The notes under the pieces: model-generated
Databases searched by the model: none
Seen by the model: the letters and a program-made list of their open reading frames with translations, nothing else
What the model was told of the DNA's origin: nothing
Shown: piece by piece, positions 1 through 64,000 of the stretch
How positions within the stretch are numbered: the stretch's first letter is position 1
How the letters are laid out: each line of letters opens with the position of its first letter
DNA from: Marsupella aquatica
Taxonomy: Eukaryota > Plantae > Marchantiophyta
Assembly (NCBI GenBank): GCA_973895155.1
Contig: OZ316895.1
Location: 20,164,803 to 20,228,802 of the forward strand
Direction: 5' to 3'
DNA length: 64,000 nt
Position numbers and translations under genes: made by a program

Positions 1-492
1 GCCACAACGAAGGCGGCTTACCCTAGCGGCGCCGCTAAACCCTTCACTAAGAAACCCCTAAACTAAAACCATGCGGCACACATATGCGTCTAAAAACCCT
101 AAACCCTAAACTAACAATGGGGCCGACAGTGCCTTCGACGGTGCCCCAACGTTATTCCGTGAACCGTGAAATTGCAAGGAACCCCACAATGGCCGAAACT
201 AGGCGCCCCTCCACTTGCACTTCTGAGTTCACCCCTGGATAGCTCTCCTCCTCCTGATCACGGATCACTTCAACCGCTCTCTAAACGGACATTGGACGAC
301 CAAGTTATGACCGTTTCCGTATCCCGTAAACACAACTTCACCGGGCCATAACCTGCTCATCCTGGCTCCGTTTGAGGAGCGCCACCTCTTGTTGGAATCA
401 GCTCCGCGAGCTCTTTCCAACAAGCCCGTGAGTGACCCCTCACAAAAAGTTGGAAAGTCCAGGGGCCGTACAACCACGTCCGTACGACCACT

Positions 493-2346
493 CTAATCCT
501 CCTCCTCTTCACTCACGGTGCCCTGGCTTGAGCCCCGTGAGTGGGCCTCCTCATCACTCTCCATTGGAGTGAGTGCCACTTCACTTCTCTTCTTCTTTAC
601 CGGGGTACTCCTTGTGCTAGTGCTCCCCTGCTTTCTCAAATTGGCCAAGGCCTGCCACGCTTTAATGTACCCCTCACCAATGGTGTCCTTCCATAGGGTA
701 GCCTCTTCTCCGGACCGCAACTCCAACGGTAGAACTTGCCCTGTGGCCATGGGAGTCCCGGGGGTGACAGACCTGGGTGGCATCCCTGTACTGACCTGAG
801 CCTCCCGTAAGGATTTCCGTACCTCCCGAAGCTTCTTCTCCAAGCCCTTGCTCTTCTCCTGACTCTTCTTGGCTCCATCCAACAAGGGCCCATACTTCCC
901 ACTAACCTCCTTCACCACCATCTCAATAGCCTGGGAGATCAAATCCGGAGAAAGTGTGGAGCTAGGAGTGCCGGGGCTCTTCCGTTTCCCCAGACTCAAG
1001 GCCTCACTCCTCTTTGCTTGTGTCTCAAAGGCGGCCACCTGACTCCGTAGTGCTCCCACCTAGTTTCTCCACTCCACCACTTCTCCAGAATTCTGCTTCT
1101 CTTTGGCCAATACTTGTCTCAATGCTCCCACCTCTTCTGCTTCCTTGGCCTTGGTGGACAAGGCTCCCTTCAAGTTGGAGATCTCTACGTGAGCTGCTTG
1201 GAGAAGCTTAACCTTCTCATGAATGGTCCCCTCCTTGGCCTTGATCACCTCCTTCAGAGACAGGGTACTCTGCTCTAACGTCTCTACTCTGGCTGTGGTG
1301 TGCTTGAGAGAATCTCTCAATGCGTGGACTAGCTTGAGTCCCTCATGGACTCCCTCTCTGAAATCCCGTAGCTCTGCCAGGTAAACATCCGGAATGTTGT
1401 AGGCCAGGGGCTCTTTCGGATCTCCCACGAAAGATTCAAGCCACTCCAATGTGTAGTCCTCATCCTGGTTTTCTTCTCCTCTATCTTCATCCCCACCAGC
1501 CGACGATGATTCCTCCGTGAGCTTCCCTATAACGGTAGTGGCAATACTCCGGATCTCCGTGGTGAGAGATGATTCCGTGTCTTCCTGTCCCGGGGAACCA
1601 ATCAACCCTTCTGCCCTGGCCAATACAAATGACCCCATCAAATGTACAGCCCCACCTGGTTTCACACTCCCGAGGTCAGCGGCCAACAGCTTCTTCAACC
1701 CGTAGTACCACCATCCGTACACATGGGCTGGGTGGTTCTTGATGTCCATAGCTACCACGAAATGCTCTTCATTCACCACCCCTGATTGCACGTTGCCAAG
1801 GACCCGTTGATGAACCTTGGCCAGGAATCCCTTATACTCAACATCCTTGACAGCGGAAAGAGAGATGGCAGTGGTGGAGGTGGGATTAATCACCCAAGTG
1901 GCCACCATCTTCAACGTGAGTTCTCCCCTGATGTGCCGAGGTGTGAATGAGAATTTCTGATTCTCCAGAAATAGCAGCCTAGCCAACTCTACATGGGGCA
2001 CTACACGTTTGAGACATTCAAAGTAGATTCCCTCCGTTCGTAACTCCATCCCGGCCTCAATGTCCCAGCTCTTCCCTGGAGGGATGGTAATCTCCACCTT
2101 CATGAATTCTGTAACCCCGGTGGCTTGGAAAATATTCCGACAATCCTCCATCACCTTGGCGGAGGTCTTGGGATAAATTCGACGAAAAATCCTCCTACCC
2201 ACCAGTGTGGAACCTGCTGCCAATCCCGTGCTCATCGTAGCTTCTCTCTCTTCTCTCTCCCTTGCAATCAAAGTCTCCACATAGTCACGGTAAGCAACCT
2301 TGTATCTCCGAATGCGTGCCACACTGAACTCCGGTTGATCTAGCAT
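493..2346 (-). pseudogene. Retroelement accessory ORF (N-terminal domain + coiled coil + acidic/basic tail) with one in-frame stop
   Basis: ORFs 1060-2346 and 493-1059 abut in the same frame across a single TAG (1060-1062). The architecture resembles the LTR-borne ORF at 42687. Confidence 0.55.
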
Positions 2347-2689
2347 TCATGCATCCCGAAATCAAATCCTCAATCACCAAATCCCGTCACCCGTAGCAAT
2401 GTCAATTCCCTGGCCCGAAACAGCCCCCGCATCCCGATCAATCGATTACTCTCAATTCCCCCAGAAGCCACTCCGGGCTGCTGCCGCTAATGCCCGGAAG
2501 AATCAGGCCACCAAGCCCCACCAATCTACCATGAGAGAGAGCTTCAAAAATAATTAGAAGGTGAGAGCTTTCGGCAAGGTGTTGGGAGAGAGTTTCGAGT
2601 TTTGCTTTCGGCAAGGAGAGGGTCGTGCAAAAGAGGGAGAAAAGAAGGGAAGAAAAAAAAACAAAAAATCCCCCCCGACACCTCCTTTC

Positions 2690-3410
2690 GCCTTGCGCCC
2701 CGGGCCCTCCTTTAATGGCCCTCCCCGGTGCCCTCTTTTGCCTGGCTCGCGGGAGCCCTAAATGCCCTGGGCACGCAGCCCTATGGGCTCGCCCCGGCCA
2801 CCTGCCATCTCACTTTTCTCGCGGGAGTCCCGGCTGCGCTCTCGCCCCGATGCCCCCTGCGCCACTCGCGGGAGCACTTAGTGCTCGGCTACTCGCGGTT
2901 CAAACGGGGGATTTAATTCCCCCCCGACAGCCCTCTTTCGCCTCACGGCCACCCCCCGTAGCGCCCTCTTTCGCCTGGCTCGCGGGAGCCCTAAATGCCC
3001 TGGGCACGCAGCCCTATGGGCTCACGGGAGGGTTTTAATACCCCCCCTTTACTCCTCGGCTGCGGCCCGGCTGCCCTTGCCCTGCTCGCGGGAGCCCTTA
3101 CCTGGGGATTCCACGTGGCGGCCCTAGGGCTGCCCCTTATGGGCCCTTAAGTGCTCGCCCTCTGCCAGGCCACTTAAGGGGTATTTAACCCCCCTCCGCG
3201 ACCTTCCTGCACCGGCCTCCCTACTTGGTACTCGCGGTGCCCCTTAAGGGGGAATTTTAATTTCTCCCCCACCCTCGGCGCCTCGCTTCCTTCAGCTCGC
3301 GAGGCTCCCCTCAAACGGGGGATTTAATCCCCCCCTTTCTTCTCCTGAACGCGGCCCTATGCAGGGCTCGCGACAGCCTCCTCCCTGTCCAGCCCGGCTC
3401 CGGCTGCCCA
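2690..3410. repeat. GC-rich degenerate direct repeats (CTCGCGGGAG, GGGG-AT-rich-CCCC units)
   Basis: GCCTGGCTCGCGGGAGCCCTAAATGCCCTGGGCACGCAGCCCTATGGGCTC occurs near 2740 and near 2975. GGGG(A/T)nCCCC mini-hairpins recur. Confidence 0.75.
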
Positions 3411-3785
3411 TAAAAAAAAACTTCCCCCTAATCACACTGCCGGGGTCACCTCTACTCAAAAACTTCCTTGCTCCCGGTCCTATTTTATTTCTTCTTCCCA
3501 CCAACCTTGCTATTGAGTTCTCTAAAAATGGCCCTAAAATAATGGGGAGTCCCCCAAAGGCAGGGCCCTCCTCCCAACATAATTGCAGAACAATTAGGGG
3601 ATAAAAATAAATACAGTTCTTCGGTCACAGGTGATGAAAAAATGGTTATTTACAATGGTTATTTACACTGTGCGACACTCCGCGACCAAGTTATTCGTGA
3701 TTTTATGTGACGGGGACCCCGTCACAGTCTCCATCATCAGACCCCTCCGACGCAATCAATATGGGGGGTACCTGGGGCATCAACA

Positions 3786-4169
3786 AAGTGGTACTGCCGC
3801 CTCCTTCTTGACCTCACCGCCCTTTGAGATTGGTGGAGAACCCTCAAAGCATTCAGCGTCGGACGTAAGGTCAATCACATCGTGAGCCACCTGAGACCTC
3901 TCCACCTTGACCCGAACGATGTCCCTTAGTTGAATGAAAATCAAGTACTCCACGCCATATTCGAGATTCCAAACAACGTCCTCCACTTCAGTATCAAAAT
4001 GAGCAGGCCCATCGTTCAAAGTTCTCACACTCAAAATATGTTTTCTTGTCACCCCAAATCTTCCACACAGGTAATTATCACTAACACGTTTTCTGGTTTC
4101 ATAAATTGACACAAGGATTGTCACAATGTCACCTCTATTCGGACACGTTATTCGAATAATGCGAGACAT
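3786..4169 (-). pseudogene. 5' fragment of the element C MULE transposase, truncated by the LTR insertion
   Basis: MSRIIRITCPNRGDIVTILVSIYETRKRVSDNYLCGRFG aligns with the N-termini at 21401 (STGDIVSIPVSV...YLCGRFDL) and 10801 (TTGDVVVLDV...FLSSRFGL). Confidence 0.75.
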
Positions 4170-4599
4170 TCTAACTCCCCAAAGATAACCGACTACATAA
4201 AATAATGATACATGGTAAAATATAGCTAGATTGAATGGTTGAGGGTTTCTTCTTAATCCAAGTCTCAAACGGAAAGAGCCATCGAGCAGTTATAGGATCC
4301 GTTGGGTATGGATTTTCTTACCGTTCAAGAAACAACAAAACCATCAATTCGGTGGATAGTTACTGTTGAATTAATTTTGTTGGCGTTGTAACCGACGAGG
4401 TAATATAGTAGCGCCAGGCGCTAGCGTTTTCCACATCTGAAAGAGCCCAAAAATGAACAACAAAAGCAAAGATCAACGGCCATTTTGGTTAACATCTTAC
4501 GACAACTACTCATTATGACAACATTTAAGCTGAAATGTATCGGGTTTCCTTGGAAATAGCGTCTTATTTTTGGCAGACGACAATATTACCCTCTTCTAA

Positions 4600-4994
4600 T
4601 ATTAAAATCGATCCATTTGAGCTCTAGTAGAAGTTATCATAATAATAGCGTCAGGAGCTATCATAAAATTGATATAAATGTAAAGATGTAACGGTCATTA
4701 TTTATAGAAACTTCCACATTTTGGGTCCAAACATCTAAGCCATTTTGAAGTGTCTCGTTACTAGCGCCAGGCGCTATTATTGAAATCTACCCATTTAAGC
4801 CTTATTTGAGACTAAAAGAAAAATAGCGCTTGGCACTTTCATAAAATTGATAGAAATAGAAGCCGTTAATTACAGAAACTTTCTCACTTCAGTCCAATCA
4901 TTCGCATGAATTTTTAGTACAATGTTACTAGCGCCAGGCGCTATTATTAAAATCCTTCATTTCAAGATATATTTTAGTCTAGCATAATAATAGC
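4600..4994. repeat. Degenerate tandem repeat (~170-bp unit), each unit carrying two palindromes
   Basis: GTTACTAGCGCCAGGCGCTATTATT at 4757 and 4924; TCATAAAATTGATA at ~4661 and ~4839; AGAAACTT repeated. Confidence 0.7.
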
Positions 4995-5787
4995 GAGGTG
5001 TTTACAAAAGGCAGGAAAACAGGAAACAGGCATTCATAACCGAAACTGGTAACAGTGAAAATGACTGGTAACAGGAAAATTCTAGTCTCAAACTTCGGAG
5101 AAAAAAATTCTGGTAGCACCCGGCGCTGGTAAAAATAGCGCTGAAGGCGAGGTTTTTTTAAAAGACACCAAAAAAACAAACAGGAGTAAATATAAGAAAC
5201 TCGTACCGGTAGGAACTCTCCACGATTATTGCTAGCGTCGGGCGCTGTGAAGAGTCTATAATTTGTACCAATTGCACTCTCGGAGGATATTTAATGAAGG
5301 GGGCTATGAAATGTTCGATCTCTGAACGCTATTTAAGTCAATTATAATTAACCAAAACCTTTTAGTAGCGCCTGGCGCTACTACAGTAATCCCAGTTGAC
5401 AACCATCGTCTATTCCAGCCTCCTCCCGATCAGGGTCTTTCTAGAAGACATCTAGCTGCAAAGATCCATGACTATTCCCGCCAGTTCACCTAATACCACA
5501 AAATCAGGCGGAAAACAAAACATTCATGCAACCACAGCCCAGAAAGAATCCACACCCAAGAACCCTTAGAAAATTGGGAAGCGCCCGGGGCTAGCCAATA
5601 TTGCACCTAAGAACACGTCTTCACAACTCAAACTTCAAGAATCTAAAATAAAAATATAATAGTGACAATATGTTTGAGGAGCGCCTGGCGCTAGTAAAAG
5701 TTGAAAGGGCTTAAAATCAGCCAATTCATCGAAATGGTTACATATTGAAACATTAAATGACGTATTTGAAGAAAACCCCATTGCTAC

Positions 5788-5830
5788 CTATAAACTACCA
5801 GATGTTTCTGATGCGGAGCTTTCAGATCTG
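5788..5830 (-). pseudogene. Displaced last codons of the element B ParB-MTase gene
   Basis: Joining across the TSD restores ...KSTDRSESSASETSGSL*, matching the copy C ending ...SIDRSGNSESESSNLE*. Confidence 0.8.
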
Positions 5831-6160
5831 GAGGTATTCTATTGTGCGAGCAAACAGGAGTTTTGCTAGCGAGGACAGCAGGCTAGCGAGGCAAGTTTGC
5901 GCGTAATCTGAGGGTAGTTAAGGCGCATTCCCAAGTAAGATTGTCAATATATACTGTGAAACAGTTAAGGAAAACGAAAATGCAGATACTTAAATATTCA
6001 CAAACTCAAAAATTGAGATCTTCACTACACTGAACTGAATGAAAGGCATCATCACTGTCAACAAAACCAGGTCAAAAAACCTTTCACAATCCATCTTTAA
6101 TAAAACTTTGGTATGACAAATATCTTCTGGAATGAGATTGCATCTGAAATTGACCATGAG

Positions 6161-9100
6161 TCATTGAGAATCCTCTGATTCCAAATCATCTGAGGAATTA
6201 CTAGGATCGCTACTAGACTCCCTATCAGTCTCCTCAGCCGAACCGTCAACATACTGTGCTACAGTCCCAGCCTCATCATCTATGAACTGAGGGCAGTAAA
6301 GGGCTTTCCGAACACCCCTCACTGACCGCAGACCTTTCCCCTCCCAAGTCAAAACGATGGGCGCTTCATCAACCTCCTTTGCAGTCTTTTCAGCATAGCA
6401 TGGAAGCACAAATCCCTTGTCAGGGGTCACAAGAAAATGATCCTCGATTTCTTTCCGAAGACGGAATCTCTCCTCCGAAAACCAATCCGAACGCCTATCA
6501 CTGAAGAAATCACCAGAATCGGATCAATACTAAACATCCAAAAATTCTACAAACAAAAGAAAAACACCAAATAGGGAGTTCTACATCAAAGGCCAAGTGC
6601 TTTACTCCAGGTCGAATTCATCCTTCTCGTCTGAAGGTCCTCCCTGATCATCTCCTGGGATGGTGAACTCATCATCAGACCCTTCATCTTTGGGATCATC
6701 GTTCTTCGGGTCTACGGCCCCTTTCAACTTCTGGGCATGTCTATCCAACACATTTGCCAAAGTTCTTTGTGCACACAGATGAAGAATGTCTCGATCTTCA
6801 ACACCCACAACAAATCTCCCAGCGTATTCCCCAGCGGCAAAAGCACTTCCATCTCCAACAGTCCAGTCAATGACAATGTCCTTTGGCAAAGTAAGGATCT
6901 TCATTACGGCTTGCATGAACCCAACTGACAATCTATTGGAACCTGCGAAAGCCGCCCTGGGACTGGGATCAGTTTTTGGGTAGCAAACACTCAACATCGA
7001 TTTATGGCGGGCATCCTCCGAGGAAGTCATTGGAACATATCCTGTATGTTTTGGGACTTTTGCCGAGAATTCCACCTTGCAGAAGACATCCATAATGAGA
7101 GTAACCACCTGAATTGAAAACGATAATACGTAAGAAATGGGCACTTTTGGTTAGCGAGCTCGCTAGCAAAAATTGCACAAAAAATATGGAGGATATCTTA
7201 CCTCGATGTCCATATCTGCCTGATACAAAGGAGATGAAAGCAAAACCGAATACTGCCGGACATGTTTAAATTTGTTCTTCTGTTCGACTGCAGAAAAAAT
7301 TTGCCTCATATGGTTATAGTCAGAGCTGTGAAGAACTGCGACATAACCATCATCGGCAAGCATCGGACGCATGACTCCAAAGAAATAATATGGTAATTTC
7401 TCACTCCAAACATTCCACTTCGGGACCTCCCGGTCTGTGACGCTTGTTCGATGACCCGTGGGAAGGAATATGAAACCCAAGTGAGCACCAATTCCAGCGT
7501 AATTTTTTCCGTTGATCATCACGGCGTTTGGGTGTTCGCTCGATTTGCTCATTCCAGACAACCACTGATCCGCATCGCCCATCCAAGGAGGTCTTACTTT
7601 CCTCTGGCTAATTGAGTTTGCAGTTTCCGTGAGATTGCTCTTCGCCAAGAAATGCCTCTCACTGTCCTTCTTAAGACCACACATTCGTGCTACTCCTTGC
7701 GCGACGCATGCTTCCTCCTCATCCGAGTCGGAGAGAATTTGGACATTGCGCTTCCTCTTTAAACGCTTGATTGAACCCAGGTCCACAACAGATTTTGTTG
7801 TGACCTCAACATCAGGAGACTTGGGTTCTTCTCCATCATCCGCCCCACTCTTCAAACTGCCAGAGGCTGCAGCCTTTCTCTTCTCTGAAAAACATGTTAA
7901 TGTCAGACAGGTGACTGAGACAAAATTACTCCGAATGAGGTATGAAAAAAGAGGAGAAAAAGACTTACTTTGCTTCCCAGACAAGACTGATCCATCTTTG
8001 GACGTGTCCTTCACCGGCACTTTCCGAGGTCTCCTCGATCTACTCCGGTCCACAATGGCAGCTACACCAAGAATAGCTTTCTCCATTGCATCACATCCGC
8101 CAGCCTCGGCTTCTGCAGGAGCTAATTTGGACTCTATAATGTACGACTCTGGTATCAAGCCTCGATTTATCATATGAAATGCTGCCTTCTCTGCTGTGTC
8201 AAATGTCACTGCCCATTTGTCTGATTCTAAATACCATGGACAGTGAAGGACTTCCCACTCACTCATCTTCCTTGGAGCCTCCACTCCCTCACATGGGTAC
8301 ATCGAGTACTCTCCATATTTAACAGAGGTTGGATCCTCTTTCACTCCTGCTATCCAAGGCGAGAAGCAAGCAGGATAGGACCACCAATATGTTTTGTCAG
8401 CAACTTCTCTATCCACAAAAAAACGATACGTATATCTCTTCGCCCTCCTCCGAAAAAGTGAGATGTCAATCTTCTCACCCGACTTTGGTGGCCAAATCTG
8501 TTTGAAAAAACGAGATTTCACTCTCGTTTGGAAATCTTCAAAGTCCTCCTCTATGTCAAGGATCAGCGATGGCTTTGTCTTCTCAGACGAAGTAAGGATC
8601 CTTGCATCTGGAACAGTTGGGATCAACTCTGAAATAATCTCAGACATGAGCGAAGAACAAATTGACTCAACCTGCTCCCAAATAGCCCATCGGTGAAGCC
8701 AAAGTTTTGTTTCGCTGTCCGAGAATTGACCAGGGTGGAAGTACTTCTTGCAAAGCTCAGGTCTGCATTGTGCCTCGAGGAGTACACATCTGAGCTGGGG
8801 AGTCAACGATGAGACACCCGTAAATAGCCTCGCACGATCGAGACCACATGACACATTACCCCTTCCTTTATCGTCTGTTCGTTGGGCCTCCTTCCTCTCA
8901 TGTTCGTAGTAGTTGTGCATCTCAACACACTTCTGGAAAAAGTCACCAAACTCAGGATTCAGGAGAGGTCCAATCTTTGGCACCTTCACATTCCAATCTG
9001 CCAGTTGCTCCTTCATCATGTCTTTGACTGCCATGTCTTGCACAGCTTTTGAAAGAGGTTCTCCTTGCGCTTCTTTCAGCTGAAACTTCTTCTTCAAATC

Positions 9101-10125
9101 TTCCGTCTGCGCTGCAATATTAGCAGCAGACAGAATGTACGTGCAGGCATCGAGTGTCATGTTCTTCGAATACCAAGCCGGTTTCCTGATATTTGCCATC
9201 TTCTGCTGGAAAAGTTTGTAGTTGTCTGCATCGATGATATCTTTGTATACAGAAAGGTCATTACTGAGAACCTTGTGGACTCTCTCTGCTTCAAGGACCC
9301 AAGAATTCTCAACGTGACATTGAGTCAACCTGAGCAAAAGAAACAGGTCAGCGAGATCGCTAACAAGAGGAAATGAAAGAATTGTATATACAATTCACAG
9401 CTTGAAGGAAAAGAAACAAACCTATTCAGCGCATGCATTGCCGACTCAATCTGCACGAATGAGTTCTTGTCACCCTTGAAAATTCAACAAACAACTCGAG
9501 GATGATATTTGACATCATGGGGATTCTCATCCGCAAGCTGCATCCATGAGTACAGACGATGATTTCCATCGAAAACACAGAACATTTTGTCTTTCAAAAT
9601 TTTGAAAGCTTCGTGAGAATCACATTCCCTCTCGAATTCTTCATTATGAAGAATCCACATGTCATCCCACGACTCCCGAATCACATCCTCGCACATCTGG
9701 ACAAGGCCATCTTCGCCGGTCATTTGGACGTAAAATCGAGGCGCATCTTTGATGTATCCCTGCGTCCGGAATTCATTCTTGAGTGTCTCGATCGTAGTCG
9801 AGTTAGTTTGTAAGGACCGAACGATCTGCATGTTTCGCATTCTGCAAAGGGGAATCCTCGGAGGAGCGAGCGGGAATCCAAATTCGTCATTTCCAAAAGG
9901 GAAAAGATGGCGATTGATGACAATAGAATAGGGTTCTGAAGCTCCAGGTTGAAACGTAGGATTCACAACATCTACTTGGTTCACCATCTTGGGCCTCCTC
10001 GGTGTTTTCAATCCCGCCTGGAGCGCCTTCTTGTTCACTGTAGACCTGGTCTCCCTTCGGCTTGACTCGACTGACTTGAACGATCCTATTGATGACAAGC
10101 TCTCGGGTGAAGACAATGGCTCCAT
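6161..10125 (-). pseudogene. ParB/Srx-like domain + central domain + beta-class N4/N6 DNA methyltransferase-like protein (element A); 5 predicted exons, one premature stop
   Basis: Motifs: RIPLCRM..VRSL..LKNEF..QGY..FCVFDGNHRLYSW (ParB/Srx-like); GFIFLPTG..RPMLADDGYVAV; FMQAVMKILTLPKDIVIDWTVGDGSAFAAGEYAGRFVVGVE (AdoMet-binding motif X/I). GT-AG introns 9421-9330, 7968-7885, 7201-7109 and 6605-6501 keep the frame. In-frame TGA at 9484-9486. Confidence 0.82.
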
Positions 10126-13100
10126 CAGGGGGTCCGTGAAGTGATAAGGGTATCAACAGGTCAAGGTCGAGGGCGACACGCTTTGCGAACATAAAAACAC
10201 CCGAGAATCGATCTTCCAATCAAAGACAGAATCGTACCCTCGTCTGTTGCTTTCACCTGAATGCTGCGCCCGGTCATGAAAAGAGATACAAATATTCTAT
10301 ACGACTCTTCTCGCAATCATTTTTCAGACAACGTCAGGTATACATGTACTTCCGGAAATACGAACCACCGAACTCACGACTGAAAGAAAAGTATCTAATG
10401 ACAATGAGACAGGTGTCCAGTACTGTACCGTACCGTTGACATGTAGGTACCCGTTGACCAATTCCAACGGATATAAACGGTCACAATGGTCTCTTATGAG
10501 GAAATGTTTTTGCTAGCGACATCGCTAGCCAAAAAATGACCACTAAATACATTAACTCCTGAAGGGTGTTTTGTAAGGATTTGAACAATTTTACTTGGTT
10601 CATTGAGCTAGCGAGATCGCTAGCTTTATCATTCCGCAAATAGAGTCATATAAGACAAAATAACGGTCAGATAATGGGAATAAGAGGCATTTATTAAATA
10701 AATATGTTGAGTCCAACACCTACACAAGCACATTTCCTCATATGTATTTGGAGAAAGAAGAGAGCGAAGTATCTCACATTGTGGATTGCTGTAGACTGTA
10801 ATGTCCAAAACTTCCAGCATGTCTTCATTGGGATCGAAGGTTGTGATCGAGAGAAAGACGACGGGTGATGTTGTTGTTCTGGATGTTCCGGAGAATACTA
10901 TTATCTCTGTCAAGGAGTCTTTTCTCTCATCGAGGTTTGGGCTTTTCAAAGATGATTTCATCTGGAAGTTGTTCGTTCTTTACTCTCGGGATGGATCCAG
11001 AAGTCACGAGGTGTCGGATAATGGTTCAGGAATATTGCCAGAAAGAGCTTGGGACCTAAAGGGTGGTTCAGATGTAGAGCTAGTCTCATGTAAGGATGAC
11101 ATTGCACATATCAATGTTTCCGATCCAGAATCCCCGACTCGACCGTCACCTGCAGTACCAGAAATTATTGACATCTCCCCTGAGAGTGTGGGTAGGGATG
11201 TCTCTTCTGTGTCGACAAAGTCTTCTGAGAAATCCGTTTTTGAAGCAGTGAGTCAAAACGAGTTTCAATCTAAGCCAGTTCTTTATCGAGTTAGTGCATA
11301 TGATGCCTTTCTCAATATTATTGGGTCAAGCGAGTTGGCAAATTTCCGCAGGGGAAACGATTGGAAGGAGATTCAAGTGCAGACTTTGCCCACTTCATAC
11401 AACGGAAACTGCGTTTTTGAGCTTCCTCCGGTGGAAGGTCAATTTCGTCGAGGATATGGTCTTCAGGACATGGATAGGGATAATGACGACTATCCATGGA
11501 CGAGACTTCTCACAACTTCAGCTAATCTCAAACCTCGCAATCACTGGTCTGTGTCAAAAGTCAGATGTGCCGGTGTACTTGAATGCCAAAATCTGGTCTG
11601 TAGAAAGTTGAAGCACACCGGTTCAAAAAATGACTCTTCCTTCCGAGGAAACGGACAATTTACTGAGCCGTTTCATCTTGGTGAGCTTGTGGAGGAAGGA
11701 GGGTTGGTGTGCGGATTCTGTGAGGAGAGGCCTCTCTGCATCCGTGAATGTCCAGCTAAGCTTTTGTACGTCTATCCTAAGCCGTCTCTTGAGTCAAATG
11801 TTGCGAAACATATGTCTCGATTGGCTGTTCACATGGGTTTCCATGACCACGTTGTTTGGAAGGGGAAATCTTGATTGGCAAAAAAGCAGGCGGAGGAGAT
11901 AGTTTCTGGTGTTCATAAAGCGAATCCCGTGTGTACGCCAGGGCGTGTTCTTAACAAGTCTATAGGAAACCTGGTTTCTCTTTTGCATCCAGAGTCTTCT
12001 TCAAAACTATCAAAAGAAGAAGAGAGAGAGATTTGGGAATCGATGAAGGTTGTGTCCACTGTTGAGAAATTCCAGGCCATATTCCGGAGCGTGAAAATGG
12101 ATAACCCAAAAAAGGGTGAGTTGGATTCTCTTCGTGAGATGCAAGCACGGAATAATTTTCCTTATGTTCAGAGGTACCTTTTCCCTGGGCAGGGGAGCAA
12201 GACCGATAGGGCTCATGTCTTCAAAATGAGTACAAATGGCCCAGGTTCTGGTGTCGATATTCTCAGGCAGATGAAGAGTGGAGGTGAGCTGGAAGGAGCA
12301 TGGGTCAGTTCTGATGTAATGCGGAGAATAAGCACTGGGTGGCTGACTTTCAGCGCCCATGTGTACGACCATAATTACAGGTCCCTTTGTACCATCTTCA
12401 CTTGTGAGCTCCGTGCGGAGGACTCCTTATCTCTTGAAACCGCATGGAGATATATGATTGAAGTTGCCTCTGATCATGATGTGCATGACCCACTCATTGG
12501 AGGATTTATTGCCGATAATGCCGAGGCTGGATGGATCGCCATTCGAAATGTTTTTTTTGGAGGTGTCCGTCACCCACAGAAGGAGCACAGTGACGCCTTT
12601 CACTTTGCTCAATCTCTTTGTCGTCACACATTGGAGGGTATTCGGGAAGATCGCCATCGAGAGCACTATAAACTGTGGGAAAGGGAGAGAACAGCACCAA
12701 CATATGTTCAGGCCTACCGTGTTGCTGACGAAATCCATTGTTGGTGGAAGGAAGGAAACTGCTATGCTGGGAAATTGAAGTCTCTCCAAGGATGGTTATC
12801 TTGGTGGGTCGTGAGGTGGAGGCAGTGGGGGAACTTCATCCGCATTGTAAGTGTCCAATTTCATTTCTCTTTGACGTCATTGTTTTTGCTAGCGACCTCG
12901 CTAGCATATCAGGTCTGACTGGGGACTACTTTTTGCAGACGCAAACCGCAATGGAGTCAGCCTTGATGCCAAATTGTACTGGAGCGGAATCAGTCCATGC
13001 ATCCATGAGATCCTGCCAAATGAAGAAACTAGTGGGATTGATTGAAGCATGTGAGGTGGACCAGAATCGTGCTGCGGGGCAAATTGCTGCTTTTACTGCC

Positions 13101-14950
13101 TACAGTGAAGGTGTTCACAGAGGCCAGGGGCCGACCATTTTTGAATTAGCATATAGGAACGCCGATGCTATGGGATCCATGGATGCTTACGAAAAGGCAG
13201 CAAATCTTTTGCTTGAGTCTTCAGCTAAGTATGAATTCTATAGAACAGTTCCATTACATGGCGATCTCCGAACAACATCCACGAAGAGGAAAGGGAAAGC
13301 TTCAGCTGTAATCCACGAGAATGACTCCCACAGACATGACAAGGTGTCACGCACAACAGCTTCTCCTTCAGGACTAAAAAGGCGTAATCTCTATCCTGAA
13401 TTTCGCTTCGTCAATGTTTCGGAGACTTCTGCGGACCCAGAAGTAGCAAATAATACAACTTCGGCAACACCTATCGGAGGTTGTTCTGCTAGAGTTATCC
13501 ATATTTCAGATGATGATGGTGATGATGCAAGTCGTAATGTCAATGATACCGTGAAGATGGGGACTCAACCTCAGTGTGATGTCGGGGATGACCATCGGGA
13601 TGCCCCCCAAAGGATCCCTTCCATCCGAGAGGTTGATGTTCCTTATGGGACCTGGCATCTCAGGCGGAGCGGTAGAGGTGCTGGACCTGTTTGCAACGGG
13701 TCGGTTGACCGAAGCGTTTTTGGAAGAGATGAATGTAGAAATCTCATCAAGGAGACTGGATGTAAGTCCGCGCAAGGGGGAATTGTTGGAGTCGCCATTC
13801 ATGGGTTGCGATTATCGTCTCCACATCGCCAGTTGTTGTACTTTTGTCCTAATAATAAGTGTCACAAGAGCCGAGGACACAGAACTCTAGCTCAACTACC
13901 CCCCCCACCCGAGTCGCTCAAGGTTCAGCGTGGGACTTGCCTCTCCCATCCCGAGATAGAGTTTCTGCTGGGATTAGGATTCCAGATCAGTGGACTCTCC
14001 TATGTGGATGCAAATCAAGTTGGAGAGTTCCCGTCCCCCAATCGGGTCAACCTACGAATTGATGTTAACTCATTCCCCGAACGAATTGATCTAACTAATG
14101 TGGACCGTCGGTTGAAAACTCGAAATGGTAAGGGTGCAAGACAGCGTTTCAGCAATACTCCAGAGTTGCTCAAGCGCATCGTTTCCGCTACACAAGAATA
14201 CATGAGAGTTGTCGGAAATGAGAAGGTAACTACCGGAAATGGATGGGGTTGGAGATACTTGATCGCCACTCACGAGACTGATTCACAAGTTCCGCACACA
14301 TATTGGGTGCAAATCTGTTGTTTCCCTTCGTGTTCTTGTGAAGACTTTTATAAGAGGCATACACGAGGGAAACCATACATGTCTTGTAAACATCTGCTGT
14401 GGGTGTATTTAAACAAGTTTTCACTCAACCTAGAGAAGGACGACCTTGTCAAACAGCCAATTCTGACTGTTGGGGAAGTGAGGAGTTTAATTCCGTTACA
14501 GATAGGGGACTAGTCGTTTATTGGAGATGCTAATTATAGGGTGGTGGGATGGATTACTCGAGTTTGTGGTTTCACAAATATCAATTTGTTTTCACCGAGT
14601 GAATCATAATGTTAGTGAGGTCCACAATGGTAACTTTTATGGTGTTTGAGTTTTCTGTTTACGGTTAGCAATCTCTCTAGTCTTAGGAAGTCTGCTGCAT
14701 CCTGACAGAAACATCCTACTTTCATACGTGTTAATCTATCGACAAGTTTCTATAGAGTTCACGGTTTGATCATTAAAATGACGCCAGTTTTTGGCTAGCG
14801 AGATCGCTAGTCTGATCAACGGTATCTAGGACAGGATGTGACAGGATGTTTAGGGTTTAGGGAGGGAAGTTTCCCCTGAAGTTGTTGTGGTAATACTCGA
14901 TCGAATTGATTTTCAAAGATGAACACAGTTCTATACTAGCGATATCGCTA
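7152..14950. repeat. Dispersed 14-bp palindrome TAGCGA-NN-TCGCTA (type A), confined to element A
   Basis: Copies start at 7152 (intron), 9349 (intron, 1 mismatch), 10514, 10609, 12890 (intron), 14796 and 14937. Half-sites or degenerate copies lie near both TIRs (5867, 16111). Confidence 0.9.
10801..14513 (+). pseudogene. MULE/Mutator-type transposase with GCM/WRKY-like Zn domain, DDE core and SWIM finger (element A); one premature stop, one intron
   Basis: Zn domain: WTRL...RCAGVLECQN..C...CPAK...HMGFHDH. DDE core: WVSSDVM, FIADNAEAGWIAIRNVF, DAFH, CTGAESVH. SWIM: CSCEDF...CKHL. In-frame TGA at 11872-11874; intron 12847-12938 (GTAAGT...TTGCAG). Confidence 0.88.
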
Positions 14951-15136
14951 GTCTGGGAAAGGTCCAACAGTGACTTCAAAATAAAAGTACTATGTGCGAA
15001 ATGGCATTCCGGAGAAACACATAGAAATGAAAGGACCACCCAAACTTTACTTCTCATACATATTGAAAGTACATGAGGACATGCGGTTCGCTTGTAACTA
15101 CAAAAATTTCAGTAAATCCACAACCTGACTCTACCC

Positions 15137-15565
15137 TCAGGGGCTGGACGCCTTCCATGCATCGGAGTCAGTGTCTGACTCTGAATCGTAATCCGAAGAG
15201 GCGAGGCGTTCCTCGGTCCAGTAGTCATAGATCTCCCTGTCAATCCAATACTGATCCTCTTCTGCGAGCCTCTTCCTCTTCGATACAACCTCGCGCTGTG
15301 TGGTATCCACCTTTGGCTTCGGTGGAGACTTTGCTGCTGGAATTAACTTTGGAGGAGTAGGTGTTCTCCTCAATGATGATGACGATCCAACAGATTGACC
15401 GAGTTCGGTTGGGACACTGCTGCCTGAGGAGACCTTCATAGTCTCTGCATCGGGTTTCTGCTTCGGAGGAGAGTCATCTTCAACCGGGCCATCTGTCGCC
15501 GGGTTGTAACGACGGATCTCAAGTCGCCATTTCCACTGAGGAGGATTTCTTGGAACACCAGACAT
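15137..15565 (-). CDS. Small third ORF of element A (Pro/Ser/Lys-rich, acidic tail), unknown function
   Basis: About 140 codons from MSGVPRNPPQWKWR, lying between the transposase and the right TIR. The N-terminal RNPP..W.R motif is echoed at 35035. Confidence 0.45.
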   Translation of the reverse strand: MSGVPRNPPQWKWRLEIRRYNPATDGPVEDDSPPKQKPDAETMKVSSGSSVPTELGQSVGSSSSLRRTPTPPKLIPAAKSPPKPKVDTTQREVVSKRKRLAEEDQYWIDREIYDYWTEERLASSDYDSESDTDSDAWKASSP

Positions 15566-16321
15566 TTCTTTGCACTTACGAAACCCAAACAATGATTAAA
15601 GAGAACAGGATTCAACAAATGGAAACATTATTCACGGTGGAATACGATGAATATCATGCCTTGTCGGAGAGTTCTTCCCTTAAAACAGCTCAAAGAATAG
15701 ACCCGTGCTTACCTGAACTAGATCTGGAGAGTGTTGAGAACTTGGAACACTGATAGCAGTTCCGAATGAAAGAGATCAAGTCGGAGGTGGTGGAAGTGAT
15801 CGGGAGAATGATTTGGAAGACTGGTGGTTTTTGGGCTAGCGGATTTGTTTAAGTGGACGGTTCGACGCCTTGGATTCGAGTCTGGTTCGAACGATAAGTG
15901 TCCCGTTCACTTGCAAGTGACTTAATTAGTGTCCAAACGGCCTTAATCCTCCTTTCCTTGGTAGTAATGACACGTTGATTCTTTTCACGCGGGAATCGCG
16001 AAGTACTTTTTTGTTATTACTCTTCCTCAGGTGGGAATTTTCACATGTGGAAGCCTGTACGTGGAGACCGTACCTCGTATGAGTGGCTCAATGTGTTGGC
16101 ATCATTAGACTAGCGATTTCGATGGCCTGAAGATATGTCATTTTGATCTATTGCATTCACGGGACTAGAATCGTCCATGGGTAGCCGTCTATATTTATTG
16201 ATCGAACAGGGTCTCCATGCTAGCGAGGAATATTCCAGACCTTTTTTGGGCCCCAATACAAGGTGACATCTTGCCCGTGCGAGCAAAAATTCTACTGTTT
16301 GCTCGCACGTTACAATTACCC

Positions 16322-19300
16322 TCAGATCTGTCCGTGGACTTGGCTTCATCATCAATGTACTTGCTTCGGGAAACATCATCTATATAAGGGTTCCTCATGA
16401 ACTTCTTGTCTGCTCCCCTATGAAGACGTAGACCTTTTGTTTCCCAACAAAGAGTTCTAATTTTGTCAACCCTCCTAGCGGCATTTTCAGCGTATGAGGG
16501 CAAAACAAACGGCTTCTCAGGAGTGACAATTACATTCCTAGCTAGTCTCCTCCGGAGTTGGAAACGCTTCCTCAGATTCCATTCTGACCTGATCCAGTAA
16601 AATGGAAAAACATATGAGTTTAGGAGATAAGAGAGCAAGAACCCAGAATTGTCAACAACACTTGAAAGGATAAAGAAGCTTACTGGAAGAACATTACTCG
16701 TTTGAGTCTTCGCTCTTCTCCAAAGAAATTTCCTCCTGTGTTTTCTCTGTGTCATCTCCGACGTCTCCAGAGGTACCTTCCTCTTCGTCAGAATCAAAAT
16801 TGAGAACAGATCGGAGCCTATCTTTCTTTTTGCGACCACTTAAATTGGTCGCGGGAGGAGGTAGTATTGGAACATGCCTGGGATCAAGAAGTTCTAAGAA
16901 AACCCTTGATGCGGTCTCAACAAACTCACGCCTATTTTCCAACCCAATCACGAAACGACCAGAAAAATCATCAGCAATGAATGTGCTTCCTGAACCTACA
17001 GTCCAGTCAAGGACAATATCTCCAGGAAGAGTAAAAAGCTCTATCACCGATTGCATAAAACCAACCAAAAGACAGGCGTTCCCAGCAAAATCCAACTCCG
17101 AGCAATGATCTGTCTTCAAGGTTGGGAGCCCAATCAAGTTAGAGATCGAAGGATCTTCACTTATTGATAGAGGCTTAAACCTTGGATCCTTTGGTACCTT
17201 TCCTTTTGAAGAAGTCCGACAAAATATGTCTAGCCTAAGGGTAAATACCTGCACGCATCGCACACGTTTGGCTCAAATTATCAACCAATGGGTAATGTTT
17301 TGAGAACTACAGCAAAGACTAAATTAGCGTCAGGCACTAACAATAAACAAGAGATGCAATGATCTGTACCTGAATATCGGTCTTTGCTCTGTACATGAGC
17401 ATAGACATGACGACATTGTGAGAATTGACACAATGGAACTTTTTTGACTGTTGGCATGCTAAAATGACCTGCGAGACCTGGTCATGGTCATCTGAATACA
17501 AGATCGCAAGCATGCCATCATCAGAAAGGAAAGGGTCCATCGCTTTGAAGAAAGAACTGGGAACTGTGTGGTCTGGTACATTCCACTTTCGAACCCGACA
17601 GTCCCTAAGCGTAGGTTTAAGTCCAGTAGGAAGATAGATGAATCCTGCATTGACACCAAACGATCTTTCTTTTCCTCCTCTGATTACTCCCTTTACTCGG
17701 GAACCCAACTTGATTAAGTCCTTTCCCCATTTCTCTGCATCAGTCACCCAATCTGGTTTCGCTACTTTGTTGAAAGCAATATCAATAAATTCTTGGATAC
17801 TTGTTTCCACATGCAATGCCTAGAAGATTTGCTCTTGAAGGTTCCCACATCTCTCTGAACACCAGTTCCAACGGCATCATCTCGGGAAGATTCTCTAGCT
17901 TGAATTGCCCTTTTCTTCTTCTTCTTCTTTGTACTGGTTGCATCAAGAGGGACGATCTCTTTCGCTTTGTCAATTGAAGTTACTAGGTCTGCCTGGGCAC
18001 CGGTATTGGCTTTGAAAGTCTCTGAAGTGGCATCTACTTTTGTTTCGTCGGTTGCAGCGTCAGACTTTCTCCCACCTAAAGGAAAAAGAGCAAAATTGAT
18101 TCAATGCTGAATAATAGCGCCAGACGCTGTCCAAACCAATTGAAAAAACAAACCAATAGACATAGTCATATAGTAGCGCCTGGCGCTAACCAAAATGTGA
18201 AGCTACAAGTTGAATGACAACTTACGTTTTTTGGCGGACCGCGTTGAGGTACTCGGTGCAGCAACTTTAGTTTTGCTTTGGCTCTGGGTTTGTGACTTCG
18301 ATCAACATGAACAACCGTAGTTTTGCACACCGATTGCAATTCTGCCGTCGACTTGCTCACATCACCTTCGATTCCCTGCTTCATGTCGGACACAAACTTG
18401 GGAGGGACTTGAGACTTTGAAAGCTTATGAAATGCGTCTTTCTCAATGTCTCCAAATGGAGAGTCCCATCTATCGATGTCCAAATACCAAGGACAATGAA
18501 TTCTCTCCCATTCTGATAGTTTCCTTGGTGGAAGACACCCTTCAGCGGGATACATTGAATACACGTCGGCCAGTATGTCTCCTTCGGGAACAACGATCCA
18601 CTTTTGGAAAGTAGCAGGGTATGCCCAAAAGTAATCTGGCTTCACAATCTCCATATGCATGAAGAAATGGTATAGGTATCGTTTGGCCCTCTTCTGATTC
18701 TTGAGGGTGTAGTCAGCCTTGTCGGGATACTTGGAAGGCCACATTGTATTAAAAAACTTGCCTTTCACAGCATCCCCAAATTTCTTGAAGTCATTTGAGA
18801 CTATTTCAATAAGCGATTCAATCGACTTACACTCCCACTCCTGTAACCAATTGGCGGGGACTATATCACTGATCTGGCGTAGGGAGGTTTGCAGCAAACC
18901 AATAGCGATTCCCTCCACAGTGTTCCAAGTTTGCCAGGTATGGCACCATTGCTTCACTGGATCATCATTAATGCTCTGTGGATGGAAGAATTGTTTTTCA
19001 GCTCCGGTGTCCTATGGGCAACCAGAAGGGTACTCCTCAGCTTGGGATCGAGGGCAGAGACAGCGGTAAACAATCTTGCTCGATCCATTGTACAAACAAC
19101 TGCATCCGGCTTCTTCTCTCTCTTATTCTTCTCTGTGAGGGGGTACATCTCAGCACATGTCCGCATGAAATCCTCAAAAGTAGGGCTTAACAGAGGAGTG
19201 ATTTTTGACACCTTTATCGCCCAATCCTTTGTTGCCTCCTTCATCATTGCTGCATGTCTTTTTGAAATCTCTACGGAAGACCAAGGTGTACCTTGAGTGG

Positions 19301-20400
19301 TAGCATGTTCCAGATCCATCTTAAACTGTCTAGAATAAGACTTGATCTTATTCTCACACAAGATGTATAGAAGCGCTTCTTGAGGCATTTTTTTTGTATA
19401 CCACGATCCCTTCCGTGTTTTCAGCATGATCTGCCCAAACTTCTTGAAGTTTGCAGCGTCAATGATAGACTTGTAGTAATCGAGTTCATTTGAGAGAATT
19501 CGGTTGATACGGTCTGCATCAAGTATCCAAGAGGGTTCAACCACTGCCTGCCCAAGCCTGAAAATGAGAGAGGGAGTCAGTAGCGCACGACGATAGTGAA
19601 ACACTATGACCATAGATTAGAATAGAAATATATTGGAAGAGACACTTATTGGTTAACAGTGTGCATCGCCGCCTCAATCTCGATCAAGGACCCCTTTTCT
19701 CCCTTGAATATTGTGCACTGGATGCGATGATGGTATTTCACATCATCCGGATTCTTCTTCGTGATGATGGACCATGCGTAGAGTCGATGGTTTCCATCAA
19801 ACATAGAAAACATCTTATCCTGCAAGACGGAGAAGTCAAGGTCGGCAGCACATTCCGCCTCAAACTTTTCATTCTCTATGACCCAAATTGCATCCTAGGA
19901 AGCACGAATCTCTGGCGTGTAGATCTGGACTTCACCATTGGAATCTGTTGGTTGAACGTAAAACAGCATGCCGATCTTAGAATTGTATCCAGTGCTCTGA
20001 AAGGAGTCTTTCAGCTTCTCTATCGAAGGACTTCCCTTCTGTAATGTCCGCACTACTTCCATATGAAGTAGTCGGCACATTGTAATCCTTGGCGGATCCT
20101 TGTCATGTCCTCAGAAATCTTTTCCAAACGACATAATGTGTTTGGAGATCACATCGTAAACAGTCAGCAACGTCTCTCCGAAGTCCTCCACAGTAAACGA
20201 ATCAGAATCATCCATCTTTCCTCTCTTGCTATTTGGGAATGATATAGTGGGTTGTGCTCAGGGGCTCGCCAAGCAGTGGATCGAGTCACTCGACGACTAT
20301 ACACAAATCCTAAAAATGAGCACTCAGATGTTTGCAAGGGAACGACCTCTCTGTGTCCGTTTCCACTAAAGCATTGAGAGGAGGATAAGACAGGGTCCAT
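16322..20400 (-). pseudogene. ParB/Srx + methyltransferase-like gene of element B (frameshifts and stops; 3' end split by element A)
   Basis: Homologous blocks: DGNHR (~19790), LGQAVVEPSWILDA, MDRARLFT, YSMYPAEG, HCPWYLD, AGFIYLPTG, TLPGDIVLDWTVGSGSTF..GRFVIGLE. Intron positions match copy A. Confidence 0.85.
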
Positions 20401-21019
20401 TGCTTGCACAAGGGCAAAGGAAGCACTGACAACCACCGCGCTCTTTCCGTACCGCGAACGGCAAAAACCCGTCACACAGCTTCGATTGTACTGTACTTAA
20501 CATGGGAAATAAGAAGAATCTAGAGCACAGAGCATGACATATACGCTAAGGAAACTGAACTCCTGGCCTGGATCTATGACACATATCGTTATCTTATTCG
20601 ACAACACATAAGGGGATCGATGTATTGAGGGTCACGCAACCTATAGTTACCGTTGAATATGACCGTTGAAAGGAAAACCTGAGAATATATAGAATTAATT
20701 TTTACTCACCAAATAGTAGCGCCCGACGCTAGTAATTTCCAAGGCCTAAAATCTTTAATTTTTATGTCAGTTGGGAATTCAATATAGAGCCATAAGAGGC
20801 GCTAATATGCCATTACTTTCCCCAAAATCCGGTTTTCTCGTATTTCTGATACAAAAGAAAACTAGCGCCCGACGCTAGCAAAAAAAGAAGTCTTTTCATC
20901 CTTTTGAAGCCTCATACTTGTAGTTTTTACCATTGTATACGTTCATAATATGAATGATATCAATATTAGCGTGTGGCGCTAATCATCCAAGGTCTCCGTT
21001 AGGAATTTGTTTTATGTCA

Positions 21020-21175
21020 TTTGCTTTTATTAGCGCCTGGCCTTACACATAAATTGACGTTACATGGACCCCAACCTTTTGGATTGTTATGAATAGCATC
21101 AAGCGCTGAACATAAATTGACTCTGCATGGACCTCTACTTTTGCAATGTTTTTAATAGCGCCTGGCGCTATTCAT
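21020..21175. repeat. Short tandem repeat (~63-bp unit) carrying palindromes
   Basis: TAGC.. motif + ACATAAATTGAC..CATGGACC repeated at 21031 and 21094, with a third palindrome at 21156. Confidence 0.65.
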
Positions 21176-22268
21176 CATCTGATATTTCTAGAACAAAAGG
21201 GTTCTTCCTAAATGACGTTTATCGTTAATGCCGTTGATCGTAAATGACGTTGATATAACGACAAAATACATTTATGGTGTCAGAGGATTGTCTTATTATA
21301 ACGGCTTTAGGGAACTGTTAGTCAGGATCAATGATAGTCCTCATCGGTGGAATTTTGATTCATAATTTTCCTGCGCTCATTCGCTTCTAAGGCTTCTGTG
21401 ATGTCTCAGTCAATCGTAGTTACCCATATGTCCACCGGTGACATTGTTTCCATTCCAGTGTCTGTGACCGAAAGGTACAGGCAAATAAGTGAGGTTTATC
21501 TTTGTGGAAGGTTTGATTTGCGCATGAATGACATAGAGGCAATCGTTCAGGAGGGAACGGAAGCCAATGACTTCGAATCTGTCGTAAAGGCGTAAAGGCG
21601 TAAACGTAAAGTCATAACTCCGTAAAATCATAGAGTCATAAACCCATAATGTTTTACCTGTAATGGCATCTCCTCCTTTTACGGTGGTGCCCCTTTGAAA
21701 GTGTCTCTCCCTTGATTGTTTACAACCAACTTTGGCTCGTCCTTCCTTATCTGAGTCTTCTATTTTGATTTTGCAATATTGTTCTAGCTAATTCTTGTAT
21801 GGAGATAAGGATATACTCTTCTCCAGTAACTCTACCATTTAACTTTAAAATAACCAGATGCAAAACTCCTCCTCCCCACCAGGTAATACTTAACCAATGA
21901 ACACCCCTCCTCCTCTTAGGGACAGTACCCATGTTTGAACATACCAATTATGCAAATTCCTTACTCTCAAAGTGCCTAAAGACCTGATCAGAGGCATTTC
22001 AATTATTTTGCCAAATTGCTTATTCAAAGTTAGAATCAAGGTTTTAATTTGGGGAAATCCCCCCTTCTGTTGTCCTCTTTTATGCTGAGGTCCGGTAGTT
22101 ATTCAACAAATTTTCTAGAGTGTCCAGGGCATCCACCCAAGGGTGTTCAACAATGTGTAATTTTTCCAACACCTCCTTGATTCTCAGTTCTTCTTCTCCA
22201 GTAACCCAGTTACTAATTTGACCATTCTTGCTTATTACAAATTCTAAATCATGTTCTTCCTTAATGGG

Positions 22269-22940
22269 CTACAACTTATATTCCTCATCATCAATCCAAA
22301 CTCTCTTAAAGACTATTACATCAGTCAATTTAGAACATTGAGGGAGGGTGGAGGTCCATGTAAAGGATGCTCTTTCTGTACTTGAATCCCTCCATTTTAA
22401 CAAAGCCCATCCACTTCTGGCTTGCCATTTACAAGTGTCAACCAGCTCCCTTCTATTGGAGGTCATAACCGGTCTTTCCTCCCGAAGTATTAAATTGGGA
22501 TTATCCTGATAAAACTCTATTAAAACATAATCAAGTTGGTTCCTCCATAAGGGATCCCCCTTTAATCTTGCCAATGCTTTCCTTAATTGATACTCAAGTT
22601 CCTCCTCCAATATTTCCTCCTTAATGTCATGTTCTTTTAGTAAGGGGGAAATAAAATTGGCATCAAATTCATCATCTTGAGTGGCTTCAATCAATTCCAG
22701 TCTTCCATCTATGGCTCTTCTGAAAACAAATACACAATCATACAGAATATTGGTGTCCCACGAGTCAACCTTCACCAATTCGCCACCCCAAAAGTAGCTT
22801 CCTCCTCCTTGGTTGGACGCTTGCCTTCTCAAAATAGTTGTTCTATCTCGTGCAGTGGCATTGATAATCGTGTGTGTTTGATTATCCCTAGACCTAATTA
22901 AGGCTCTCTCTCTTTTCTGAGGCCTGCTCTTTCTTACCAT
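22269..22940 (-). CDS. Unknown ORF just downstream of the PBS (retroelement 5' ORF)
   Basis: 223-codon ORF with no recognisable motif. Confidence 0.35.
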   Translation of the reverse strand: MVRKSRPQKRERALIRSRDNQTHTIINATARDRTTILRRQASNQGGGSYFWGGELVKVDSWDTNILYDCVFVFRRAIDGRLELIEATQDDEFDANFISPLLKEHDIKEEILEEELEYQLRKALARLKGDPLWRNQLDYVLIEFYQDNPNLILREERPVMTSNRRELVDTCKWQARSGWALLKWRDSSTERASFTWTSTLPQCSKLTDVIVFKRVWIDDEEYKL

Positions 22941-23230
22941 TATCTTTCTCTAAAAAACATTCCCTTGCTAAGCACCACTTAATCTTTCCTACTTGGCCTT
23001 AGCTTTCCTCTTTCTTTCCAAAATTGTGGCAGGATTTTCTCCTACAATCCTTTCCCTAAATGCCTCTAGTGCATTTTTCACTGTATAAGGTTGAATTTCT
23101 AGCCTTGGAATTGCCCATTCTCCATTAGGTTCCATGGTGGCAATCACCCTTATTTTATTCCATCATCTTTACTGAACTCAAACCTTCTTTTGGCATTCAC
23201 TACCTGTACTTCAAACCTTCCTTGATTTGT

Positions 23231-23248
23231 TCCCCGGCAGCGGTGCCA
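23231..23248 (-). promoter_or_regulatory. Primer-binding site TGGCACCGCTGCCGGGGA
   Basis: Close to the TGGCGCCGTTGCCGGGGA (tRNA-Asp type) PBS of Athila/Tat-related gypsy elements. Confidence 0.7.
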
Positions 23249-23743
23249 AAAATCTCATGTAGTTTGAGAGGTGACATTGTTCCAGATTCTCTGTTTCTCA
23301 GCTAATGAACTCGTTGAAACAAGGGTAACCTTGGGCTCTCGAGGAAGGTAAGCGTTATGGGGAGAAGTAGATTTCTTACTCTGCATGAGAAAAGAAACCA
23401 CAAAATCTAGGGCATAAGCTGCCAAATTTCCAAAATATGCTAGAACTAAATCTGGATCCTCCACCTCTACATCACCCTGAAGTAGCATCACAGCAAGAAT
23501 GGGCCGGAAATAGAGAGAGTTAGTCCAGAACTCATCAAATTGTGCCATCTCCAATCTGGAAGTTCCAAAACACCTGAGGTCGAAGATATAACTGGCCTCT
23601 GTCTTCTTGAGATAGTAGTATTTCCAGAACTCTCCAACCGGTGGTCTGTTGGCCTGCATAATCTTACAGGTCTCCACATACCTGTGCACTTGGGACTCTG
23701 GATGTCTCGGGTATCTACTCTCGATGGTGGCATTCCGGGGTGT

Positions 23744-25351
23744 CTAAGTAGATGAGGTGACAACTGCTACTAAGTTTGGATTGGATCTTAAGGCAGTATC
23801 AACATCTTCAAATCCCTGCCTTGGGGATGACTCAAGAGAATTATCATAAGATCTATAAGTTTCACCATCTGAGGGTGGATCAGAGTCTTCAGGTAGATCC
23901 TCTCTGTCGTAAGGGTGCTCATATTGTGACCGATTGTAGGTGGGTCCTTCTATGGGTTCATAGTTGGAATTAGGGTTGTAAGGTTGCGAACCTGGGCTAG
24001 GAGTGGGACTAGCAGTTGGACATTGTTGGATCAAGTTGCAGACCACGGATGCTATCTGTCGAGGTTCACACTGAAGTATTTCTAGCAAGCCATCCACAAT
24101 GGCCACACAGCTGGTACTATCTGCTACTGGAACAGATTCGCTTGTTTCTAGGGGAGGGGGCTGTACAGTGACAGGAGTACAGATCATAAACTCCATTGGT
24201 GCTGGTTCTCTTGGGGAAGAGGTCATTCTGACAGGACTTAGCTGATCATGAAATGGTGATCTCAAACTAACAGCCTCCATTCTCAAATGATTAACAACAT
24301 CATATAGTCCATCATCACTGCAACTGAGGAGAGATGTCAACTTATCAATAAGCTGCTTATTCAACTCTGCCTTTGAAGGAGTGGACCTGGTGGTCACATG
24401 AGGAGTAGCATCAGTTGGTGTAGCAACATCGTCTTGTTGATGAATGTTCCTTACTCCTTCAACTTCTAGTGGATCTGCACCTATGGTTCGACTGGGAGAA
24501 GGCTCATCACTCATTGGATGGTAATCGACTTCCTTGCTATGCATAGGAGAATGTGTAGGGACTTCTAATGAAGTATCCTCCATAGGAACATCAGCATTGT
24601 CCTCAACATTCTGATCATTCAAATTCAATGGGGTGACATGTACAATGTCCTCCATGGGAATTTCTTCTTCAATACCCAGGTCAATCAGGAGTAACCCCCT
24701 CTCTGTCTCTTCCTCTAGATATAAATAGTCATGGGTATAATAGAGCTGAGAGAGATAATTCTGTAAGCAAGTGGTCCTCCCTGCTTCCAAGCTCCTTACT
24801 TGATCCTTCATTACATTAAACAGAAGTAGGGCCCAATTTACTTTTATAGCTCCACTATGAGCAGCTACAATGGTGTTAGCCAAGGCCACAGGACAAAGAG
24901 TTGGCTTTTTTGGATGAAGAATGGGTACCAAAAATTCCATGAGTACCCTCAATTCAGGATAAGTACATTGGGACAAGTTCCAACCATTCTTGGCATTTCG
25001 AGTTCCTGATAAGTATGGAGTAGATAAGTCCTGCTTCTTGGAATATAACGCCTCTCCTTCTGACGGGCATCCAAAGGCGTAAGCAATTTGCTCAACAGTC
25101 CACAGGCTGGGGTGAGCTCGAATTGTTCGCCTGAATTCAATCGGGATGATAGTCCCCTTCACAAAATCCTGCAAGTAGGAGTCGCGCTCGATATTCCAGG
25201 GGATCCTGAGCAAGCGCTCCAATCCTAACTGCTGTAAAGAGTCTTGTAAATTAGAAAGACTATCAGGCGCTCGTGGTATACGAGCTGCCACTACTTTTGA
25301 GACTGCTAGAGCTTCAATTTGATACTGTTCCTCAGCACCCAGGTTCGCCAT
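23744..25351 (-). CDS. Retroelement accessory protein homologous to the LTR-borne ORF
   Basis: LGLERLLRIPW..LQDFV..IAYAFGCP..KNGWNLSQCTYPELRVLMEFL aligns with SGLEAFVRLPW..LLEFV..IAEVFGLP..KNGFFRNTCTNPHIGEMIDFL of the 42687 ORF. Confidence 0.65.
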   Translation of the reverse strand: MANLGAEEQYQIEALAVSKVVAARIPRAPDSLSNLQDSLQQLGLERLLRIPWNIERDSYLQDFVKGTIIPIEFRRTIRAHPSLWTVEQIAYAFGCPSEGEALYSKKQDLSTPYLSGTRNAKNGWNLSQCTYPELRVLMEFLVPILHPKKPTLCPVALANTIVAAHSGAIKVNWALLLFNVMKDQVRSLEAGRTTCLQNYLSQLYYTHDYLYLEEETERGLLLIDLGIEEEIPMEDIVHVTPLNLNDQNVEDNADVPMEDTSLEVPTHSPMHSKEVDYHPMSDEPSPSRTIGADPLEVEGVRNIHQQDDVATPTDATPHVTTRSTPSKAELNKQLIDKLTSLLSCSDDGLYDVVNHLRMEAVSLRSPFHDQLSPVRMTSSPREPAPMEFMICTPVTVQPPPLETSESVPVADSTSCVAIVDGLLEILQCEPRQIASVVCNLIQQCPTASPTPSPGSQPYNPNSNYEPIEGPTYNRSQYEHPYDREDLPEDSDPPSDGETYRSYDNSLESSPRQGFEDVDTALRSNPNLVAVVTSST

Positions 25352-28300
25352 AGCTGCAACGGTGATTTGCGTGCTGCAAAGGTTGCTTTCAAAGAGAAAG
25401 AGCAAGTGAATAGGGGTGGTGAAAAGACAGGAGTGAGCGCCTGGACTCTGTGCTTGATTCCTATCAAGGTATAAAGTCCCCAATCCGTTTCTAAGTCCCG
25501 TTGCGAAGTTAGCCGTAGCGCCGTAACGTACACTTTCCTTTAACGCATAAGACATAGGCCGTAACTCGTATTGGCGTAACTTAAATACCGCGTAAACCCG
25601 TAAACCCGTAAACCCATAACTCGTATATGCGTAAACACGTAATAGAGGACTCATAACTAAGTTGGAATAAGGTTTACACTTGGCACTTTAACAGCAACAG
25701 CAGGTTTAAACACTGTAAAAAGTTTAAAATTTTCAGTAATTTCAGGTTTTCGGTATTACCCAATACTCACAAACCAAATCAAGGAGATCGGTAATCCCCT
25801 CAGAGGGATCCAGTGGATGTAGTTGCTCTTTCCGATAGTGACGATGAGGAGCCACCAAGGATCCCCTTCGTGGAGCCTTCGGCGCCTGAAGTGGTCTTGG
25901 TCAAAGAGGAGATGCCATCGTCGCAATCCCATATTGTATACCGAAGAAGTACAATGGACGCGCTGCTCAAGTCAACTGGGTCCAGCAAACTTTTGAGGTT
26001 CATTTTGGCTGGAAACTTCCGACATGAACAAGTACCTTGTTTGCCGCCGAAGTACAATGGAAATGTAGTGTTTGAGTTGCCTCCATCATCGGGAATTCTT
26101 TCAAAAGGATCCCGTCTACGGGACATGGACCGAACCAAGGATTGCTACATCTGGACTAGAATATTTCCTACCACTACAAACGTGCAGCCCAAGAAATACT
26201 GGGAATTTGGTAAAGTCACTCGTACTGGATTTATTGAGTGCAGGAATAAAACTTGTGACTACTTCCGTCGAAAGAAGAGGAGGAATGCAAAGGCATGGGC
26301 TGGTACCCCAAAACTTGGAGGCTCTCACCGTGTTGGATCGTTCATTGAGCAGGGTGGAGTGGTTTGTCATTATTGCTAGCAACTCCCTTTTTGTGTAGAG
26401 GCATGCTCTGCAAGACTGTTTTATATGTATCCTCAAGTTCTGCTTGACTCAGATACCTGTAGTCACATGTCTTGCCTTGCTATTCATATGGGCACCCACA
26501 ACCATCCTTGTCGTAAGGTATTTTCCCAGACTGCGGAAAAGGTAGTTGAAGATGTCATAAAAAAGAAATTGGAAGGCAATCAGACTTGGACGCCTGCCGG
26601 GATTAAAAATGTAGCGACAAGATCTTTTGTACAATCTTTGTGTGAGAGCCTGGGTGAGATTGAAGATATCGAAGAGACAGAGATTTTCCAGTCTCTAATG
26701 GTAGTTTCTACTCCACAGAAGTTTGCATCTCTTTTCAGGAGTGTTAGGCAGGACCAGAAAGGCCGTGGAGAGTTGGATTTTCTTGTTCGGTATCAAAAGA
26801 ATATCAACATGCCTTTTCTACATAGGTACATCCTTCCAAGTCAAGGATCTCAAGAAGACAGACCTCACATATTTAAGATGACCTCCAAAGGCCATGGGTC
26901 TGGGGTGGATCTTTTGCGGCAATTGCAACCTGGAGGGATGCTTGAAGGTGCCTGGGTAAGCTTCGATGTCATGAAACGAATGACCAAGGATTGGGTGACT
27001 TTCAGCGCACACGTTTACGATCACAATTACCGCGCATTGTGTACAATATTTACTTGCAAGCTAAAAGCTGAGGACACGGCGTTGTTCGAGAAGGCTTGGA
27101 GATTAATGATTGAGGTTTCCAAAGAGAATGGGTTAGATAATCCAACCATTCATGGCTTCATGGCAGACAATGCCCAAGCCGAATGGTTAGCAGTCCGAAA
27201 TGTTTTTTTTGGAGGGCACCCAAACCCTGAACGGGAGAGGACGGACACTTTTCATTTTTACCAAGCTTTTCATCACCATTTGGTTGAAGGAGTGTTGGAA
27301 GAGAAGCAGGCGGAACATCGAATGCTATGGGATAAATTACGAAACGCACCAACATTTGTAGAGGCTTACCGACTTTCAAGAGAGATTGACCTATGGTGGC
27401 AGTCGGGTAACTGCTTACCTGGAAAGCTCCGAATGCTTCAGAGTTGGATATCATGGTGGGTCGTGCGTTGGAGGCAGTGGGGAAATTTTATTCTCTTGGT
27501 GAGTAATAGCGCCTGGCGCTTGTAATATGCAAGTCAAATTGCTTTGTAGAAGTACATTTTTCAGATGACATTCCTCAACCTTCCATCCAAAGAATCCAAA
27601 TAATGTAATTGATTCTCAAATATTGACCTGTTTATTTTCATAAACATGTGATTACACAATAATATTGATGGTTTTGTCTAAATGTTCTGCCTAGCGCCTG
27701 GCGCTAGTATGTTTTGCGGATTCTTACTAGTGTTTATGCTTTGTCGTTCCAGGACAAAAGTGCTGAAGAAGGCGCTAGGATTCCTAACTGTACCGGGTCA
27801 GAGTCTGTTCACGCAGGAATGAAAGCATGGGTAATGAAAAAAAAGCTGGGCTCTTTGAGGCATGTGAAATGGATCAGAATTGAGCTATATCGCAGGTTGC
27901 AGCATATACCACATATCGGAAAGGATTGAGTAGAGGAAGAGGTCCTACAATATGGGAACTGGCTTTCCGTTTAGCTGACCAGGCAGGTTCCCCAAAGCTA
28001 TTCGAGGATGCGATGAACATGCTCCTCTCCAATGCAGCTGAGTTTGACTTGGAGAGAAGCGTTCCTCTCAACAGAGATGTTCTAACAAAGTCTGTCAAGA
28101 GGAAAGGACCTGCAACTGGGATTGTCTCGCCACAAGACTCCCACCGGCATGATAAAGTCCTTATCACATCGCCGAATACCAGATCAATCAAGTGTAAAAA
28201 TCTGCACCATACAATGTTTGCTTCTGTATCGGAAGAAAAACCTGATGACATTTCCGTTGTCAATCTCTCAGGAAGTGATGATTTGAGGGATGTAGATCGT

Positions 28301-30365
28301 GATGATTTCAGTACACCGCAGAGTCGACATCAATCACGTTCAACACAATACCCACAAAGCGCCCCCACTGTACTTCAACAGACATCGCTCCAATCTCCAG
28401 TTCGTGAAACAGAAGTCATGCAGGGTTCATGGCATCTGTGTCGGACATCAAGATTTGGGGCCGGTCCATAGTGCAACGCATCATTTGGCGGTAGTTCCGA
28501 GAGAGATGAGTGTCGAAATAGAGTGAAGAAAGTTGGGTTCCCCTCATCAAACGGTGTCATTGGAATTGTTGTCAAAGGACAACGCATGTTCAGGGGGGAA
28601 CCCATAGCCGAAATGATATGGTTCTGCCCAAACAACACATGTTATCGGGGCCATCCCCGCCGTGGTGTAGTGAACCTGCCCTCCGTTCCTGATGTTCTTC
28701 CTGTTATAAAAGGAACAAATGTTTCGGAAGCTGAGATGAAGTATCTTGTTGACCAGGGAATACCTATAGCCCGAGGAAGAGACGGTCCTTTACCTCCACC
28801 ATCACTTTTTGAGCTTCGAATCAACGTTAACTTATTTCTAGAGAGAGTGAATCTTTTGGAACCCATTGTTTGTCTCCGAAGTCGGAATGGAAAGAACACG
28901 GTTCCTTGATCGACCTTGACCCATGGTCACATGAAGAGGATTGAATCTGCAAGAAAAGAGACCATGTCCGTCCAAGGACAGTGGGATGTTTCTATTGGGA
29001 ACTCATGGGGGAAGCAATTCAAAGTACAAACACATGAGAATCTAAGGACGCCGAATAGTTACTTTGTACAGATTTGTATTTTCCCGACTTGTTCTTGTGA
29101 GGATTTCTATCATCGACATTCTCGCAGACATCCATATATGCCTTGCAAACATTTGTACTGGGTTTTCCAGACCATTTTCAAACTAGACGTTGAGGAATCT
29201 ACTTTGACCAGCCAACCAATTCTCACAGTTGGAGAAGTCCGACTGATCTTGGAGAGGGAGAATGCTCATGGTTTATAGAGAAGGATATATTTGTCCTATA
29301 CTTGAAACGGTTATATTAGTTTTTGTCGTATTACAACGGTATAGTTTTATGTTAGCGCCTGGCGCTGGGATGGAAGTCTTCCTTATTATCATTTATTTCA
29401 TTGTAATCCTATCACTACAAATGATATTTTAAATTTTTGTTTCCCACATTATGCATTCATCCAATGTCATTTTCTAAATGGGTTGGTTGTTTCCATTTTA
29501 GCTAGCGCCAGGCGCTAGCCCATCGCCGATGGTCTTTCAAATTGTCCAGAGTTTTCATTTCTGGTTTTCTGCCTTATTGTTGGCCTATAATATTATGTTA
29601 CTTATGGTGGAACCAACCATGTCAATGTTTTTTCCCATGGCATTCACTGGTAAATGTTTGTGTGTATGTGGTTTTTGGGACACTATTTTCCAGAAGTATG
29701 TTGGTGATTCCGGACTCACTTATCATCAGACAACAATTGTTGCCCTGTTAGTTGGTTCTAAGCTCTAGAATGTAAATGAAGCGTAATGCATATTGCTTTT
29801 TTTCAGATGTATCTGGCTTGAAGTAATGAAGTATTATCCTGTTCCAATGACTAACTTTTCCTGGTAACAGCAACCTGTTCCTAATAACAGCAAAAAAAAA
29901 TCTGCTACCAAAATTCTTGTTTTCCTGTTTCCTGTCTTGGTGGCCATACCCATAATAGCGCCAAGCGCTAATATTAGCTCGAAGTAGAATATTGACATAA
30001 ATGGTCTTTTTAAACGGTAACTTTGACCGTTTATCGTTACAATTTATAACAAATTCCTGGATAAATATATTCACGAGTACCTATAAACAAATTAAAATGT
30101 GACAAGTGTCAACCTTTAGTAGGTTTGCTTTTGGATGCTCGTGCTTTTCCATGTGTACTTGTCATACATGTCGGTCTGCCACAAGGTATATCAGATAAGA
30201 TCTTTTTGCGATAGTGTCTTCCTTGATCGTTAGAACGACCTCTACGCACATTTAGGGTCGTTGTCAATCATTCATCCATATTGATACAACACCACAAGAA
30301 ACATTGCATCACGCGAGAAGCACGTTGCGGTGCGGGTTCCACGTGTGTGTGCATCTTAAACAAAC

Positions 30366-33300
30366 ATGGAGAATCATTCTCCTGGCTATTCTGAAACATC
30401 CGAGTCCTCATTCTCCGGATCAGTTTATACTCGGAGAGTCACTCGTTCGTCTACGTCAAACTCTTTGCGAAACATTAGTCAGGCAATTCCAAAGCCAAAA
30501 CGAGGCATCATGGAGTCTTACGGAGATTTTGCGATGGAGGACGGGAGCGAGGGAGTTTTGTCCATGGATGCTGTGATCAAAAAATACGCAATGTCGTTTG
30601 GAGTCAATTTCAGGAGGGAGAAGAAAGAGCCGCCGCGTATCCCTCTTTGTCGGCTTGTTCACATGGAAATCATTCAGACTTTACAAAAAAATAGTGCATC
30701 TATCGATAAGCTCAAGGATTCATTTTGGAGCTCTAGGTACAACTCTTCAATTGGGATGTGGTTTTACGTCCAGCCCGCGGATTCAGAAGGAGTCGTTCAA
30801 TTCTGCACGCCAAAAATTTGGGAGACCTAGGATGTTGTTTGGGTTGCCCAAAATAACTTGTTTGAAGCAGAATGTGCAATTGATCCAGATTTCCACATTT
30901 TGAAGGATAAGATGTTCTGTGTTTTGACGGGAATCATCGACTCTACTCGTGGACCCAAGTAACAAATGAGAATCTAGACAATATCAAGTACCATCCGCGT
31001 GTTCAATGCATTGTTTTTAAGGGAGATCGAGGTTCTCTAGTTGAGCTTGAAGCGGCTATGCACACGGTGAACCAGTAAGTATTCCTCAAGTTGCATAAAC
31101 GCTATTAAATTTGATCGATTGCGCTTGATTTTTGCAAGGTTAGTTAGCGCCAGGCGCTAATATTTGCCATTATATCTTACAGGTTAGGGCAAGATGTGGT
31201 GGAACCATTGTGGATTCTTGATGCCAATAGAATCAATTGGATTTTAACTCATGACTTGGAGGCCTACAAGCCGATCATCGACCCCAACAGCTTCAAGCAA
31301 TTTCAAACTATTTGTGCCAAGACAAGAAAGGGGTCTTGGTATACCAAGCAAATGCCATTGGAAGCATTGGTTTACATCTTGTGTGAAAACAAGATTAAGT
31401 CGTATTCACTTCAATTTAAGCTTGACTTGGCTGTTGCGACAAGTCAAGGTCGCCCGTGGTCATCTGAAGAGACTGGTAAGCGGTATGCTGCCATGATGAA
31501 GGAGGCAACGAAGGAGTGGAGCATAAAGACATCCAAGATTACCCCCTGATAAGCCCAGAGTTTGGTGATTTTTTGTCAACTTGTGCAGAAATGTACATTC
31601 TTACAGAGAGGAACAAACGAGAAAAGAAGCCGGACTCTGTAGTCTGTACAATGGACCGCGCGCGTCTGTTCACTATTGTCTCCTACTTGGATCCACAACT
31701 GCACTATACTCTTCTTGTCGCTCACTGTACACCCGAGCTCAGAAAACAATTTTACCATCCCCCGAGTGTGAATGATGACCCTGTTAAACACTGGTGTCAT
31801 ACATGGCACATGTGGAGTTTGGTGGAAGGAATTGCAATTGCAATGTTATAGACATCTCTTTCGCAAGTCCAGTCAATCCTACCTGCTGATCGTCTGACGC
31901 TAGGAGGAGTGGAGATGTTTGAAGCTTTGGTCTTGAACATCACCAATGATTTCAAGACATATAGTGAAACAATGAAGGCAAAGTTTTTTAGCACAATTTG
32001 GCAGTCCAAGTACGGAGACAAGGAAGACTATACCATTTGCAACCAGAAGCGAGCTAAGAGATATCTCTATCGTTTCTACATGGCGATGGAGACCAGTTCT
32101 CCAGAGTATTTTTGGGCTTACCCTCCTGCATTCCAGAAATGGTCCGTTCTAGAGGGGGATGCTTTTAGCAAAGTTTACTCAATGTACCCTGCCGAAGGGG
32201 ACGTTCCACCACGTGACATTTCATTGTGAGAGATAACCCACTGTCCATGGTATCTTGACACAAATAAGTGGGACACCCCTTTCGATGAAGCTGAAAAGGA
32301 TGCATTTTTGAAATTATCAAAGTCTTTAGTGCCTTGGAAAGTTCTCTCTGAAATGAAACAAGGTTTATCGGAAGATATAGATGCCTCGGCGAGCGAGCTG
32401 CAGAAACATTGCAAAACAGAAGTTTTGCATGTAGACTAAAAACCCCGGGCGAAAGCAAAAGTAGACACTGGAGTAACCAGCTCATCAACATGATCCGGGA
32501 AGAAACGTGAGATTCTTCTATTTTCCATTGGCATTCTGTATTTTCCCTCCCCCAGCTTGATTATGTCAGTGACTTGTGATGAGCGCCACAGATCAAGTTG
32601 TCTATTTATCGGTTGATTTTTTGGGTAGTTTGGTTAGCGCCCGGCGCTGGTGTTATGTGGACCGTAATCTTGGAAACTTTTGTATCTTTTTCTAGGTGGA
32701 CAAAAATTGGATGGAGAAGAAACACAAGATGCAAAGACGACTATCACTCCTGGCGTCTTTGAAGCTGATACGGGGGAACAAGATGTCCCTGGTGAACAGA
32801 CTCCTCCCAACACGGAGAAGATGGTGCGACCAGCAGATGCCACCAGCACAAAGAAAAAGAAAAAGAAATCTTTGGATCATGGATTTTCCTCTCGGGATTT
32901 GGTCGCTTCTACTGGTGTTCAACGAGATGTTGGACAGTTCAAGTCTAAGACTTCTAGGCATGTTTTTGTTGAGTCCAGCGTAATGGACTTCTTTGAGAGT
33001 GTGTTCACGAAAGAGCAGAAACCGGCTTTGGTGTCAAATGTGGAGAATTGGGTGAAAGACCTAATCTTGCTTGGTCTAAGGGAGAAAGGAGTCATAAGAG
33101 GAGGAAAGATAAGATCATTTGGAGTTGATGCTGGATTTGTTTACCTCCCAACTGGACTGCGCCCATCCCTTTTAGAGAAGAAGTCTCCAAAATGGAATTC
33201 CCCAGATCACAAATTGTTGGTTCATTCTTTTGCGCAATGGACCCCTTTCTAGCAGATGATGGTATATTGGCCATTTTGCATACTGGCAAGTATGATCAGA

Positions 33301-34573
33301 TCTTGCAGGTCATCATCGCAAGCTAGGAGTCTCAAAAGTTTCAGTGTGTGAAAACCCTGAACGTGGTTATGGGAGTTCCAATTGACATGGCCCAAAGTGA
33401 TTGTCAGGTAAATTCTCTCACTCTTCGTGCTGTCCTTTGTTAGCGCCGAGCGCTAGCTAAAAATGTTTTCATATACCCTTTGATTAAGGGGATATTCTTT
33501 GTTAGCGCCTGGGGCTATCCAAAATTCATTGTTATGCCGTGATTGTAATGATTTTCTGGTTGGATCGTCGGCATCTTAACAAAGGACTTGGTTGGGATTT
33601 CACAGGTTTTCACATTGAGATTGGATCTGTTCAGTCGTGTTTTGTTAAAGGTTAAGTTTCCAAAGGACCCCAAGTTTCAACCCCTCTCTGCAACTGAAGA
33701 TCCTTCTATCACTAACCTTATTGGTCTCCCAAGTGTGAGGAAGGATCCAACTCCTTCAGCAACGTTTGCTGGCAATGGACGCTTGTCCGTTGGGTTCATG
33801 CAATCTGTGTTAGAGTTAATCACTCGGCCGGGTGACATTGGCATGGACTGGACTGTGGGTTTGGGAAGTATATTTGTTGTTGGTGACTATTGTGGTTGTT
33901 TTATTCTTGGTATAGAAAACCGAAAAGAGTTTGTTGAGATTGCGGAAAAGACATGGATGGAGTTATTGATTCCAAAAGATGTCAGTTCCTCATCTCCCGC
34001 TAAAGATGTGGGAAGAAAACAAAAAGATAAAGTTTGCTCTATCTTAAATTTTGACTTTGAAGATGAAGAGGAGGGAAATGCGGTTGGAGATGATGCTTCA
34101 GGGGGACAAGGAGAAGATAATGAAGGAAACGAGAAGGAGAGGCATACAATGGAAGAAACATAAGATTTGGATTCTTCTGAGTAATGCCCGTAAGCTACTT
34201 CACTTTACATTATCAATTCTGGAACTGTCCCATTTTCATTTTCAATTCTAATGTGGTTTCGTTCCTCTTCCAAATTGGAGTGGAATCTTCAAGAACGTTT
34301 TAATCTTCAGAGGAAATACTCGAGAAAAGTTCTCGTTTCTCCTCACGAGCCTTTCGTGTTCCCTCGTATGCAGAATATGTTGTACGCAAAGAAGAACAGA
34401 TGAGAACACTTACTTGGGAGAGTAAGGGCTTAAGGTTAAGGAGAGGTTCAGATAGGAAATTCATCCATCAGCCTTTACTCAACGATGGACCTAGAAGCAA
34501 ATTTATAGATGATGAAGCCGAGTCTATCGATAGGTCTGGCAATAGCGAGTCTGAGTCTTCTAACTTGGAGTAG
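30366..34573 (+). pseudogene. ParB/Srx + methyltransferase-like gene of element C (heavily degraded)
   Basis: PPRIPLCRL, DGNHR (~30926), MDRARLFT, AGFVYLPTG and TRPGDIGMDWTVGLGS..FILGIE. Same introns; multiple stops and frameshifts. Confidence 0.85.
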
Positions 34574-34819
34574 GTTTAGTGTGAATTTCTAAGGTTTTCT
34601 TTGGAACCTTGTACTAGCGCCCGACGCTATTAAATTGGATGTTCGGATCTGAGCCTTTAAAGGAGATAGACGCACCGGAAGTCTCTTTCCTGAGTGCATA
34701 TTTGTGCAGATATCAGAAATGCATGTACTCGTACAGTTGTACGGTGAATAATTATACCTTCAATCTGTACATATTTTTGTTTGTGGATGATATGATCGTT
34801 TGGACTCTCTCAAAGTGTA

Positions 34820-35000
34820 GTGTTTGTTCAACTTCGGGTTTGTTCAACTTCGTGTTTGTTCAACCCTAAACGCATTTCTCCCTTTCGTTTCTGTGAGGCG
34901 CCGACTCACCTCTTCCCTTTGTTTTGTTTGTGCACCGCCCAGACTCACCTCTTCCCTTCATTTCGTTTCTGCTCTGCCCGGACTCACCTCTTCTCTTCTC
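34820..35000 (+). repeat. Two short tandem arrays (GTTTGTTCAAC-containing 16-mer x3; ~40-bp GACTCACCTCTTC unit x3)
   Basis: Directly visible upstream of the ATG at 35035. Confidence 0.8.
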
Positions 35001-35034
35001 CCTGAGTTTTGCATACGTTGTTTCCATCGACTCA

Positions 35035-35505
35035 ATGGATAAGGGGAAGCAAATAGCAAAATCAGAGAGCCGCAATCCGCCAAAGGCGATGGTTTGGAGG
35101 TCGATTAGAGATCCGGGTTTAGATTTGACTCCGTCTTTTACGTAGTGCCCAGAGACGTCGACCGAGAGGAACAGGTTGTGGCTGGCCCTGGATGAGGGTA
35201 TTAGCCACGGAATAGGACACCTTCCATCGCGTGATCCTTCACCTCCACTTCCTTTTTGAGAGAGGTTCTCTGTTCACGACCCGGATCCTTCCAATGTGTA
35301 TCGGGTTGAAAGGACATCTTTTTTCAGAGACATCCAAGCAGACACCGGACGTGTGAACTTTTCAGATTCGAACATCCCGAATGACCGGAGTCAAAGTCGC
35401 TATCCCGGACCTCATTTTTTTCTGGATCGAGAGGATGGGTTTCGATAGGATGAGGATAGGTTCAAAGCTGGATTGGATGACGACTGCATGTCTTCTACGT
35501 CCTAG
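35035..35505 (+). pseudogene. Degraded small third ORF of element C
   Basis: MDKGKQIAKSESRNPPKAMVWRSIRD... followed by in-frame stops; weak match to the element A ORF3 N-terminus. Confidence 0.3.
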
Positions 35506-35959
35506 AGAGTGTGGATTTCTTCTCCGACACTAGCACCTGGCGCTAGCTTTCATCTCATCGTTGGAGTCGTTCATGAGTTTGATTCATGTCATCTTTTTGA
35601 ACGGGGGCTCTGGTTCGGCCGAGTTAGCTTTATTGCTCTTTCCATTTTACTATCGCATTAGGTTTTTTGAGTATGTTATTAGGGTTATTTCTTTTTCTCA
35701 AAGGTTATGGACTTTTATTACCTTTTGGATATCAATGTAATTTCTTTTTCAAGTAGCGCGTGTCGCTAGCGCCTGGCGCTACTAATATATGTTCTATTTT
35801 CCTCCACAATTATGTAAACCCGCCTCTGTAAAATTGTGTCTTTCAACTCTCTTTTTTCTAGTGTCCTCCAAATATGCTGCAAATATTATTAGTGGCTCTT
35901 TTATTGTTGAAATTGGTTGTTTCCTGTTATTGGAATCTGGTTCTTGTCATATGGAAAAC

Positions 35960-36064
35960 CCCCTTAAGCTTGATCCGATGGATTTGGTCTTACCGAGCCA
36001 ACCAATTTTGAATGTCGGAGAACTCCAGTTCATCGTAGGAAGGGAGAATCTGCATGGTTTATAG
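35960..36064 (+). pseudogene. Orphan copy of the transposase C-terminal tail
   Basis: SQPILNVGELQFIVGRENLHGL* versus element B SQPILTVGEVRLILERENAHGL*. Confidence 0.7.
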
Positions 36065-36327
36065 GAATTTGGATCATTCAACGATACATTGAACGGACAT
36101 TTTGTTAATGTTGTTTTGAATGGCAACAAACTCTTGGTTAGCGCTCAGCGCTAGTAAAACTGGTCTTTCCATAATTGCTGTATAGAACTCTAAACATATT
36201 GGAGTTCCTATTGAAATTGGTCTCCTTTTTTGTCCGTAATTATGCCATCTTTTGTGTATGCTAGTACCAAATCTCTTGTTTTGTTCCTCTCTTTTTCCTG
36301 TTATGATTGTTACTGTTTTCTATTTCC

Positions 36328-37918
36328 TGTCACGGGGAAAAACCTCAATAGAGGAAGAGCATCCATGTTGAGGTGTTACTCAAGATTGTAACCGGTGCTG
36401 CTCTGCCAAGGCTAAGTTCACAATCCAAGTCAAACAATTAAGATCCATAGCTTGACCCAAAATGTGACGGCGAGCTGCTTCAATCACTGAGGGTACTGCT
36501 GTCGGATGCCGAATTAGGTAGTAGTGTTTAACTAGAGTTAAAACTAGAGTAACTATAGTCAGAAGTAACCGCAATTAGAGGTAGAGTAAGGTTAAGCGGA
36601 GGAAGCGGATGCATAGTAAATGGTAGAAGGTCAAGACAACTTAGCATGGAGTGTCAAGCTGACTTAGGTGCGATTAAGTTAGGTTAACATTTATTAGGTT
36701 AGCATTAGTAGTTGTAGTACTTTGCATACAATTGAACGGACGACCTACTTAGCAGAATTTTAGAAAAGTCTTAGGATACAATTAGATCTCGAAATTCAGC
36801 AAGTATGTAGTCTTAGGTTCAAGGAACACACCGGAAAGTTTTCAAGTAAAACGGAGGTTGGGACACGATACTGGAGAATTATGAAATAGGGGTTTCATTA
36901 TAAGTGCACTCAAACAGGATGTCGTCTAAAGTTTATTATGGGTTCTTAGTACAAGGTAAGTAGTGTTATAGGAGTTTGCTGAGAAGACCAAGTGTCATCA
37001 TGGGAGTCCTTCTCATAGGGAGACAAAGTCCAGGAACAATTTACGTTACGGCCAAAAGAGGTGCAGCAATTCAGCAATGGCAGCTCGATGCATTGAAGAG
37101 AATTTGAATCCTTCCATAAGGATAACCGGGTTGACTCTGAAAAAATGGAGGAACACGGGATTGCCTGAAGGTAAGGCATGAGGAGATAAGGAATTGAATC
37201 TCGCTGGCAAGGGAAAACTCTGTGGTGTTGGAAGGAGCTCTTGAGATAAGGAAATCTCATTACTTGGACACTCTTGCAGCAGCATTGGTTTAAGGTACTT
37301 GGGAGGGTGGATAGTGAGCTAGTCCACTAGGTAGGCGGCAAGGAGAGAGTGAAGGAAAGTGTTGGGATCTGAACTTGTACTATGCCTTGTAGTAAAGACT
37401 CGTGTTGAAGCCTCAGTCTTAAAGCACTGTCTAGTGAGTATGTGAATCCAATGAGTGTGTATGCCAACGTTGTTATGATTCGACACTAGATGGGTGAAGT
37501 TTGAAGCCTGGGAGTGAGCTCAGACTCAATCACTTGCCTTATTGCGATAGGAGGTGACAAACCTGAAGCTCTTGGTGAAGGAAGCGGAGGGAACTCTGGG
37601 TATACTGACCGTAGCAAGAGTCTGTGGGGACAGCTTGTGGGCTTGCTTGCCGTGTTGAGATCGGGAGCGAGGTTGTGTGAGTGCTTCCTAGTGGGGAAGC
37701 AAGGGAGTGATAACCACCCTTCAAGGTTATCTTTCCAATGGTGGAAATAAAACTACCTAGTTGGGTGTGTGAGTGGAGAAGAAGGGAGTCAGTCTAAGAG
37801 AAATAGACTTGCTGTCCTACTATTTGCCCGTCCTAGGAACCCGGACAACGATAAGAAGGGGCATAAGTGGTGAATTTAACTCTAAGGGAGAGTTCAACCC
37901 CATTGCAAGGTGTTGACA
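36328..37918 (+). repeat. 5' LTR (~1.6 kb), TGTCA...TGACA
   Basis: Inverted termini, followed by the PBS-like TGGCGCCACTGCCAAGGA (37926-37943). The partner LTR is not in the window. Confidence 0.7.
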
Positions 37919-39715
37919 CTTGTTTTGGCGCCACTGCCAAGGATCAAACTAAGTCTGAGTGAGCATAGACTAGTGGACCTGTCAAAGGAGGACAAAGCAA
38001 GGGGCGTGAGGGATGCCAAGGAGATTCTTATATCAGAATCCGTTAGTGGTGACAAACAATCGTGTGTTGTACTGGAAGCGAAGAAACCATAATGCTTTAA
38101 TTGAGAGGCACAACTGGGTTACCGTTGTAACTTTCTATGGAGATCATTTCCTAGCTGTTTTGTTTATCATTAGTAGCAGGAGAGTATTTGTTGTTGTTGG
38201 GGAGCTTAACCCTCTGGACAGAGAAGCAGAGCTAGAGTGATTGAGCAAGTAATAAGTCATGAGGATTAGATGGACATATGACAATGTGGAAGTAGCAAAT
38301 ATTAAGACTACTGCCCATTTGAGGTTCCGTAACCAGCGTGCGCTAGTGCTGAGAAGGAACTGGTTGACTGTAGTTACCTTTTGTGGAGATTACTTCCTCA
38401 TTGTACTAATCGTGATAGGGAGTAGGAGAGTTTTTGCAGGAGTAGCAGGACTGTCCATGTATGGACAGAATATGAGGAAGTAGAGAAGTCTATGTGAACT
38501 AGAAAGCAGAGTCCAAAGTTCAGACTTGGAGACGTCCAAGCACTTGTAATTTGAGCTCGCTTATATTAGTTATTGTACCTCATAACAGTGATACCCAATC
38601 TGTTTTGTATGAAATGGGATGATGGAGAGGTGATATTTTGGCTTGAGTGGAATGGAGGGTTATGTACCTGAGGAGCAGTGATACTAGGTTGTCAAGCCTT
38701 CCTACACTAGAAGCGGAGTTTGCAAGGTGTCGCGCCCATAGCCTGGGCCTTAAATTTGAGTTAGTTCCCTGGAGCGACCACAACCACCAGTGGGGGTGAG
38801 GGTTCGGGCAAGGAGGTGTGTAGCGGGCCCGATTAGCCCTAAGTCAAGCTAAGTCAATATATTTATTGGTATAATACTTACGCAACTCGTACTGGTCATA
38901 GGTATATTTGTTTTCCACCGCTGGAATATTCCCATAGTTAGTGACTCGCACTAACTCCCGGCTTGGGGCTTTCAAGCCATTGACGCGACAGATTCTTGTG
39001 ACATGCAATGGGTGGCAATCCCTACCATTAGTCCGCACCCGGTACGTCCCTTGAAATGGCGCCTTTGCCCAGACAAAGCATACACACAACACCAGTTACT
39101 CGCGATAGAATCAAAGGGAAAAGACTATATTTATTCAACGGAGAATCAGTTTACATAGTTGACTTGACTTCTAAGGGGGTCAGCAGGCCTAAGGCAGTCA
39201 ATGCCTAGATTCTACAAGGCCCCGCCTCGCACTTGCCCAGCAAGCTTGACTCTGGCTCTCACTCCTTAGTGCACTCTGACCCTACTCAGGCCGGGACTCC
39301 CCGTGCCTTGCCTTTTCTTGCGTTGAGATACTAAGCCTTCTCCCCCTCCCACAACGGAAGGGGAAGCCTAAATACTACGTTTGCAGAAAAGGAACTGGAA
39401 GATACTACCTCCCGGGTAATGCCTACTGACTAACTACCTTCTGACTAACTGGCCGCACTACCCTTGACCGGTTGACCGTCAGTGGCGGGGGCGCTGACCG
39501 GGGTGGCAGTAGCCAAGTCTACTGACCAAAATCCTAGTTCGTTGATGGACTCTATCCTACGTCTGCCGATCCTAACTGATTCTGTCCTAATGCTTCCTAC
39601 TGCACCGCTAATCGGCGCCTAATGACAACTATTCTGTCGTTAAGCCTAATCAAAAAGATGTTGTTCACTCAACTGCCCCGTGCGGCGCCTGCTCACACCC
39701 TCTACTAACCACCCC

Positions 39716-42266
39716 TTACGTGCGTGCTGTGGTCGGGCCAGGGTTTGTCCTCTTGTCGGGGCAAGACCTCGAGCTGCCTTGATCAGAGGTGGGCCCAGGT
39801 CTTGCACGTTGGAGGACGAGTAGGGTAATGCGGTCCTGCAAGGCCTTATTGTCCCGTATGGCCTCTTCTACCTTGTTCGCAACTTCATTGGCCTCGACCT
39901 GGAGTCGTGCTACCTCCCGGTTGAGCTGGCCGATGGAGTCACGATGGGTCTGGTCCTGCGCCAGCAATTTATCTCACTCGGTGGAGAGACTAGCCACCTG
40001 TTGCGCTGACTGCAGGAGTTGGTTGTTGAGGTCGGTCAAGCTGGTAACTTGAGCCGAGGATTTTGAGCGCAACCAAAGCATGATGTCATCCAGCTTCTTG
40101 AGATCTGCTTGCGCCGTGCTCAACTCTTGGCTTAGTCCGTCTCGTTGTTCAACGGTGCGGACTAACTCCTCACGGTGGGTAGTGGCCTCCCCTTCGAGGT
40201 GTTTGACTAGCATTTGGAGGCGCCCGATCTCATTCCCCTTTGCCATGAGTTCTTCCTCCAAGTGGTTTACGATCCGCGGTTGGTGCTCTAACATGAAGAA
40301 GACCGATTGGAAGTATTTTGCGACTTGTTGCCCGATGTACGTCGCCAGCTCCCCTGACAAAGTCTGACTAAACTTCTGACTAAACTTCTGGACCAGGTCG
40401 TAGGCCATGGTCCTTGGGGCTACTTGGTAGTCCTCCATTCTCTCGGGCACCGGTGGTTCCTTGGGTGGGGCGGCGAGTTCCTCCGTAGTCAGCAATGGGG
40501 AGGGGAAGGTTTCTTCAGGTGGTGGAGGGATTGGGGGGTGGTTGTACCGGGGGTAGCGGAGGCTCGACGGAAGGGGGTGGCGGAATTTAAACAGGAGGAG
40601 GTGACGGAGTATTAGTTGGGGCCGCGGGCTCGGGGTTTGCTTGAGGCATGGTAGTCCGCTCGCTCGGGGTAGCTTCCTCCGGAGCGGGGGTGACATTAGT
40701 CAAGGCAAAGGTGGCCATATTCTTTCCCCTGGTGTCTCGCCACGCTTTGTACCAGGCGAGGATGATGGCGATATGACTTCCCAGGTAGGTCCTTCCCCCG
40801 ATAGCCATACCTCCTTGAGCCCGCTTGAGCTCCCCCGAGAACCTACGGTAAAAGAATTGGGCCCAGTTCCGCTGTTTGTACTATTCCACCTGTATGATCG
40901 TACAGAGGGAGATCTCGGATCGTGGCTCAATTATGTGTAGGGTAGTTCGTATGAAGTTAAGCCGCTCCATACAGATTAAGTTGGTGCACGACCCCTATTT
41001 GTACCTGTTGTCTGTCTTACCCTTGGGTTTGAAGTGCCGAGGTGTATACTCCTTATCCTAAATTTGGAGTTCAACCGACACCGGCCCGGTTGGTAGACAA
41101 AAGATCTGTGCCAACCGATGCTTCGTGAGTGATAAGGTCTGTCCTGAAACCTTGGTGGTCGATGCGTCAGTGTCAAAGTTGGATATGAACTCACAAATCT
41201 CCTTTGGCCCGGCTACGCAAGGTCTCCTTAGCAAGTGAGCGAACTGCTCCAACTGATGCTCCTTGAGATAGTCCGCGTGGTCGGGTTTCTTGATCGCGAT
41301 CCAAACTACCTCAAGACGTGGATTACCTATAATAAGGTAGACTTTGGATTATCCAAGGGCCGTCAGGTCTGGTTGGTCGGGGGGTTCTTCGGGGCAGGTG
41401 TAGGGGCGACGTTGGTTTGCGTTGTCAATTTGGGGCCCGACGTCGTCCTTGCCCACTTTGGAGAGCGCTGCTCAAGCTGAGGACTAACATGCTCGGAACC
41501 CGAGGAACACTCGGTGTTGTTCATGGATCAGACTTGGGACCGGTTTGGTGGTACGCCGGTGGTCATCGGCTGAGGGGTTGGGGGTGGTGTCGGGGTAGCC
41601 ATATCCCAGTTGAAGGCGTTGGAGCTTTCCCCAAGGAACATAAGATTATGCGCCGCTTCCCGTTGTTTGTTGATGTCTTCTTCACGCTTCTCGGTTGCAA
41701 TCTGCTGGTCGATGTATCCCGGAATCTTGTCAAACTCCGCTTGAGTTAGTCTCTGGCTGCCCCTCAGTCTAAAGAACTTTGCAAGGACTTCAAGAATTGC
41801 CTCTGCTACCGATCTAAACCCCTCCTTGCTGATATATAGCTCGATGATGTAATCCTGCAGCTTGTTATAACTGAATCCTTGGTGATGGTTGTCTTCTCAC
41901 AATTAACCTGTGCTACCTTGGCCACCAACTTTGCGTATCTTTGTTTGTAAGCAGCTTTCTCGGGGCAAGAGTACCAGTAAGTCTCGGAGAACTTAGCACC
42001 TACCTCGCCAAACAAGGTCCAAAATCCCAAGGCTGTAAGGGTCATACTAACCTTTGTAGTCTAGTTCGTCAAGTCCATGTTCCCGCCTGACATTTCCATT
42101 TTCTGGTGGCGGCCTTACTCGCCTTGACTAAATCTTGCCACAATTCGCTCTTAACCCTTGAGAAGTTCCTCATAAAAGGTAGCTTGATGTGACCAAAAGG
42201 CAAGAGTGAATGGCAGCATCCGCAAATTCCAAAAGGTAGAAATGAGCAAATGGGCCGCAGCACCAT
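39716..42266 (-). pseudogene. Fragmented accessory ORF homologous to the LTR-borne ORF
   Basis: ICEFISNFDTDASTTKVSGQTLSLTKHRLAQIFCLPTG matches LLEFVGSWEPETNCTRIYGKDFYLTPKVIAEVFGLPIG; a Pro-rich linker and coiled coil follow. Confidence 0.65.
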
Positions 42267-42313
42267 CGACTCCGCTCTTATGAAGGTGCCAGGGTGGGCT
42301 CGAGCGTGAGAGG

Positions 42314-45300
42314 TGTGATGCCTAGACAGGAATCACTCGGCCGGTTAAGTGGGTAAAGCAGGAAGGCACCCTAGGAACACCTTAGTATAGGGACAAAACA
42401 AGGAAAATATAAACAATTAGGGGCAACCATGGAACCCGAGCAGAGGCCGGAGGTAAGGCTGAGGGTGAAAACCCGATTAGGGTTAGGGCGCGTTAAGCGT
42501 CGGCGGCTAGGAAGGATCAACGGGAAGAAGGACCGGCAGAGGAGAGGGGTAAGGAGCGCTTGCAGGAGATGGTGGCTCATTTGCGAGCACGAACTAGGCA
42601 GACGACTACGGGAGGCCAACTACTGTCAGCTGCTTAGGTAAGCACTCGGGGAGAAAGTAGATACTGACGATCGACCTAAGGAGGGTATGAGCAACGTCAA
42701 TCAAGCGGCACATTTCTGGGGATGCCTGTTCGAACGGGCAACTGAGTACATCAAGACTTACGAGGACGAGGAGTCAGAAAGGGCAGCTCGAGAACGGCAG
42801 GAGCTCGCTCGATTGTGGGAGCTGCAGAAGACGGCTTTCTTAGGAGGCGAACTCATCAAGGACAAGTTCTTGTGGACGCCTACTTCCAATCAACTCGACG
42901 ATCTTCTGTTTTGCAAAGACAGCGTCGTCGGCATCCGAGAGGCCATCAAGAACTGCAATGACATACACTGGGAATTAAAGGGTAGCACGGAAAGGTGGAC
43001 CCAGGCAACGGTGCTAGGAGAAACCTCCACGGCAGCAGAGATGAAGAGGAAGGGAGCCGTCAACGATGAAGCCACCCCGGCAAAAAGAACGAGGTCGGCG
43101 GCACCAAAGAAGCCAGCCGAGCAGCAGAGCAGGAGGCAGGGAGAAGCCGAAGAGGAGGAGGTCGATCCCATCAAGGCCATTCCAACCAGGGATGACACCT
43201 GGAAGGGCTGGGCGGCAACCCTACCGGTGGAGGTGCAACTACATTTTGCACGGGAGGAGGATGCATGCTTTACGGCCATGCAGACCAAGAAGTACCAAGG
43301 CTTCATGGCCGGATCCGGCTTGGAGGCCTTTGTAAGATTACCATGGCTGAAGCCGGAGGTACCGGAGTCAGACCTATTAGAATTCGTGGGGTCATGGGAA
43401 CCCGAGACCAATTGCACGAGGATATATGGGAAGGATTTCTATCTTACTCCCAAGGTAATTGCCGAAGTGTTTGGCCTGCCGATAGGCAATAAGACCAAAG
43501 TTGATACCAGGAAGACCTTGCCTGACAAGGAGTTCCGGTCGTTCCCCGGGCCATCAACGAAGAATGGCTTCTTCCGGAACACCTGCACCAACCCGCACAT
43601 AGGAGAGATGATCGACTTCTTGCGGGTGACCATGCATTGTAACTTGCCGAGGGCAGAGATCGGCAAGGCACAGGTCTATCTGGCAGAAAGGCCAGAACCA
43701 AGCCGGGACTACAACGGGTACCTCCTCAACCAATTGAAGAAGATCTTAAAGGAGGAGCAGCAGGTAATCGGCATGGGGAGCGTGTCGCGGCTTGGCTATC
43801 ACATGCCGCTGTTGTGCCGGTATGCCAGAGGTCAGACTTTTGCCCCGGTACTTCCCCTGCAGGTAAGGGCACCCGAGGAAGCTCCAACGCCGAGGCCGTT
43901 GGCTGAGAAGCCTCAACCACCTGTTAGTCCTACGATCGAGCAGGTGTTTAGGCCCAGGAAGGAAGACTTGCCGATGCAGCAACCAGGCATGCAGAGTCTG
44001 CTGAAACTACTGGAGAAAGAAAAGAAATCGGCATCGGCAACAACAACGGCAACGACAACAATGCAGGATACTACTACAGAGGTAGGCCTACACCGGCTCA
44101 CAAGAGAAAACCCCTTTGCTGGAGACAAGGAGAGAATCAGGCCGGAATCCAAGCCAGGTGTTCGAATGTATGTGGGAACCTCAAGCTCCGAATCTGAGGC
44201 AGAATTGCCTGAAGCTCCTACCGACGAAGAGGAGAGGGAGAAGCCGGACGTCCAAGAGGTAGAGGAGGCAGTGGAGGACTGCAACCATGATAATTCCGGC
44301 TATGGGTCGGACCATCACGTTCCAGGAGTAAGGACCTGTGGCCGGTTTGTCCCCACACTTCCAAGGGTAGTGCGAGGGGACCCCAACCAGCAGAGTAGCC
44401 CTGAGTCTCCCCCACCAGATGTTACTCCCCCGAGCTTCGACGGCATAAAACAGACGGTGCAGGAATTTCAGGAGCGAATCAAGCAGGAGGAGGAGGCCGC
44501 CCTGGCTAAGGAAAAGGATTTACCAGGAGGAGATTGGCCGGAGGACATCAGGCGGCTAGCCGAAAAAGGAAGCAAACCTCTAGCCACGATTGAAGAGATC
44601 CGCAGGACGGCTTGGGAGCAGAGGCCACGATGGGCGATGCCGATCACTTCTACTTACTCCACCTACGCTAAGAATAGAGCCATGGAGTATGGTGAGATGT
44701 GTGGGGAACTTGCGCTCGGCATCTTTGGAGAGGAGTTGGAGGTAGGACCCTTTTTCCATAGGGAGCAGTTGGAGAAGCACCAATTAGAAGAAGCGGTGGC
44801 TTTAGAGAGAAGCAAGAAGGACGAGGTCATTCGGCGGCTTAGGAGGATGGAAGCCGAGATTGAAGATCTAAGGGCGGCCAAGAAAGCCCAAGATGAACTG
44901 CGGATTAAACGACATGAGCTGAACATCATGCAGGGGCAGTTGGACACCGCGCAGGCTGATAATCAGAATATCAAGGATAAACTGACTCAGACGCAGGAAG
45001 AGTTGGCCGACACGATCAAAGAGAGGGAGAAGTGGAAGCAAGAGCTGAAGAATACAGAGGAGGCCCACATAACAGCCAACAGCCGGGCCATGGCGGAGAC
45101 CCAAAGAAAGGAATGGGCGTTGAAAGGGGAGCTCGAGAAAATCCGCGGAGCCCTTGAGCAGAAGGAGGTCGAGTTAGGGAAATCCTATCAAGGGATTATG
45201 GCGCTGCAGCAGGAGCTTGCGTCCCTGACGGCCAGCTTCAAGGCCGACCTAAGGGAGAAGGACGAGATGCTCGAACAGACTTACGCCAAGATGAACCAGA

Positions 45301-46940
45301 TGGAGTCTGTCATCATTGCAGAGCTCGACAAGGAGCTAAGAGCAACCCAGGAGGAGAGGGCTACCTTGAAGAAGGAATTGGAGGAAGCCCACAGGGAGCA
45401 GGAGGAGGCCAAAAACGAGCTGGAGGGGGCACGTAAGGACCTGGATGAAACCCAAGAGGAGTTGGAGGAAATCACGAGGAAGATGGAGAACCTACAGCGG
45501 CGGGCCGACAACCAAACAGAGCGGCTGAAGAAACAAGCCGCAGTATTTAAATGCTTAGCTGCAGCAGGTCCATCTCCCGTTGGGACAAACCAGTTACCAG
45601 GGGTGGTAATTGCCGAAGGACAAGCCGCGCCAACTGCACCAGTGCCGGAAGTAAGTGGGAAGGGGAAGGGACCAGCTGCCGAGCCACCAACGAAGAAGAA
45701 GCGGAAACCTCCAGGGTCAAGGAGTAATACGACTTCACAGGCCGTGGTGATCAAGGAGGTAGACCCAGCACCGACCCCAGACAGGGTCACGGCTAGGGAT
45801 CCAACTACCCTAGGGGAAGGGGAGGCCGAAGCCGAGGGAGTGGCTGAGGCCGAAGCCGTGGGTATTGCCGAGGCCGGTGTCGAGGCTGAAGCCGAAGGTG
45901 GACCCAGTCAGGCCGATGGAGAGTTGACTCAGTCAAGGGCAGGTAATCTGTCAGAGAATGAACCTACGGCAGTGGCTGAGGAGGAAGCGTTGGGGGCGTC
46001 CATTAAGGATCCACCACCGGTGTCGTGACGGTGCAAGGGCGCCGTTCCTTTTAGGGAGGGCGGACGAGGAGGGAGGAGGCGTGAGTGGGCAGGGCGGGCG
46101 CGGATCTCCACGTTTAGGATTAGGATCAGAACCGGGAGCGGCCCTGACACTTAGCTTAGTGGGATTGCGGTCCCACTGGTAGGAGCAACACTTGTGCTCC
46201 TGCCTTGCTGTACATAGGTAGATTCGGGCAAGTAGATTACTGTTAAGTAGATTAGGCTTACGATGCAAAGAATGGCGGATCCACTACCAGGATAAGTACC
46301 TGGGCAGCGGGGAGCTCAGGGCCTCTTCTTTAGCAAGTTTTTAGTTTGCACCAGCCGGGCTGGGATCAAGTAGTACGAGAAGCTCTCGGTTAGTCATACA
46401 GTGACCCTTCTGTATATTCATGTTTCCTCATGCCTAAGAGCTGAATAGAGTTGGCCTCACGGCTTAGTTCGCAGAACTTGTGTATGAGATGTACTGTTTG
46501 TATGGCAAGTGCATGGTATGACTCAGTCAGAATGAGTCATTTTGCTATTTGTGTGTCGCATTAACTTGTGTGAAGAGTGCCCACATCAACAGAAGGAAGG
46601 AAAGTAAGCAGGGGAGTGAGAGTTGGATGTGTCGAGCTGAGAGAGGTCTTAGCGGCTTAACCAAGCCTATTGGGGATCATTCCGGCGGCGGAATCCAAAC
46701 ATACCTAACAAGAAGACAGGGGAAGACAGGGGAAGGCCTATATTAGGCCGGCTACGTATCTCATGACCCGATGAAGGATCTGTCCAGTATATGTGTGTAA
46801 AATGTTAATAGTAGTAGTAGAAAGTTAGCAGCGTCCCATGCTGCTAAGCCGCGGAAATGGCCTCGCCAAGCATGAAACCTGCGGGAATCGGCTTGAGCTG
46901 GGGGGTTTCTTGGGTTTAGGGAGCCATGGGACGCACCACA
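42314..46940 (+). repeat. 5' LTR (4627 bp)
   Basis: TGTGATGCC...GCACCACA. Direct repeat of 53165-57791 with roughly two dozen substitutions by eye, mostly transitions. Confidence 0.96.
42687..46028 (+). CDS. LTR-embedded 1113-aa accessory protein (plant-transposon-protein-like domain + long coiled coil)
   Basis: Uninterrupted ORF lying wholly within the LTR, with an E/K/Q-rich heptad region. Confidence 0.85.
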   Translation: MSNVNQAAHFWGCLFERATEYIKTYEDEESERAARERQELARLWELQKTAFLGGELIKDKFLWTPTSNQLDDLLFCKDSVVGIREAIKNCNDIHWELKGSTERWTQATVLGETSTAAEMKRKGAVNDEATPAKRTRSAAPKKPAEQQSRRQGEAEEEEVDPIKAIPTRDDTWKGWAATLPVEVQLHFAREEDACFTAMQTKKYQGFMAGSGLEAFVRLPWLKPEVPESDLLEFVGSWEPETNCTRIYGKDFYLTPKVIAEVFGLPIGNKTKVDTRKTLPDKEFRSFPGPSTKNGFFRNTCTNPHIGEMIDFLRVTMHCNLPRAEIGKAQVYLAERPEPSRDYNGYLLNQLKKILKEEQQVIGMGSVSRLGYHMPLLCRYARGQTFAPVLPLQVRAPEEAPTPRPLAEKPQPPVSPTIEQVFRPRKEDLPMQQPGMQSLLKLLEKEKKSASATTTATTTMQDTTTEVGLHRLTRENPFAGDKERIRPESKPGVRMYVGTSSSESEAELPEAPTDEEEREKPDVQEVEEAVEDCNHDNSGYGSDHHVPGVRTCGRFVPTLPRVVRGDPNQQSSPESPPPDVTPPSFDGIKQTVQEFQERIKQEEEAALAKEKDLPGGDWPEDIRRLAEKGSKPLATIEEIRRTAWEQRPRWAMPITSTYSTYAKNRAMEYGEMCGELALGIFGEELEVGPFFHREQLEKHQLEEAVALERSKKDEVIRRLRRMEAEIEDLRAAKKAQDELRIKRHELNIMQGQLDTAQADNQNIKDKLTQTQEELADTIKEREKWKQELKNTEEAHITANSRAMAETQRKEWALKGELEKIRGALEQKEVELGKSYQGIMALQQELASLTASFKADLREKDEMLEQTYAKMNQMESVIIAELDKELRATQEERATLKKELEEAHREQEEAKNELEGARKDLDETQEELEEITRKMENLQRRADNQTERLKKQAAVFKCLAAAGPSPVGTNQLPGVVIAEGQAAPTAPVPEVSGKGKGPAAEPPTKKKRKPPGSRSNTTSQAVVIKEVDPAPTPDRVTARDPTTLGEGEAEAEGVAEAEAVGIAEAGVEAEAEGGPSQADGELTQSRAGNLSENEPTAVAEEEALGASIKDPPPVS

Positions 46941-46944
46941 TTTT

Positions 46945-46962
46945 TGGCGCTAGATGGAGGGG
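46945..46962 (+). promoter_or_regulatory. Primer-binding site TGGCGCTAGATGGAGGGG
   Basis: TGG-initiated motif 4 nt after the 5' LTR CA end. Confidence 0.8.
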
Positions 46963-47009
46963 GCATTTCTTAAGCCGTGAGATATGAAGTTAGAACGGAA
47001 GCGTAGGTA

Positions 47010-50003
47010 ATGACTGACCTTACGCCGAGGGAAGAAAGAGTGATTCAACGGGAGAGAGCTCGACTGCAGCAGCTCGCCGGGTGGCATGATACACAGCGAC
47101 TGAGAGGGGCAGAAAGAGCTGGTAGCTCCGAAACTGGAAGTGGCATCGAAGAAGACATACCAGAAGAAGAGTCGGTAAGGAGAAGTGAGTCTCCAACCGA
47201 CATGGGGGAACCAGAGGCACGGCCAGACGAGAGGCCAGGGACCAGATTGAGCCAGCGGTCGCGCATACATTACAAGGCATTTCATGGGAGAGGAGATGAG
47301 GATCCGGACGAATGGTTGGATGATTTCGAGGGAACCGCTGCAGCAAATGGAGAATCGGCCATCAAGATGCAGATTCTTCCCGGCCTGTTCAAGGGTGAGG
47401 CTAGGCCTTGGTACAGAGCATTAGATGTGGAAGATCAAGCCATCTGGGATATCTTCAAAACACTTTTTGTTAAGGAGTTTCGACCCATTGGAACTTCAGA
47501 ACTAGCAGTGCTGAAGTTGGGACAACTTCGGTTCAAGGAGAACAAATCCTTCAGAAAGTTCTTGCAACGCTTTCAGAAACTGGTAAGACGTACAAAGACC
47601 AATGCATCTGAAGGTATGCAACTTCAATGGTTGGTGAATGCTTTGCCACAGAAGATGAGTTTTGCAATTAGGAAGGAGAACCCGGAGACTTTAGCCGAAG
47701 CAATTAAGGATATTCAATTATACATTAATGCAGATATCACAAGCCGGAAGAAATAGCTTAAGTCTGAGAGTTCCTCATCAGAGGAGGGATCACCCCATAA
47801 GAAAAAAGATAAGAAGAAGAAACATTCCAAGAAGTCTAGAAGTGATAAGTCAAGCTCGGATAGTGGGAGTAGCAAGAGTGAGTCATCTTCTAGTTCTGAA
47901 GAAGAAAAAACTAGGAAAAGGAAGGGCAGAAGGAGAGGGAAGACGAAAGTCAAGATGGAGGCTAAGCCACCAGATAACATCGTAGCCCTTACCGAGCAAC
48001 TTAAGGCTATCATTGCAGAGGTAAAACCAAAGAAGAAGGTAGTACAGGAGGATAGCTCTGTATGGTGTGCCTTATGTTATAAAACCGGACACCATAAAGA
48101 TGCGTGTCCTAAGCTTAATACTAATCATGTTCGGCATGTGGCCGAGATCAGACCATGTCAGGGAGAAGTAGAGTACTTTTTGGGAGATGCCGCTGATAGT
48201 GTTTTCGGCATCAGTGAGACTGGAGCACGAGACCTATCCAACAGACCTGCATCTCTGTGGTCAGGGTTAAGGAACAATCCAGGAGAGATGTATCCTCGGA
48301 TTATTCAGAACCCGTCAGTACCTCCTAGGCCGAATGTGCAAAGATTTGCGGCGTGCTATAATTGTGGTCAACCTGGCCATTTTGCTAGAGAATGCCCGAA
48401 TGCACGCAAACAGGGTGATGGACAACCAGCTCAGCTATGTATGGGATGCCGACAGGAAGGTCATATGCTAGGGCAATGTCCTACTTGGTTGGCAGGCCTG
48501 GCAGCAAATCATAAGCTTTTGCCGATCAAGATCTTACCGCCAGGTACTACCCCCAGAGGAGTTCAAATCAACCACATCGAACTAGGATGGCAAGAGGATG
48601 CCGAGGCAGAGTTCGTACCATCTGATGATGAGGCCGAAGCCCTATCAACCTTCTCAGAGGAGGATTTAGATCATGATTGCTACCGGGTCTCTACTCGATC
48701 TACCAGAAGGAAGGAAAGGTGGGATGGGCTGGCCAAAAATAAAGGGAAGGTTACGGAGGAAAGGATCGACTCTTCGTCAACATCAACAGAAGGAGAAGGG
48801 AGGGCTCCGGCAATACAGGTAAGCCATGAGCCCACCAGTGAAACCAATCCTTCACAAGATAGCGACTTCAATCGAGATCATCCTAAGTTGTTCTACCCCT
48901 CTGTTACGGCTAGTGTTAAGGAACAACTAAGAGAATTAGAAACCCTGGAGAATACCGAAGCCATTGCCAAGGATGTAAAACGAGCAAAAGCATTGTTTGC
49001 TTCGGAAGACCCAACAGCTGTGGAGACTAGCGTGGCAAAACTGGCCGAATCCAAGACGGAAACACCACCAGAAGAGAAGCCGATTGTTCCCTATGACCTG
49101 GCTAAAGATGTACTAGAATCTAGAGTCTCGGCAACAGTAGGTCAACTATTGAAAAATAGCCCGTACTTCCGGAAGCAATTAAGGAAGGCTATTCTCGGCA
49201 AGCCGAGATTACCCAAGGTAGCAACCAGATCCGACGTACTAATGATAGAAGAAGATCAAGGAGCCCCAGCATTACCATTAATGATTCAAGGAGAATTATT
49301 ACTACAGGTACCCATCGATGGAGGATCAGGGGTATGTATTATGATTGATTCAACAGCAAAAGGGTGGGGTCTAACACCGGAGATGACTGGAAGAGTGTTG
49401 AACATGGCCAATGGATATCAGGTCATTCCGACGGGAGTGTTAACCGGCATCAAGACAGAGATAGGAGGTATCTTCTTTAGCATTAACTATGTAGTAATGA
49501 AGCCGGTAAATCCTACGTCATTCCGGCTATTGATTGGTAGGCCATGGCTGTACCTAGCCGAGGTAATAGAAGATTGGGGTAAAAAGCAGTTCACTTTCGG
49601 GACCCCCTCTATCACGGTATCCTGGGACACTAAGGATGACCGTAGGAAAAGCATAAGGGAAGTAGATGGGTACGACAGTGGACTGGAGTCAGCCGATGAA
49701 GTACGTTGGTTAGAATGCCTCACTAACCTAACCGAAGAAGGTGTCTTTGGACCAGAGGTACCCCCCAGCGGATTATGGCAAGAACCAATGGAAGGTGACT
49801 TGGAAGAAGAAGACGAAGAGGTCGAGGACTGCTTTACAATAGAATCCACCTTTTTAGCTGCAATTCCGGAGGAAGTAAAGGATGTAGACCAATTGGATGA
49901 AACGGCTAAGTGGGGAGCAGTAGCAGGGACAGTGGATTTTCTACAGGCGTTGTGGCAGAGCCGACGGGGTCCACAACGCCATCGATCATCGGCAAGGAAT
50001 TAA
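47010..50003 (+). CDS. gag: Gag (capsid, CCHC zinc knuckles) + aspartic protease; one in-frame TAG at 47754-47756
   Basis: Retrotransposon gag-like EDPDEWL..F / ARPWY; knuckles CALCYKTGHHKDAC, CYNCGQPGHFAREC and CMGCRQEGHMLGQC; protease PIDGGSG. ORFs 47010 and 47955 are in the same frame. Confidence 0.88.
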
Positions 50004-53000
50004 ATACCAAGGGATCGGCATACAAGCCGATTACGAGGGCAGAACAAATTGAGGCCCTATTAGAAGCCGAGAGAGCACAGCGGCCTAACTCTCAGGAGCA
50101 AGAGGTGGATGAGATGGACAGACACGATCCAGAGCCAAGGCAGGAAGGGGAGCCGACCACTAATTCAAAACCGAATAGACCGGTAAGGGGACAATCTATG
50201 GACACCAAGGAAGGGACCGACTCGGCTAGTCCAGCCGAGATCCCAGTTTATGGAGGTATGAGATTAGAGAGACTGGAAGCCGAACTGGACCCGAATTTGA
50301 AGAAGCAGATTAATATGATCCAAGCACGGCAATATCGGAAGCTCGACTTAGGAGAGGGAAGAGAACTGAACTTAGGGAGAAACCTAGCACCTGAGCTCGA
50401 GAAAGAGATCAGTGACTTATTGATTGAATTTCAGGATGTGTTTGCATGGAGTCACCAAGATCTAAAGGGAGTAGATCCAACACTAGGGGAACATCGAATT
50501 GATCTCATGTTAGGAGCCAAATCATTTCGACAACCAATTCGAAGGATGAACCCGAAGTATTCCCTGCTGGTCAAAACAGAAATCGACAAACTAGTGGAAG
50601 CTGGATTCATCACTCCAGTCCTGCATTCAGACTGGGTGTCTCCAATTGTGATAGTTCCCAAGAAAGCTGGACCCGATGGTAAACCCAAGATCCGGGTTTG
50701 TCAGGATTACAGGAAGCTGAATGAAGCAACATTAAAAGACCATTTTCCTTTACCGTTTACTGATATGGTACTAGACATGGTAGCCAGTCATGAACTATAT
50801 TCATTCATGGATGGATACTCTGGTTATAACCAAATCAGGATTCGGCAGGAAGACCAAATCAAGACGGCCTTCATCACGGAATGGGGGATCTATGTCTTCA
50901 ATCGTATGCCGTTTGGACTCTGCAACGCACCAGCTATGTTCCAACGATTAATGGTGAACATTTTTCATGATTACTTGAGAAAGTTCATGGAAATCTTCAT
51001 TGATGACTTTGCAGTATTCGGGAAGGCATCGAAACATGCTAAATACCTCAGGAAAACCTTCATGAGATGTAGAGAGGTGGGTCTCAAGTTACACCCAGAT
51101 AAATGTTTTTTTGCAGTAACCGAGGGGGTGCTACTAGGTCACAAGGTATCAAGGAAGGGCATTGAGATTGACAAAGGTAAGCTAGCAGTATGGCTAGATA
51201 TCATGCAACCTAAGAACATAAAGGATGTAAGATCCTTCTTGGGATGCATTGGTTACTATCGCCGGTTCATCAAGGATTTTGCCAAGCTGGCTTTACCATT
51301 AACCAATATGCTCAAGGCAGGAGCAGACTTCGAACCCACACCCGAACGAGTCACAGCGGTGGTAGAATTGAAGCAGATGTTAGTAGAGGCCCCAGTCATG
51401 ATAGCACCGGACTGGAACAAAGATTTTCATGTTTTTGTAGATGTCTCGGGCTTCTGTATTGGCTTAGTACTAAGTCAGTTGGATGAGAAAGGAAGGGACC
51501 ATCCCATATACTTCGCAAGCCATCAGCTTGCCGATGCCGAACGGAACTACTCTACCACGGAAAGAGAAGCATTAGGAGTCATTTATTCTTGTAAAAAGTT
51601 TAGGCATTATTTACTAGGGTACAAGGTAATCTTTCATACTGATCATGAAAGTTTGAAGTACCTAGTCAATAAGCCGGACCTTACAGGCAGAGTAGCAAGA
51701 TGGATTTTGCTATTACAGGAGTTTGACTATGAGCTGAGGATCAAGCCGGGAAAGTTACATGCCAATGCCGACTTCTTTTCAAGGATCACAGGTAAACCTG
51801 CCACGGATTGCATCGATGATCGATTCCCCGACGAGGAGCTATTCGTTGTGGAAATAGCTGGTACATGGTACCCTGAGATTTTACAATTTCTCAGCACTTC
51901 CAGATTACAGCCAGGATTAAGCCGAGAGCAAGCCGCAGTCTTTGTGCGGAAGGTCAGACAGTATCAGTGCATTAAAGGCATACTGCACAAGCATGGAATC
52001 AACGGCACGATTCAAAGGTGTTTGGAAAAGAGAGAGGTAAAACGAGTCCTACGGGCCATGCATGGAGAGGAGGCCGGAGGACATTTTGCCCCAGTAACCA
52101 CGTCTAAGAAGATATTAAATGCCGGTTACTGGTGGCCCACCTTGCACAAAGATGTCTATCAGTTTATCAAACAATGCGATCCTTGTCAACGAGCGGGAGG
52201 ACCAAGGGCGTCCACCAGGCATCCACTGCACCCTATTCTACCTCTGGCACCATTCGAGAAGTGGGGTATTGATTACATTGGACCTCTGAAACCACTGACC
52301 CACCCTCGATGGAACAAGTACATAATCCTGGCTACGGATTATGCAACTAAATGGGTAGAGGCCAGACCAACAACGAAGGATGATGCAATTACTACGGCTA
52401 GATTCATGTATGAGCAGATCTTCACCAGGTATGGAGCACCCCTAGAATTAGTTAGTGATAGAGGAACCCATTTTTTGAATGATATAATTAGTCGTTTAAA
52501 TGAGCAGTATTTAGTTAAACATAGGCCTACTACTCCCTACCATCCAAAGGCAAACGGGTTGACAGAACGAGCAAACGGAATCATAGGAAAGATATTGAAC
52601 AAGACAGTAGCTCAGAACAAACTCGATTGGGATGATAAATTGTTTGCTGCTGTTTTTGCTTACAATCTTGCCTATAAATCCACTACCGGTCATACACCCT
52701 TCTTCTTAACCTTTGGACAAGAAGCCCTGGTACCCATGCAACTTGAGATACCGACATTTCAAGTTACAATTGAGGAAAGAGCCTCAGCGGAGGAGAGCCT
52801 AAAGGAGCGAGAATATAGGTTAGAAGCTTTAGAGGAAGCGAGAATGATTTCAGCCGAGAGAGTAGAATATAGACAGAATATCATGAAGCAGCAGTATGAT
52901 AAAAGGTTAAAAGTAGTTAGTATTCATACCGGTGATCTTGTGCTACTTTATGACAGTAGGTATAGTAGGTTTCCAGGAAAGCTTTACACTCGCTGGTTAG

Positions 53001-53176
53001 GACCCTTTAGAGTAACCATGATGTTCCCCAATGGCTCCGTACAATTGGCCAACATTACGGGAGAGGTATATCCAGTTCGCATCCATTATGACCGCCTCAA
53101 GAAATACTATATGGACGAAGATGAAGTTGTTCGCGAGGATGCTTCACAATTAAGTGGGGAGCTATGTGATGCCTAG
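49910..53176 (+). CDS. pol: Pol: reverse transcriptase, RNase H, integrase
   Basis: RVCQDYRKLN, MDGYSGYNQI, MPFGLCNAP, FIDDF; RNase H DVSGF..YSTTEREAL..TDH; integrase H-H-C-C, WGIDY, VSDRG, NGLTER, WLGPF. Confidence 0.95.
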   Translation: MGSSSRDSGFSTGVVAEPTGSTTPSIIGKELNTKGSAYKPITRAEQIEALLEAERAQRPNSQEQEVDEMDRHDPEPRQEGEPTTNSKPNRPVRGQSMDTKEGTDSASPAEIPVYGGMRLERLEAELDPNLKKQINMIQARQYRKLDLGEGRELNLGRNLAPELEKEISDLLIEFQDVFAWSHQDLKGVDPTLGEHRIDLMLGAKSFRQPIRRMNPKYSLLVKTEIDKLVEAGFITPVLHSDWVSPIVIVPKKAGPDGKPKIRVCQDYRKLNEATLKDHFPLPFTDMVLDMVASHELYSFMDGYSGYNQIRIRQEDQIKTAFITEWGIYVFNRMPFGLCNAPAMFQRLMVNIFHDYLRKFMEIFIDDFAVFGKASKHAKYLRKTFMRCREVGLKLHPDKCFFAVTEGVLLGHKVSRKGIEIDKGKLAVWLDIMQPKNIKDVRSFLGCIGYYRRFIKDFAKLALPLTNMLKAGADFEPTPERVTAVVELKQMLVEAPVMIAPDWNKDFHVFVDVSGFCIGLVLSQLDEKGRDHPIYFASHQLADAERNYSTTEREALGVIYSCKKFRHYLLGYKVIFHTDHESLKYLVNKPDLTGRVARWILLLQEFDYELRIKPGKLHANADFFSRITGKPATDCIDDRFPDEELFVVEIAGTWYPEILQFLSTSRLQPGLSREQAAVFVRKVRQYQCIKGILHKHGINGTIQRCLEKREVKRVLRAMHGEEAGGHFAPVTTSKKILNAGYWWPTLHKDVYQFIKQCDPCQRAGGPRASTRHPLHPILPLAPFEKWGIDYIGPLKPLTHPRWNKYIILATDYATKWVEARPTTKDDAITTARFMYEQIFTRYGAPLELVSDRGTHFLNDIISRLNEQYLVKHRPTTPYHPKANGLTERANGIIGKILNKTVAQNKLDWDDKLFAAVFAYNLAYKSTTGHTPFFLTFGQEALVPMQLEIPTFQVTIEERASAEESLKEREYRLEALEEARMISAERVEYRQNIMKQQYDKRLKVVSIHTGDLVLLYDSRYSRFPGKLYTRWLGPFRVTMMFPNGSVQLANITGEVYPVRIHYDRLKKYYMDEDEVVREDASQLSGELCDA
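53152..53161 (+). promoter_or_regulatory. Polypurine tract
   Basis: AAGTGGGGAG just upstream of the 3' LTR TG. Confidence 0.6.
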
Positions 53177-56100
53177 ACAGGAATCACTCGGCCGGTTAAG
53201 TGGGTAAAGCAGGAAGGCACCCTAGGAACACCTTAGTATAGGGACAAAACAAGGAAAATATAAACAATTAGGGGCAACCATGGAACCCGAGCAGAGGCCG
53301 GAGGTAAGGCTGAGGGTGAAAACCCGATTAGGGTTAGGGCGCGTTAAGCGTCGGCGGCTAGGAAGGATCAACGGGAAGAAGGACCGGCAGAGGAGAGGGG
53401 TAAGGAGCGCTTGCAGGAGATGGTGGCTCATTTGCGAGCACGAACTAGGCAGACGACTACGGGAGGCCAACTACTGTCAGTTGCTTAGGCAAGCACTCGG
53501 GGAGAAAGTAGATACCGACGATCGACCTAAGGAGGGTATGAGCAACGTCAATCAAGCGGCACATTTCTGGGGATGCCTGTTCGAACGGGCAACTGAGTAC
53601 ATCAAGACTTACGAGGACGAGGAGTCAGAAAGGGCAGCTCGAGAACGGCAGGAGCTCGCTCGATTGTGGGAGCTGCAGAAGACGGCTTTCTTAGGAGGCG
53701 AACTCATCAAGGACAAGTTCTTGTGGACGCCTACTTCCAATCAACTCGACGATCTTCTGTTTTGCAAAGACAGCGTCGTCGGCATCCGAGAGGCCATCAA
53801 GAACTGCAACGACATACACTGGGAATTAAAGGGTAGCACGGAAAGGTGGACCCAGGCAACGGTGCTAGGAGAAACCTCCACGGCAGCAGAGATGAAGAGG
53901 AAGGGAGCCGTCAACGATGAAGCCACCCCGGCAAAAAGAACGAGGTCGGCGGCACCAAAGAAGCCAGCCGAGCAGCAGAGCAGGAGGCAGGGAGAAGCCG
54001 AAGAGGAGGAGGTCGATCCCATCAAGGCCATTCCAACCAGGGATGACACCTGGAAGGGCTGGGCGGCAACCCTACCGGTGGAGGTGCAACTACATTTTGC
54101 ACGGGAGGAGGATGCATGCTTTACGGCCATGCAGACCAAGAAGTACCAAGGCTTCATGGCCGGATCCGGCTTGGAGACCTTTGTAAGATTACCATGGCTG
54201 AAGCCGGAGGTACCGGAGTCAGACCTATTAGAATTCGTGGGGTCATGGGAACCCGAGACCAATTGCACGAGGATATATGGGAAGGATTTCTATCTTACTC
54301 CCAAGGTAATTGCCGAAGTGTTTGGCCTGCCGATAGGCAATAAGACCAAAGTTGATACCAGGAAGACCTTGCCTGACAAGGAGTTCCGGTCGTTCCCCGG
54401 GCCATCAACGAAGAATGGCTTCTTCCGGAACACCTGCACCAACCCGCACATAGGAGAGATGATCGACTTCTTGCGGGTGACCATGCATTGTAACTTGCCG
54501 AGGGCAGAGATCGGCAAGGCACAGGTCTATCTGGCAGAAAGGCCAGACCCAAGCCGGGACTACAACGGGTACCTCCTCAACCAATTGAAGAAGATCTTAA
54601 AGGAGGAGCAGCAGGTAATCGGCATGGGGAGCGTGTCGCGGCTTGGCTATCACATGCCGCTGTTGTGCCGGTATGCCAGAGGTCAGACTTTTGCCCCGGT
54701 ACTTCCCCTGCAGGTAAGGGCACCCGAGGAAGCTCCAACGCCGAGGCCGTTGGCTGAGAAGCCTCAACCACCTGTTAGTCCTACGATCGAGCAGGTGTTT
54801 AGGCCCAGGAAGGAAGACTTGCCGATGCAGCAACCAGGCATGCAGAGTCTGCTGAAACTACTGGAGAAAGAAAAGAAATCGGCATCGGCAACAACAACGG
54901 CAACGGCAACAATGCAGGACACTACTATAGAGGTAGGCCTACACCGGCTCACAAGAGAAAACCCCTTTGCTGGAGACAAGGAGAGAATCAGGCCGGAATC
55001 CAAGCCAGGTGTTCGAATGTATGTGGGAACCTCAAGCTCCGAATCTGAGGCAGAATTGCCTGAAGCTCCTACCAACGAAGAGGAGAGGGAGAAGCCGGAC
55101 GTCCAAGAGGTAGAGGAGGCAGTGGAGGACTGTAGCCATGATAATTCCGGCTATGGGTCGGACCATCACGTTCCAGGAGTAAGGACCTGTGGCCGGTTTG
55201 TCCCCACACTTCCAAGGGTAGTGCGAGGGGACCCCAACCAGCAGAGTAGCCCTAAGTCTCCCCCACCAGATGTTGCTCCCCCGAGCTTCGACGGCATAAA
55301 ACAGACGGTGCAGGAATTTCAGGAGCGAATCAAGCAGGAGGAGGAGGCCGCCCTGGCTAAGGAAAAGGATTTACCAGGAGGAGATTGGCCGGAGGACATC
55401 AGGCGGCTAGCCGAAAAAGGAAGCAAACCTCTAGCCATGATTGAAGAGATCCGCAGGACGGCTTGGGAGCAGAGGCCACGATGGGCGATGCCGATCACTT
55501 CTACTTACTCCACCTACGCTAAGAATAGAGCCATGGAGTATGGTGAGATGTGTGGGGAACTTGCGCTCGGCATCTTTGGAGAGGAGTTGGAGGTAGGACC
55601 CTTTTTCCATAGGGAGCAGTTGGAGAAGCACCAATTAGAAGAAGCGGTGGCTTTAGAGAGAAGCAAGAAGGACGAGGTCATTCGGCGGCTTAGGAGGATG
55701 GAAGCCGAGATTGAAGATCTAAGGGCGGCCAAGAAAGCCCAAGATGAACTGCGGATTAAACGACATGAGCTGAACATCATGCAGGGGCAGTTGGACACCG
55801 CGCAGGCTGATAATCAGAATATCAAGGATAAACTGACTCAGACGCAGGAAGAGTTGGCCGACACGATCAAAGAGAGGGAGAAGTGGAAGCAAGAGCTGAA
55901 GAATACAGAGGAGGCCCACATAACAGCCAACAACCGGGCCATGGCGGAGACCCAAAGAAAGGAATGGGCGTTGAAAGGGGAGCTCGAGAAAATCCGCGGA
56001 GCCCTTGAGCAGAAGGAGGTCGAGTTAGGGAAATCCTATCAAGGGATTATGGCGCTGCAGCAGGAGCTTGCGTCCCTGACGGCCAGCTTCAAGGCCGACC

Positions 56101-57791
56101 TAAGGGAGAAGGACGAGATGCTCGAACAGACTTACGCCAAGATGAACCAGATGGAGTCTGTCATCATTGCAGAGCTCGACAAGGAGCTAAGAGCAACCCA
56201 GGAGGAGAGGGCTACCTTGAAGAAGGAATTGGAGGAAGCCCACAGGGAGCAGGAGGAGGCCAAAAATGAGCTGGAGGGGGCACGTAAGGACCTGGATGAA
56301 ACCCAAGAGGAGTTGGAGGAAATCACGAGGAAGATGGAGAACCTACAGCGGCGGGCCGACAACCAAACAGAGCGGCTGAAGAAACAAGCCGCAGTATTTA
56401 AATGCTTAGCTGCAGCAGGTCCATCTCCCGTTGGGACAAACCAGTTACCAGGGGTGGTAATTGCCGAAGGACAAGCCGCGCCAACTGCACCAGTGCCGGA
56501 AGTAAGTGGGAAGGGGAAGGGACCAGCTGCCGAGCCACCAACGAAGAAGAAGCGGAAACCTCCAGGGTCAAGGAGTAATACGACTTCACAGGCCGTGGTG
56601 ATCAAGGAGGTAGACCCAGCACCGACCCCAGACAGGGTCACGGCTAGGGATCCAACTACCCTAGGGGAAGGGGAGGCCGAAGCCGAGGGAGTGGCTGAGG
56701 CCGAAGCCGTGGGTATTGCCGAGGCCGGTGTCGAGGCTGAAGCCGAAGGTGGACCCAGTCAGGCCGATGGAGAGTTGACTCAGTCAAGGGCAGGTAATCT
56801 GTCAGAGAATGAACCTATGGCAGTGGCTGAGGAGGAAGCGTTGGGGGCGTCCATTAAGGATCCACCACCGGTGTCGTGACGGTGCAAGGGCGCCGTTCCT
56901 TTTAGGGAGGGCGGACGTGGAGGGAGGAGGCGTGAGTGGGCAGGGCGGGCGCGGATCTCCACGTTTAGGATTAGGATCAGAACCGGGAGCGGCCCTGACA
57001 CTTAGCTTAGTGGGATTGCGGTCCCACTGGTAGGAGCAACACTTGTGCTCCTGCCTTGCTGTACATAGGTAGATTCGGGCAAGTAGATTACTGTTAAGTA
57101 GATTAGGCTTACGATGCAAAGAATGGCGGATCCACTACCAGGATAAGTACCTGGGCAGCGGGGAGCTCAGGGCCTCTTCTTTAGCAAGTTTTTAGTTTGC
57201 ACCAGCCGGGCTGGGATCAAGTAGTACGAGAAGCTCTCGGTTAGTCATACAGTGACCCTTCTGTATATTCATGTTTCCTCATGCCTAAGAGCTGAATAGA
57301 GTTGGCCTCATGGCTTAGTTCGCAGAACTTGTGTATGAGATGTACTGTTTGTATGGCAAGTGCATGGTATGACTCAGTCAGAATGAGTCATTTTGCTATT
57401 TGTGTGTCGCATTAACTTGTGTGAAGAGTGCCCACATCAACAGAAGGAAGGAAAGTAAGCAGGGGAGTGAGAGTTGGATGTGTCGAGCTGAGAGAGGTCT
57501 TAGCGGCTTAACCAAGCCTATTGGGGATCATTCCGGCGGCGGAATCCAAACATACCTAACAAGAAGACAGGGGAAGACAGGGGAAGGCCTATATTAGGCC
57601 GGCTACGTATCTCATGACCCGATGAAGGATCTGTCCAGTATATGTGTGTAAAATGTTAATAGTAGTAGTAGAAAGTTAGCAGCGTCCCATGCCGCTAAGC
57701 CGCGGAAACGGCCTCGCCAAGCACGAAACCTGCGGGAATCGGCTTGAGCTGGGGGGTTTCTTGGGTTTAGGGAGCCATGGGACGCACCACA
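53165..57791 (+). repeat. 3' LTR (4627 bp)
   Basis: Direct repeat of 42314-46940. Confidence 0.96.
53280..56879 (+). CDS. LTR-embedded accessory protein, second copy (1199 aa from the first ATG)
   Basis: Near-identical to the 42687 ORF. The upstream extension is open here (CAA) but stopped (TAA) in the 5' LTR. Confidence 0.85.
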   Translation: MEPEQRPEVRLRVKTRLGLGRVKRRRLGRINGKKDRQRRGVRSACRRWWLICEHELGRRLREANYCQLLRQALGEKVDTDDRPKEGMSNVNQAAHFWGCLFERATEYIKTYEDEESERAARERQELARLWELQKTAFLGGELIKDKFLWTPTSNQLDDLLFCKDSVVGIREAIKNCNDIHWELKGSTERWTQATVLGETSTAAEMKRKGAVNDEATPAKRTRSAAPKKPAEQQSRRQGEAEEEEVDPIKAIPTRDDTWKGWAATLPVEVQLHFAREEDACFTAMQTKKYQGFMAGSGLETFVRLPWLKPEVPESDLLEFVGSWEPETNCTRIYGKDFYLTPKVIAEVFGLPIGNKTKVDTRKTLPDKEFRSFPGPSTKNGFFRNTCTNPHIGEMIDFLRVTMHCNLPRAEIGKAQVYLAERPDPSRDYNGYLLNQLKKILKEEQQVIGMGSVSRLGYHMPLLCRYARGQTFAPVLPLQVRAPEEAPTPRPLAEKPQPPVSPTIEQVFRPRKEDLPMQQPGMQSLLKLLEKEKKSASATTTATATMQDTTIEVGLHRLTRENPFAGDKERIRPESKPGVRMYVGTSSSESEAELPEAPTNEEEREKPDVQEVEEAVEDCSHDNSGYGSDHHVPGVRTCGRFVPTLPRVVRGDPNQQSSPKSPPPDVAPPSFDGIKQTVQEFQERIKQEEEAALAKEKDLPGGDWPEDIRRLAEKGSKPLAMIEEIRRTAWEQRPRWAMPITSTYSTYAKNRAMEYGEMCGELALGIFGEELEVGPFFHREQLEKHQLEEAVALERSKKDEVIRRLRRMEAEIEDLRAAKKAQDELRIKRHELNIMQGQLDTAQADNQNIKDKLTQTQEELADTIKEREKWKQELKNTEEAHITANNRAMAETQRKEWALKGELEKIRGALEQKEVELGKSYQGIMALQQELASLTASFKADLREKDEMLEQTYAKMNQMESVIIAELDKELRATQEERATLKKELEEAHREQEEAKNELEGARKDLDETQEELEEITRKMENLQRRADNQTERLKKQAAVFKCLAAAGPSPVGTNQLPGVVIAEGQAAPTAPVPEVSGKGKGPAAEPPTKKKRKPPGSRSNTTSQAVVIKEVDPAPTPDRVTARDPTTLGEGEAEAEGVAEAEAVGIAEAGVEAEAEGGPSQADGELTQSRAGNLSENEPMAVAEEEALGASIKDPPPVS

Positions 57792-58099
57792 AGAGGGCAA
57801 GGCCGTTTTGGTCATTGATAATGAGCTGAAGTTGGCGTCTCGGTCCAAGCGTGATTCCCTTCCTTAATTCGTAATCATTCAGTCAACTAACCTACTCCTA
57901 ATCTATTCATAATGGCAAAGACGGCTACTTGTGATATTCTACATTACGGCTACGGTCCTAATGACCGTATAAGTCCTAATCTAGGACCTGCGTTCGGTTA
58001 AGTGACACGTTACCCGTGTCACACAAGGATAGAGAGAAGAGCTACTAAACAAGCCCTCTGTCAGTCAGGGGGACTAGTAGAAGGAGAAGTTGAAAACTT

Positions 58100-61000
58100 T
58101 GGTCTCGAGCTGTTATTTTGAACTGAACCGCATGCTCAAAGCAGTGCATCAGTTCTAGTCATGGCAACTCATCTAGCTCATCTAGCTCCGAAATAGAATC
58201 TGATTCAAGCTCATCCAAGAACTATGAGTCGGAGGAGGAGAACATCGGAAGAAGAAGCATAAGAAGAAGAAGACCGCTAAGAAGAAGCATGAGAAGAAGG
58301 GCAAGAAAGTACCACCTCCAAAGCTATTGGAAATTGATGCAAAGCAACTAAAGGAGAACAAGGAGATCAAGTCTAACGAGGCTCTCTTGGAGCAGCTGAC
58401 CAACCAGATGAAGGCATTGTCTGTACATATGGCTGGGTTACAGCCTCCAAGGAAGAAAATACCAGTTCACCGAGAACATGTGTGGTGTACTAGGTGTGGA
58501 GGTTTTGGGCATACCCCAAGCGAGTGTCAGGGAGCTCCAGCTGAAGTTCACTACATGGGAGAGGAGCAAGCTGAGCATCCCGCTCAAGAGAACTACTACT
58601 ATGAGGAGGTTGCTGAAAATGTGTACCAGCTGTCTCCAACTCGACCATATGTGGGGCGACCTGCTATGACCTACTTGCTAGCAGCACATGGACCTCAACC
58701 AGGAGGTGGAGCAGGTCCGTCACAAGGAGGATATGGTAGGGGAGCTGGGCCAACTTGTTGGAATTGTGGCAAACCAGGCCACTATTCTCCAGACTATCCT
58801 GAGCCAAAGAAGCAGGGTAACGGAGCACCTCAGTGGGCACCAGACCACCTACTCTATTGACCAGACAGCTTGAATAGGCTCAACCAGCAGTCCAGCAACC
58901 AGTGCAGACTCCTTTGGCAGTGCCTAATCAGGGAATGCAACTATCCACTTGTTGGAAACCGAATGGGCAAGTTTCGGAGAAGAGAGGGGAGAAACGTGGC
59001 AGGCACTGCCTGTAGGGGAACTTGCTGAGGAGGAAGTCGAGTGCTACAAAGTGTCTACCCGAGCTTCAAAGCACCATAAGCGAAAGGAGAGGCAACAAGC
59101 TTGTCAAACACTTGTCAAGGAGCTTAAGTGGCTTTTCTCCCAAAAAAACTATCTAATACTTGCTCCATATCATATTAGGGTCATAAAGGATTGACAAAAC
59201 TTCTGAAATGTGCTTGCAATGTCTAATCACATCATACATAAGTAGTTTCAACTCTCCACTTCTAGAGAGGTAGTCCCCTTGACTACTTTTGCACTCACAC
59301 CCTTCCTTTCTCCTCTACTCCAAGGATTAGCAAGGGGGATCTTCACTCCAAGCTATCACCTTAGAGTAGATTCTCACACAAACATCAAAGAACCCAAAGT
59401 ACTTTCCTCTTCCAGCTTAAGTCTACTCAAGATCCTCAAAGTAGTGTTACCCCTCAACCTTGCCCCCTGGCCTTGGTTTGGGTCCAGACATCCCCTTTGA
59501 GCTCTTAGAAACAACTCTTCTTTCTAAGGACTCTTCCTCTTGTTCTCACAAAAGACAAACTACTTTCCACCATCAAGATACAATCTTCTCTAAGTCTCAA
59601 AGTAGTACTCCACCTTAACCTGTCTCCCTGGCCTTGGTTGTGTACCAGCACATCCCCTTCAAGCTTAGACCAAGATTGCACCCTAACATGGAATCTTCTC
59701 TTGCCCTCATACACTTCAAATTCCCTCACACTTAATGGTCACATTGAAGAGTGGGAAGACTCATTTCATTGCATACTCAATCCTTACAACAAAAGATCTT
59801 CTACAATATCCTCACACTAAGTATGGATCTCACCTCCTTCTCAAGCTTAGCCCCAACTTAGCAAGGTAGAGCCTCTACTTTGAGAATTGAGAATTCTGGT
59901 CCATAACAAAGGAAAACTTCCTTCTTATGTACTATTCTCCTTCCACACCACACCAAGGTAGCCCACCAAGGACCAAGGACCAAAGTAGAGGATGAAGGAC
60001 CAAAGTCCTCCTTACTACCAAAGTCACACTACAACCAAAGTCCAACTAACTACCACTCATACTCAAGCTCCTTCACCTTGTGATTGCCTCTCTATTCAAC
60101 CATCTCCCAGCCGCCCTTATTCTTGACTCATTCATCCCTTGTGGTAGTCTCGTCGAAGCATTTTTACACTTAGTCGGATTTTGTTATTTTGGAAAAAATA
60201 TAATTCCCCGGCCCATATTGTACCCACCGCCAAAAATGGACATAGGACTATGTCTTGGTTTACTAAGATCTAAACAAAACCCTATAACCAATTTTCTAAA
60301 ATTAGGTAAAGAGGGTTAATTCTTATTTTTTCCAAAATTCTTCTCAACTTTGAGATGCTCCCAAAAAGTAACAAAAGGTAACCAAGTTCTCCCACAAGTT
60401 TCAAGGCATAGAGTGGACAATATTTAACCTACTTTGTAACTTGGAACCCCTGCCTTTTCTCATCAGCTATTTTTCCCGAGACCCGCTATTTGGTAACTTT
60501 AAGTTTTGCCAAAATACTTACAACTCCTAGGTTAAGACCCCACTTGACTTTGTGACTTTTATGTGTGGTCTAGGGACTATCTAGCACCTATAGGGCGAGT
60601 CTTAGCAAAACTTATCACTCAAAAGTATCGGTCATGCCTTCGGCCCAACTTGCCGACTACCATAACTTTTTTCCATCCTTACTAAATAAATTACTCAACT
60701 CTTGATACTTCTTATAGAAACATGTCCTCTCCCTCAATTTATTTCCCTACTCTACTTCCTTAGTTATTAAGTTATCCTAAACCTAACAACTCTGTTAATC
60801 ACTAAAACTATGTAATTACTACTCCTTGAAAGCAAAAAACTGACGCATTTCCTACTCAAGCCTCCATTGAGCCATTCCACAAAGCCAAGAAGTCAAACAA
60901 GGAAAGGAGAGCCACACTAACATTGGACTCACATGAGAGTGCTGCTGAACGAGGTGATCGAGCACCACCACTGGAGGACAGTGACTACCGGAGAGACCAT

Positions 61001-64000
61001 CCTAAGCTATTCTACCCGAAAGTCAATGAGGAGGTTAAGAGACAACTCAAGGAGTTGGAGGCAGTGGAACATACAATCAGCTTGCAAAAGGACATCAAGC
61101 AAGCTAAAGAACACAGCTCTCAAGCAGGCAACCAATGGAGCTGCAGCCTAATGCAACTGAGGTCAGAAAATCAGAGGTCAGTCAACCGCCGTATGATATC
61201 AAGACTGATATCAGGAACTGTGTCATTACTGCTACTATAGGCCAACTACTGAAAGATAACCCGCTCTACCGAAGGCAGCTCAAGGAAATGTTGTTAGGAA
61301 AAAGAAGGAAGAGGCTACCAAAAGTAGGCACTGTTGCTGATGTGAGGATGATAATGGAGGACTTGGGAGCACCAGAGATCACCATTCAAATATCAGGATG
61401 TGCACTTTCATTTGTGCCGGTGGACGGAGGATCTGGAGTCAACATCATGATAGAAGCCGCAGCTCACCAACTTGGTTTCAACACCTTCGAGTAGACTGAT
61501 CGAGCTTTCAGGCTAGCTACTGGAGCAAAAGTGTTGCCATTGGGGGCATTAACTCAGGTTCCAACCATCATACAAGGAGAAACCTTCTTGATGAATTTTC
61601 TCATCATGAGACCAGCGAGACCAAGCACATACCCAGTGCTGGTTGGTACACCCTGGTTGTATGGAGCCAAAGTCATTTCAGATTGGGGAAAGAAGGAATT
61701 CCGTGTGGGCAAGAATTCATTGCGCATTCCATGGGGCAAAGAGGAGCATCTTGGTGAGACAACTGAAGAGCAGGAGGAGTATGATTCAGATATCAGCAGT
61801 GTTGGGGAGGAGGTCTATATGATAGACCTGATCAATAATCTCACAGAGGAAGAGGTTTTTGGACCAGAGGTTCAACCTACTCGCTTAGTGGAGCAGATAC
61901 CAGTCAGCGAAGTGTTGGGCCAGGCCCAGGAACCCAAGACACTCACACAACCGGAGGAGCTACTGCCTGAGAATCAGATACAGCCCAACAGTGAAGGCAG
62001 CCAACAAGTCAAAGAAGTTCGACCCAAATCCGAGCAAATTCAGGAGCCCTCGGGCAGAGCGCTGGAGCAGTCGCAAGTTTCAGAATGGAACAAGGAAAGT
62101 CCACAGCAAGGGACTGAAGCAGCTCTAGTCGTTGGAAATACTTCGCGCCAGTGATTGAATCTACTCAAAAATCAGTCACATTTGAAGCAGAGAAAAACAA
62201 TACTAAAGTTTAGGAAGAACCTGAGAAACAGAAGTTGAGCAAGGACCATTTGCCAAAGTATGGTGACCAAGAACTGGAACTAGCAGTGGACATCCAGAAG
62301 AGCATTGATCCTGAGTGGCATGGAGGGTTGAGACTCGCTCAGCTGGAAGAGAGTCTGCATCCGACCTTGAGAAACCTAATGGATGTGGTCAAGAAGGAGC
62401 ATTTCAAGAAAGTTCAGTTGAGTAATTCCAAGGAGTTCTATATATTGGGAATGCTTTTGAACTAGACCAAGAGCAAGTAATCCAAGAGCTCTTGGGTGAG
62501 TATAAGGATATTTTTGCTTGGAACCATATGGATATCACCGGTATAGATAAGGAGCTGGGAGAGTTACGGATTGATCATTACGGAGTGGGGAGTCTTTGCA
62601 TTTTTGCAAATGCCGTTCGGACTATGCAATGCACCAGGGACATTTCAGAGAATTATCATGACCATCTTTCATGATTTTCTTTGGAAGTTCTTAGAGGTAT
62701 TCATTGACGATTTTGCAGTCTATGGTAGGAAGGATAACCATTTGGAACATTTGTGGCTCACTTTTCAGAGATGCAGGGAGGTCGGTCTCAAGCTACACCC
62801 TGGCAAGTGCATCTTTGGAGTACACGAGGGTACCCTGCTTGGCCACAGAGTTTCAAAAGGAGGAATTGAGGTAGACCCTGAGAAAGTCAGTGTTTGGCAG
62901 GCAGTGAAGTTTCCAACTAATACCACTGAAGTGAAGGGTTTTCTTGGATGTCTTAACTACTACCGCAGATTCATAAAGGACTTTGCACAGATTGCACTAT
63001 CGATCACTTCAATGTTGAGGGCAGGAGCTGATTTTGAGCCAACAGTGGAGAGGCTTGAAAGTTTCAATCTATCAAAGAAGAAGCTTTTGGAGACCCCAGT
63101 GCTGAAGGCACCTGATTGGAGCAAGGAGTTTCATGTATTTGTCGATATATCAGGATTCTGTATTGGAGTAGTATTGAGTCAACTAGATGAACAAACAAGA
63201 GATCATCCAATATATTTTGCTAGTAGACTACTCATGGCCGCAGAGGAGAATTACTCGGCTACTGATAGAGAAGCTCTAGGAATCATTTACGCATGTAAGA
63301 AATTCACACACTATCTACTAGGCTACAAGGTAATCTTCCACACAGACCACAATGCATTGAAGTACATGGTAAACAAGCCTAATTTGACCGGCAGGATAGC
63401 AAGATGGGTCTTGTTGTTGCAAGAATTTAACTATGAAGTCCGAGTCAGAGCAGGGAAGAAGCATTAAAATGCTGATTTCTTTTCCTGCATTGATGGACAG
63501 CCCATAGAAGAGTTACTGATAACAGATCAGTTTCCTGATGAAGCTTTACTGTACCACATTTCAGTTTCGGAGAGAACCTGGTATCCTGATATGTTTAGTT
63601 ACCTGACAACCGGTACGGTGTCTAAGAGTTTGAATGTAGAAGAAGCTGCTGTATTTTTGCGGAAAGCAGCACCATACATGCTGCTCAATAATGTTCTTCA
63701 CAAGCAAGGAGTTGACAGCACCATTTGTCAATGCTTGGAGGAGAACCAGATCCATGTGGTGATGAGAGCACTTCATGAGGAGGAAGCAGGCGGGCACTAT
63801 GCTACCGTCGTGACGTCAAGGAAGATCTTGGATGCAGGGTACTGGTGGCTGACACTGCACCGTGATGTGGCCACGTTCATTCAAGGCTATGATGCGTGCC
63901 AGCGAGTGGGCAAACCCAAGATGTCTCAACATCACCCATTGAATCCAATTTTGCCACTAGACCATTTGAAAAGTGGGGAATTGATTTCATGGGACCCATC
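58100..64000 (+). pseudogene. pol: Degraded gag-pol of the older gypsy element
   Basis: Knuckles CTRCGGFGHTPSEC and CWNCGKPGH; DHPKLFYP; PVDGGSG; MPFGLCNAP; FIDDF; RNase H and integrase start; many stops and frameshifts. Confidence 0.88.
59102..60845. mobile_element. Non-coding ~1.7-kb insertion in gag, probably a solo LTR
   Basis: Gag homology breaks after CYKVSTRASKHHKRKERQQA and resumes ~60850 before DSDYRRDHPKLFYP. Ends are TGTCA...TGACG; no clean TSD. Confidence 0.55.

Follow-up and report, generated by a model that had tools for sequence, protein, structure and literature searches.

The region at positions 4409-36153 of the 64-kb stretch of DNA analyzed here (the window) is a nest of Mutator-type elements, A inside B inside C/D, through which a short palindrome, TAGCG-N4/5-CGCTA, is distributed in a pattern that is real, nonrandom, and element specific. 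Each element pairs, head to head, a GCM-DDE-SWIM transposase gene with an accessory gene whose product carries a ParB fold, a helical domain, and a methyltransferase fold. On balance, we lean toward a reading in which the palindromes are family-specific sites where each element's own ParB-fold accessory protein loads, in an anti-silencing role like that of VANC or VirB.

Anatomy of the nest

Element A (5831-16321; 10.5 kb) is bounded by imperfect terminal inverted repeats (TIRs) of ~45 bp and by a 9-bp target duplication, TCAGATCTG, at 5822 and 16322; with two overlapping matches in coding DNA set aside, this terminal pair is the best of 3,128 direct-repeat pairs. A sits in the last exon of the B accessory gene, and excising it restores a frame that matches that of C. 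The A accessory gene (6161-10125, minus strand), recognized by homology and by its boxes, has five exons and introns at 9330-9421, 7885-7968, 7109-7201, and 6530-6605; it encodes, in order, a ParB-fold domain, a helical domain, a methyltransferase fold without the catalytic motif, and an acidic tail, and it has one nonsense codon, in exon 1. The A transposase gene (10801-14513, plus strand), with a GCM-like domain, a DDE core, and a SWIM finger, has one intron (12847-12938) and likewise a single nonsense codon. The extra open reading frames of A and C do not align.

Element B (4996-29951), also Mutator type, hosts A and a 4.2-kb insertion. Its 9-bp target duplication, ATAATAGCG, at 4987 and 29952 is the best terminal pair found, and its TIRs are weak (inverted identity, 22/40). 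The B accessory gene (16331-20250, minus strand) is broken by stops and frameshifts and has its last codons beyond A, at ~5788-5830; positions 16694-17272 match Pfam N6_N4_Mtase (E = 6e-8). The B transposase gene (21398-29278, plus strand; intron at 27499-27752) is split by the insertion at ~21591-25794.

Outside B lie D, the 5' piece of a third transposase (3780-4169, minus strand; profile match, E = 6e-7) that is cut off leftwards by other DNA, and a divergent spacer whose left part (4169-4995) resumes at 29952-30365. The C accessory gene follows (30366-34570, plus strand) and is the most decayed copy of the three. Within the downstream arm of C (34571-36345) is a transposase 3' fragment (35950-36064). 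The element probably ends at 36345, and a search for a partner target duplication found none. We treat D and C as one outer element, a pairing that is less certain. A 170-bp repeat unit appeared to run on across the excised B, but a shuffle test of this continuity fell short of significance (8 of 200), so that the evidence for the pairing is the target duplication together with the head-to-head arrangement.

The model of a transposase homolog, P0002, matches ISCth4, of the IS256/Mutator type (E = 2.5e-5), and this match together with the 9-bp duplications identifies the elements as Mutator-like elements (MULEs). The A transposase shows the residues D, D, DAFH, and ESVH, which we take to be the DDE motifs of the Mutator fold. 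The SWIM finger scores below Pfam's cut-off (E = 0.006), with CxC..CxH visible in A. A GCM-like domain had been proposed in the initial annotation and is supported by the structural match of P0002 to 1odh (probability 1.0, E = 6e-3). No transposase relative turned up in the prokaryote genomes or in the viral contigs scanned. In the parts of the MULE literature consulted, target-site duplications are 8 to 11 bp, TIRs are long, short, or absent, and a SWIM finger is frequent (PMC6446971); the elements fall within this description.

Distribution of the palindrome

The window contains 25 exact matches to the pattern, of which 24 lie inside 4409-36153; shuffled sequence gave a mean of 0.03 and a maximum of 1 (100 shuffles). 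When one arm mismatch is permitted, the window holds 37 palindromes, 36 of which lie in the interval (24 exact and 12 with one mismatch), in keeping with the earlier estimate of about 40 copies. The background for this density is the 64-kb window itself: there is no palindrome in the 4.2-kb insertion (21.6-25.8 kb), and a single one, at position 24 in unclassified DNA, in the remaining 31.4 kb. Ten copies had previously been located one by one; the motif is present at all ten, and only six are exact, those at 9349, 17325, 27507, and 32635 having one mismatch.

Exon and intron calls, and with them expression and splicing, are inferred from GT-AG splice signals plus homology. On these gene models, exons cover 18,273 bp and contain not one of the 36 palindromes (P = 7e-17, assuming uniform placement over element DNA); introns cover 1,758 bp and contain 13. 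Ten of 14 introns are occupied, the exceptions being intron 4 in each of the three accessory genes and intron 2 in A; the other 23 copies are in spacers and arms. Thus, both the absence from exons and the presence in most introns that the initial annotation described hold, and with them the VANC-like distribution of sites in introns, spacers, and arms. Sites average one per 0.7 to 1.5 kb, and the longest stretch without a site is 1.5 to 2.3 kb per element. Among the eight tandem repeats reported by TRF, the motif occurs only in that at 35754-35781.

The seven palindromes of A (7152-14950) are in introns (7152, 9349, and 12890), in the divergent spacer (10514 and 10609), and in the right arm (14796 and 14937). 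B has 15, of the TAGCGCCWGGCGCTA type, including four exact copies in its divergent spacer (20717-21170). In C/D, four lie in the left part of the spacer within degenerate repeat units of 167 to 178 bp, one lies at the insertion point of B (29956-29970), with a left arm that belongs to the B target duplication, others occupy introns 1 to 3 of the C accessory gene, and five are in the downstream arm.

Two motifs that segregate with the elements

The palindrome had been described as one motif with a spacer of four or five bases. The pattern is real, but N4 and N5 turn out to be different motifs, each specific to its own elements: A has seven N4 and no N5 copies, versus no N4 and 29 N5 copies in B/C/D (Fisher, 1e-7). 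The sixth base of the half-site follows the same division, with TAGCGA/TAGCGC counts of 18/0 in A, where the half-site is GCTAGCGA, versus 7/44 elsewhere (P = 3e-11). Both arms of the palindrome fit one half-site matrix, and the dyad symmetry of the N5 form reaches its center, with C beside the central base in 51 of 58 half-sites. Such symmetry is expected of a dimer on DNA and not of an RNA stem.

Out of 131 candidate stretches, a sole independent locus, L001, carries the motif. In the transposase intron at the same position, it carries the palindrome three times in yet another form, also N4, and its transposase is nearer to that of A (65% and 57%) than to that of B (58% and 48%); an accessory gene was not seen in the 2 kb examined there. 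One further candidate, L002, a single viral motif match, was judged to be chance because it sits in phage-like coding DNA without a family profile match.

Could a transcription or chromatin factor of the host bind these sites, which the elements would have built up in order to recruit it? A, B/C/D, and L001 all keep the same TAGCG core, and such a factor would explain this. However, the spacing and the sixth base switch as a block between nested elements, which a single factor does not predict, and we regard this explanation as improbable.

Still a little less probable, in our view, is a role at the RNA level, with the palindromes forming hairpins that control the splicing or stability of element transcripts. 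What makes this idea worth weighing is intron 1: in each of the three accessory genes, the 3' arm stops 19 to 23 nt short of the acceptor and either makes up or adjoins a branch-point-like CTRAY word, and at L001 one copy widens into a 23-bp perfect inverted flank. Yet 23 of the 36 copies are outside introns, positions in the other introns range from 35 to 231 nt, and the symmetry extends to an N5 center that cannot pair in RNA. Moreover, the self-complementarity of the flanks in B/C/D does not exceed that of cross-copy controls (P = 0.33), and an Rfam search gave no match. Flank symmetry in A is marginal (P = 0.02 by matches and 0.25 by run).

Persistence of the sites

An indication that the motif has a function comes from orthologous introns. 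Once the motif is taken out, not one of the 15 pairs of such introns is similar (the best is matched in 37 of 300 shuffles), and the spacers of B and C/D align only at the motif. Because the motif alone is common to these introns and spacers, sites were kept or remade while the flanking sequence turned over. This is better evidence than the argument offered initially, in which the survival of perfect copies in decaying DNA implied function. Decay is in fact light, with stops at 2 to 10% of stop-prone codons (a count that takes in some intron codons), so that most copies would survive anyway; the 24 perfect copies among the 36 need no selection after the death of the elements and show no ongoing selection.

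The same comparison bears on a neutral origin, in which the palindromes would be footprints of local duplication, of fold-back events, or of a micro-element. In favor of such processes are the degenerate ~170-bp units at 4579-4995, the flanks that 10490 and 12866 in A have in common, and the long L001 palindrome. But orthologous introns retain copies even though their flanks cannot be aligned, and the copies respect the boundaries of the nest and avoid the neighboring 35 kb; we hold a neutral origin to be very improbable.

The accessory protein

We found 169 relatives of the accessory protein. Among 30 examined, the organism is named for 15, all liverworts (12 Riccia sorocarpa and 3 Calypogeia fissa), and all are "hypothetical" or "unnamed" at NCBI. 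These names make a bryophyte the likely host of the window. A ParB-fold domain, as claimed initially, is supported with moderate scores on the model of a Riccia homolog, P0039, which is 31 to 35% identical to the window copies across the ParB exon. For residues 134-305 of this model, the ParB/Noc/sulfiredoxin fold takes Foldseek's four top rows, all weak and none at an E of 0.001 or better; in structural alignment, Noc, ParB, PadC, and KorB fill the first 11 places, with Z of 5.9 to 6.8 (i.e., below 8) and 3.1 Å over 99 residues for 7bm8. A Pfam scan of the accessory proteins returned the methyltransferase alone, with neither a ParB nor a VANC match; PDB sequence profiles gave no match, a viral fold library gave none at an E of 0.001 or better (several ParB-named rows are among the weak ones), and a tblastn search of phage sequence with the ParB exon gave no real match. 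Box II GxxR, present as DGNHR, is intact in A, B, and C and in 11 of the 14 Riccia rows shown; in the ParB literature available to us, this box is the nucleotide-binding motif (PMC12704722).

The helical domain of P0039 (residues 306-700) is modeled confidently. Within this model its Z scores are only 2.5 to 3.3, to sigma-factor chains, the Noc alignments extend as far as residue 520 with high rmsd, and the domain has no clear helix-turn-helix match. There is no ParA gene among the element ORFs scanned, which would make the protein an orphan ParB at most.

The C-terminal domain has the fold of a beta-class amino-methyltransferase in which motif IV precedes motif I. The SAM-binding motif I reads DWTVGxG, aligned with DPCAGSG of a phage enzyme, L004. 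By alignment to DIPY of L004, the catalytic position reads FLPT, YLPT, and YLPT in the window copies, and (D/N/S)PP(Y/F/W) occurs in none of the 32 rows, out of 36 in the alignment, that have residues at this position (one row, P0160, is misaligned). The suggestion that the protein marks element DNA is therefore unlikely, the catalytic motif being absent from the three window copies and from the aligned relatives.

A model for loading at the palindromes

What binds the palindromes? The 14- to 15-bp dyad, together with a ParB fold that retains its nucleotide motif, favors the accessory protein. We posit that a dimer of this protein would read the dyad via the helical domain that follows its ParB domain and that nucleotide bound at DGNHR would close a clamp or an oligomer. 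With sites every 0.7 to 1.5 kb on average, the protein would be loaded anew along exons, which may themselves not tolerate sites; a longest site-free stretch of 1.5 to 2.3 kb suits such repeated reloading. Occupancy would then block or reverse host methylation, as VANC does, with the methyltransferase fold serving as a noncatalytic DNA-binding or dimer module. In this model, site and protein would drift together, and each family would protect only itself. The layout of the sites matches that of VANC21, which, in the portions of the work available to us, binds introns, intergenic sequence, and terminal regions, with motifs that differ between families (PMC5735166), and VirB is a ParB homolog that loads, slides, and counters silencing (PMC10770331). 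Several points weigh against this reading: the ParB scores are moderate, L001 as the single independent locus shows no accessory gene over 2 kb, and certain ParB proteins that phages pair with DNA-modifying enzymes are reported to have no DNA-binding domain and to tolerate mutation of their nucleotide-binding residues (PMC13229309).

The transposase is the other candidate encoded by the elements. It might bind the palindromes through its GCM-like domain and activate or autoregulate the element, leaving the ParB protein as a cofactor or with another job. Spm TnpA, for comparison, binds subterminal repeats. The GCM-like domain and four strong half-sites near the ends of A speak against the ParB reading: lone A-type half-sites lie at 5862 and 5879, at the inner edge of the left TIR (5862-5890, plus strand), and at 16106 and 16216, near the right end, all within 220 bp of the ends of A and scoring 15.5 to 17.9 bits. 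As far as the available text goes, a Mutator transposase alone can demethylate and activate cognate copies (bioRxiv 10.64898/2026.08.24.746577). Element specificity is equally predicted by the transposase, since the two genes travel together and covariation cannot separate them. However, the sharp peaks of the AtMu1 transposase are placed, in that same source, at TIRs (bioRxiv 10.64898/2026.08.24.746577). Here no TIR contains a full palindrome, those of B lack even a half-site, the right TIR of A has a mere 3.5-bit relic at the mirror position, and the TIRs share a different word, AAACAG. We think binding by the transposase rather unlikely, though it is the rival we take most seriously.

The preferred reading, loading of the accessory protein, can be carried a step further, to a working eukaryotic ParB/parS system in which a phage-derived, nucleotide-gated clamp fused to a dead methyltransferase loads at the family's palindromes, slides over its own element so that it stays unsilenced, in convergence with VirB and VANC, and draws new insertions of relatives into the elements that it coats; this larger picture is tentative, and we would sooner doubt it than assert it. 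Of the two nested insertions here, one, that of B, is at a palindrome. If it were true, a bacterial chromosome-partition module would be at work in plant chromatin, as a compact, sequence-specific means of opening ~10 kb of silenced DNA. Clamp loading is a biochemical mechanism open to testing in these elements, which offer a predicted protein and two natural sites, cognate and noncognate, whose spacers are a single base apart in length.

Comparison with known systems

ParB self-binding at adjoining inverted repeats has already been proposed, in the portion of the preprint available, for red-algal Plavaka elements (bioRxiv 10.1101/2025.02.11.637652). New here are the fusion of ParB to a pseudomethyltransferase in MULEs of liverwort type and the dispersal of dyad sites, with a spacing that switches between families. 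The accessible parts of the literature surveyed, including PMC4738411, PMC6431247, and 10.1101/2021.02.12.428880, contain no description of this land-plant element family; RepBase and subscription journals were outside the scope of the survey.

The comparisons with published systems that follow draw on partial texts. The Plavaka cassette resembles the present elements in having a ParB-domain accessory gene, PAG3, with inverted repeats proposed as its sites, and an adenine methylase gene, PAG2, and homologs are reported in Chondrus Mutator elements (bioRxiv 10.1101/2025.02.11.637652). It differs in that its ParB is joined to a 2OG oxygenase, the methylase is encoded by a gene of its own, the transposase is of the EnSpm type, and the repeats are tandem arrays beside the gene (bioRxiv 10.1101/2025.02.11.637652); here the sites are spread through introns. 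The land-plant elements are thus set apart from PAG3, by description, through a ParB and a methyltransferase fold in one protein and a Mutator-type transposase.

Bacterial ParB/parS, Noc, and KorB share with the accessory protein a ParB fold with GxxR and, as sites, dyads of similar length (PMC12704722). In contrast, the elements have no ParA partner, and their protein has a larger, unrelated helical middle domain and a C-terminal methyltransferase fold and would work in eukaryotic chromatin. Phage fusions are the likely source of its architecture, as we infer it: ParB_N-N6_N4_Mtase fusions are enriched in phages (PMC12704722), and one of them, L003, has the same two domains in the same order. 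L003, however, retains DPPY, placed after the SAM-binding motif, and so represents a different permutation, whereas the plant proteins align with the motif-IV-first L004 but have lost the motif. Marchantia MpDN4MT1 is likewise a prokaryote-type beta-class amino-methyltransferase fold in a liverwort; compared by description, it differs in being active, with TSPPY, and the available text describes no ParB domain or transposon link for it (10.1101/2021.02.12.428880).

Another close likeness is to VANDAL/VANC of Arabidopsis, in which a Mutator element also carries an accessory gene and the motifs are family specific and lie in introns, intergenic sequence, and terminal regions (PMC5735166). VANC motifs are absent from the exon probes tested, as the motifs here are absent from exons, but they are 8- to 9-bp nonpalindromic words in tandem repeats, unlike the mostly dispersed 14- to 15-bp dyads of the present elements (PMC5735166). 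The accessory protein itself, compared with VANC by description, is a ParB/methyltransferase-fold fusion, unlike VANC. In sum, these elements are MULEs that would work like VANDAL/VANC and that, on the features tested, appear to stand outside VANC, PAG3, and the active methyltransferases.

Nesting of related elements

The insertion point of element B, one of the nested Mutator-type elements, is a palindrome (TAGCG-N4/5-CGCTA) of the outer element (4987-4995 and 29952-29970), and one of the two mapped insertions is at such a motif. Three related elements form the nest, and the remaining window is other DNA. Insertion of B in the palindrome of its host, together with the nesting of three relatives, may reflect targeting of relatives.

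In that other DNA, a gypsy-type gag-pol (47757-53176) lies between two direct copies of a 4.6-kb repeat (42314-46940 and 53165-57791; 99.5% identical), each with an open frame of 1100-1200 codons, and an older, related pol occupies 62547-63467. A single exact N4 palindrome (24-37), also outside the elements, adjoins telomere-like AAACCCT words.

Intronic palindromes

In all three accessory genes, intron 1 (9330-9421, 19558-19649 and 31075-31182) carries a palindrome near the acceptor, with 19-23 nt from palindrome end to acceptor, and the palindrome forms or adjoins a branch-point-like CTRAY word. At the independent related locus L001, a 23-bp perfect inverted flank extends one intronic copy (1172-1231), giving a hairpin of about -61 kcal/mol over a 94-nt stretch.

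Genes, insertion and spacers

Transposases begin with a conserved beta-rich N-terminal domain of ~85 residues (homologues P0002-P0008; in the window, 3858-4169 and 21398-21577). A short transposase 3'-end piece (35950-36064), 58% identical to 29177-29275 and near the end at 36345, is perhaps a remnant of one more element. Additional low-complexity ORFs lie in the right arm of A (15140-15595, minus strand) and the downstream arm of C (35035-35500, plus strand); the two do not align with each other, and no counterpart was seen in B. A CpG-poor 4.2-kb insertion (21591-25794), with CGTAAACC-like short repeats at each end, has three ORFs, none with a Pfam match.

The divergent spacers (4169-4995, 10126-10803, 20250-21400 and 29961-30366) hold AACGG/CCGTT words at raw densities of 5-7 per kb versus 1.4 per kb in 36346-64000, words that resemble the MSA/MYB3R cell-cycle element.

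Follow-up and report, generated by a model that had tools for sequence, protein, structure and literature searches.

Nested Mutator-like elements of the liverwort Marsupella aquatica carry a ParB/Srx- and methylase-like accessory gene and family-specific palindromes

The window that we analysed, a stretch of 64,000 nucleotides of Marsupella aquatica contig OZ316895.1, contains a nest of three Mutator-like DNA transposons, A, B and C, each with a transposase gene placed head-to-head with a five-exon gene of about 1,200 codons (gene 2). A lies in B, within the last exon of B gene 2, and B lies in C, within its intergenic region. Element A (5831..16321) had been described in a first-pass annotation as bounded by a target-site duplication (TSD) and terminal inverted repeats (TIRs), and this is borne out. 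The 9-bp sequence TCAGATCTG stands at both 5822-5830 and 16322-16330, an end-to-end alignment of the termini gives short imperfect TIRs with 21 of 28 bases identical, and contigs from three of four sequencing runs join 5821 to 16322 as an empty site, the nine letters fitting both sides (the runs represent three studies, one of them possibly on the source sample itself). Several MULE groups are listed with TIRs of 20-50 bp (PMC6446971). Element B (4995..29951) has an 8-9-bp target-site repeat, ATAATAGC(G), at 4987-4995 and 29952-29960, and related ends (19/36 identical); at its right boundary one contig stops at 29952 and another joins left-flank-like letters to 29952. Alternative ends for B at 4397 and 29980 were rejected, as they show no TSD and a contig crosses 29980. 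Besides A, element B contains an insert of about 4 kb within its transposase. The left end of C lies beyond the window, and its probable right end (36311..36346, minus strand, GAGG..CAGGAAA) was placed from its resemblance to the B ends.

The annotation had counted the gene pair three times. All three elements do have it; however, the copies are nested and damaged, and the C transposase is a fragment only. An intermediate count of two pairs was dropped once the start of the C transposase was recognised. Every copy of the pair in the window is broken: frameshift-aware alignment finds four frameshifts and two stops in B, and four frameshifts and seven stops in C. Element A also has a 142-codon ORF of its own (15137..15565, minus strand); it has no relative elsewhere in the window, and a Pfam search gave nothing above cut-off.

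The A transposase (10801..14513, plus strand) has one intron (12847-12938) and a spliced length of 1,206 codons, with a single internal stop at codon 358 (11872-11874). That of B (21401..29278, plus strand) starts at 21401, is interrupted, resumes at 25795 and has an intron at 27499-27752. In C, about 130 N-terminal codons (4169-3783, minus strand) precede truncation by another insertion; they share 50% identity over 38 aa with the start of the B protein (E 1.7e-6), and a tblastn search of the window with the A transposase matched A and B only. The transposase has a Cys/His-rich N-terminal region and, in A and B, a putative C-terminal SWIM-type finger (CxC..CxH), for which the Pfam SWIM profile scores 16.6 bits in B (cut-off 19.6). 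We take D505-D572-E699 of the A protein to be a candidate catalytic triad; the D..D..H..E spacing fits a MULE pattern, with DAFH standing where CxxH is expected. A MULE-type DDE transposase domain had no match in Pfam, PHROG, PDB or plasmid sequences, and none of eight viral-contig candidates was a transposase relative. Of the proposed SWIM-MULE identity, the TSDs of about 9 bp and the short TIRs stand; the SWIM finger is a candidate, and the assignment to Mutator is made without a profile match.

Gene 2 of A (6161..10125, minus strand; exons 10125-9422, 9329-7969, 7884-7202, 7108-6606 and 6500-6161) splices through four GT-AG introns into 1,196 codons from an inferred start codon; codon 214 (9486-9484) is its single internal stop. 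B gene 2 (16331..20400, minus strand) has its last codons on the far side of A, at 5821-5788, and C gene 2 occupies 30366..34573 on the plus strand. The four introns are at the same positions in the three copies, which confirms the shared introns reported earlier, and 10 of the 12 retain GT..AG. B and C are 59% identical at the protein level, and A is 37-39% identical to either. Synonymous sites are saturated (pS 0.71-0.93, pN 0.21-0.57), and dN/dS can only be bounded, with dS saturated in 15 of 21 comparisons; within this limit, long-term purifying selection is supported, as the annotation had supposed in calling the pair a maintained module.

Relatives of gene 2 are present across liverworts and ferns, in Calypogeia, Riccia and Adiantum; none of the 30 proteins that we looked up bore an algal name. 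Beyond plants, no related locus was found among 14 candidates from prokaryotic genomes or among 36 and 187 candidate metagenome stretches, and the one hit among 10 candidates from viral contigs matched over 23 codons within what reads as the ORF of an unrelated kinase. None of 444 candidates was a longer relative of exon 4. Plasmid sequences matched DNA methylases over the region of the SAM motif alone, with E values no better than 0.05, and sequence searches of PDB gave no relevant match.

The N-terminal part of gene 2 (9421..9918 in A, minus strand) contains a helical insert and the VRSL and FDGNHR stretches on which a ParB/Srx-like domain had been proposed. Its AF2 model (pLDDT 91) was compared with 48,161 chains, and ranks 1-9 went to ParB/Srx proteins (SerK, KorB, Srx, SbnI, Atu1540, PadC, Pnob8-like ParB and Spo0J; best Z 5.8, rmsd 2.5-3.3, at most 77 residues aligned). 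The first 20 Foldseek matches listed were likewise ParB/Srx, none at E<=0.001. With Z below 8 and Foldseek E above 0.001, the model gives moderate support to a ParB/sulfiredoxin-like fold. DGNHR, which we presume to be the counterpart of the ParB box, is invariant in 59 of 59 aligned rows and fits the GxxR nucleotide-binding motif. Pfam ParBc matched none of the 59 members; the sole signals came from DUF1015 (E 0.019) and DndB (E 0.066), each in a single member. The middle domain (8030..9328, minus strand) is all-helical, about 430 aa long and modelled at pLDDT 84. Two fold searches gave no family and no clear helix-turn-helix match, most rows covering residues 30-126 of a model of more than 400 aa, and this does not demonstrate a new fold.

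The C-terminal domain (6725..7582 in A, minus strand, split by intron 3), where a methyltransferase fold had been announced, is a beta-class N4/N6 DNA methyltransferase-like domain: PF01555 (positions 167-221) reaches 33.3 bits in B (cut-off 26.7), with E 0.07 in A and E 0.011 in C, and PHROG methylases match down to E 6e-8. As in the DLPY/DIPY beta-class methylases of phages and plasmids (PF01555; PHROG 3008, 67 and 498), the motif order is permuted, with the catalytic region N-terminal to the SAM motif in an alignment with two phage methylases, and a conserved Trp follows the catalytic motif. The resemblance is nevertheless distant (the best match covers 74% of the Riccia domain at about 21% identity, E 0.2), and gene 2 differs in being spliced, fused to the matchless helical domain and eroded at its catalytic motif. 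Where the two phage methylases have DLPY or DIPY, A has FLPT and B and C have YLPT, with the Asp as well as the Tyr of the DPPY-type motif, (D/N/S)PP(Y/F/W), replaced; this placement is alignment-based, and hhalign agrees on the columns at a probability of 3.5%. The HPTQKP stretch of the phage enzymes is not retained either. Relatives have DLPT, DMPS and DMPT in Riccia, and DVPF (one protein) or DFPI in Adiantum.

The domain could still function as an amino-methyltransferase whose active site is unusual, writing 4mC or 6mA at palindromes to mark self or to block 5mC. A, B, C and Riccia all preserve the SAM motif together with the acidic residue that follows it, the domain is strongly constrained between B and C (dN 0.32, dS about 3.4), Riccia and Adiantum keep the catalytic Asp, and a modifying role has been proposed for a protein of similar layout in Ectocarpus (PMC12477816). 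Yet changing SPPY to APPA abolishes the activity of rotifer N4CMT (PMC8885841), and with both key residues and HPTQKP gone from the three copies here we consider such an enzyme unlikely. The methylase reading of the annotation stands for the domain and its SAM motif, but the F/YLPT sequence makes a normal methylase improbable. Two host enzymes, DN4MT1 of Marchantia and N4CMT of rotifers, also represent bacterial-type beta-class amino-methylase domains in eukaryotes, but they are active and have SPPY, DN4MT1 without extra domains and N4CMT with a chromodomain, and neither is described as transposon-borne in the available text (bioRxiv 2021.02.12.428880; PMC8885841). Gene 2 has neither the SPPY motif nor the single-domain host-enzyme form of DN4MT1.

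Two families of palindromes, which had gone unnoticed in the first-pass annotation, distinguish A from B and C. TAGCGA-NN-TCGCTA occurs nine times in A (7152..16124; starts at 7152, 9349, 10514, 10609, 12890, 14666, 14796, 14937 and 16111), and TAGCGC-NNN-GCGCTA occurs 33 times (4409..36153), 18 in B, 15 in C and none in A. Over the whole window the A-type pattern has 10 matches against 1.07 expected, nine of them within A, and the B/C-type pattern has 33 against 0.46, none in the last 27.6 kb; the significance of these counts is overstated, because the patterns were derived from the very window in which they were counted, and tandem repeats contain some of the sites. None of the 9 or the 33 overlaps coding DNA, which makes up 69% and 62% of the respective regions. 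Ten of 14 introns hold a palindrome. In introns 1 and 3 and in the intron of the transposase, orthologous positions have the A type in element A but the B/C type in B or C; intron 4 has none in any copy. At three of the four motif sites affected by listed family variants, the other copies are nearer the consensus. The two motif types come from a single window, and B and C, with their common motif, are also the closer pair in protein (59% vs 37-39%), which limits what they can say on a co-evolution of motif and protein.

The intronic sites might act at the RNA level, forming hairpins over branch points and so controlling the splicing of element genes. The motif in intron 1 stops 19-23 bases upstream of the acceptor in all three elements, and its right half merges into CTGAC, CTAAC or CTAAT-like branch sequences; but 29 of the 42 sites lie outside introns (13 are intronic), and intronic distances vary from 19 to 231 bases, which leaves this reading very improbable. 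Scarcely better is the idea that gene 2 is a targeting factor steering insertion to the palindromes of related elements and so producing nests of this kind. The B target-site duplication does include the first half-site of a C palindrome, but this is a single case, and A inserted into a B exon without a motif at the site.

The palindromes may alternatively bind the transposase, as internal enhancers or for self-activation, with gene 2 a separate helper, for example in transposition, like MudrB. The AtMu1 transposase can by itself bind and activate its own family (bioRxiv 2026.08.24.746577), the transposase here has its Cys/His-rich N-terminal region, and half-sites lie 36, 53 and about 100 bases from the ends of A. 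AtMu1 peaks are, however, at TIRs (bioRxiv 2026.08.24.746577), whereas full palindromes here are internal, the nearest 119 to 1,321 bases inward, and the B/C termini carry a different repeat, CAGGAAA. We find this arrangement doubtful, and prefer to see the palindromes as targets of gene 2.

VANC proteins, whose domains differ from those of gene 2, are a parallel to this preferred reading; homology to them was not detected, the pieces of gene 2 matching no Pfam family above cut-off except PF01555. VANDAL elements are likewise Mutator-like with an extra gene, and they have family-specific short motifs in non-coding DNA, some in tandem repeats (PMC5735166, PMC10398659). VANC21 binds a short motif that is concentrated in non-coding DNA, both intronic and intergenic as well as terminal (PMC5735166), and the distribution of our palindromes is, by analogy, the layout of VANDAL/VANC targets. 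The VANC motifs differ in being of 8-9 bases, same-orientation and non-palindromic, and binding and demethylation are demonstrated for VANC (PMC5735166, PMC10398659); for gene 2, binding is a prediction. An anti-silencing role, suggested earlier for gene 2, gains support, by this analogy, from palindromes that are family-specific and restricted to non-coding DNA.

The novelty first claimed for the locus is lower than supposed, as transposon accessory genes with ParB and N4/N6-methylase domains are published for brown, red and green algae (PMC12477816; bioRxiv 2025.02.11.637652), the green-algal case being attributed to Iyer 2011. Sola1-1_Ec32 of Ectocarpus encodes, opposite its transposase, a 1,104-aa protein with ParB-like and N4/N6 DNA methyltransferase domains, for which binding and modification of the element that carries it have been proposed (PMC12477816). 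Gene 2 shares this layout, a single protein of 1,100-1,200 aa. The likeness is one of domain content and layout; the Ectocarpus element is a 21.5-kb Sola with a 4-bp TSD and a 282-bp TIR in a brown alga, and the available text describes neither a target motif nor an eroded catalytic site (PMC12477816). In red algae, PAG2/PAG3 of Plavaka are a transposon-borne ParB domain and N6A methylase, with inverted-repeat arrays adjoining the ParB accessory gene, and homologues are also on Chondrus Mutator elements; there, however, two separate genes encode the fusions, one of ParB with a 2OG oxygenase and one of the methylase with a SET domain, and the repeats form one adjacent array (bioRxiv 10.1101/2025.02.11.637652), whereas single sites in introns are seen here. 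What is new is the land-plant Mutator-like host, the eroded catalytic site and the family-specific palindromes. A search of open-access papers and preprint main texts brought up no publication on such a land-plant family.

We propose, with a probability of roughly 0.45, that gene 2 encodes a self-recognition protein that binds the palindromes of its own family and shields the element from silencing, likely without normal methylase activity. ParB binds inverted repeats (bioRxiv 2025.02.11.637652), and we predict that the gene 2 protein would sit as a dimer on its palindromes in the introns and spacers. By analogy with ParB, the ParB/Srx domain would use a nucleotide (CTP) for loading at palindromes and spreading, and the methylase-derived SAM-binding domain may recognise or cover the CG and CCWGG cytosines of the palindrome rather than methylate them. 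The bound protein would protect the element against host silencing, and motif and protein would change together as families diverge, as for VANDAL/VANC. A more specific version, which we regard as speculative and rather unlikely, is a ParB-parS-type anti-host system of liverwort and fern Mutator-like elements, in which a nucleotide-gated clamp would load at intron palindromes and slide, the dead methylase would shield or read the DNA against CG/CHG methylation, and spacing (4 vs 5 bases between the TAGCG arms) would set family identity. If true, land plants would have evolved sequence-specific anti-silencing a second time and independently, and a ParB-type clamp would be at work in a eukaryotic nucleus.

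Among transposons, VANDAL alone is described as known to use an accessory protein for binding and modifying its own sequence (bioRxiv 2025.02.11.637652), and no target is known for the ParB-methylase accessory genes of algae. The two related families with two distinct candidate targets offer a ready swap comparison, in which the protein of A or of B is set against either palindrome. A positive outcome would give a function to an accessory-protein class of algae and, now, of non-seed plants, would point to the reuse, against silencing by plants, of a module of bacterial partition and methylase origin, and would provide a sequence-specific tool for use in Marchantia.

Element A, a 10.5-kb Mutator-like transposon, spans 5831-16321 as the first-pass annotation had it, and the anatomy noted at first is real. 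TCAGATCTG stands on either flank as a 9-bp target-site duplication, the ends are identical at 21 of 28 aligned bases, and contigs from three of four runs (three studies) carry the empty site, 5821 joined to 16322 with nine letters matching both flanks, the best run possibly being the source sample. As also proposed, two genes lie head-to-head, with 675 bases between their start codons: on the minus strand gene 2, the accessory gene (1,196 codons after splicing four GT-AG introns; single stop, codon 214), and on the plus strand the transposase gene (1,206 codons with one intron; single stop, codon 358). A 142-codon ORF found only in A (15137-15565, minus strand) is convergent with the transposase gene; contigs from three runs cover it, and family searches gave no match.

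The pair had been said to occur three times, in A and in the related elements B and C. Three pairs are present, but they are nested, every copy in the window is broken, and within the window the C transposase is reduced to a 130-codon start (4169-3783; 50% identity over 38 aa with the B transposase start). C gene 2 lies at 30366-34573. Element A interrupts the final exon of B gene 2, and B lies in the intergenic region of C. Element B, flanked on both sides by ATAATAGC(G), begins at 4995/4996 and ends at 29951; one contig's alignment ends at 29952, and a second contig joins left-flank-like letters to 29952. Several B and C lesions (17809, 27844, 28907 and 30921) are not present in other family copies by contig comparison, and thousands of contigs fall on these element regions; B and C are therefore multi-copy families. 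B and C share a TAG (19897-19899 and 30828-30830) at a Trp codon of A and homologues, probably through parallel decay at a methylated site. An insert of ~4 kb (about 21600-25790) splits the B transposase gene; its minus-strand ORFs (22269-22949 and 23744-25687) had no Pfam match, and blastn found no terminal repeats. In the right arm of C, 69 bases (35996-36064, plus strand), with a palindrome after them, are a transposase 3'-end remnant, 75% like 29210-29278; they do not have the orientation that C's own transposase would have. The stretch 42314-57134 holds a near-identical direct repeat (spacing 10,851 bases) with a coiled-coil ORF of 1,100-1,200 codons, surrounding the gag/pol region of a Ty3-like retrotransposon.

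The transposase had no match in any sequence library searched. Its earlier assignment as a SWIM-type Mutator-like enzyme would agree with the 9-bp duplication, the short ends starting with G, a putative SWIM-type finger and a candidate D..D..H..E spacing, the last two of which we read as Mutator-like motifs. The features fit a divergent Mutator-like element.

The ParB/Srx-like N-terminus claimed for gene 2 is moderately supported by the predicted structure. Pfam does not recognise this domain as ParB, but its model (pLDDT 91, 59 sequences) has as its nine best matches among 48,161 solved chains only ParB/sulfiredoxin proteins, including SerK (Z 5.8, rmsd 3.3, 77 aligned), KorB (Z 5.8, rmsd 2.5, 77 aligned) and sulfiredoxin (Z 5.7, rmsd 3.0, 74 aligned). 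The top 20 Foldseek matches listed are likewise ParB/sulfiredoxin, none reaching E 0.001. Since Z is under 8, the tool's comfort level, the case is carried by this uniform ranking and the invariant DGNHR motif. Taken by itself, the modelled fold does not discriminate between a clamp that uses CTP and a site of the kinase-like or nuclease-like kind. The middle domain (about 430 residues) has a confident helical model (pLDDT 84, 18 sequences); two fold searches gave no clear match and assigned no helix-turn-helix.

The proposed C-terminal methyltransferase domain is supported by sequence profiles, but its catalytic residues appear to be replaced. Exon 4 of B passes the Pfam N6_N4_Mtase cut-off, whereas A and C fall under it, and PHROG DNA methyltransferases match down to E 6e-8. 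Alignment with two phage methylases, chosen among 48 weak tblastn matches, gives a permuted beta-class order with the SAM motif retained. The catalytic position, placed by alignment (hhalign probability 3.5%, E 0.012), reads FLPT in A and YLPT in B and C, against DLPY and DIPY in the phage enzymes; relatives have DLPT, DMPS and DMPT (Riccia) or DVPF and DFPI (Adiantum). With both key residues lost, the sequences point to a domain that is either non-catalytic or altered and is nevertheless under selection; that gene 2 is an active non-canonical methylase appears unlikely. DIRS1 elements offer a reported precedent for inactive methylase domains on transposons (PMC4738411). Three Riccia sorocarpa homologues (P0264, P0262, P0265) carry the UniRef name 'Trimethylguanosine synthase', and their profile matches favour a DNA amino-methylase fold. 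In the fern Adiantum capillus-veneris, the homologue model P0230 has a short remnant resembling a methylase and then, at its end, a phosphatase domain of the NIF/FCP1 type (E 2e-12); this may be a real fusion or an annotation join.

The view of gene 2 as a maintained module with shared introns is borne out: all four intron positions are common to A, B and C, and the proteins (about 1,150 codons) are 37-59% identical. The suggested dN/dS comparison gave 0.21-0.57 non-synonymous against 0.71-0.93 synonymous differences per site, but most comparisons, those of the ParB, middle and methylase regions among them, have saturated synonymous sites. Among the 47 database ORFs of sufficient length (out of 58 matches), 41 end 46-53 residues past DGNHR, and intron 1 of A falls at 49, which suggests that this intron is old. 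At a threshold of E<=0.001 the N-terminal-domain profile found 1,120 cluster representatives (150 listed); species-named relatives among 30 proteins examined are from Calypogeia fissa, Riccia sorocarpa and two Adiantum species. Riccia sorocarpa has 12 gene models among cluster members, one full-length (KAL3677308, 1,207 aa). In a midpoint-rooted tree of 32 hand-picked N-terminal domains, the window copies, Calypogeia and Riccia form one clade (99/94), which makes a liverwort the probable host. The fifth exon (6161-6500, 16331-16588, 34274-34573) encodes a conserved 90-aa tail with F.LP.YAE, also in a Riccia model; family searches gave no match to it.

Family-specific palindromes are a feature absent from the first finding. 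TAGCGA-NN-TCGCTA, searched with up to two mismatches, occurs 10 times in the window against 1.07 expected (0 of 100 shuffles), nine times in A; TAGCGC-NNN-GCGCTA occurs 33 times against 0.46 expected, 18 in B and 15 in C, and a whole-window scan found none inside A or beyond 36,346. The nine palindromes in A and the 33 in B and C, 42 in all, fall wholly outside coding sequence, whose share of those regions is 69% and 62%. The palindrome P values of 3e-5 and 1e-14 are generous, the patterns being derived from the window and the sites non-independent. Orthologous introns carry the first type in A and the second in B and C; palindromes occupy 10 of 14 introns, intron 4 never. A role as splicing hairpins is very improbable. 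The palindromes are internal, not terminal, with half-sites near both ends of A, and four lie where the C spacer holds a tandem repeat of roughly 170 bp (4579-4995). At the four palindrome sites touched by a variant among the 80 rows listed of about 3,350, other copies are closer to consensus at three and further at one. The B target-site duplication (4987-4995, 29952-29970) includes the first half of a C palindrome, a motif B shares. This landing at a palindrome's edge is one case of possible targeting; insertion targeting as the role of gene 2 is improbable.

The first-pass annotation knew of no such MULE. We found no account of this family in land plants within the accessible literature, and the accessible text of a MULE survey (PMC6446971) gave no mention of methyltransferases in a term search, but a ParB-methylase accessory gene is published (PMC12477816): Ectocarpus Sola1-1_Ec32 carries a 1,104-aa ParB plus N4/N6-methylase gene on the strand opposite its transposase, and the same paper cites similar proteins from both green and red algae. 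Red-algal Plavaka elements are described as carrying two such genes, one for a ParB-oxygenase with inverted-repeat arrays alongside and one for a methylase, and homologues of their accessory genes lie on Chondrus Mutator elements (bioRxiv 10.1101/2025.02.11.637652). VANC targets are reportedly family-specific and gather in non-coding DNA, be it intronic, intergenic or terminal (PMC5735166). By analogy, gene 2 would be VANC-like in palindrome layout and like the algal accessory proteins in domain content.

Beyond the anatomy, we infer every step of mechanism. The transposase may itself bind the palindromes, with gene 2 a separate helper; AtMu1 transposase is reported to activate its own family (bioRxiv 2026.08.24.746577), and we give this a minor chance. 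ParB dimers on a palindrome are established for parS (bioRxiv 10.1101/2025.02.11.637652), and the VANC-like layout, with palindromes suiting a ParB-like dimer, favours gene 2 as the self-recognition factor. We tentatively propose, at a probability of roughly 0.45, that gene 2 serves each family in self-recognition and against silencing: its protein would recognise its own family's palindrome as a ParB-like dimer and would counter silencing of its own element, normal methyl transfer having been lost.

Follow-up and report, generated by a model that had tools for sequence, protein, structure and literature searches.

Sequence-specific anti-silencing by transposons has been shown chiefly in flowering-plant models, namely VANC, TnpA and AtMu1. 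The domains of VANC proteins are DUF1985 and DUF287. As described in the accessible parts of the reports, the short motif that VANC21 binds in the non-coding DNA of VANDAL elements differs from the one bound by VANC6 (PMC5735166); VANDAL21 and VANDAL6 each combine a Mutator-like element (MULE) with an accessory gene and repeat a short family-specific motif across their non-coding parts, the motif differing among related families and being amplified by local duplication (PMC5735166, PMC10398659). The same features recur in a nested set of MULEs that we analysed in a 64,000-nucleotide stretch of the liverwort Marsupella aquatica genome (GCA_973895155.1, OZ316895.1:20164803-20228802; hereafter the window). 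VANC motifs are 8–9-nt non-palindromic words in tandem repeats, however, whereas the motif here is a 14–15-bp inverted repeat whose code includes the length of the spacer, and the accessory protein here, with predicted ParB/Srx-like, helical and methyltransferase-like domains and a predicted function, is unrelated to VANC. No VANC homology was seen in a Pfam scan of the accessory pieces and full-length homologues, which gave no match to DUF1985 or DUF287. Spm TnpA and the AtMu1 transposase are comparable as transposon-encoded, sequence-specific activators of cognate copies with family-specific motifs, but are transposase-derived and bind element termini, unlike the internal and intronic copies and the candidate reader with prokaryote-type domains considered here (10.64898/2026.08.24.746577, accessible part).

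Three elements lie one inside another. Element A (5831-16321, 10,491 bp) sits in the last exon of the B accessory gene. It is flanked by a 9-bp target duplication (TCAGATCTG at 5822-5830 and 16322-16330) and its empty site, a joint from 5821 to 16322 with nine shared letters, occurs in all four public sequencing runs, so that the limits given for it in a preliminary description of this DNA are exact. Its terminal inverted repeats (TIRs; left, 5831-5860, plus strand; right, 16292-16321, minus strand) are identical at 23 of 30 positions and carry the core AAACAG[GT]A at 5852 and 16293. On the minus strand A encodes an accessory gene of five inferred exons (6161-10125), with one premature TGA in exon 1, and on the plus strand a two-exon transposase (10801-14513; Cys/His N-terminal domain, DDE core, SWIM-like end), also with one premature TGA; splice sites were inferred from sequence alone. 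A third, low-complexity ORF (15137-15565, minus strand) has no homologue in B or C. Element B (4995-29951) surrounds A and is inserted into a palindrome copy of C, with a target duplication of 8 bp, extending to 9 if a shared G is counted (ATAATAGC at 4987-4994 and 29952-29959), and ends identical at 22 of 40 positions. Its accessory gene (5800-20475, minus strand) is frameshifted and interrupted by A, and its transposase gene (21397-29278, plus strand) is disrupted by stops and a motif-free insert of ~4.2 kb (~21582-25790). The outermost element, C (3780-36346, right-end core at 36311), is cut at ~3780, its true left end lying outside the window; it retains a frameshifted accessory gene (30366-34570, plus strand) and the transposase N-terminus (3780-4175, minus strand), the remainder of the transposase being lost behind a probable LTR insertion.

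All three are Mutator-like DNA transposons. A homologue of their transposase (P0002) has top Atlas matches that carry the MULE family PF10551 (0.94, 170 features), with ten of its ten best matches in the same family or clan, and a D..D..DxFH core, which we take to be the DDE catalytic triad, is conserved in nine transposase sequences. Among homologues with a name, those of liverworts are the closest. MULEs are marked by target duplications of 8-10 bp and by TIRs that begin with G; the duplications here are of that type (9 bp in A, 8 or 9 bp in B) and the TIRs are short and imperfect. A direct Pfam scan of the transposase gave no MULE match and a SWIM match below the cut-off (E 0.006), a PDB sequence search with the transposase profile returned nothing relevant, and a GCM-like reading of the N-terminus obtained no match. 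By tblastn, the C transposase N-terminus is 50% identical over 38 aa to B (21401-21514), with no match to A at E<=1e-3.

A palindrome with near-invariant arms occurs in two forms that are divided between the elements. In an exact scan of the window, TAGCGA-NN-TCGCTA was found six times (7152, 10514, 10609, 12890, 14796 and 14937), every time in A, and TAGCGC-CWG-GCGCTA ten times, never within A. If one mismatch is tolerated among the ten bases of the arms, seven copies of TAGCG-N4-CGCTA (N4) and none with a five-base spacer (N5) are counted in A, against 29 of the N5 form (15 in B and 14 in C) and no N4 in the other two elements, which bears out the earlier observation that the even form lies inside A and the odd form in B and C. 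The A copies are located in accessory introns 3 (7152-7165) and 1 (9349-9362, the one copy with a mismatch), between the divergent gene pair (10514-10527 and 10609-10622), in the transposase intron (12890-12903), and 3' of the transposase (14796-14809 and 14937-14950). Copies in B start at 5233, 5366, 5679, 17325, 18115, 18174, 19581, 20717, 20863, 20967, 21156, 27507, 27692, 29353 and 29503, and those in C at 4409, 4646, 4762, 4929, 29956, 31145, 32635, 33441, 33503, 34615, 35531, 35754, 35767 and 36139. When spacings of 0 to 14 were scanned across the window, exact arms were seen with spacer 4 (seven times) or 5 (18 times) and at none of the 13 others, each element having a single spacing. 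With up to one mismatch, no copy occurs in 36340-64000 (27.6 kb of flank) or in the insert within B. Chance origin is ruled out by a first-order Markov simulation of 3700-36400 (200 runs), in which exact copies averaged 0.0 and 0.005; a Fisher test of the partition (p 1e-7) serves for description only, since the copies of any one element do not count as independent. The further proposal that all copies outside A are odd and CCWGG-centred survives only in part: an exact CCWGG centre is present in just 15 of the 29 N5 copies, and a lone even-spaced copy of non-A type (24-37, spacer GCGC), outside and upstream of all three elements, breaks the strict partition. Because the N5 centre can be any base (T12 A9 C6 G2), its consensus is TAGCGCC-N-GGCGCTA, and CCWGG as a fixed methyltransferase target is rejected. 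A role as TIR core is likewise rejected, as the element ends carry the different word AAACAG[GT]A, which is common to A, B and C whereas the palindrome type is not.

Copies cluster in introns and around the divergent promoter, not at element ends. Coding sequence makes up 69% of the element DNA, yet 35 of 36 copies fall outside it (p~6e-17, exon bounds being approximate). Ten of the 14 inferred introns in the window contain one: every element has a copy in accessory introns 1 and 3, A and B each have one in the transposase intron (lost in C), and accessory intron 4 has none in any of the three elements. A search for related loci reduced 131 pattern matches in metagenomes to one independent locus (L001) and found none in viral contigs (0/101) or prokaryote genomes (0/7). 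L001, a 2-kb contig that does not include the accessory gene, carries a third palindrome type, TAGCG-C[CT]GG-CGCTA (N4, with ATTGC/GCAAT flanks), three times in a transposase intron matching that of A and B; its transposase is 50% identical to A and 51% to B. Reads from other copies of element B, the element to which this test was confined, return nine of ten deviant positions in the B promoter to consensus, and differences fall on none of the 74 consensus positions there but on 31 of 411 positions elsewhere (Fisher p 0.008), among the 40 of 87 differences listed and with the caveat that consensus depth may include short contigs derived from further motif sites. Non-coding placement, matching introns, the third type in L001 and consensus retention together support the view that the palindromes form a family-specific code under selection. 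Of the suggestion that dispersed family-specific sites co-evolve with a DNA-binding protein, the sites thus stand, whereas the reader protein is still putative. The proposed analogy with VANC21/VANC6 is similarly sound for anatomy, the motif being family-specific, almost wholly non-coding and of three types in four elements, but not for homology.

The accessory proteins of A, B and C share a predicted architecture of ParB/Srx-like, helical and beta-class methyltransferase-like domains. Identities between pieces (B-C 52-74%, A-B 33-49%, A-C 28-48%) confirm that A is more diverged than B is from C, and the accessory tree unites B and C with support 100/100; across related proteins the middle domain is 34-74% identical. 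The N-terminal domain is predicted to be ParB/Srx-like from weak fold matches. GxxR (ParB Box II) is present as DGNHR in all three proteins, and GNHR in 11 of the 17 rows covering that column in the family alignment. Residues 133-309 of a model of the homologue P0040 align to four ParB/Srx-fold chains at Z 3.9-4.8 and rmsd 3.4-4.1 (PadC, Z 4.8, rmsd 3.5, 100 residues; KorB, 4.6; Srx, 4.1; Pnob8 ParB, 3.9), tied with unrelated helical bundles. Foldseek gave no match at E<=0.001 (Srx probability 0.3-0.6, E>=1) and Pfam no ParB match. In the whole-protein fold search with this model, ParB matches end at residue ~309 and the helical domain matches generic bundles only; no helix-turn-helix (HTH) match to the middle domain was obtained in either fold library, and a PDB sequence search with the ParB-helical profile returned nothing relevant. 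N6_N4_Mtase is the sole relevant Pfam family in the accessory pieces and full-length homologues (in B, E 6e-8 at 16697-17272).

Motif order IV...I, with the SAM-binding motif I near the C-terminus, assigns the methyltransferase-like domain to the beta-class (N6A/N4C), and it matches the DpnA (E 1e-4) and CcrM (E 1.4e-4) profiles and phage enzymes (hhalign 96.8% over the C-terminal 64 columns). Motif IV is DLPY, DIPY or DPPY in the three phage enzymes but (F/Y)LPT in A (FLPT), B, C and the homologue P0182, rather than (D/N/S)PP(Y/F/W), and D[LM][PS][ST], with the aromatic residue absent, in 16 rows of Riccia homologues (one extra row is misaligned and the remaining rows lack the column). None of A, B and C keeps the lysine of TQKP; motif I and the acidic residue after it are retained. 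The enzyme is thus likely to be catalytically dead, on a motif IV register taken from the multiple alignment, of which hhalign backs the C-terminal 64 columns only (methyltransferase model pLDDT 33), and unlikely to write a mark because the catalytic motif is missing.

Like the elements described here, bacterial ParB/Noc/KorB systems have palindromic sites, in their case parS and NBS. Bacterial and phage ParB-N6N4-methyltransferase fusions, as far as the accessible text describes them, pair, as is predicted for the accessory protein, a ParB/Srx-like N-terminal domain carrying GxxR with an N6/N4 methyltransferase-like domain (10.1101/2025.10.10.680097). Unlike either, the gene here is eukaryotic, intron-containing and inside a MULE, without ParA or an HTH match, with a ~400-aa helical domain of no clear fold match and with motif IV lost. 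The Pfam scan found no ParA family among 36 window ORFs, and plasmid-type incompatibility is rejected on that ground; the analogy to plasmid Par groups drawn in the preliminary description is loose, as neither ParA nor a segregation role is evident. Marchantia DN4MT1 and a chlorophyte Dam-clade methyltransferase fused to a ParB HTH are further cases of a prokaryote-type amino-methyltransferase fold in a plant-lineage genome, but DN4MT1 retains TSPPY, and the accessible parts of the sources present neither of them as cargo of a MULE.

We posit, with a probability of about 0.45, that the accessory protein binds its own family's palindrome and protects the element against silencing, in the manner of VANC and TnpA in Arabidopsis. 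A sequence-specific protein would read the palindromes, and the accessory protein is preferred over the transposase as that reader because the ends carry another core common to all three elements. It would dock as a dimer, since the arms are inverted with fixed spacing, and CG/CHG-rich promoter and intron DNA would be kept unsilenced in trans, as by VANC. Half-site and spacer would have shifted along with the protein, A ignoring B/C and vice versa; we infer such self/non-self recognition and co-evolution from the three motif types in four elements. The congruence of motif type with protein trees, put forward earlier as a check, is seen for B+C versus A, but both genes group alike (C transposase judged on its N-terminus) and the trees cannot tell an accessory from a transposase reader; A, B and L001 are essentially unresolved in the transposase tree (A+B 81/83). 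Outside the motifs CpG is mildly depleted (o/e 0.58-0.84), giving no sign of strong methylation pressure. The locus bears on the protection of an entire element by a handful of short sites and on the way specificity changes, and offers a natural series of related proteins paired with clean palindromes one spacer base or one half-site base apart, making cross-binding directly testable.

A more elaborate version, which we consider unlikely, is a ParB/parS-like machine: a recruited prokaryotic ParB-methyltransferase fusion whose nucleotide-gated dimer would load at family palindromes and spread along the liverwort element, the dead methyltransferase shielding cytosines from host silencing and specificity residing in half-site and spacer length. 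The DUF3723 of Starships may be the same ParB-helical module. DUF3723 (PF12520) is the top Atlas feature match of the ParB and helical part (0.97, 199/256 features, DUF3723 on 51% of members), and is likewise borne by eukaryotic mobile elements, being conserved cargo of fungal Starships with function unknown (PMC9156397, accessible part). This kinship is a lead only, based on Atlas features with no supporting alignment, and no accessory family member scanned has a Pfam match to DUF3723. If the ParB-like domain does load and spread, it would represent eukaryotic chromatin use of a bacterial chromosome-segregation fold and possibly a handle on an unexplained Starship gene. We found DUF3723 and ParB nowhere treated together, and no description of this transposon family, in a literature search that covered listings and accessible text; the supplement of PMC4738411 may list such proteins.

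Binding by the accessory protein could instead serve transposition mechanics (loading, spreading along or compacting the 10-kb element, TIR pairing or steering insertion), as with MURB or TnpA helpers. The imperfect TIRs, the ParB GxxR box retained in all three proteins, the landing of B in a palindrome copy of C and a reported MURA-MURB interaction (PMC12973397, accessible part) are compatible with this, yet we think it doubtful given copies at the divergent promoter and in introns instead of at ends, and an insertion site of A that is not a palindrome copy; the single motif insertion of B is anecdotal. It is distinctly unlikely that the palindromes are targets of the transposase's own N-terminal Cys/His domain, through which the transposase would activate or regulate its family: the AtMu1 transposase needs no partner to hypomethylate cognate copies and activate them, but its binding is located at TIRs (10.64898/2026.08.24.746577, accessible part), and the TIRs here lack the palindrome. 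The transposase N-terminus does pair C with B, and the L001 motif adjoins a transposase gene on a contig without the accessory gene, but the accessory gene would be left with no role.

An active methyltransferase that labels the motif centre as self by writing 4mC or 6mA there would fit the preserved motif I, the B match above the Pfam cut-off and the beta-class 4mC enzyme in Marchantia (10.1101/2021.02.12.428880, accessible part), but is very improbable in view of the altered motif IV, the missing lysine and the variable motif centre. That a host factor reads the palindromes, or that they are RNA/DNA hairpins or neutral products of local duplication or template switching, seems quite improbable. 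All five copies tested fold as hairpins (z -2.0 to -4.5), and local duplication shows as units of 167-178 bp in C, as flanks shared over 40 nt in A and as a perfect palindrome of 60 bp in L001. Structure alone would nevertheless permit other stems, whereas all 39 copies have the same arms bar at most one mismatch; the constant spacer per element, the empty flank and B insert, and the consensus kept in other copies of B also speak against this reading, and a host factor is not expected to switch at element boundaries.

The three nested elements are Mutator-like (MULE) transposons, each with two divergent intron-containing genes, all now disrupted by stops or frameshifts. Element A (5831-16321; 9-bp duplication, 30-bp imperfect inverted ends) is inserted in the last exon of the B accessory gene, and a joint skipping A is present in 4/4 public runs. 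Element B (4995-29951; duplication ATAATAGC) lies inside one palindrome copy of C, which has its right end at 36346 and a transposase cut at ~3780. The word AAACAG[GT]A, different from the palindrome, is common to the ends of A, B and C. The transposase has seven homologues at 43-59% identity and Atlas protein-feature matches to PF10551 clusters (0.94), with no MULE match in a direct Pfam scan.

The switch in palindrome type at the A borders, proposed in the preliminary description, is borne out by a window scan in which all six exact copies of the 14-mer TAGCGA-NN-TCGCTA fall within 7152-14950 and all ten of the 15-mer TAGCGC-CWG-GCGCTA outside 5831-16321. Allowing at most one mismatch in the ten arm bases, A carries seven copies with a 4-nt spacer and none with a 5-nt spacer, versus 0 and 29 in B and C together; at this threshold both 36340-64000 and the insert inside B lack copies. 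Exact arms occur with spacers of 4 and 5 only, among 15 spacings tried, and simulations put the chance expectation for exact copies at ≤0.005. De novo 7-mer counts of non-coding DNA likewise rank palindrome words on top in each element, and the palindrome observation is real. The further claim that copies outside A are all odd-spaced and CCWGG-centred holds for spacing in B and C; the centre is exact in only 15 of the 29 copies, the middle base being free, and an even-spaced copy of non-A type lies outside A at 24-37. Lone CTAGCGAGG half-sites occur near both A ends (5866, 5883 and 16220, all + strand). TGACG-containing words, which we take to be bZIP-like sites, lie close to several palindromes (12874, 14781 and 21057-21254), with a 16-bp tandem array in the B promoter.

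Placement, introns, an independent metagenome contig, consensus restoration and the separate end word are evidence that the palindrome may be functional. Non-coding DNA holds 35 of 36 copies yet makes up 31% of the elements (exon bounds are approximate), and 10 of 14 inferred introns contain a copy: accessory introns 1 and 3 in A, B and C, intron 4 never, and the transposase intron of A as well as that of B. All nucleotide matches found for A-B and A-C are in coding DNA. The 2-kb metagenome contig L001 encodes a transposase about equally distant from A and B (50% and 51%), and the same transposase intron carries three copies of a third palindrome type combining A's spacing with B's half-site, so that spacer and half-site vary independently. 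The B promoter was compared with contigs of four runs (two studies), and 40 of the 87 differences were listed. Nine of these fall on the 10 deviant positions of window copies and all nine restore the consensus; none falls on 74 consensus positions, versus 31 on 411 outside positions (p 0.008, a test limited by the unlisted differences and by cross-mapping). One listed outside change moves a degenerate half-site at 20802 away from the consensus. Local duplication appears to be the source of new copies. In L001, a perfect 29+29-nt inverted repeat (1172-1231; a 60-bp perfect palindrome) is centred on one motif copy, which suggests that palindromes are lengthened or created by template switching from arm to arm, or else that the assembly is locally at fault.

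A profile search found 148 relatives of the accessory protein. The named sources among 28 relative clusters examined are Riccia sorocarpa and Calypogeia fissa, Riccia occurs in 25 of 26 MTase-domain matches, and the full-length Riccia homologue P0166 (1207 aa) has the domain order of the window exons. Given these sources, the window most likely comes from a liverwort. A ParB/Srx-like fold of the N-terminal domain is probable rather than proven: in the model of the homologue P0040 (mean pLDDT 70; residues about 310-700 mostly >85), residues 133-309 match PadC, KorB, Srx and a plasmid ParB weakly (Z 3.9-4.8), Srx, ParB and Noc are among the non-significant Foldseek rows, and the GxxR box (DGNHR) is retained in A, B and C. 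The helical domain gave neither a clear fold match nor an HTH match. Fungal DUF3723 clusters are the first-ranked Atlas match (0.97) for P0040 130-710, homologous to window 8000-10125. Fungal Starships carry DUF3723 as conserved cargo; Pfam scans of accessory-family members gave no DUF3723 match, we found no paper naming it together with ParB, and we treat the match as a lead only. By profile (DpnA and CcrM, E about 1e-4; hhalign 96.8%), the C-terminal domain belongs to the beta-class amino-methyltransferases, and it retains motif I. Motif IV, D[LIP]PY in 3/3 phage enzymes, corresponds in the alignment to D[LM][PS][ST] across 16 Riccia rows and reads (F/Y)LPT in A, B and C, where the TQKP lysine is also lost; with the motif IV register taken from this alignment, the domain is likely inactive.

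The fixed spacer and inverted arms point to a two-fold symmetric reader, and the switch at element borders to one encoded by the element. The accessory protein is our candidate since the shared end core is a better candidate for the transposase site. It would bind its own family's palindrome in non-coding element DNA, and this docking would bring about family-specific anti-silencing or trans-activation. We favour this reading, at a probability of roughly 0.45, because the arrangement matches that of VANC and because the AtMu1 transposase binds at TIRs instead, according to the available text of bioRxiv 10.64898/2026.08.24.746577; the mild CpG depletion in the elements counts against it. Behind it we place a role in transposition mechanics, which we consider unlikely, and then the transposase as reader, which seems doubtful given the end core and the AtMu1 precedent. 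As the preliminary description held for the A protein, A is set apart from B and C, but by both genes, which suits either protein, and a tree test therefore cannot tell the two readers apart. The transposase tree, with A, B and L001 among its tips, is almost a star, and the apparent palindrome-protein pairing rests on four elements. A host factor, a hairpin or a neutral origin is improbable, and an active enzyme writing a self-mark is very improbable given the altered motif IV and lost lysine.

In the available parts of PMC5735166 and PMC10398659, the binding sites of VANC are short motifs in non-coding VANDAL DNA, and they differ between VANC21 and VANC6. The analogy drawn earlier survives as one of arrangement: the elements plausibly work like VANDAL/VANC through family-specific short motifs in non-coding DNA but are not members, nor are they a ParABS system. 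The available text of 10.1101/2025.10.10.680097 describes ParB-MTase fusions from bacteria and phages, and that of PMC4738411 a ParB-HTH-fused Dam from chlorophytes and chytrids. No methyltransferase cargo was found in the available parts of two MULE surveys (PMC6446971, PMC12973397), nor 'ParB' in those of the latter, and a literature search, with supplements and repeat databases outside its scope, found no description of this element family.

The B insertion (4987-4994 / 29952-29970) is in the left arm of a C palindrome copy that lies within unit three of a 167-178-bp repeat. This single case may hint that insertion is directed by the motif, though A's site is not a motif. The 4.2-kb palindrome-free insert in the B transposase (~21582-25790), with directly oriented CGTAAA(CC/GG) 8-mer arrays at both ends, is an unclassified mobile element; the two minus-strand ORFs within it (636 and 223 aa) matched no Pfam family. 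Low-complexity third ORFs, each near one element end, lie in A (15137-15565) and C (35035-35560), with no homology to each other. A Ty3/gypsy-type retroelement region (42314-64000) has gag, RT, RNase H and integrase, together with a stretch duplicated at a distance of 10,851 bp and long coiled-coil ORFs (1113 and 1199 aa). In the public run X3, summed contig depth, which is not a copy number, is far higher over 6000-14500 (A) than over either B or C, a hint that the A family has expanded strongly or recently in that organism.

Follow-up and report, generated by a model that had tools for sequence, protein, structure and literature searches.

A Gypsy element with a long gene in each LTR

The window, which is the whole 64,000-nucleotide stretch of DNA analysed here, holds a young Gypsy retrotransposon of 15.5 kb with an open 1,113-codon gene in each of its 4.6-kb LTRs. 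The two direct repeats, 42314..46940 and 53165..57791 on the + strand, were aligned over 4,627 bp with 99.5% identity, no gaps and 23 substitutions, and both started with TG and ended with CA. A 5-bp target site duplication (TSD), AGAGG, abutted each outer end (42309..42313 and 57792..57796, +), and empty-site contigs supporting it were present in three of four public runs. A sequence resembling a primer-binding site (PBS), TGGCGCTAG, started 4 bp past the 5′ LTR (46945..46960, +) and is presumably of the tRNA-Asn type. A polypurine tract (PPT; 53152..53161, +) lay immediately 5′ of the 3′ LTR, overlapping the final integrase codons. The direct repeats with TG...CA ends, the TSD, the PBS and the PPT of a Ty3/Gypsy element were thus all found. 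In the public runs, loose flanks behind 57791 were seen in 42 contigs (run X2), 13 (X1) and 4 (X3), and their low agreement (0.36–0.55) pointed to many insertion sites of the element end; on the other side, a contig and a joint both stopped at 42314. The 4,627-bp repeats are therefore true LTRs, as the preliminary description of this DNA had proposed.

That description had also named what would overturn its claim, namely that the repeat arose as an artefact of assembly or as a tandem recombinant with a shorter true LTR, which in the latter case would be the last 0.85 kb. A purine-rich run followed by TG directly 3′ of the gene (46053..46083, +), one X2 contig linking 46940 back to 46095, and the lack of a long read spanning the element speak for this explanation, but we consider it very improbable. 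The two copies differ by 23 substitutions with a transition and CG bias, the TSD and the empty-site contigs define the outer ends, a second family has the same layout, and there was no depth step after the gene. Summed read depth was level over the gene and the LTR tail, with a tail/gene ratio of 0.95 in X1 and 1.14 in X2; it was 3–4 times that of the interior, a figure that is not a copy number. Among the public runs listed as containing the sequence, none was recorded as RNA. The purine-rich run was not a main end in the read data and is possibly a relic of an older PPT. Of the 21 LTR-to-LTR transitions, ten affected CG sites, where 18% would be expected (p 0.002), and from this excess we infer that this copy was probably methylated at CG after insertion.

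The open reading frame lay in sense orientation and fully within both LTRs, in agreement with the preliminary description. It ran for 1,113 codons without a stop from the ATG at 42687 in the 5′ copy (42687..46028, +) and from that at 53538 in the 3′ copy (53538..56879, +). An upstream ATG at 53280 extended the 3′ frame to 1,199 codons, and in the 5′ copy an in-frame stop (42639–42641) preceded the second ATG. The second ATG is likely the start codon, because the homologue P0018 and the older sister copy described below begin at about this point, in weak matches. When the LTR was shuffled 1,000 times, the longest stop-free run was 343 codons. LTRs can thus be coding over 72% of their length. 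The LTR-to-LTR changes in the gene frame (6 synonymous, 11 missense and 1 stop) look neutral and carry no information on selection at the family level, and the reads showed 12 variants in the gene, 5 synonymous and 7 not, a small and pre-selected set. No Pfam family was matched by the gene. From its 22 representative search hits, P0005, P0007 and P0020, repeat proteins with unrelated Pfam domains, were removed, and the final alignment held 16 homologues. Word-index protein searches found no relatives of 659–2,099 aa and none of 1,379–3,935 aa, the latter a length range taken from the alignment and too long to be useful. Metagenome scans and a viral scan gave no match to the gene.

The internal region encodes gag (capsid and zinc knuckles) with a protease-like region (47010..50003, +), followed by a pol frame with reverse transcriptase (RT), RNase H and integrase (49910..53176, +). 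The domain order gag, protease, RT, RNase H, integrase is that of Ty3/Gypsy and was based on Pfam except for the protease, which was without a Pfam match and was recognised by reading the sequence and by alignment to relatives. Gag began 70 bp past the 5′ LTR, and pol terminated 12 bp inside the 3′ LTR. Gag-pol is broken in this copy by a stop at 47754–47756 and a frame change near 49910–50003; in the relative P0035, gag through RNase H is a single protein of 1,700 aa. The nearest named pol proteins were from the liverwort Calypogeia. In an RT–RNase H tree, the element and two Calypogeia proteins formed a group (95/97) inside a clade of 20 rows, from which 12 angiosperm rows were separate. The tree held 30 hand-chosen hits out of 120, with no outgroup and with Phygy, Selgy and Tat references absent. 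The 5-bp TSD and the length of 15.5 kb, within a range of 7.3–22.8 kb, are those described for Athila (PMC6317226), and as in Athila there was no Pfam match to an extra RNase H or a chromodomain in the pol frame. For Athila, a PBS of the tRNA-Asp, -Asn or -Ala type is expected. In Athila, however, the extra ORF lies between pol and the 3′ LTR, whereas here pol runs into the LTR, where the gene itself is located. The AGAGG duplication differs from the 4-bp NCGN TSD described for Phygy (PMC6317226), and an extra, archaeal-type RNase H, as expected for Tat/Ogre/Retand, gave no match. Some liverwort Tat clades are reported to be without the extra RNase H (PMC10508981), so its absence is compatible with Tat Z1/Z2.

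An older sister unit and the position of the gene within the LTR

The young element was inserted within an older 3.8-kb unit on the − strand, which resembles a solo LTR from a sister family. Its main part lies at 38728..42313 and its first 227 bp at 57797..58023. The unit had TG...CA ends with CAAGG on both sides (38723–38727 and 58024–58028); since five TG...CA/TSD pairs arose in the search range, this duplication alone is no proof. The gag frame of a host Gypsy element ran on across the unit, and a read check of the right end showed a depth step at 58026. A decayed homologue of the LTR gene, with the domain at 41303–40746 and a coiled coil at about 40699–39827 (−), occupied the same place in this unit as the gene in the young LTR. 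The gene profile, from which this copy was absent, matched it at 119.7 bits (E 4e-38). The candidate solo LTR lends support to the earlier suggestion that a solo LTR would retain the whole gene. The LTR of the host element, a third Gypsy family, covers about 1.6 kb without a long ORF (36328..37918, +; its start was guessed from the terminal inverted repeat).

A small hairpin-like motif, common to the three LTR families in the window, was located 261 bp from the LTR end in the young element (46680..46707 and 57531..57558, +) and at 38899–38926 (−) in the old unit. In IMG/VR, this motif gave 17 matches, none with pol or gene homology; they were rejected as relatives and taken as chance.

The gene may plausibly have come to lie in U3 through relocation of the PPT. 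Gag-pol is flush with both ends of the internal region, so spacing cannot separate U3 from U5. A rather unlikely alternative is that the gene lies in R/U5, as a 5′ extra ORF of the Ogre kind absorbed through a shift of the PBS, and would be the first ORF on the genomic RNA. A TATAAA-like run 95 bp into the LTR fits this placement, and with gag starting close to one LTR and pol ending inside the other, both shifts agree with the spacing. The plant mobile domain (PMD) of Ogre is in a 5′ position. It is found in 57% of Ogre elements (PMC6317226). Of 168 ATHILA ORF-1 matches, 166 were located 3′ in sense orientation (PMC6317226), which speaks against R/U5. The purine run and TG after the gene also speak against it, as does the hairpin with an A-rich motif that lies 186–261 bp short of the 3′ terminus in each of the three LTR families (with AATAAA in the third), which suggests polyadenylation after the gene; the folding z of the hairpin was only −0.15 to −1.5. 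The alternative concerns placement only and is compatible with the function proposed below.

The predicted protein and a dispersed motif

The protein is predicted to have a globular domain (53997..54749, +, in the 3′ copy; 43146..43898, +, in the 5′ copy, placed by offset) and, as had been suggested, a long coiled coil downstream (55617..56445, +), which was read from the sequence, all coiled-coil Pfam matches being sub-threshold. A KKKRK run resembling a nuclear signal follows the coiled coil (56544–56558, +). The domain was modelled with moderate confidence (five models, pLDDT 51–73; the 3′ copy model had pLDDT 73 and pTM 0.70), and modelling the first 321 residues from a single sequence gave a pLDDT of 38.6, too low for use. 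The domain has a predicted fold like that of the anti-silencing protein VANC21. In a Foldseek search VANC21 was the top match, with an E-value of 0.85 that is not significant and a TM of 0.45, against a TM of 0.16 or below for the other matches listed. A structure comparison with VANC21 gave Z 9.3 (rmsd 4.3, 217 aligned), with residues 10–240 of the modelled domain aligned to residues 285–552 of VANC21. Among 48,161 PDB representatives, VANC21 alone reached a Z of at least 5 (Z 9.2, rmsd 4.1, 211 aligned), and the next had Z 2.1. The gene profile in a PDB sequence search returned two rows (E 0.5–0.8), neither of them VANC21, and a viral structure library held no match at E 0.001, the best being an unnamed row with E 0.055 and TM 0.32.

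The preliminary description had proposed a Transposase_32-like domain. This survives only as a lead, since Atlas language-model features pointed to Transposase_32 and ATHILA ORF-1 (0.88, below the 0.9 line; 141 of 256 features) and to no further named family after these were skipped. In hhalign, Transposase_32 (PF20167) and ATHILA ORF-1 (PF03078) reached a probability of 0.13 with a three-sequence profile, and neither was matched above the curated Pfam cut-off by the query or the 22 search hits; the stronger link is the structural one to VANC21. Profiles for PMD (PF10536) and for the VANC domains DUF1985 and DUF287 also gave no match in the query or the 22 hits.

A sense gene after pol is reminiscent of env-like ORFs (PMC7264820), and the preliminary description had spoken of an env-position gene. 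That term holds at most for the position, and an envelope-like membrane protein is hardly credible: the top 19-residue hydropathy was 0.82, there was no membrane helix, the protein has a nuclear-signal-like run, and its predicted fold matches a DNA-binding protein.

The motif WWGCCG occurred 80 times in 10.9 kb of the young element (46941..57791, both strands and all frames), with 37 copies in the internal region and 43 in the 3′ LTR; the 5′ LTR held 42 more. The copies were dispersed and mostly in coding DNA, and neither spaced palindromes nor tandem arrays of the motif were found in the element. Against synonymous shuffles, TCGGCA was found 25 times versus 5.7 (z 8.9; best null word z 4.9) and ATGCCGA 11 times versus 1.6 (z 9.1; best null word z 6.0). 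An order-3 Markov test gave no significant word, top words in other regions of the window also reached z 5–9 against dinucleotide shuffles, the pol count of 13 equalled the largest shuffle value (13), and no excess was seen in gag1 or in the old domain frame. Per kb, the young element had 7.4 copies of WWGCCG, against 0.8 for the old unit and 0.7–1.3 for the gene-less element; GACTAA reached 3.1 per kb in the old unit (11 copies in its main part) and 0–0.3 in the other two. The two gene-bearing units thus carry differing motifs and the gene-less sister carries neither; the motifs were picked post hoc, and the linkage between gene and motif comprises three elements. CpG is depleted here (observed/expected 0.62–0.66), yet the motif contains CG. 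The higher CpG of gene-bearing units (0.62–0.84 versus 0.37–0.50) was set aside, since both age and the motif itself confound it.

A possible self-targeting system and its relation to known systems

VANC is reported to bind short family-specific motifs and remove methylation (PMC5735166), VANC and MAIN/PMD to have a common fold (PMC13547354), and PMD–motif modules to oppose Polycomb silencing (10.1101/2024.09.27.615353). We lean, by a modest degree, towards a model in which the LTR protein, with its predicted VANC21-like fold, would bind WWGCCG throughout the element that encodes it and thereby fend off host silencing. On this best reading, which we hold with the same guarded preference, the LTR would contain a VANC-like system that targets the element itself. 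The gene, within U3 or R, would be transcribed from a promoter of its own within the first 370 bp and end at the LTR polyadenylation site, and reverse transcription would copy it to both ends, such that an intact gene would remain in 5′, 3′ and solo LTRs alike, any of which could provide the protein in trans. The coiled coil may oligomerise the protein across many sites, binding would lower DNA methylation or H3K27me3 or activate transcription, and protein and motif would diverge jointly, family by family.

The CG-biased decay, with this copy probably methylated after insertion, counts against anti-silencing. It would fit a less probable but serious alternative, in which the PMD/VANC-fold gene has another job, as a chromatin tether of the integration complex, a plain transactivator or a particle scaffold, and the WWGCCG excess reflects a host factor or a family mutation bias. 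A function cannot be read from a shared fold, the domain lacks a net basic charge (32 K+R versus 33 D+E), and Athila-domain and VANC proteins are both reported as predicted coiled-coil pentamers (PMC13547354). On the other hand, a host factor would not readily give differing motifs in two gene-bearing units and none in the gene-less sister, and the motif has a CG in an otherwise CpG-depleted background.

The role of extra ORFs in plant Gypsy elements is described as an open question (PMC7264820, PMC11963269), and the origin of PMD, from a retrotransposon or a host gene, is stated to be fully open (PMC5418596). Both could be tested directly at this locus, which provides a candidate protein together with a candidate target word, a sister family using another word, and an element without the gene as control. 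Recombination to solo LTRs is the usual host way of deleting such elements. A gene in the LTR shifts this arms race, since that recombination would leave it intact. Coding LTRs may also be mislabelled by gene annotators and by repeat finders with short LTR limits, and a protein opening chromatin at a short word could become a new epigenome tool.

MMTV sag and the U3-overlapping 3′ accessory genes of foamy viruses and HIV are likewise regulatory ORFs that lie within an LTR or overlap one and are duplicated when the genome is reverse transcribed, but the viruses are animal retroviruses, the ORFs are much shorter, and the proteins are unrelated to that of the LTR gene. Ogre elements also have very long LTRs (1.9–6.5 kb) and an extra ORF with a PMD-type domain, but their extra ORFs are described in an internal region of 11–13 kb together with an extra RNase H, neither of which is found here (PMC6431247). 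The Athila extra ORF (PF03078, PF20167) is likewise sense, after pol, in a non-chromovirus Gypsy element without an extra RNase H, and likewise combines a globular domain with a coiled coil; the Atlas leads at 0.88 also point to it. The published Athila ORFs occupy the internal region (PMC6317226, PMC11728184), whereas the present element has no spacer and carries the gene in both LTRs. The LTR protein also differs in having no Pfam match, and in the tree the pol of the element fell among liverwort elements, separate from those of angiosperms.

Arabidopsis VANC21 of VANDAL21 (PDB 9lnj, 9lnk; PMC5735166) is alike in the predicted fold over about 215 residues, in the coiled coil and transposon-encoded origin, and in an over-represented short family-specific motif that differs in a sister family. 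VANDAL21, however, is a Mutator-like DNA transposon, whereas here the gene lies inside the LTR of a Gypsy retrotransposon, and VANC targets are tandem arrays in non-coding DNA, in contrast to a motif dispersed through coding DNA. VANC21 is 7–11% identical to the LTR protein, which has no DUF1985 or DUF287 match, and VANC is described as dicot-specific (PMC13547354), whereas the present element is likely from a liverwort. For MAIN, MAIL1, MAIL2 and the Gypsy-encoded PMD-A the VANC fold has been reported; the PMD proteins in the surveys cited are from angiosperms, with no LTR location mentioned there, and the LTR gene has no PF10536 match. PMD-A is encoded by a Gypsy element, as is the LTR gene, and MAIL proteins are located at specific motifs and counteract Polycomb silencing (PMC5418596; 10.1101/2024.09.27.615353). 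Somewhat short of an even chance, in our estimate, is the broader proposal that a liverwort Gypsy lineage carries a complete VANC-type anti-silencing system in each LTR, solo ones included, as a gene for a sequence-specific DNA-binding protein, with its own target word per family spread through coding DNA, and that VANC, MAIN/PMD and the Athila extra ORF would represent one ancient retrotransposon-borne fold older than the flowering plants.

A gene inside the LTRs of a young Gypsy element

The young Gypsy retrotransposon at 42314–57791 carries a pair of long terminal repeats (LTRs; 42314–46940 and 53165–57791) of 4,627 bp that are 99.5% identical, with 23 substitutions and no gaps. Both LTRs have TG...CA ends and an AGAGG duplication flanks the element on the outside; internally, a PBS-like run begins at 46945 and 53152–53161 is a purine tract. 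Each LTR contains a sense open reading frame (ORF) of 1,113 codons without a stop, the LTR gene, at 42687–46028 in the 5′ copy and at 53538–56879 in the 3′ copy, which bears out the preliminary description of paired repeats with an intact gene of more than 1100 codons. Over 1,000 shuffled versions of the LTR, no stop-free run exceeded 343 codons. The frame of the 3′ copy is open already from 53280, and in the 5′ copy a stop (42639–42641) lies upstream of the likely start. Ahead of the likely start codon, the LTR leader contains a short upstream ORF in another frame (53420–53488, and 42569–42637), which could limit translation of the LTR gene. The 6.2-kb interior is occupied by gag and pol, with the end of pol reaching 12 bp into the 3′ LTR. 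Gag-pol is broken at 47754–47756 and near 49910–50003; in a relative (P0035), a single frame spans gag to RNase H. The K2P distance between the LTRs was 0.0050, which we take to correspond to about 0.2–0.4 million years at angiosperm rates, possibly more in a liverwort. We regard this anatomy as almost certain. A gene within an LTR has a precedent in MMTV sag.

The 42314 and 57791 sides are true LTR ends, as seen in contigs from public sequencing runs (here X1, X2, X3, X5 and X6). Among the matches listed, the LTR was partly present in 15 of 17 runs, and at least half of its words were found in six runs from four studies with four organism labels. The right-hand junction of an older unit at this site was present in X1 and X5 with zero differences; they may come from the source organism, so these two runs are not independent. 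Beyond 57791, loose flanks were found in 42 (X2), 13 (X1) and 4 (X3) contigs, and their low mutual agreement (0.36–0.55) is as expected of many insertion sites. One X1 contig ran past the LTR end into the PBS, and empty-site contigs, with the 42308 side directly joined to 57792, numbered eight in X1, seven in X2 and two in X3. At the left end, an X6 contig alignment ended at 42314, and a joint in X2 fell there too. A minor short-LTR form of the element may also exist, since a purine run followed by TG lies directly after the LTR gene (46053–46083) and a single X2 contig links 46940 back to 46095. However, summed contig depth, which is not a copy number and was used solely as absence of a step, was level from the gene into the tail of the LTR (tail-to-gene ratios 0.95 and 1.14), at 3.1–3.9 times the interior. 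The internal purine tract and TG that had been named beforehand as the sign of a shorter true LTR do occur, but the ends, the empty sites and the level depth argue against that reading.

The closest named RT-RNase H proteins were from Calypogeia fissa (69–70%) and Riccia sorocarpa (54–60%), and angiosperm matches were at 35–51%. In a 32-row tree without an outgroup, the young element formed a group (95/97) with two proteins of Calypogeia, separate from the angiosperm rows. By the criteria of PMC6317226, its TSD, size and domain content agree with Athila, and it lacks the 4-bp TSD of the Phygy lineage.

A second gene-bearing family in nested layers

The young element was inserted into an old unit of a sister family (38728–42313 and 57797–58023, minus strand; 3.8 kb, TG...CA, with CAAGG on either side). 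Because five TG...CA/TSD pairs arose within the search range, the TSD of the old unit alone is little proof. The unit most likely represents a solo LTR in which the gene was kept, as argued by a fall in depth, contig stops, a decayed homologue, the layout and an LTR-end motif. At 58026, the depth dropped from ~20,000–45,000 to ~100 (X1 and X2), and the alignment of several contigs ended at 58023–58025. The decayed LTR-gene homologue (26% over 237 residues) scored 119.7 bits against a profile built without the old-unit copy, and its homologous domain is followed by a proline-rich linker and then a coiled coil. About 0.5 kb precede the gene and about 0.9 kb follow it, matching the arrangement of the young LTR. 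A hairpin-like motif recurs near the 3′ ends, at a distance of 261 bp in the young LTR, 199 bp in the old unit and 186 bp in the LTR of the surrounding host element; its pattern, derived from the same three LTRs, had no matches in 100 shuffles, and its folding z was only −0.15 to −1.5. The expectation that a solo LTR would retain a whole gene thus found support in a most likely solo LTR that holds a decayed homologue.

The gag frame of the host element, the outermost Gypsy element, carries on across the old unit. Its ~1.6-kb LTR had no long ORF and no match to the LTR-gene profile, and its pol shares 61% identity with that of the young element. The decayed host element occupies 36328–38727 and 58024–64000 (PBS at 37926, pol from 60893), and its gag is split by the nested units, giving three nested layers. 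An insertion within its gag-pol at ~59120–60880 is rich in AT and strongly depleted of CpG (o/e 0.2); in the ranges searched, TG...CA ends paired with a 5-bp TSD were not found.

The neighbouring 4409–35781 resembles a cluster of DNA transposons that has a motif array of its own. The 15-bp palindrome TAGCGCCWGGCGCTA was matched there 27 times at up to two mismatches (0.03 expected), interspersed with repeated ORFs, transposase-like and others. Two sets of broken ORFs, related to each other (10795–14513 and 25795–29300, both plus strand), had no Pfam match and end in a CxCx..CKH motif, presumably the SWIM finger of Mutator-like transposases. Three related gene copies (6602–10152 and 16195–20242, minus; 30483–34163, plus) have a DGNHR motif that we take to be ParB-like, and a C-terminal part weakly resembling N6/N4 DNA methylases (PF01555, E 0.01–0.08, under the cut-off); if methylases, they would be transposon-borne and beside a CCWGG-centred palindrome. 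A further element end at 1–4300 has 14 copies of CCGYGAG and a coiled-coil ORF (493–2346, minus) whose homology to the LTR-gene domain was unsupported (hhalign probability 1).

Predicted fold and family-specific words

Residues 240–490 of the LTR-gene protein gave 22 matches among 1.84 billion representatives, three of which were discarded as spurious repeat proteins; of 10 clusters whose names were checked, 3 were Calypogeia fissa. The Transposase_32-like domain suggested by the preliminary description survived as a lead, with Transposase_32 and ATHILA ORF-1 both at 0.88 in Atlas, but no Pfam family was above the cut-off for the protein and neither kinship was borne out by a small profile comparison. 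An AlphaFold2 model of the domain (pLDDT 73, pTM 0.70; 17-row alignment) predicts a fold like that of VANC21, the anti-silencing protein of the VANDAL21 transposon. The VANC21-DNA crystal structure was the top Foldseek row (E 0.85, TM 0.45, 11% identity), and VIA-align of the model with VANC21 gave Z 9.3 and rmsd 4.3 with 217 aligned, a match spanning nearly the entire domain. In a wide structure search over 48,161 chains, VANC21 alone reached a Z of at least 5 (Z 9.2; next 2.1). The domain carries no net basic charge. The protein has a KKKRK run close to its C-terminus, and no membrane segment was found in it. In the palindrome-studded region, a 636-codon ORF (23744–25687, minus) shows remote homology to the domain (hhalign probability 91, E 1e-6; score 51.8 versus at most 16.5 in shuffles) and is possibly a liverwort counterpart of VANDAL/VANC.

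No word was significant in an order-3 Markov test of the young element, whose own 4-mer counts probably soak up the signal in such a test. Compared with shuffles of the four coding segments among synonymous codons, GCCGA (57 versus 27.3), TCGGCA (25 versus 5.7) and ATGCCGA (11 versus 1.6) reached z of 7.0–9.1, compared to 4.4–6.0 for the best null word in 30 null sets. In 10,851 bp, the candidate motif WWGCCG was counted 80 times, with copies on either strand and in each of the six frame-strand classes. It was found 37 times in the LTR gene (11.3 expected; maximum of 500 shuffles 21), 16 times in gag-protease (4.9; maximum 11), 13 times in pol (5.9; maximum also 13) and twice in the first gag piece (1.0). 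Its density per kb was 7.4 in the young element, 1.1 in 1–36327, 0.8 in the old unit and 0.7–1.3 in the gene-less element. GACTAA, the candidate motif of the old unit, occurs there at 3.1 per kb and at 0–0.3 in the young and gene-less elements. In the old unit, GACTA[AC] was found seven times in the coiled-coil frame versus 1.2 by synonymous shuffle (reached in 0 of 500), with no excess in the domain frame (2 versus 1.3). Other window regions had top words at z 5–9 against dinucleotide shuffles, so a word excess is not peculiar to these two units. The telobox-like TTAGG, chosen post hoc, occurs 13 times in the non-coding LTR parts 53165–53537 and 56880–57791 (3.7 expected, 0 of 300 shuffles), 10 times in those of the old unit (3.9, 1 of 300) and, without enrichment, 6 times in the gene-less LTR (4.0).

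Proposed mechanism and known systems

The LTR gene would lie in U3 or R and be driven by its own promoter, and its transcript would end at the poly(A) site of the LTR; a TATAAA-like run lies 95 bp inside the LTR. Reverse transcription would place the gene at both element ends, and solo LTRs would retain it. The protein would oligomerise via its coiled coil and bind the word of its own family, and when bound would ward off silencing or activate transcription. We hold this self-targeting mechanism to be slightly favoured. The main result contrary to it is that 10 of 21 LTR-to-LTR transitions fell at CG sites, against an expected 18% (p 0.002), so this copy was probably methylated.

In the accessible parts of the sources, VANC is described as binding short motifs particular to each family and as removing methylation (PMC5735166), VANC and MAIN have a common fold (PMC13547354), MAIL proteins are located at motifs and counter Polycomb silencing (10.1101/2024.09.27.615353), and PMD-A, its ancestry termed fully open, is encoded by Gypsy elements (PMC5418596). 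Similarly limited, plant extra ORFs are placed in the internal region (PMC7264820, PMC11963269, PMC11728184), as in Ogre, where long LTRs are treated as length (PMC6431247), and whether Athila ORFs modulate methylation of their own elements is posed and left unanswered (PMC12844716). In the literature searched, mostly outside subscription papers, on ORFs inside plant LTRs, on liverwort Athila elements (PMC12885004 among it) and on VANC with Athila, we found no description of this arrangement. Unlike VANC targets, WWGCCG is dispersed and lies mainly in coding DNA. What would be new here is the combination of an LTR-internal gene with a predicted fold of the VANC type and a word specific to the family, each of a kind known before.
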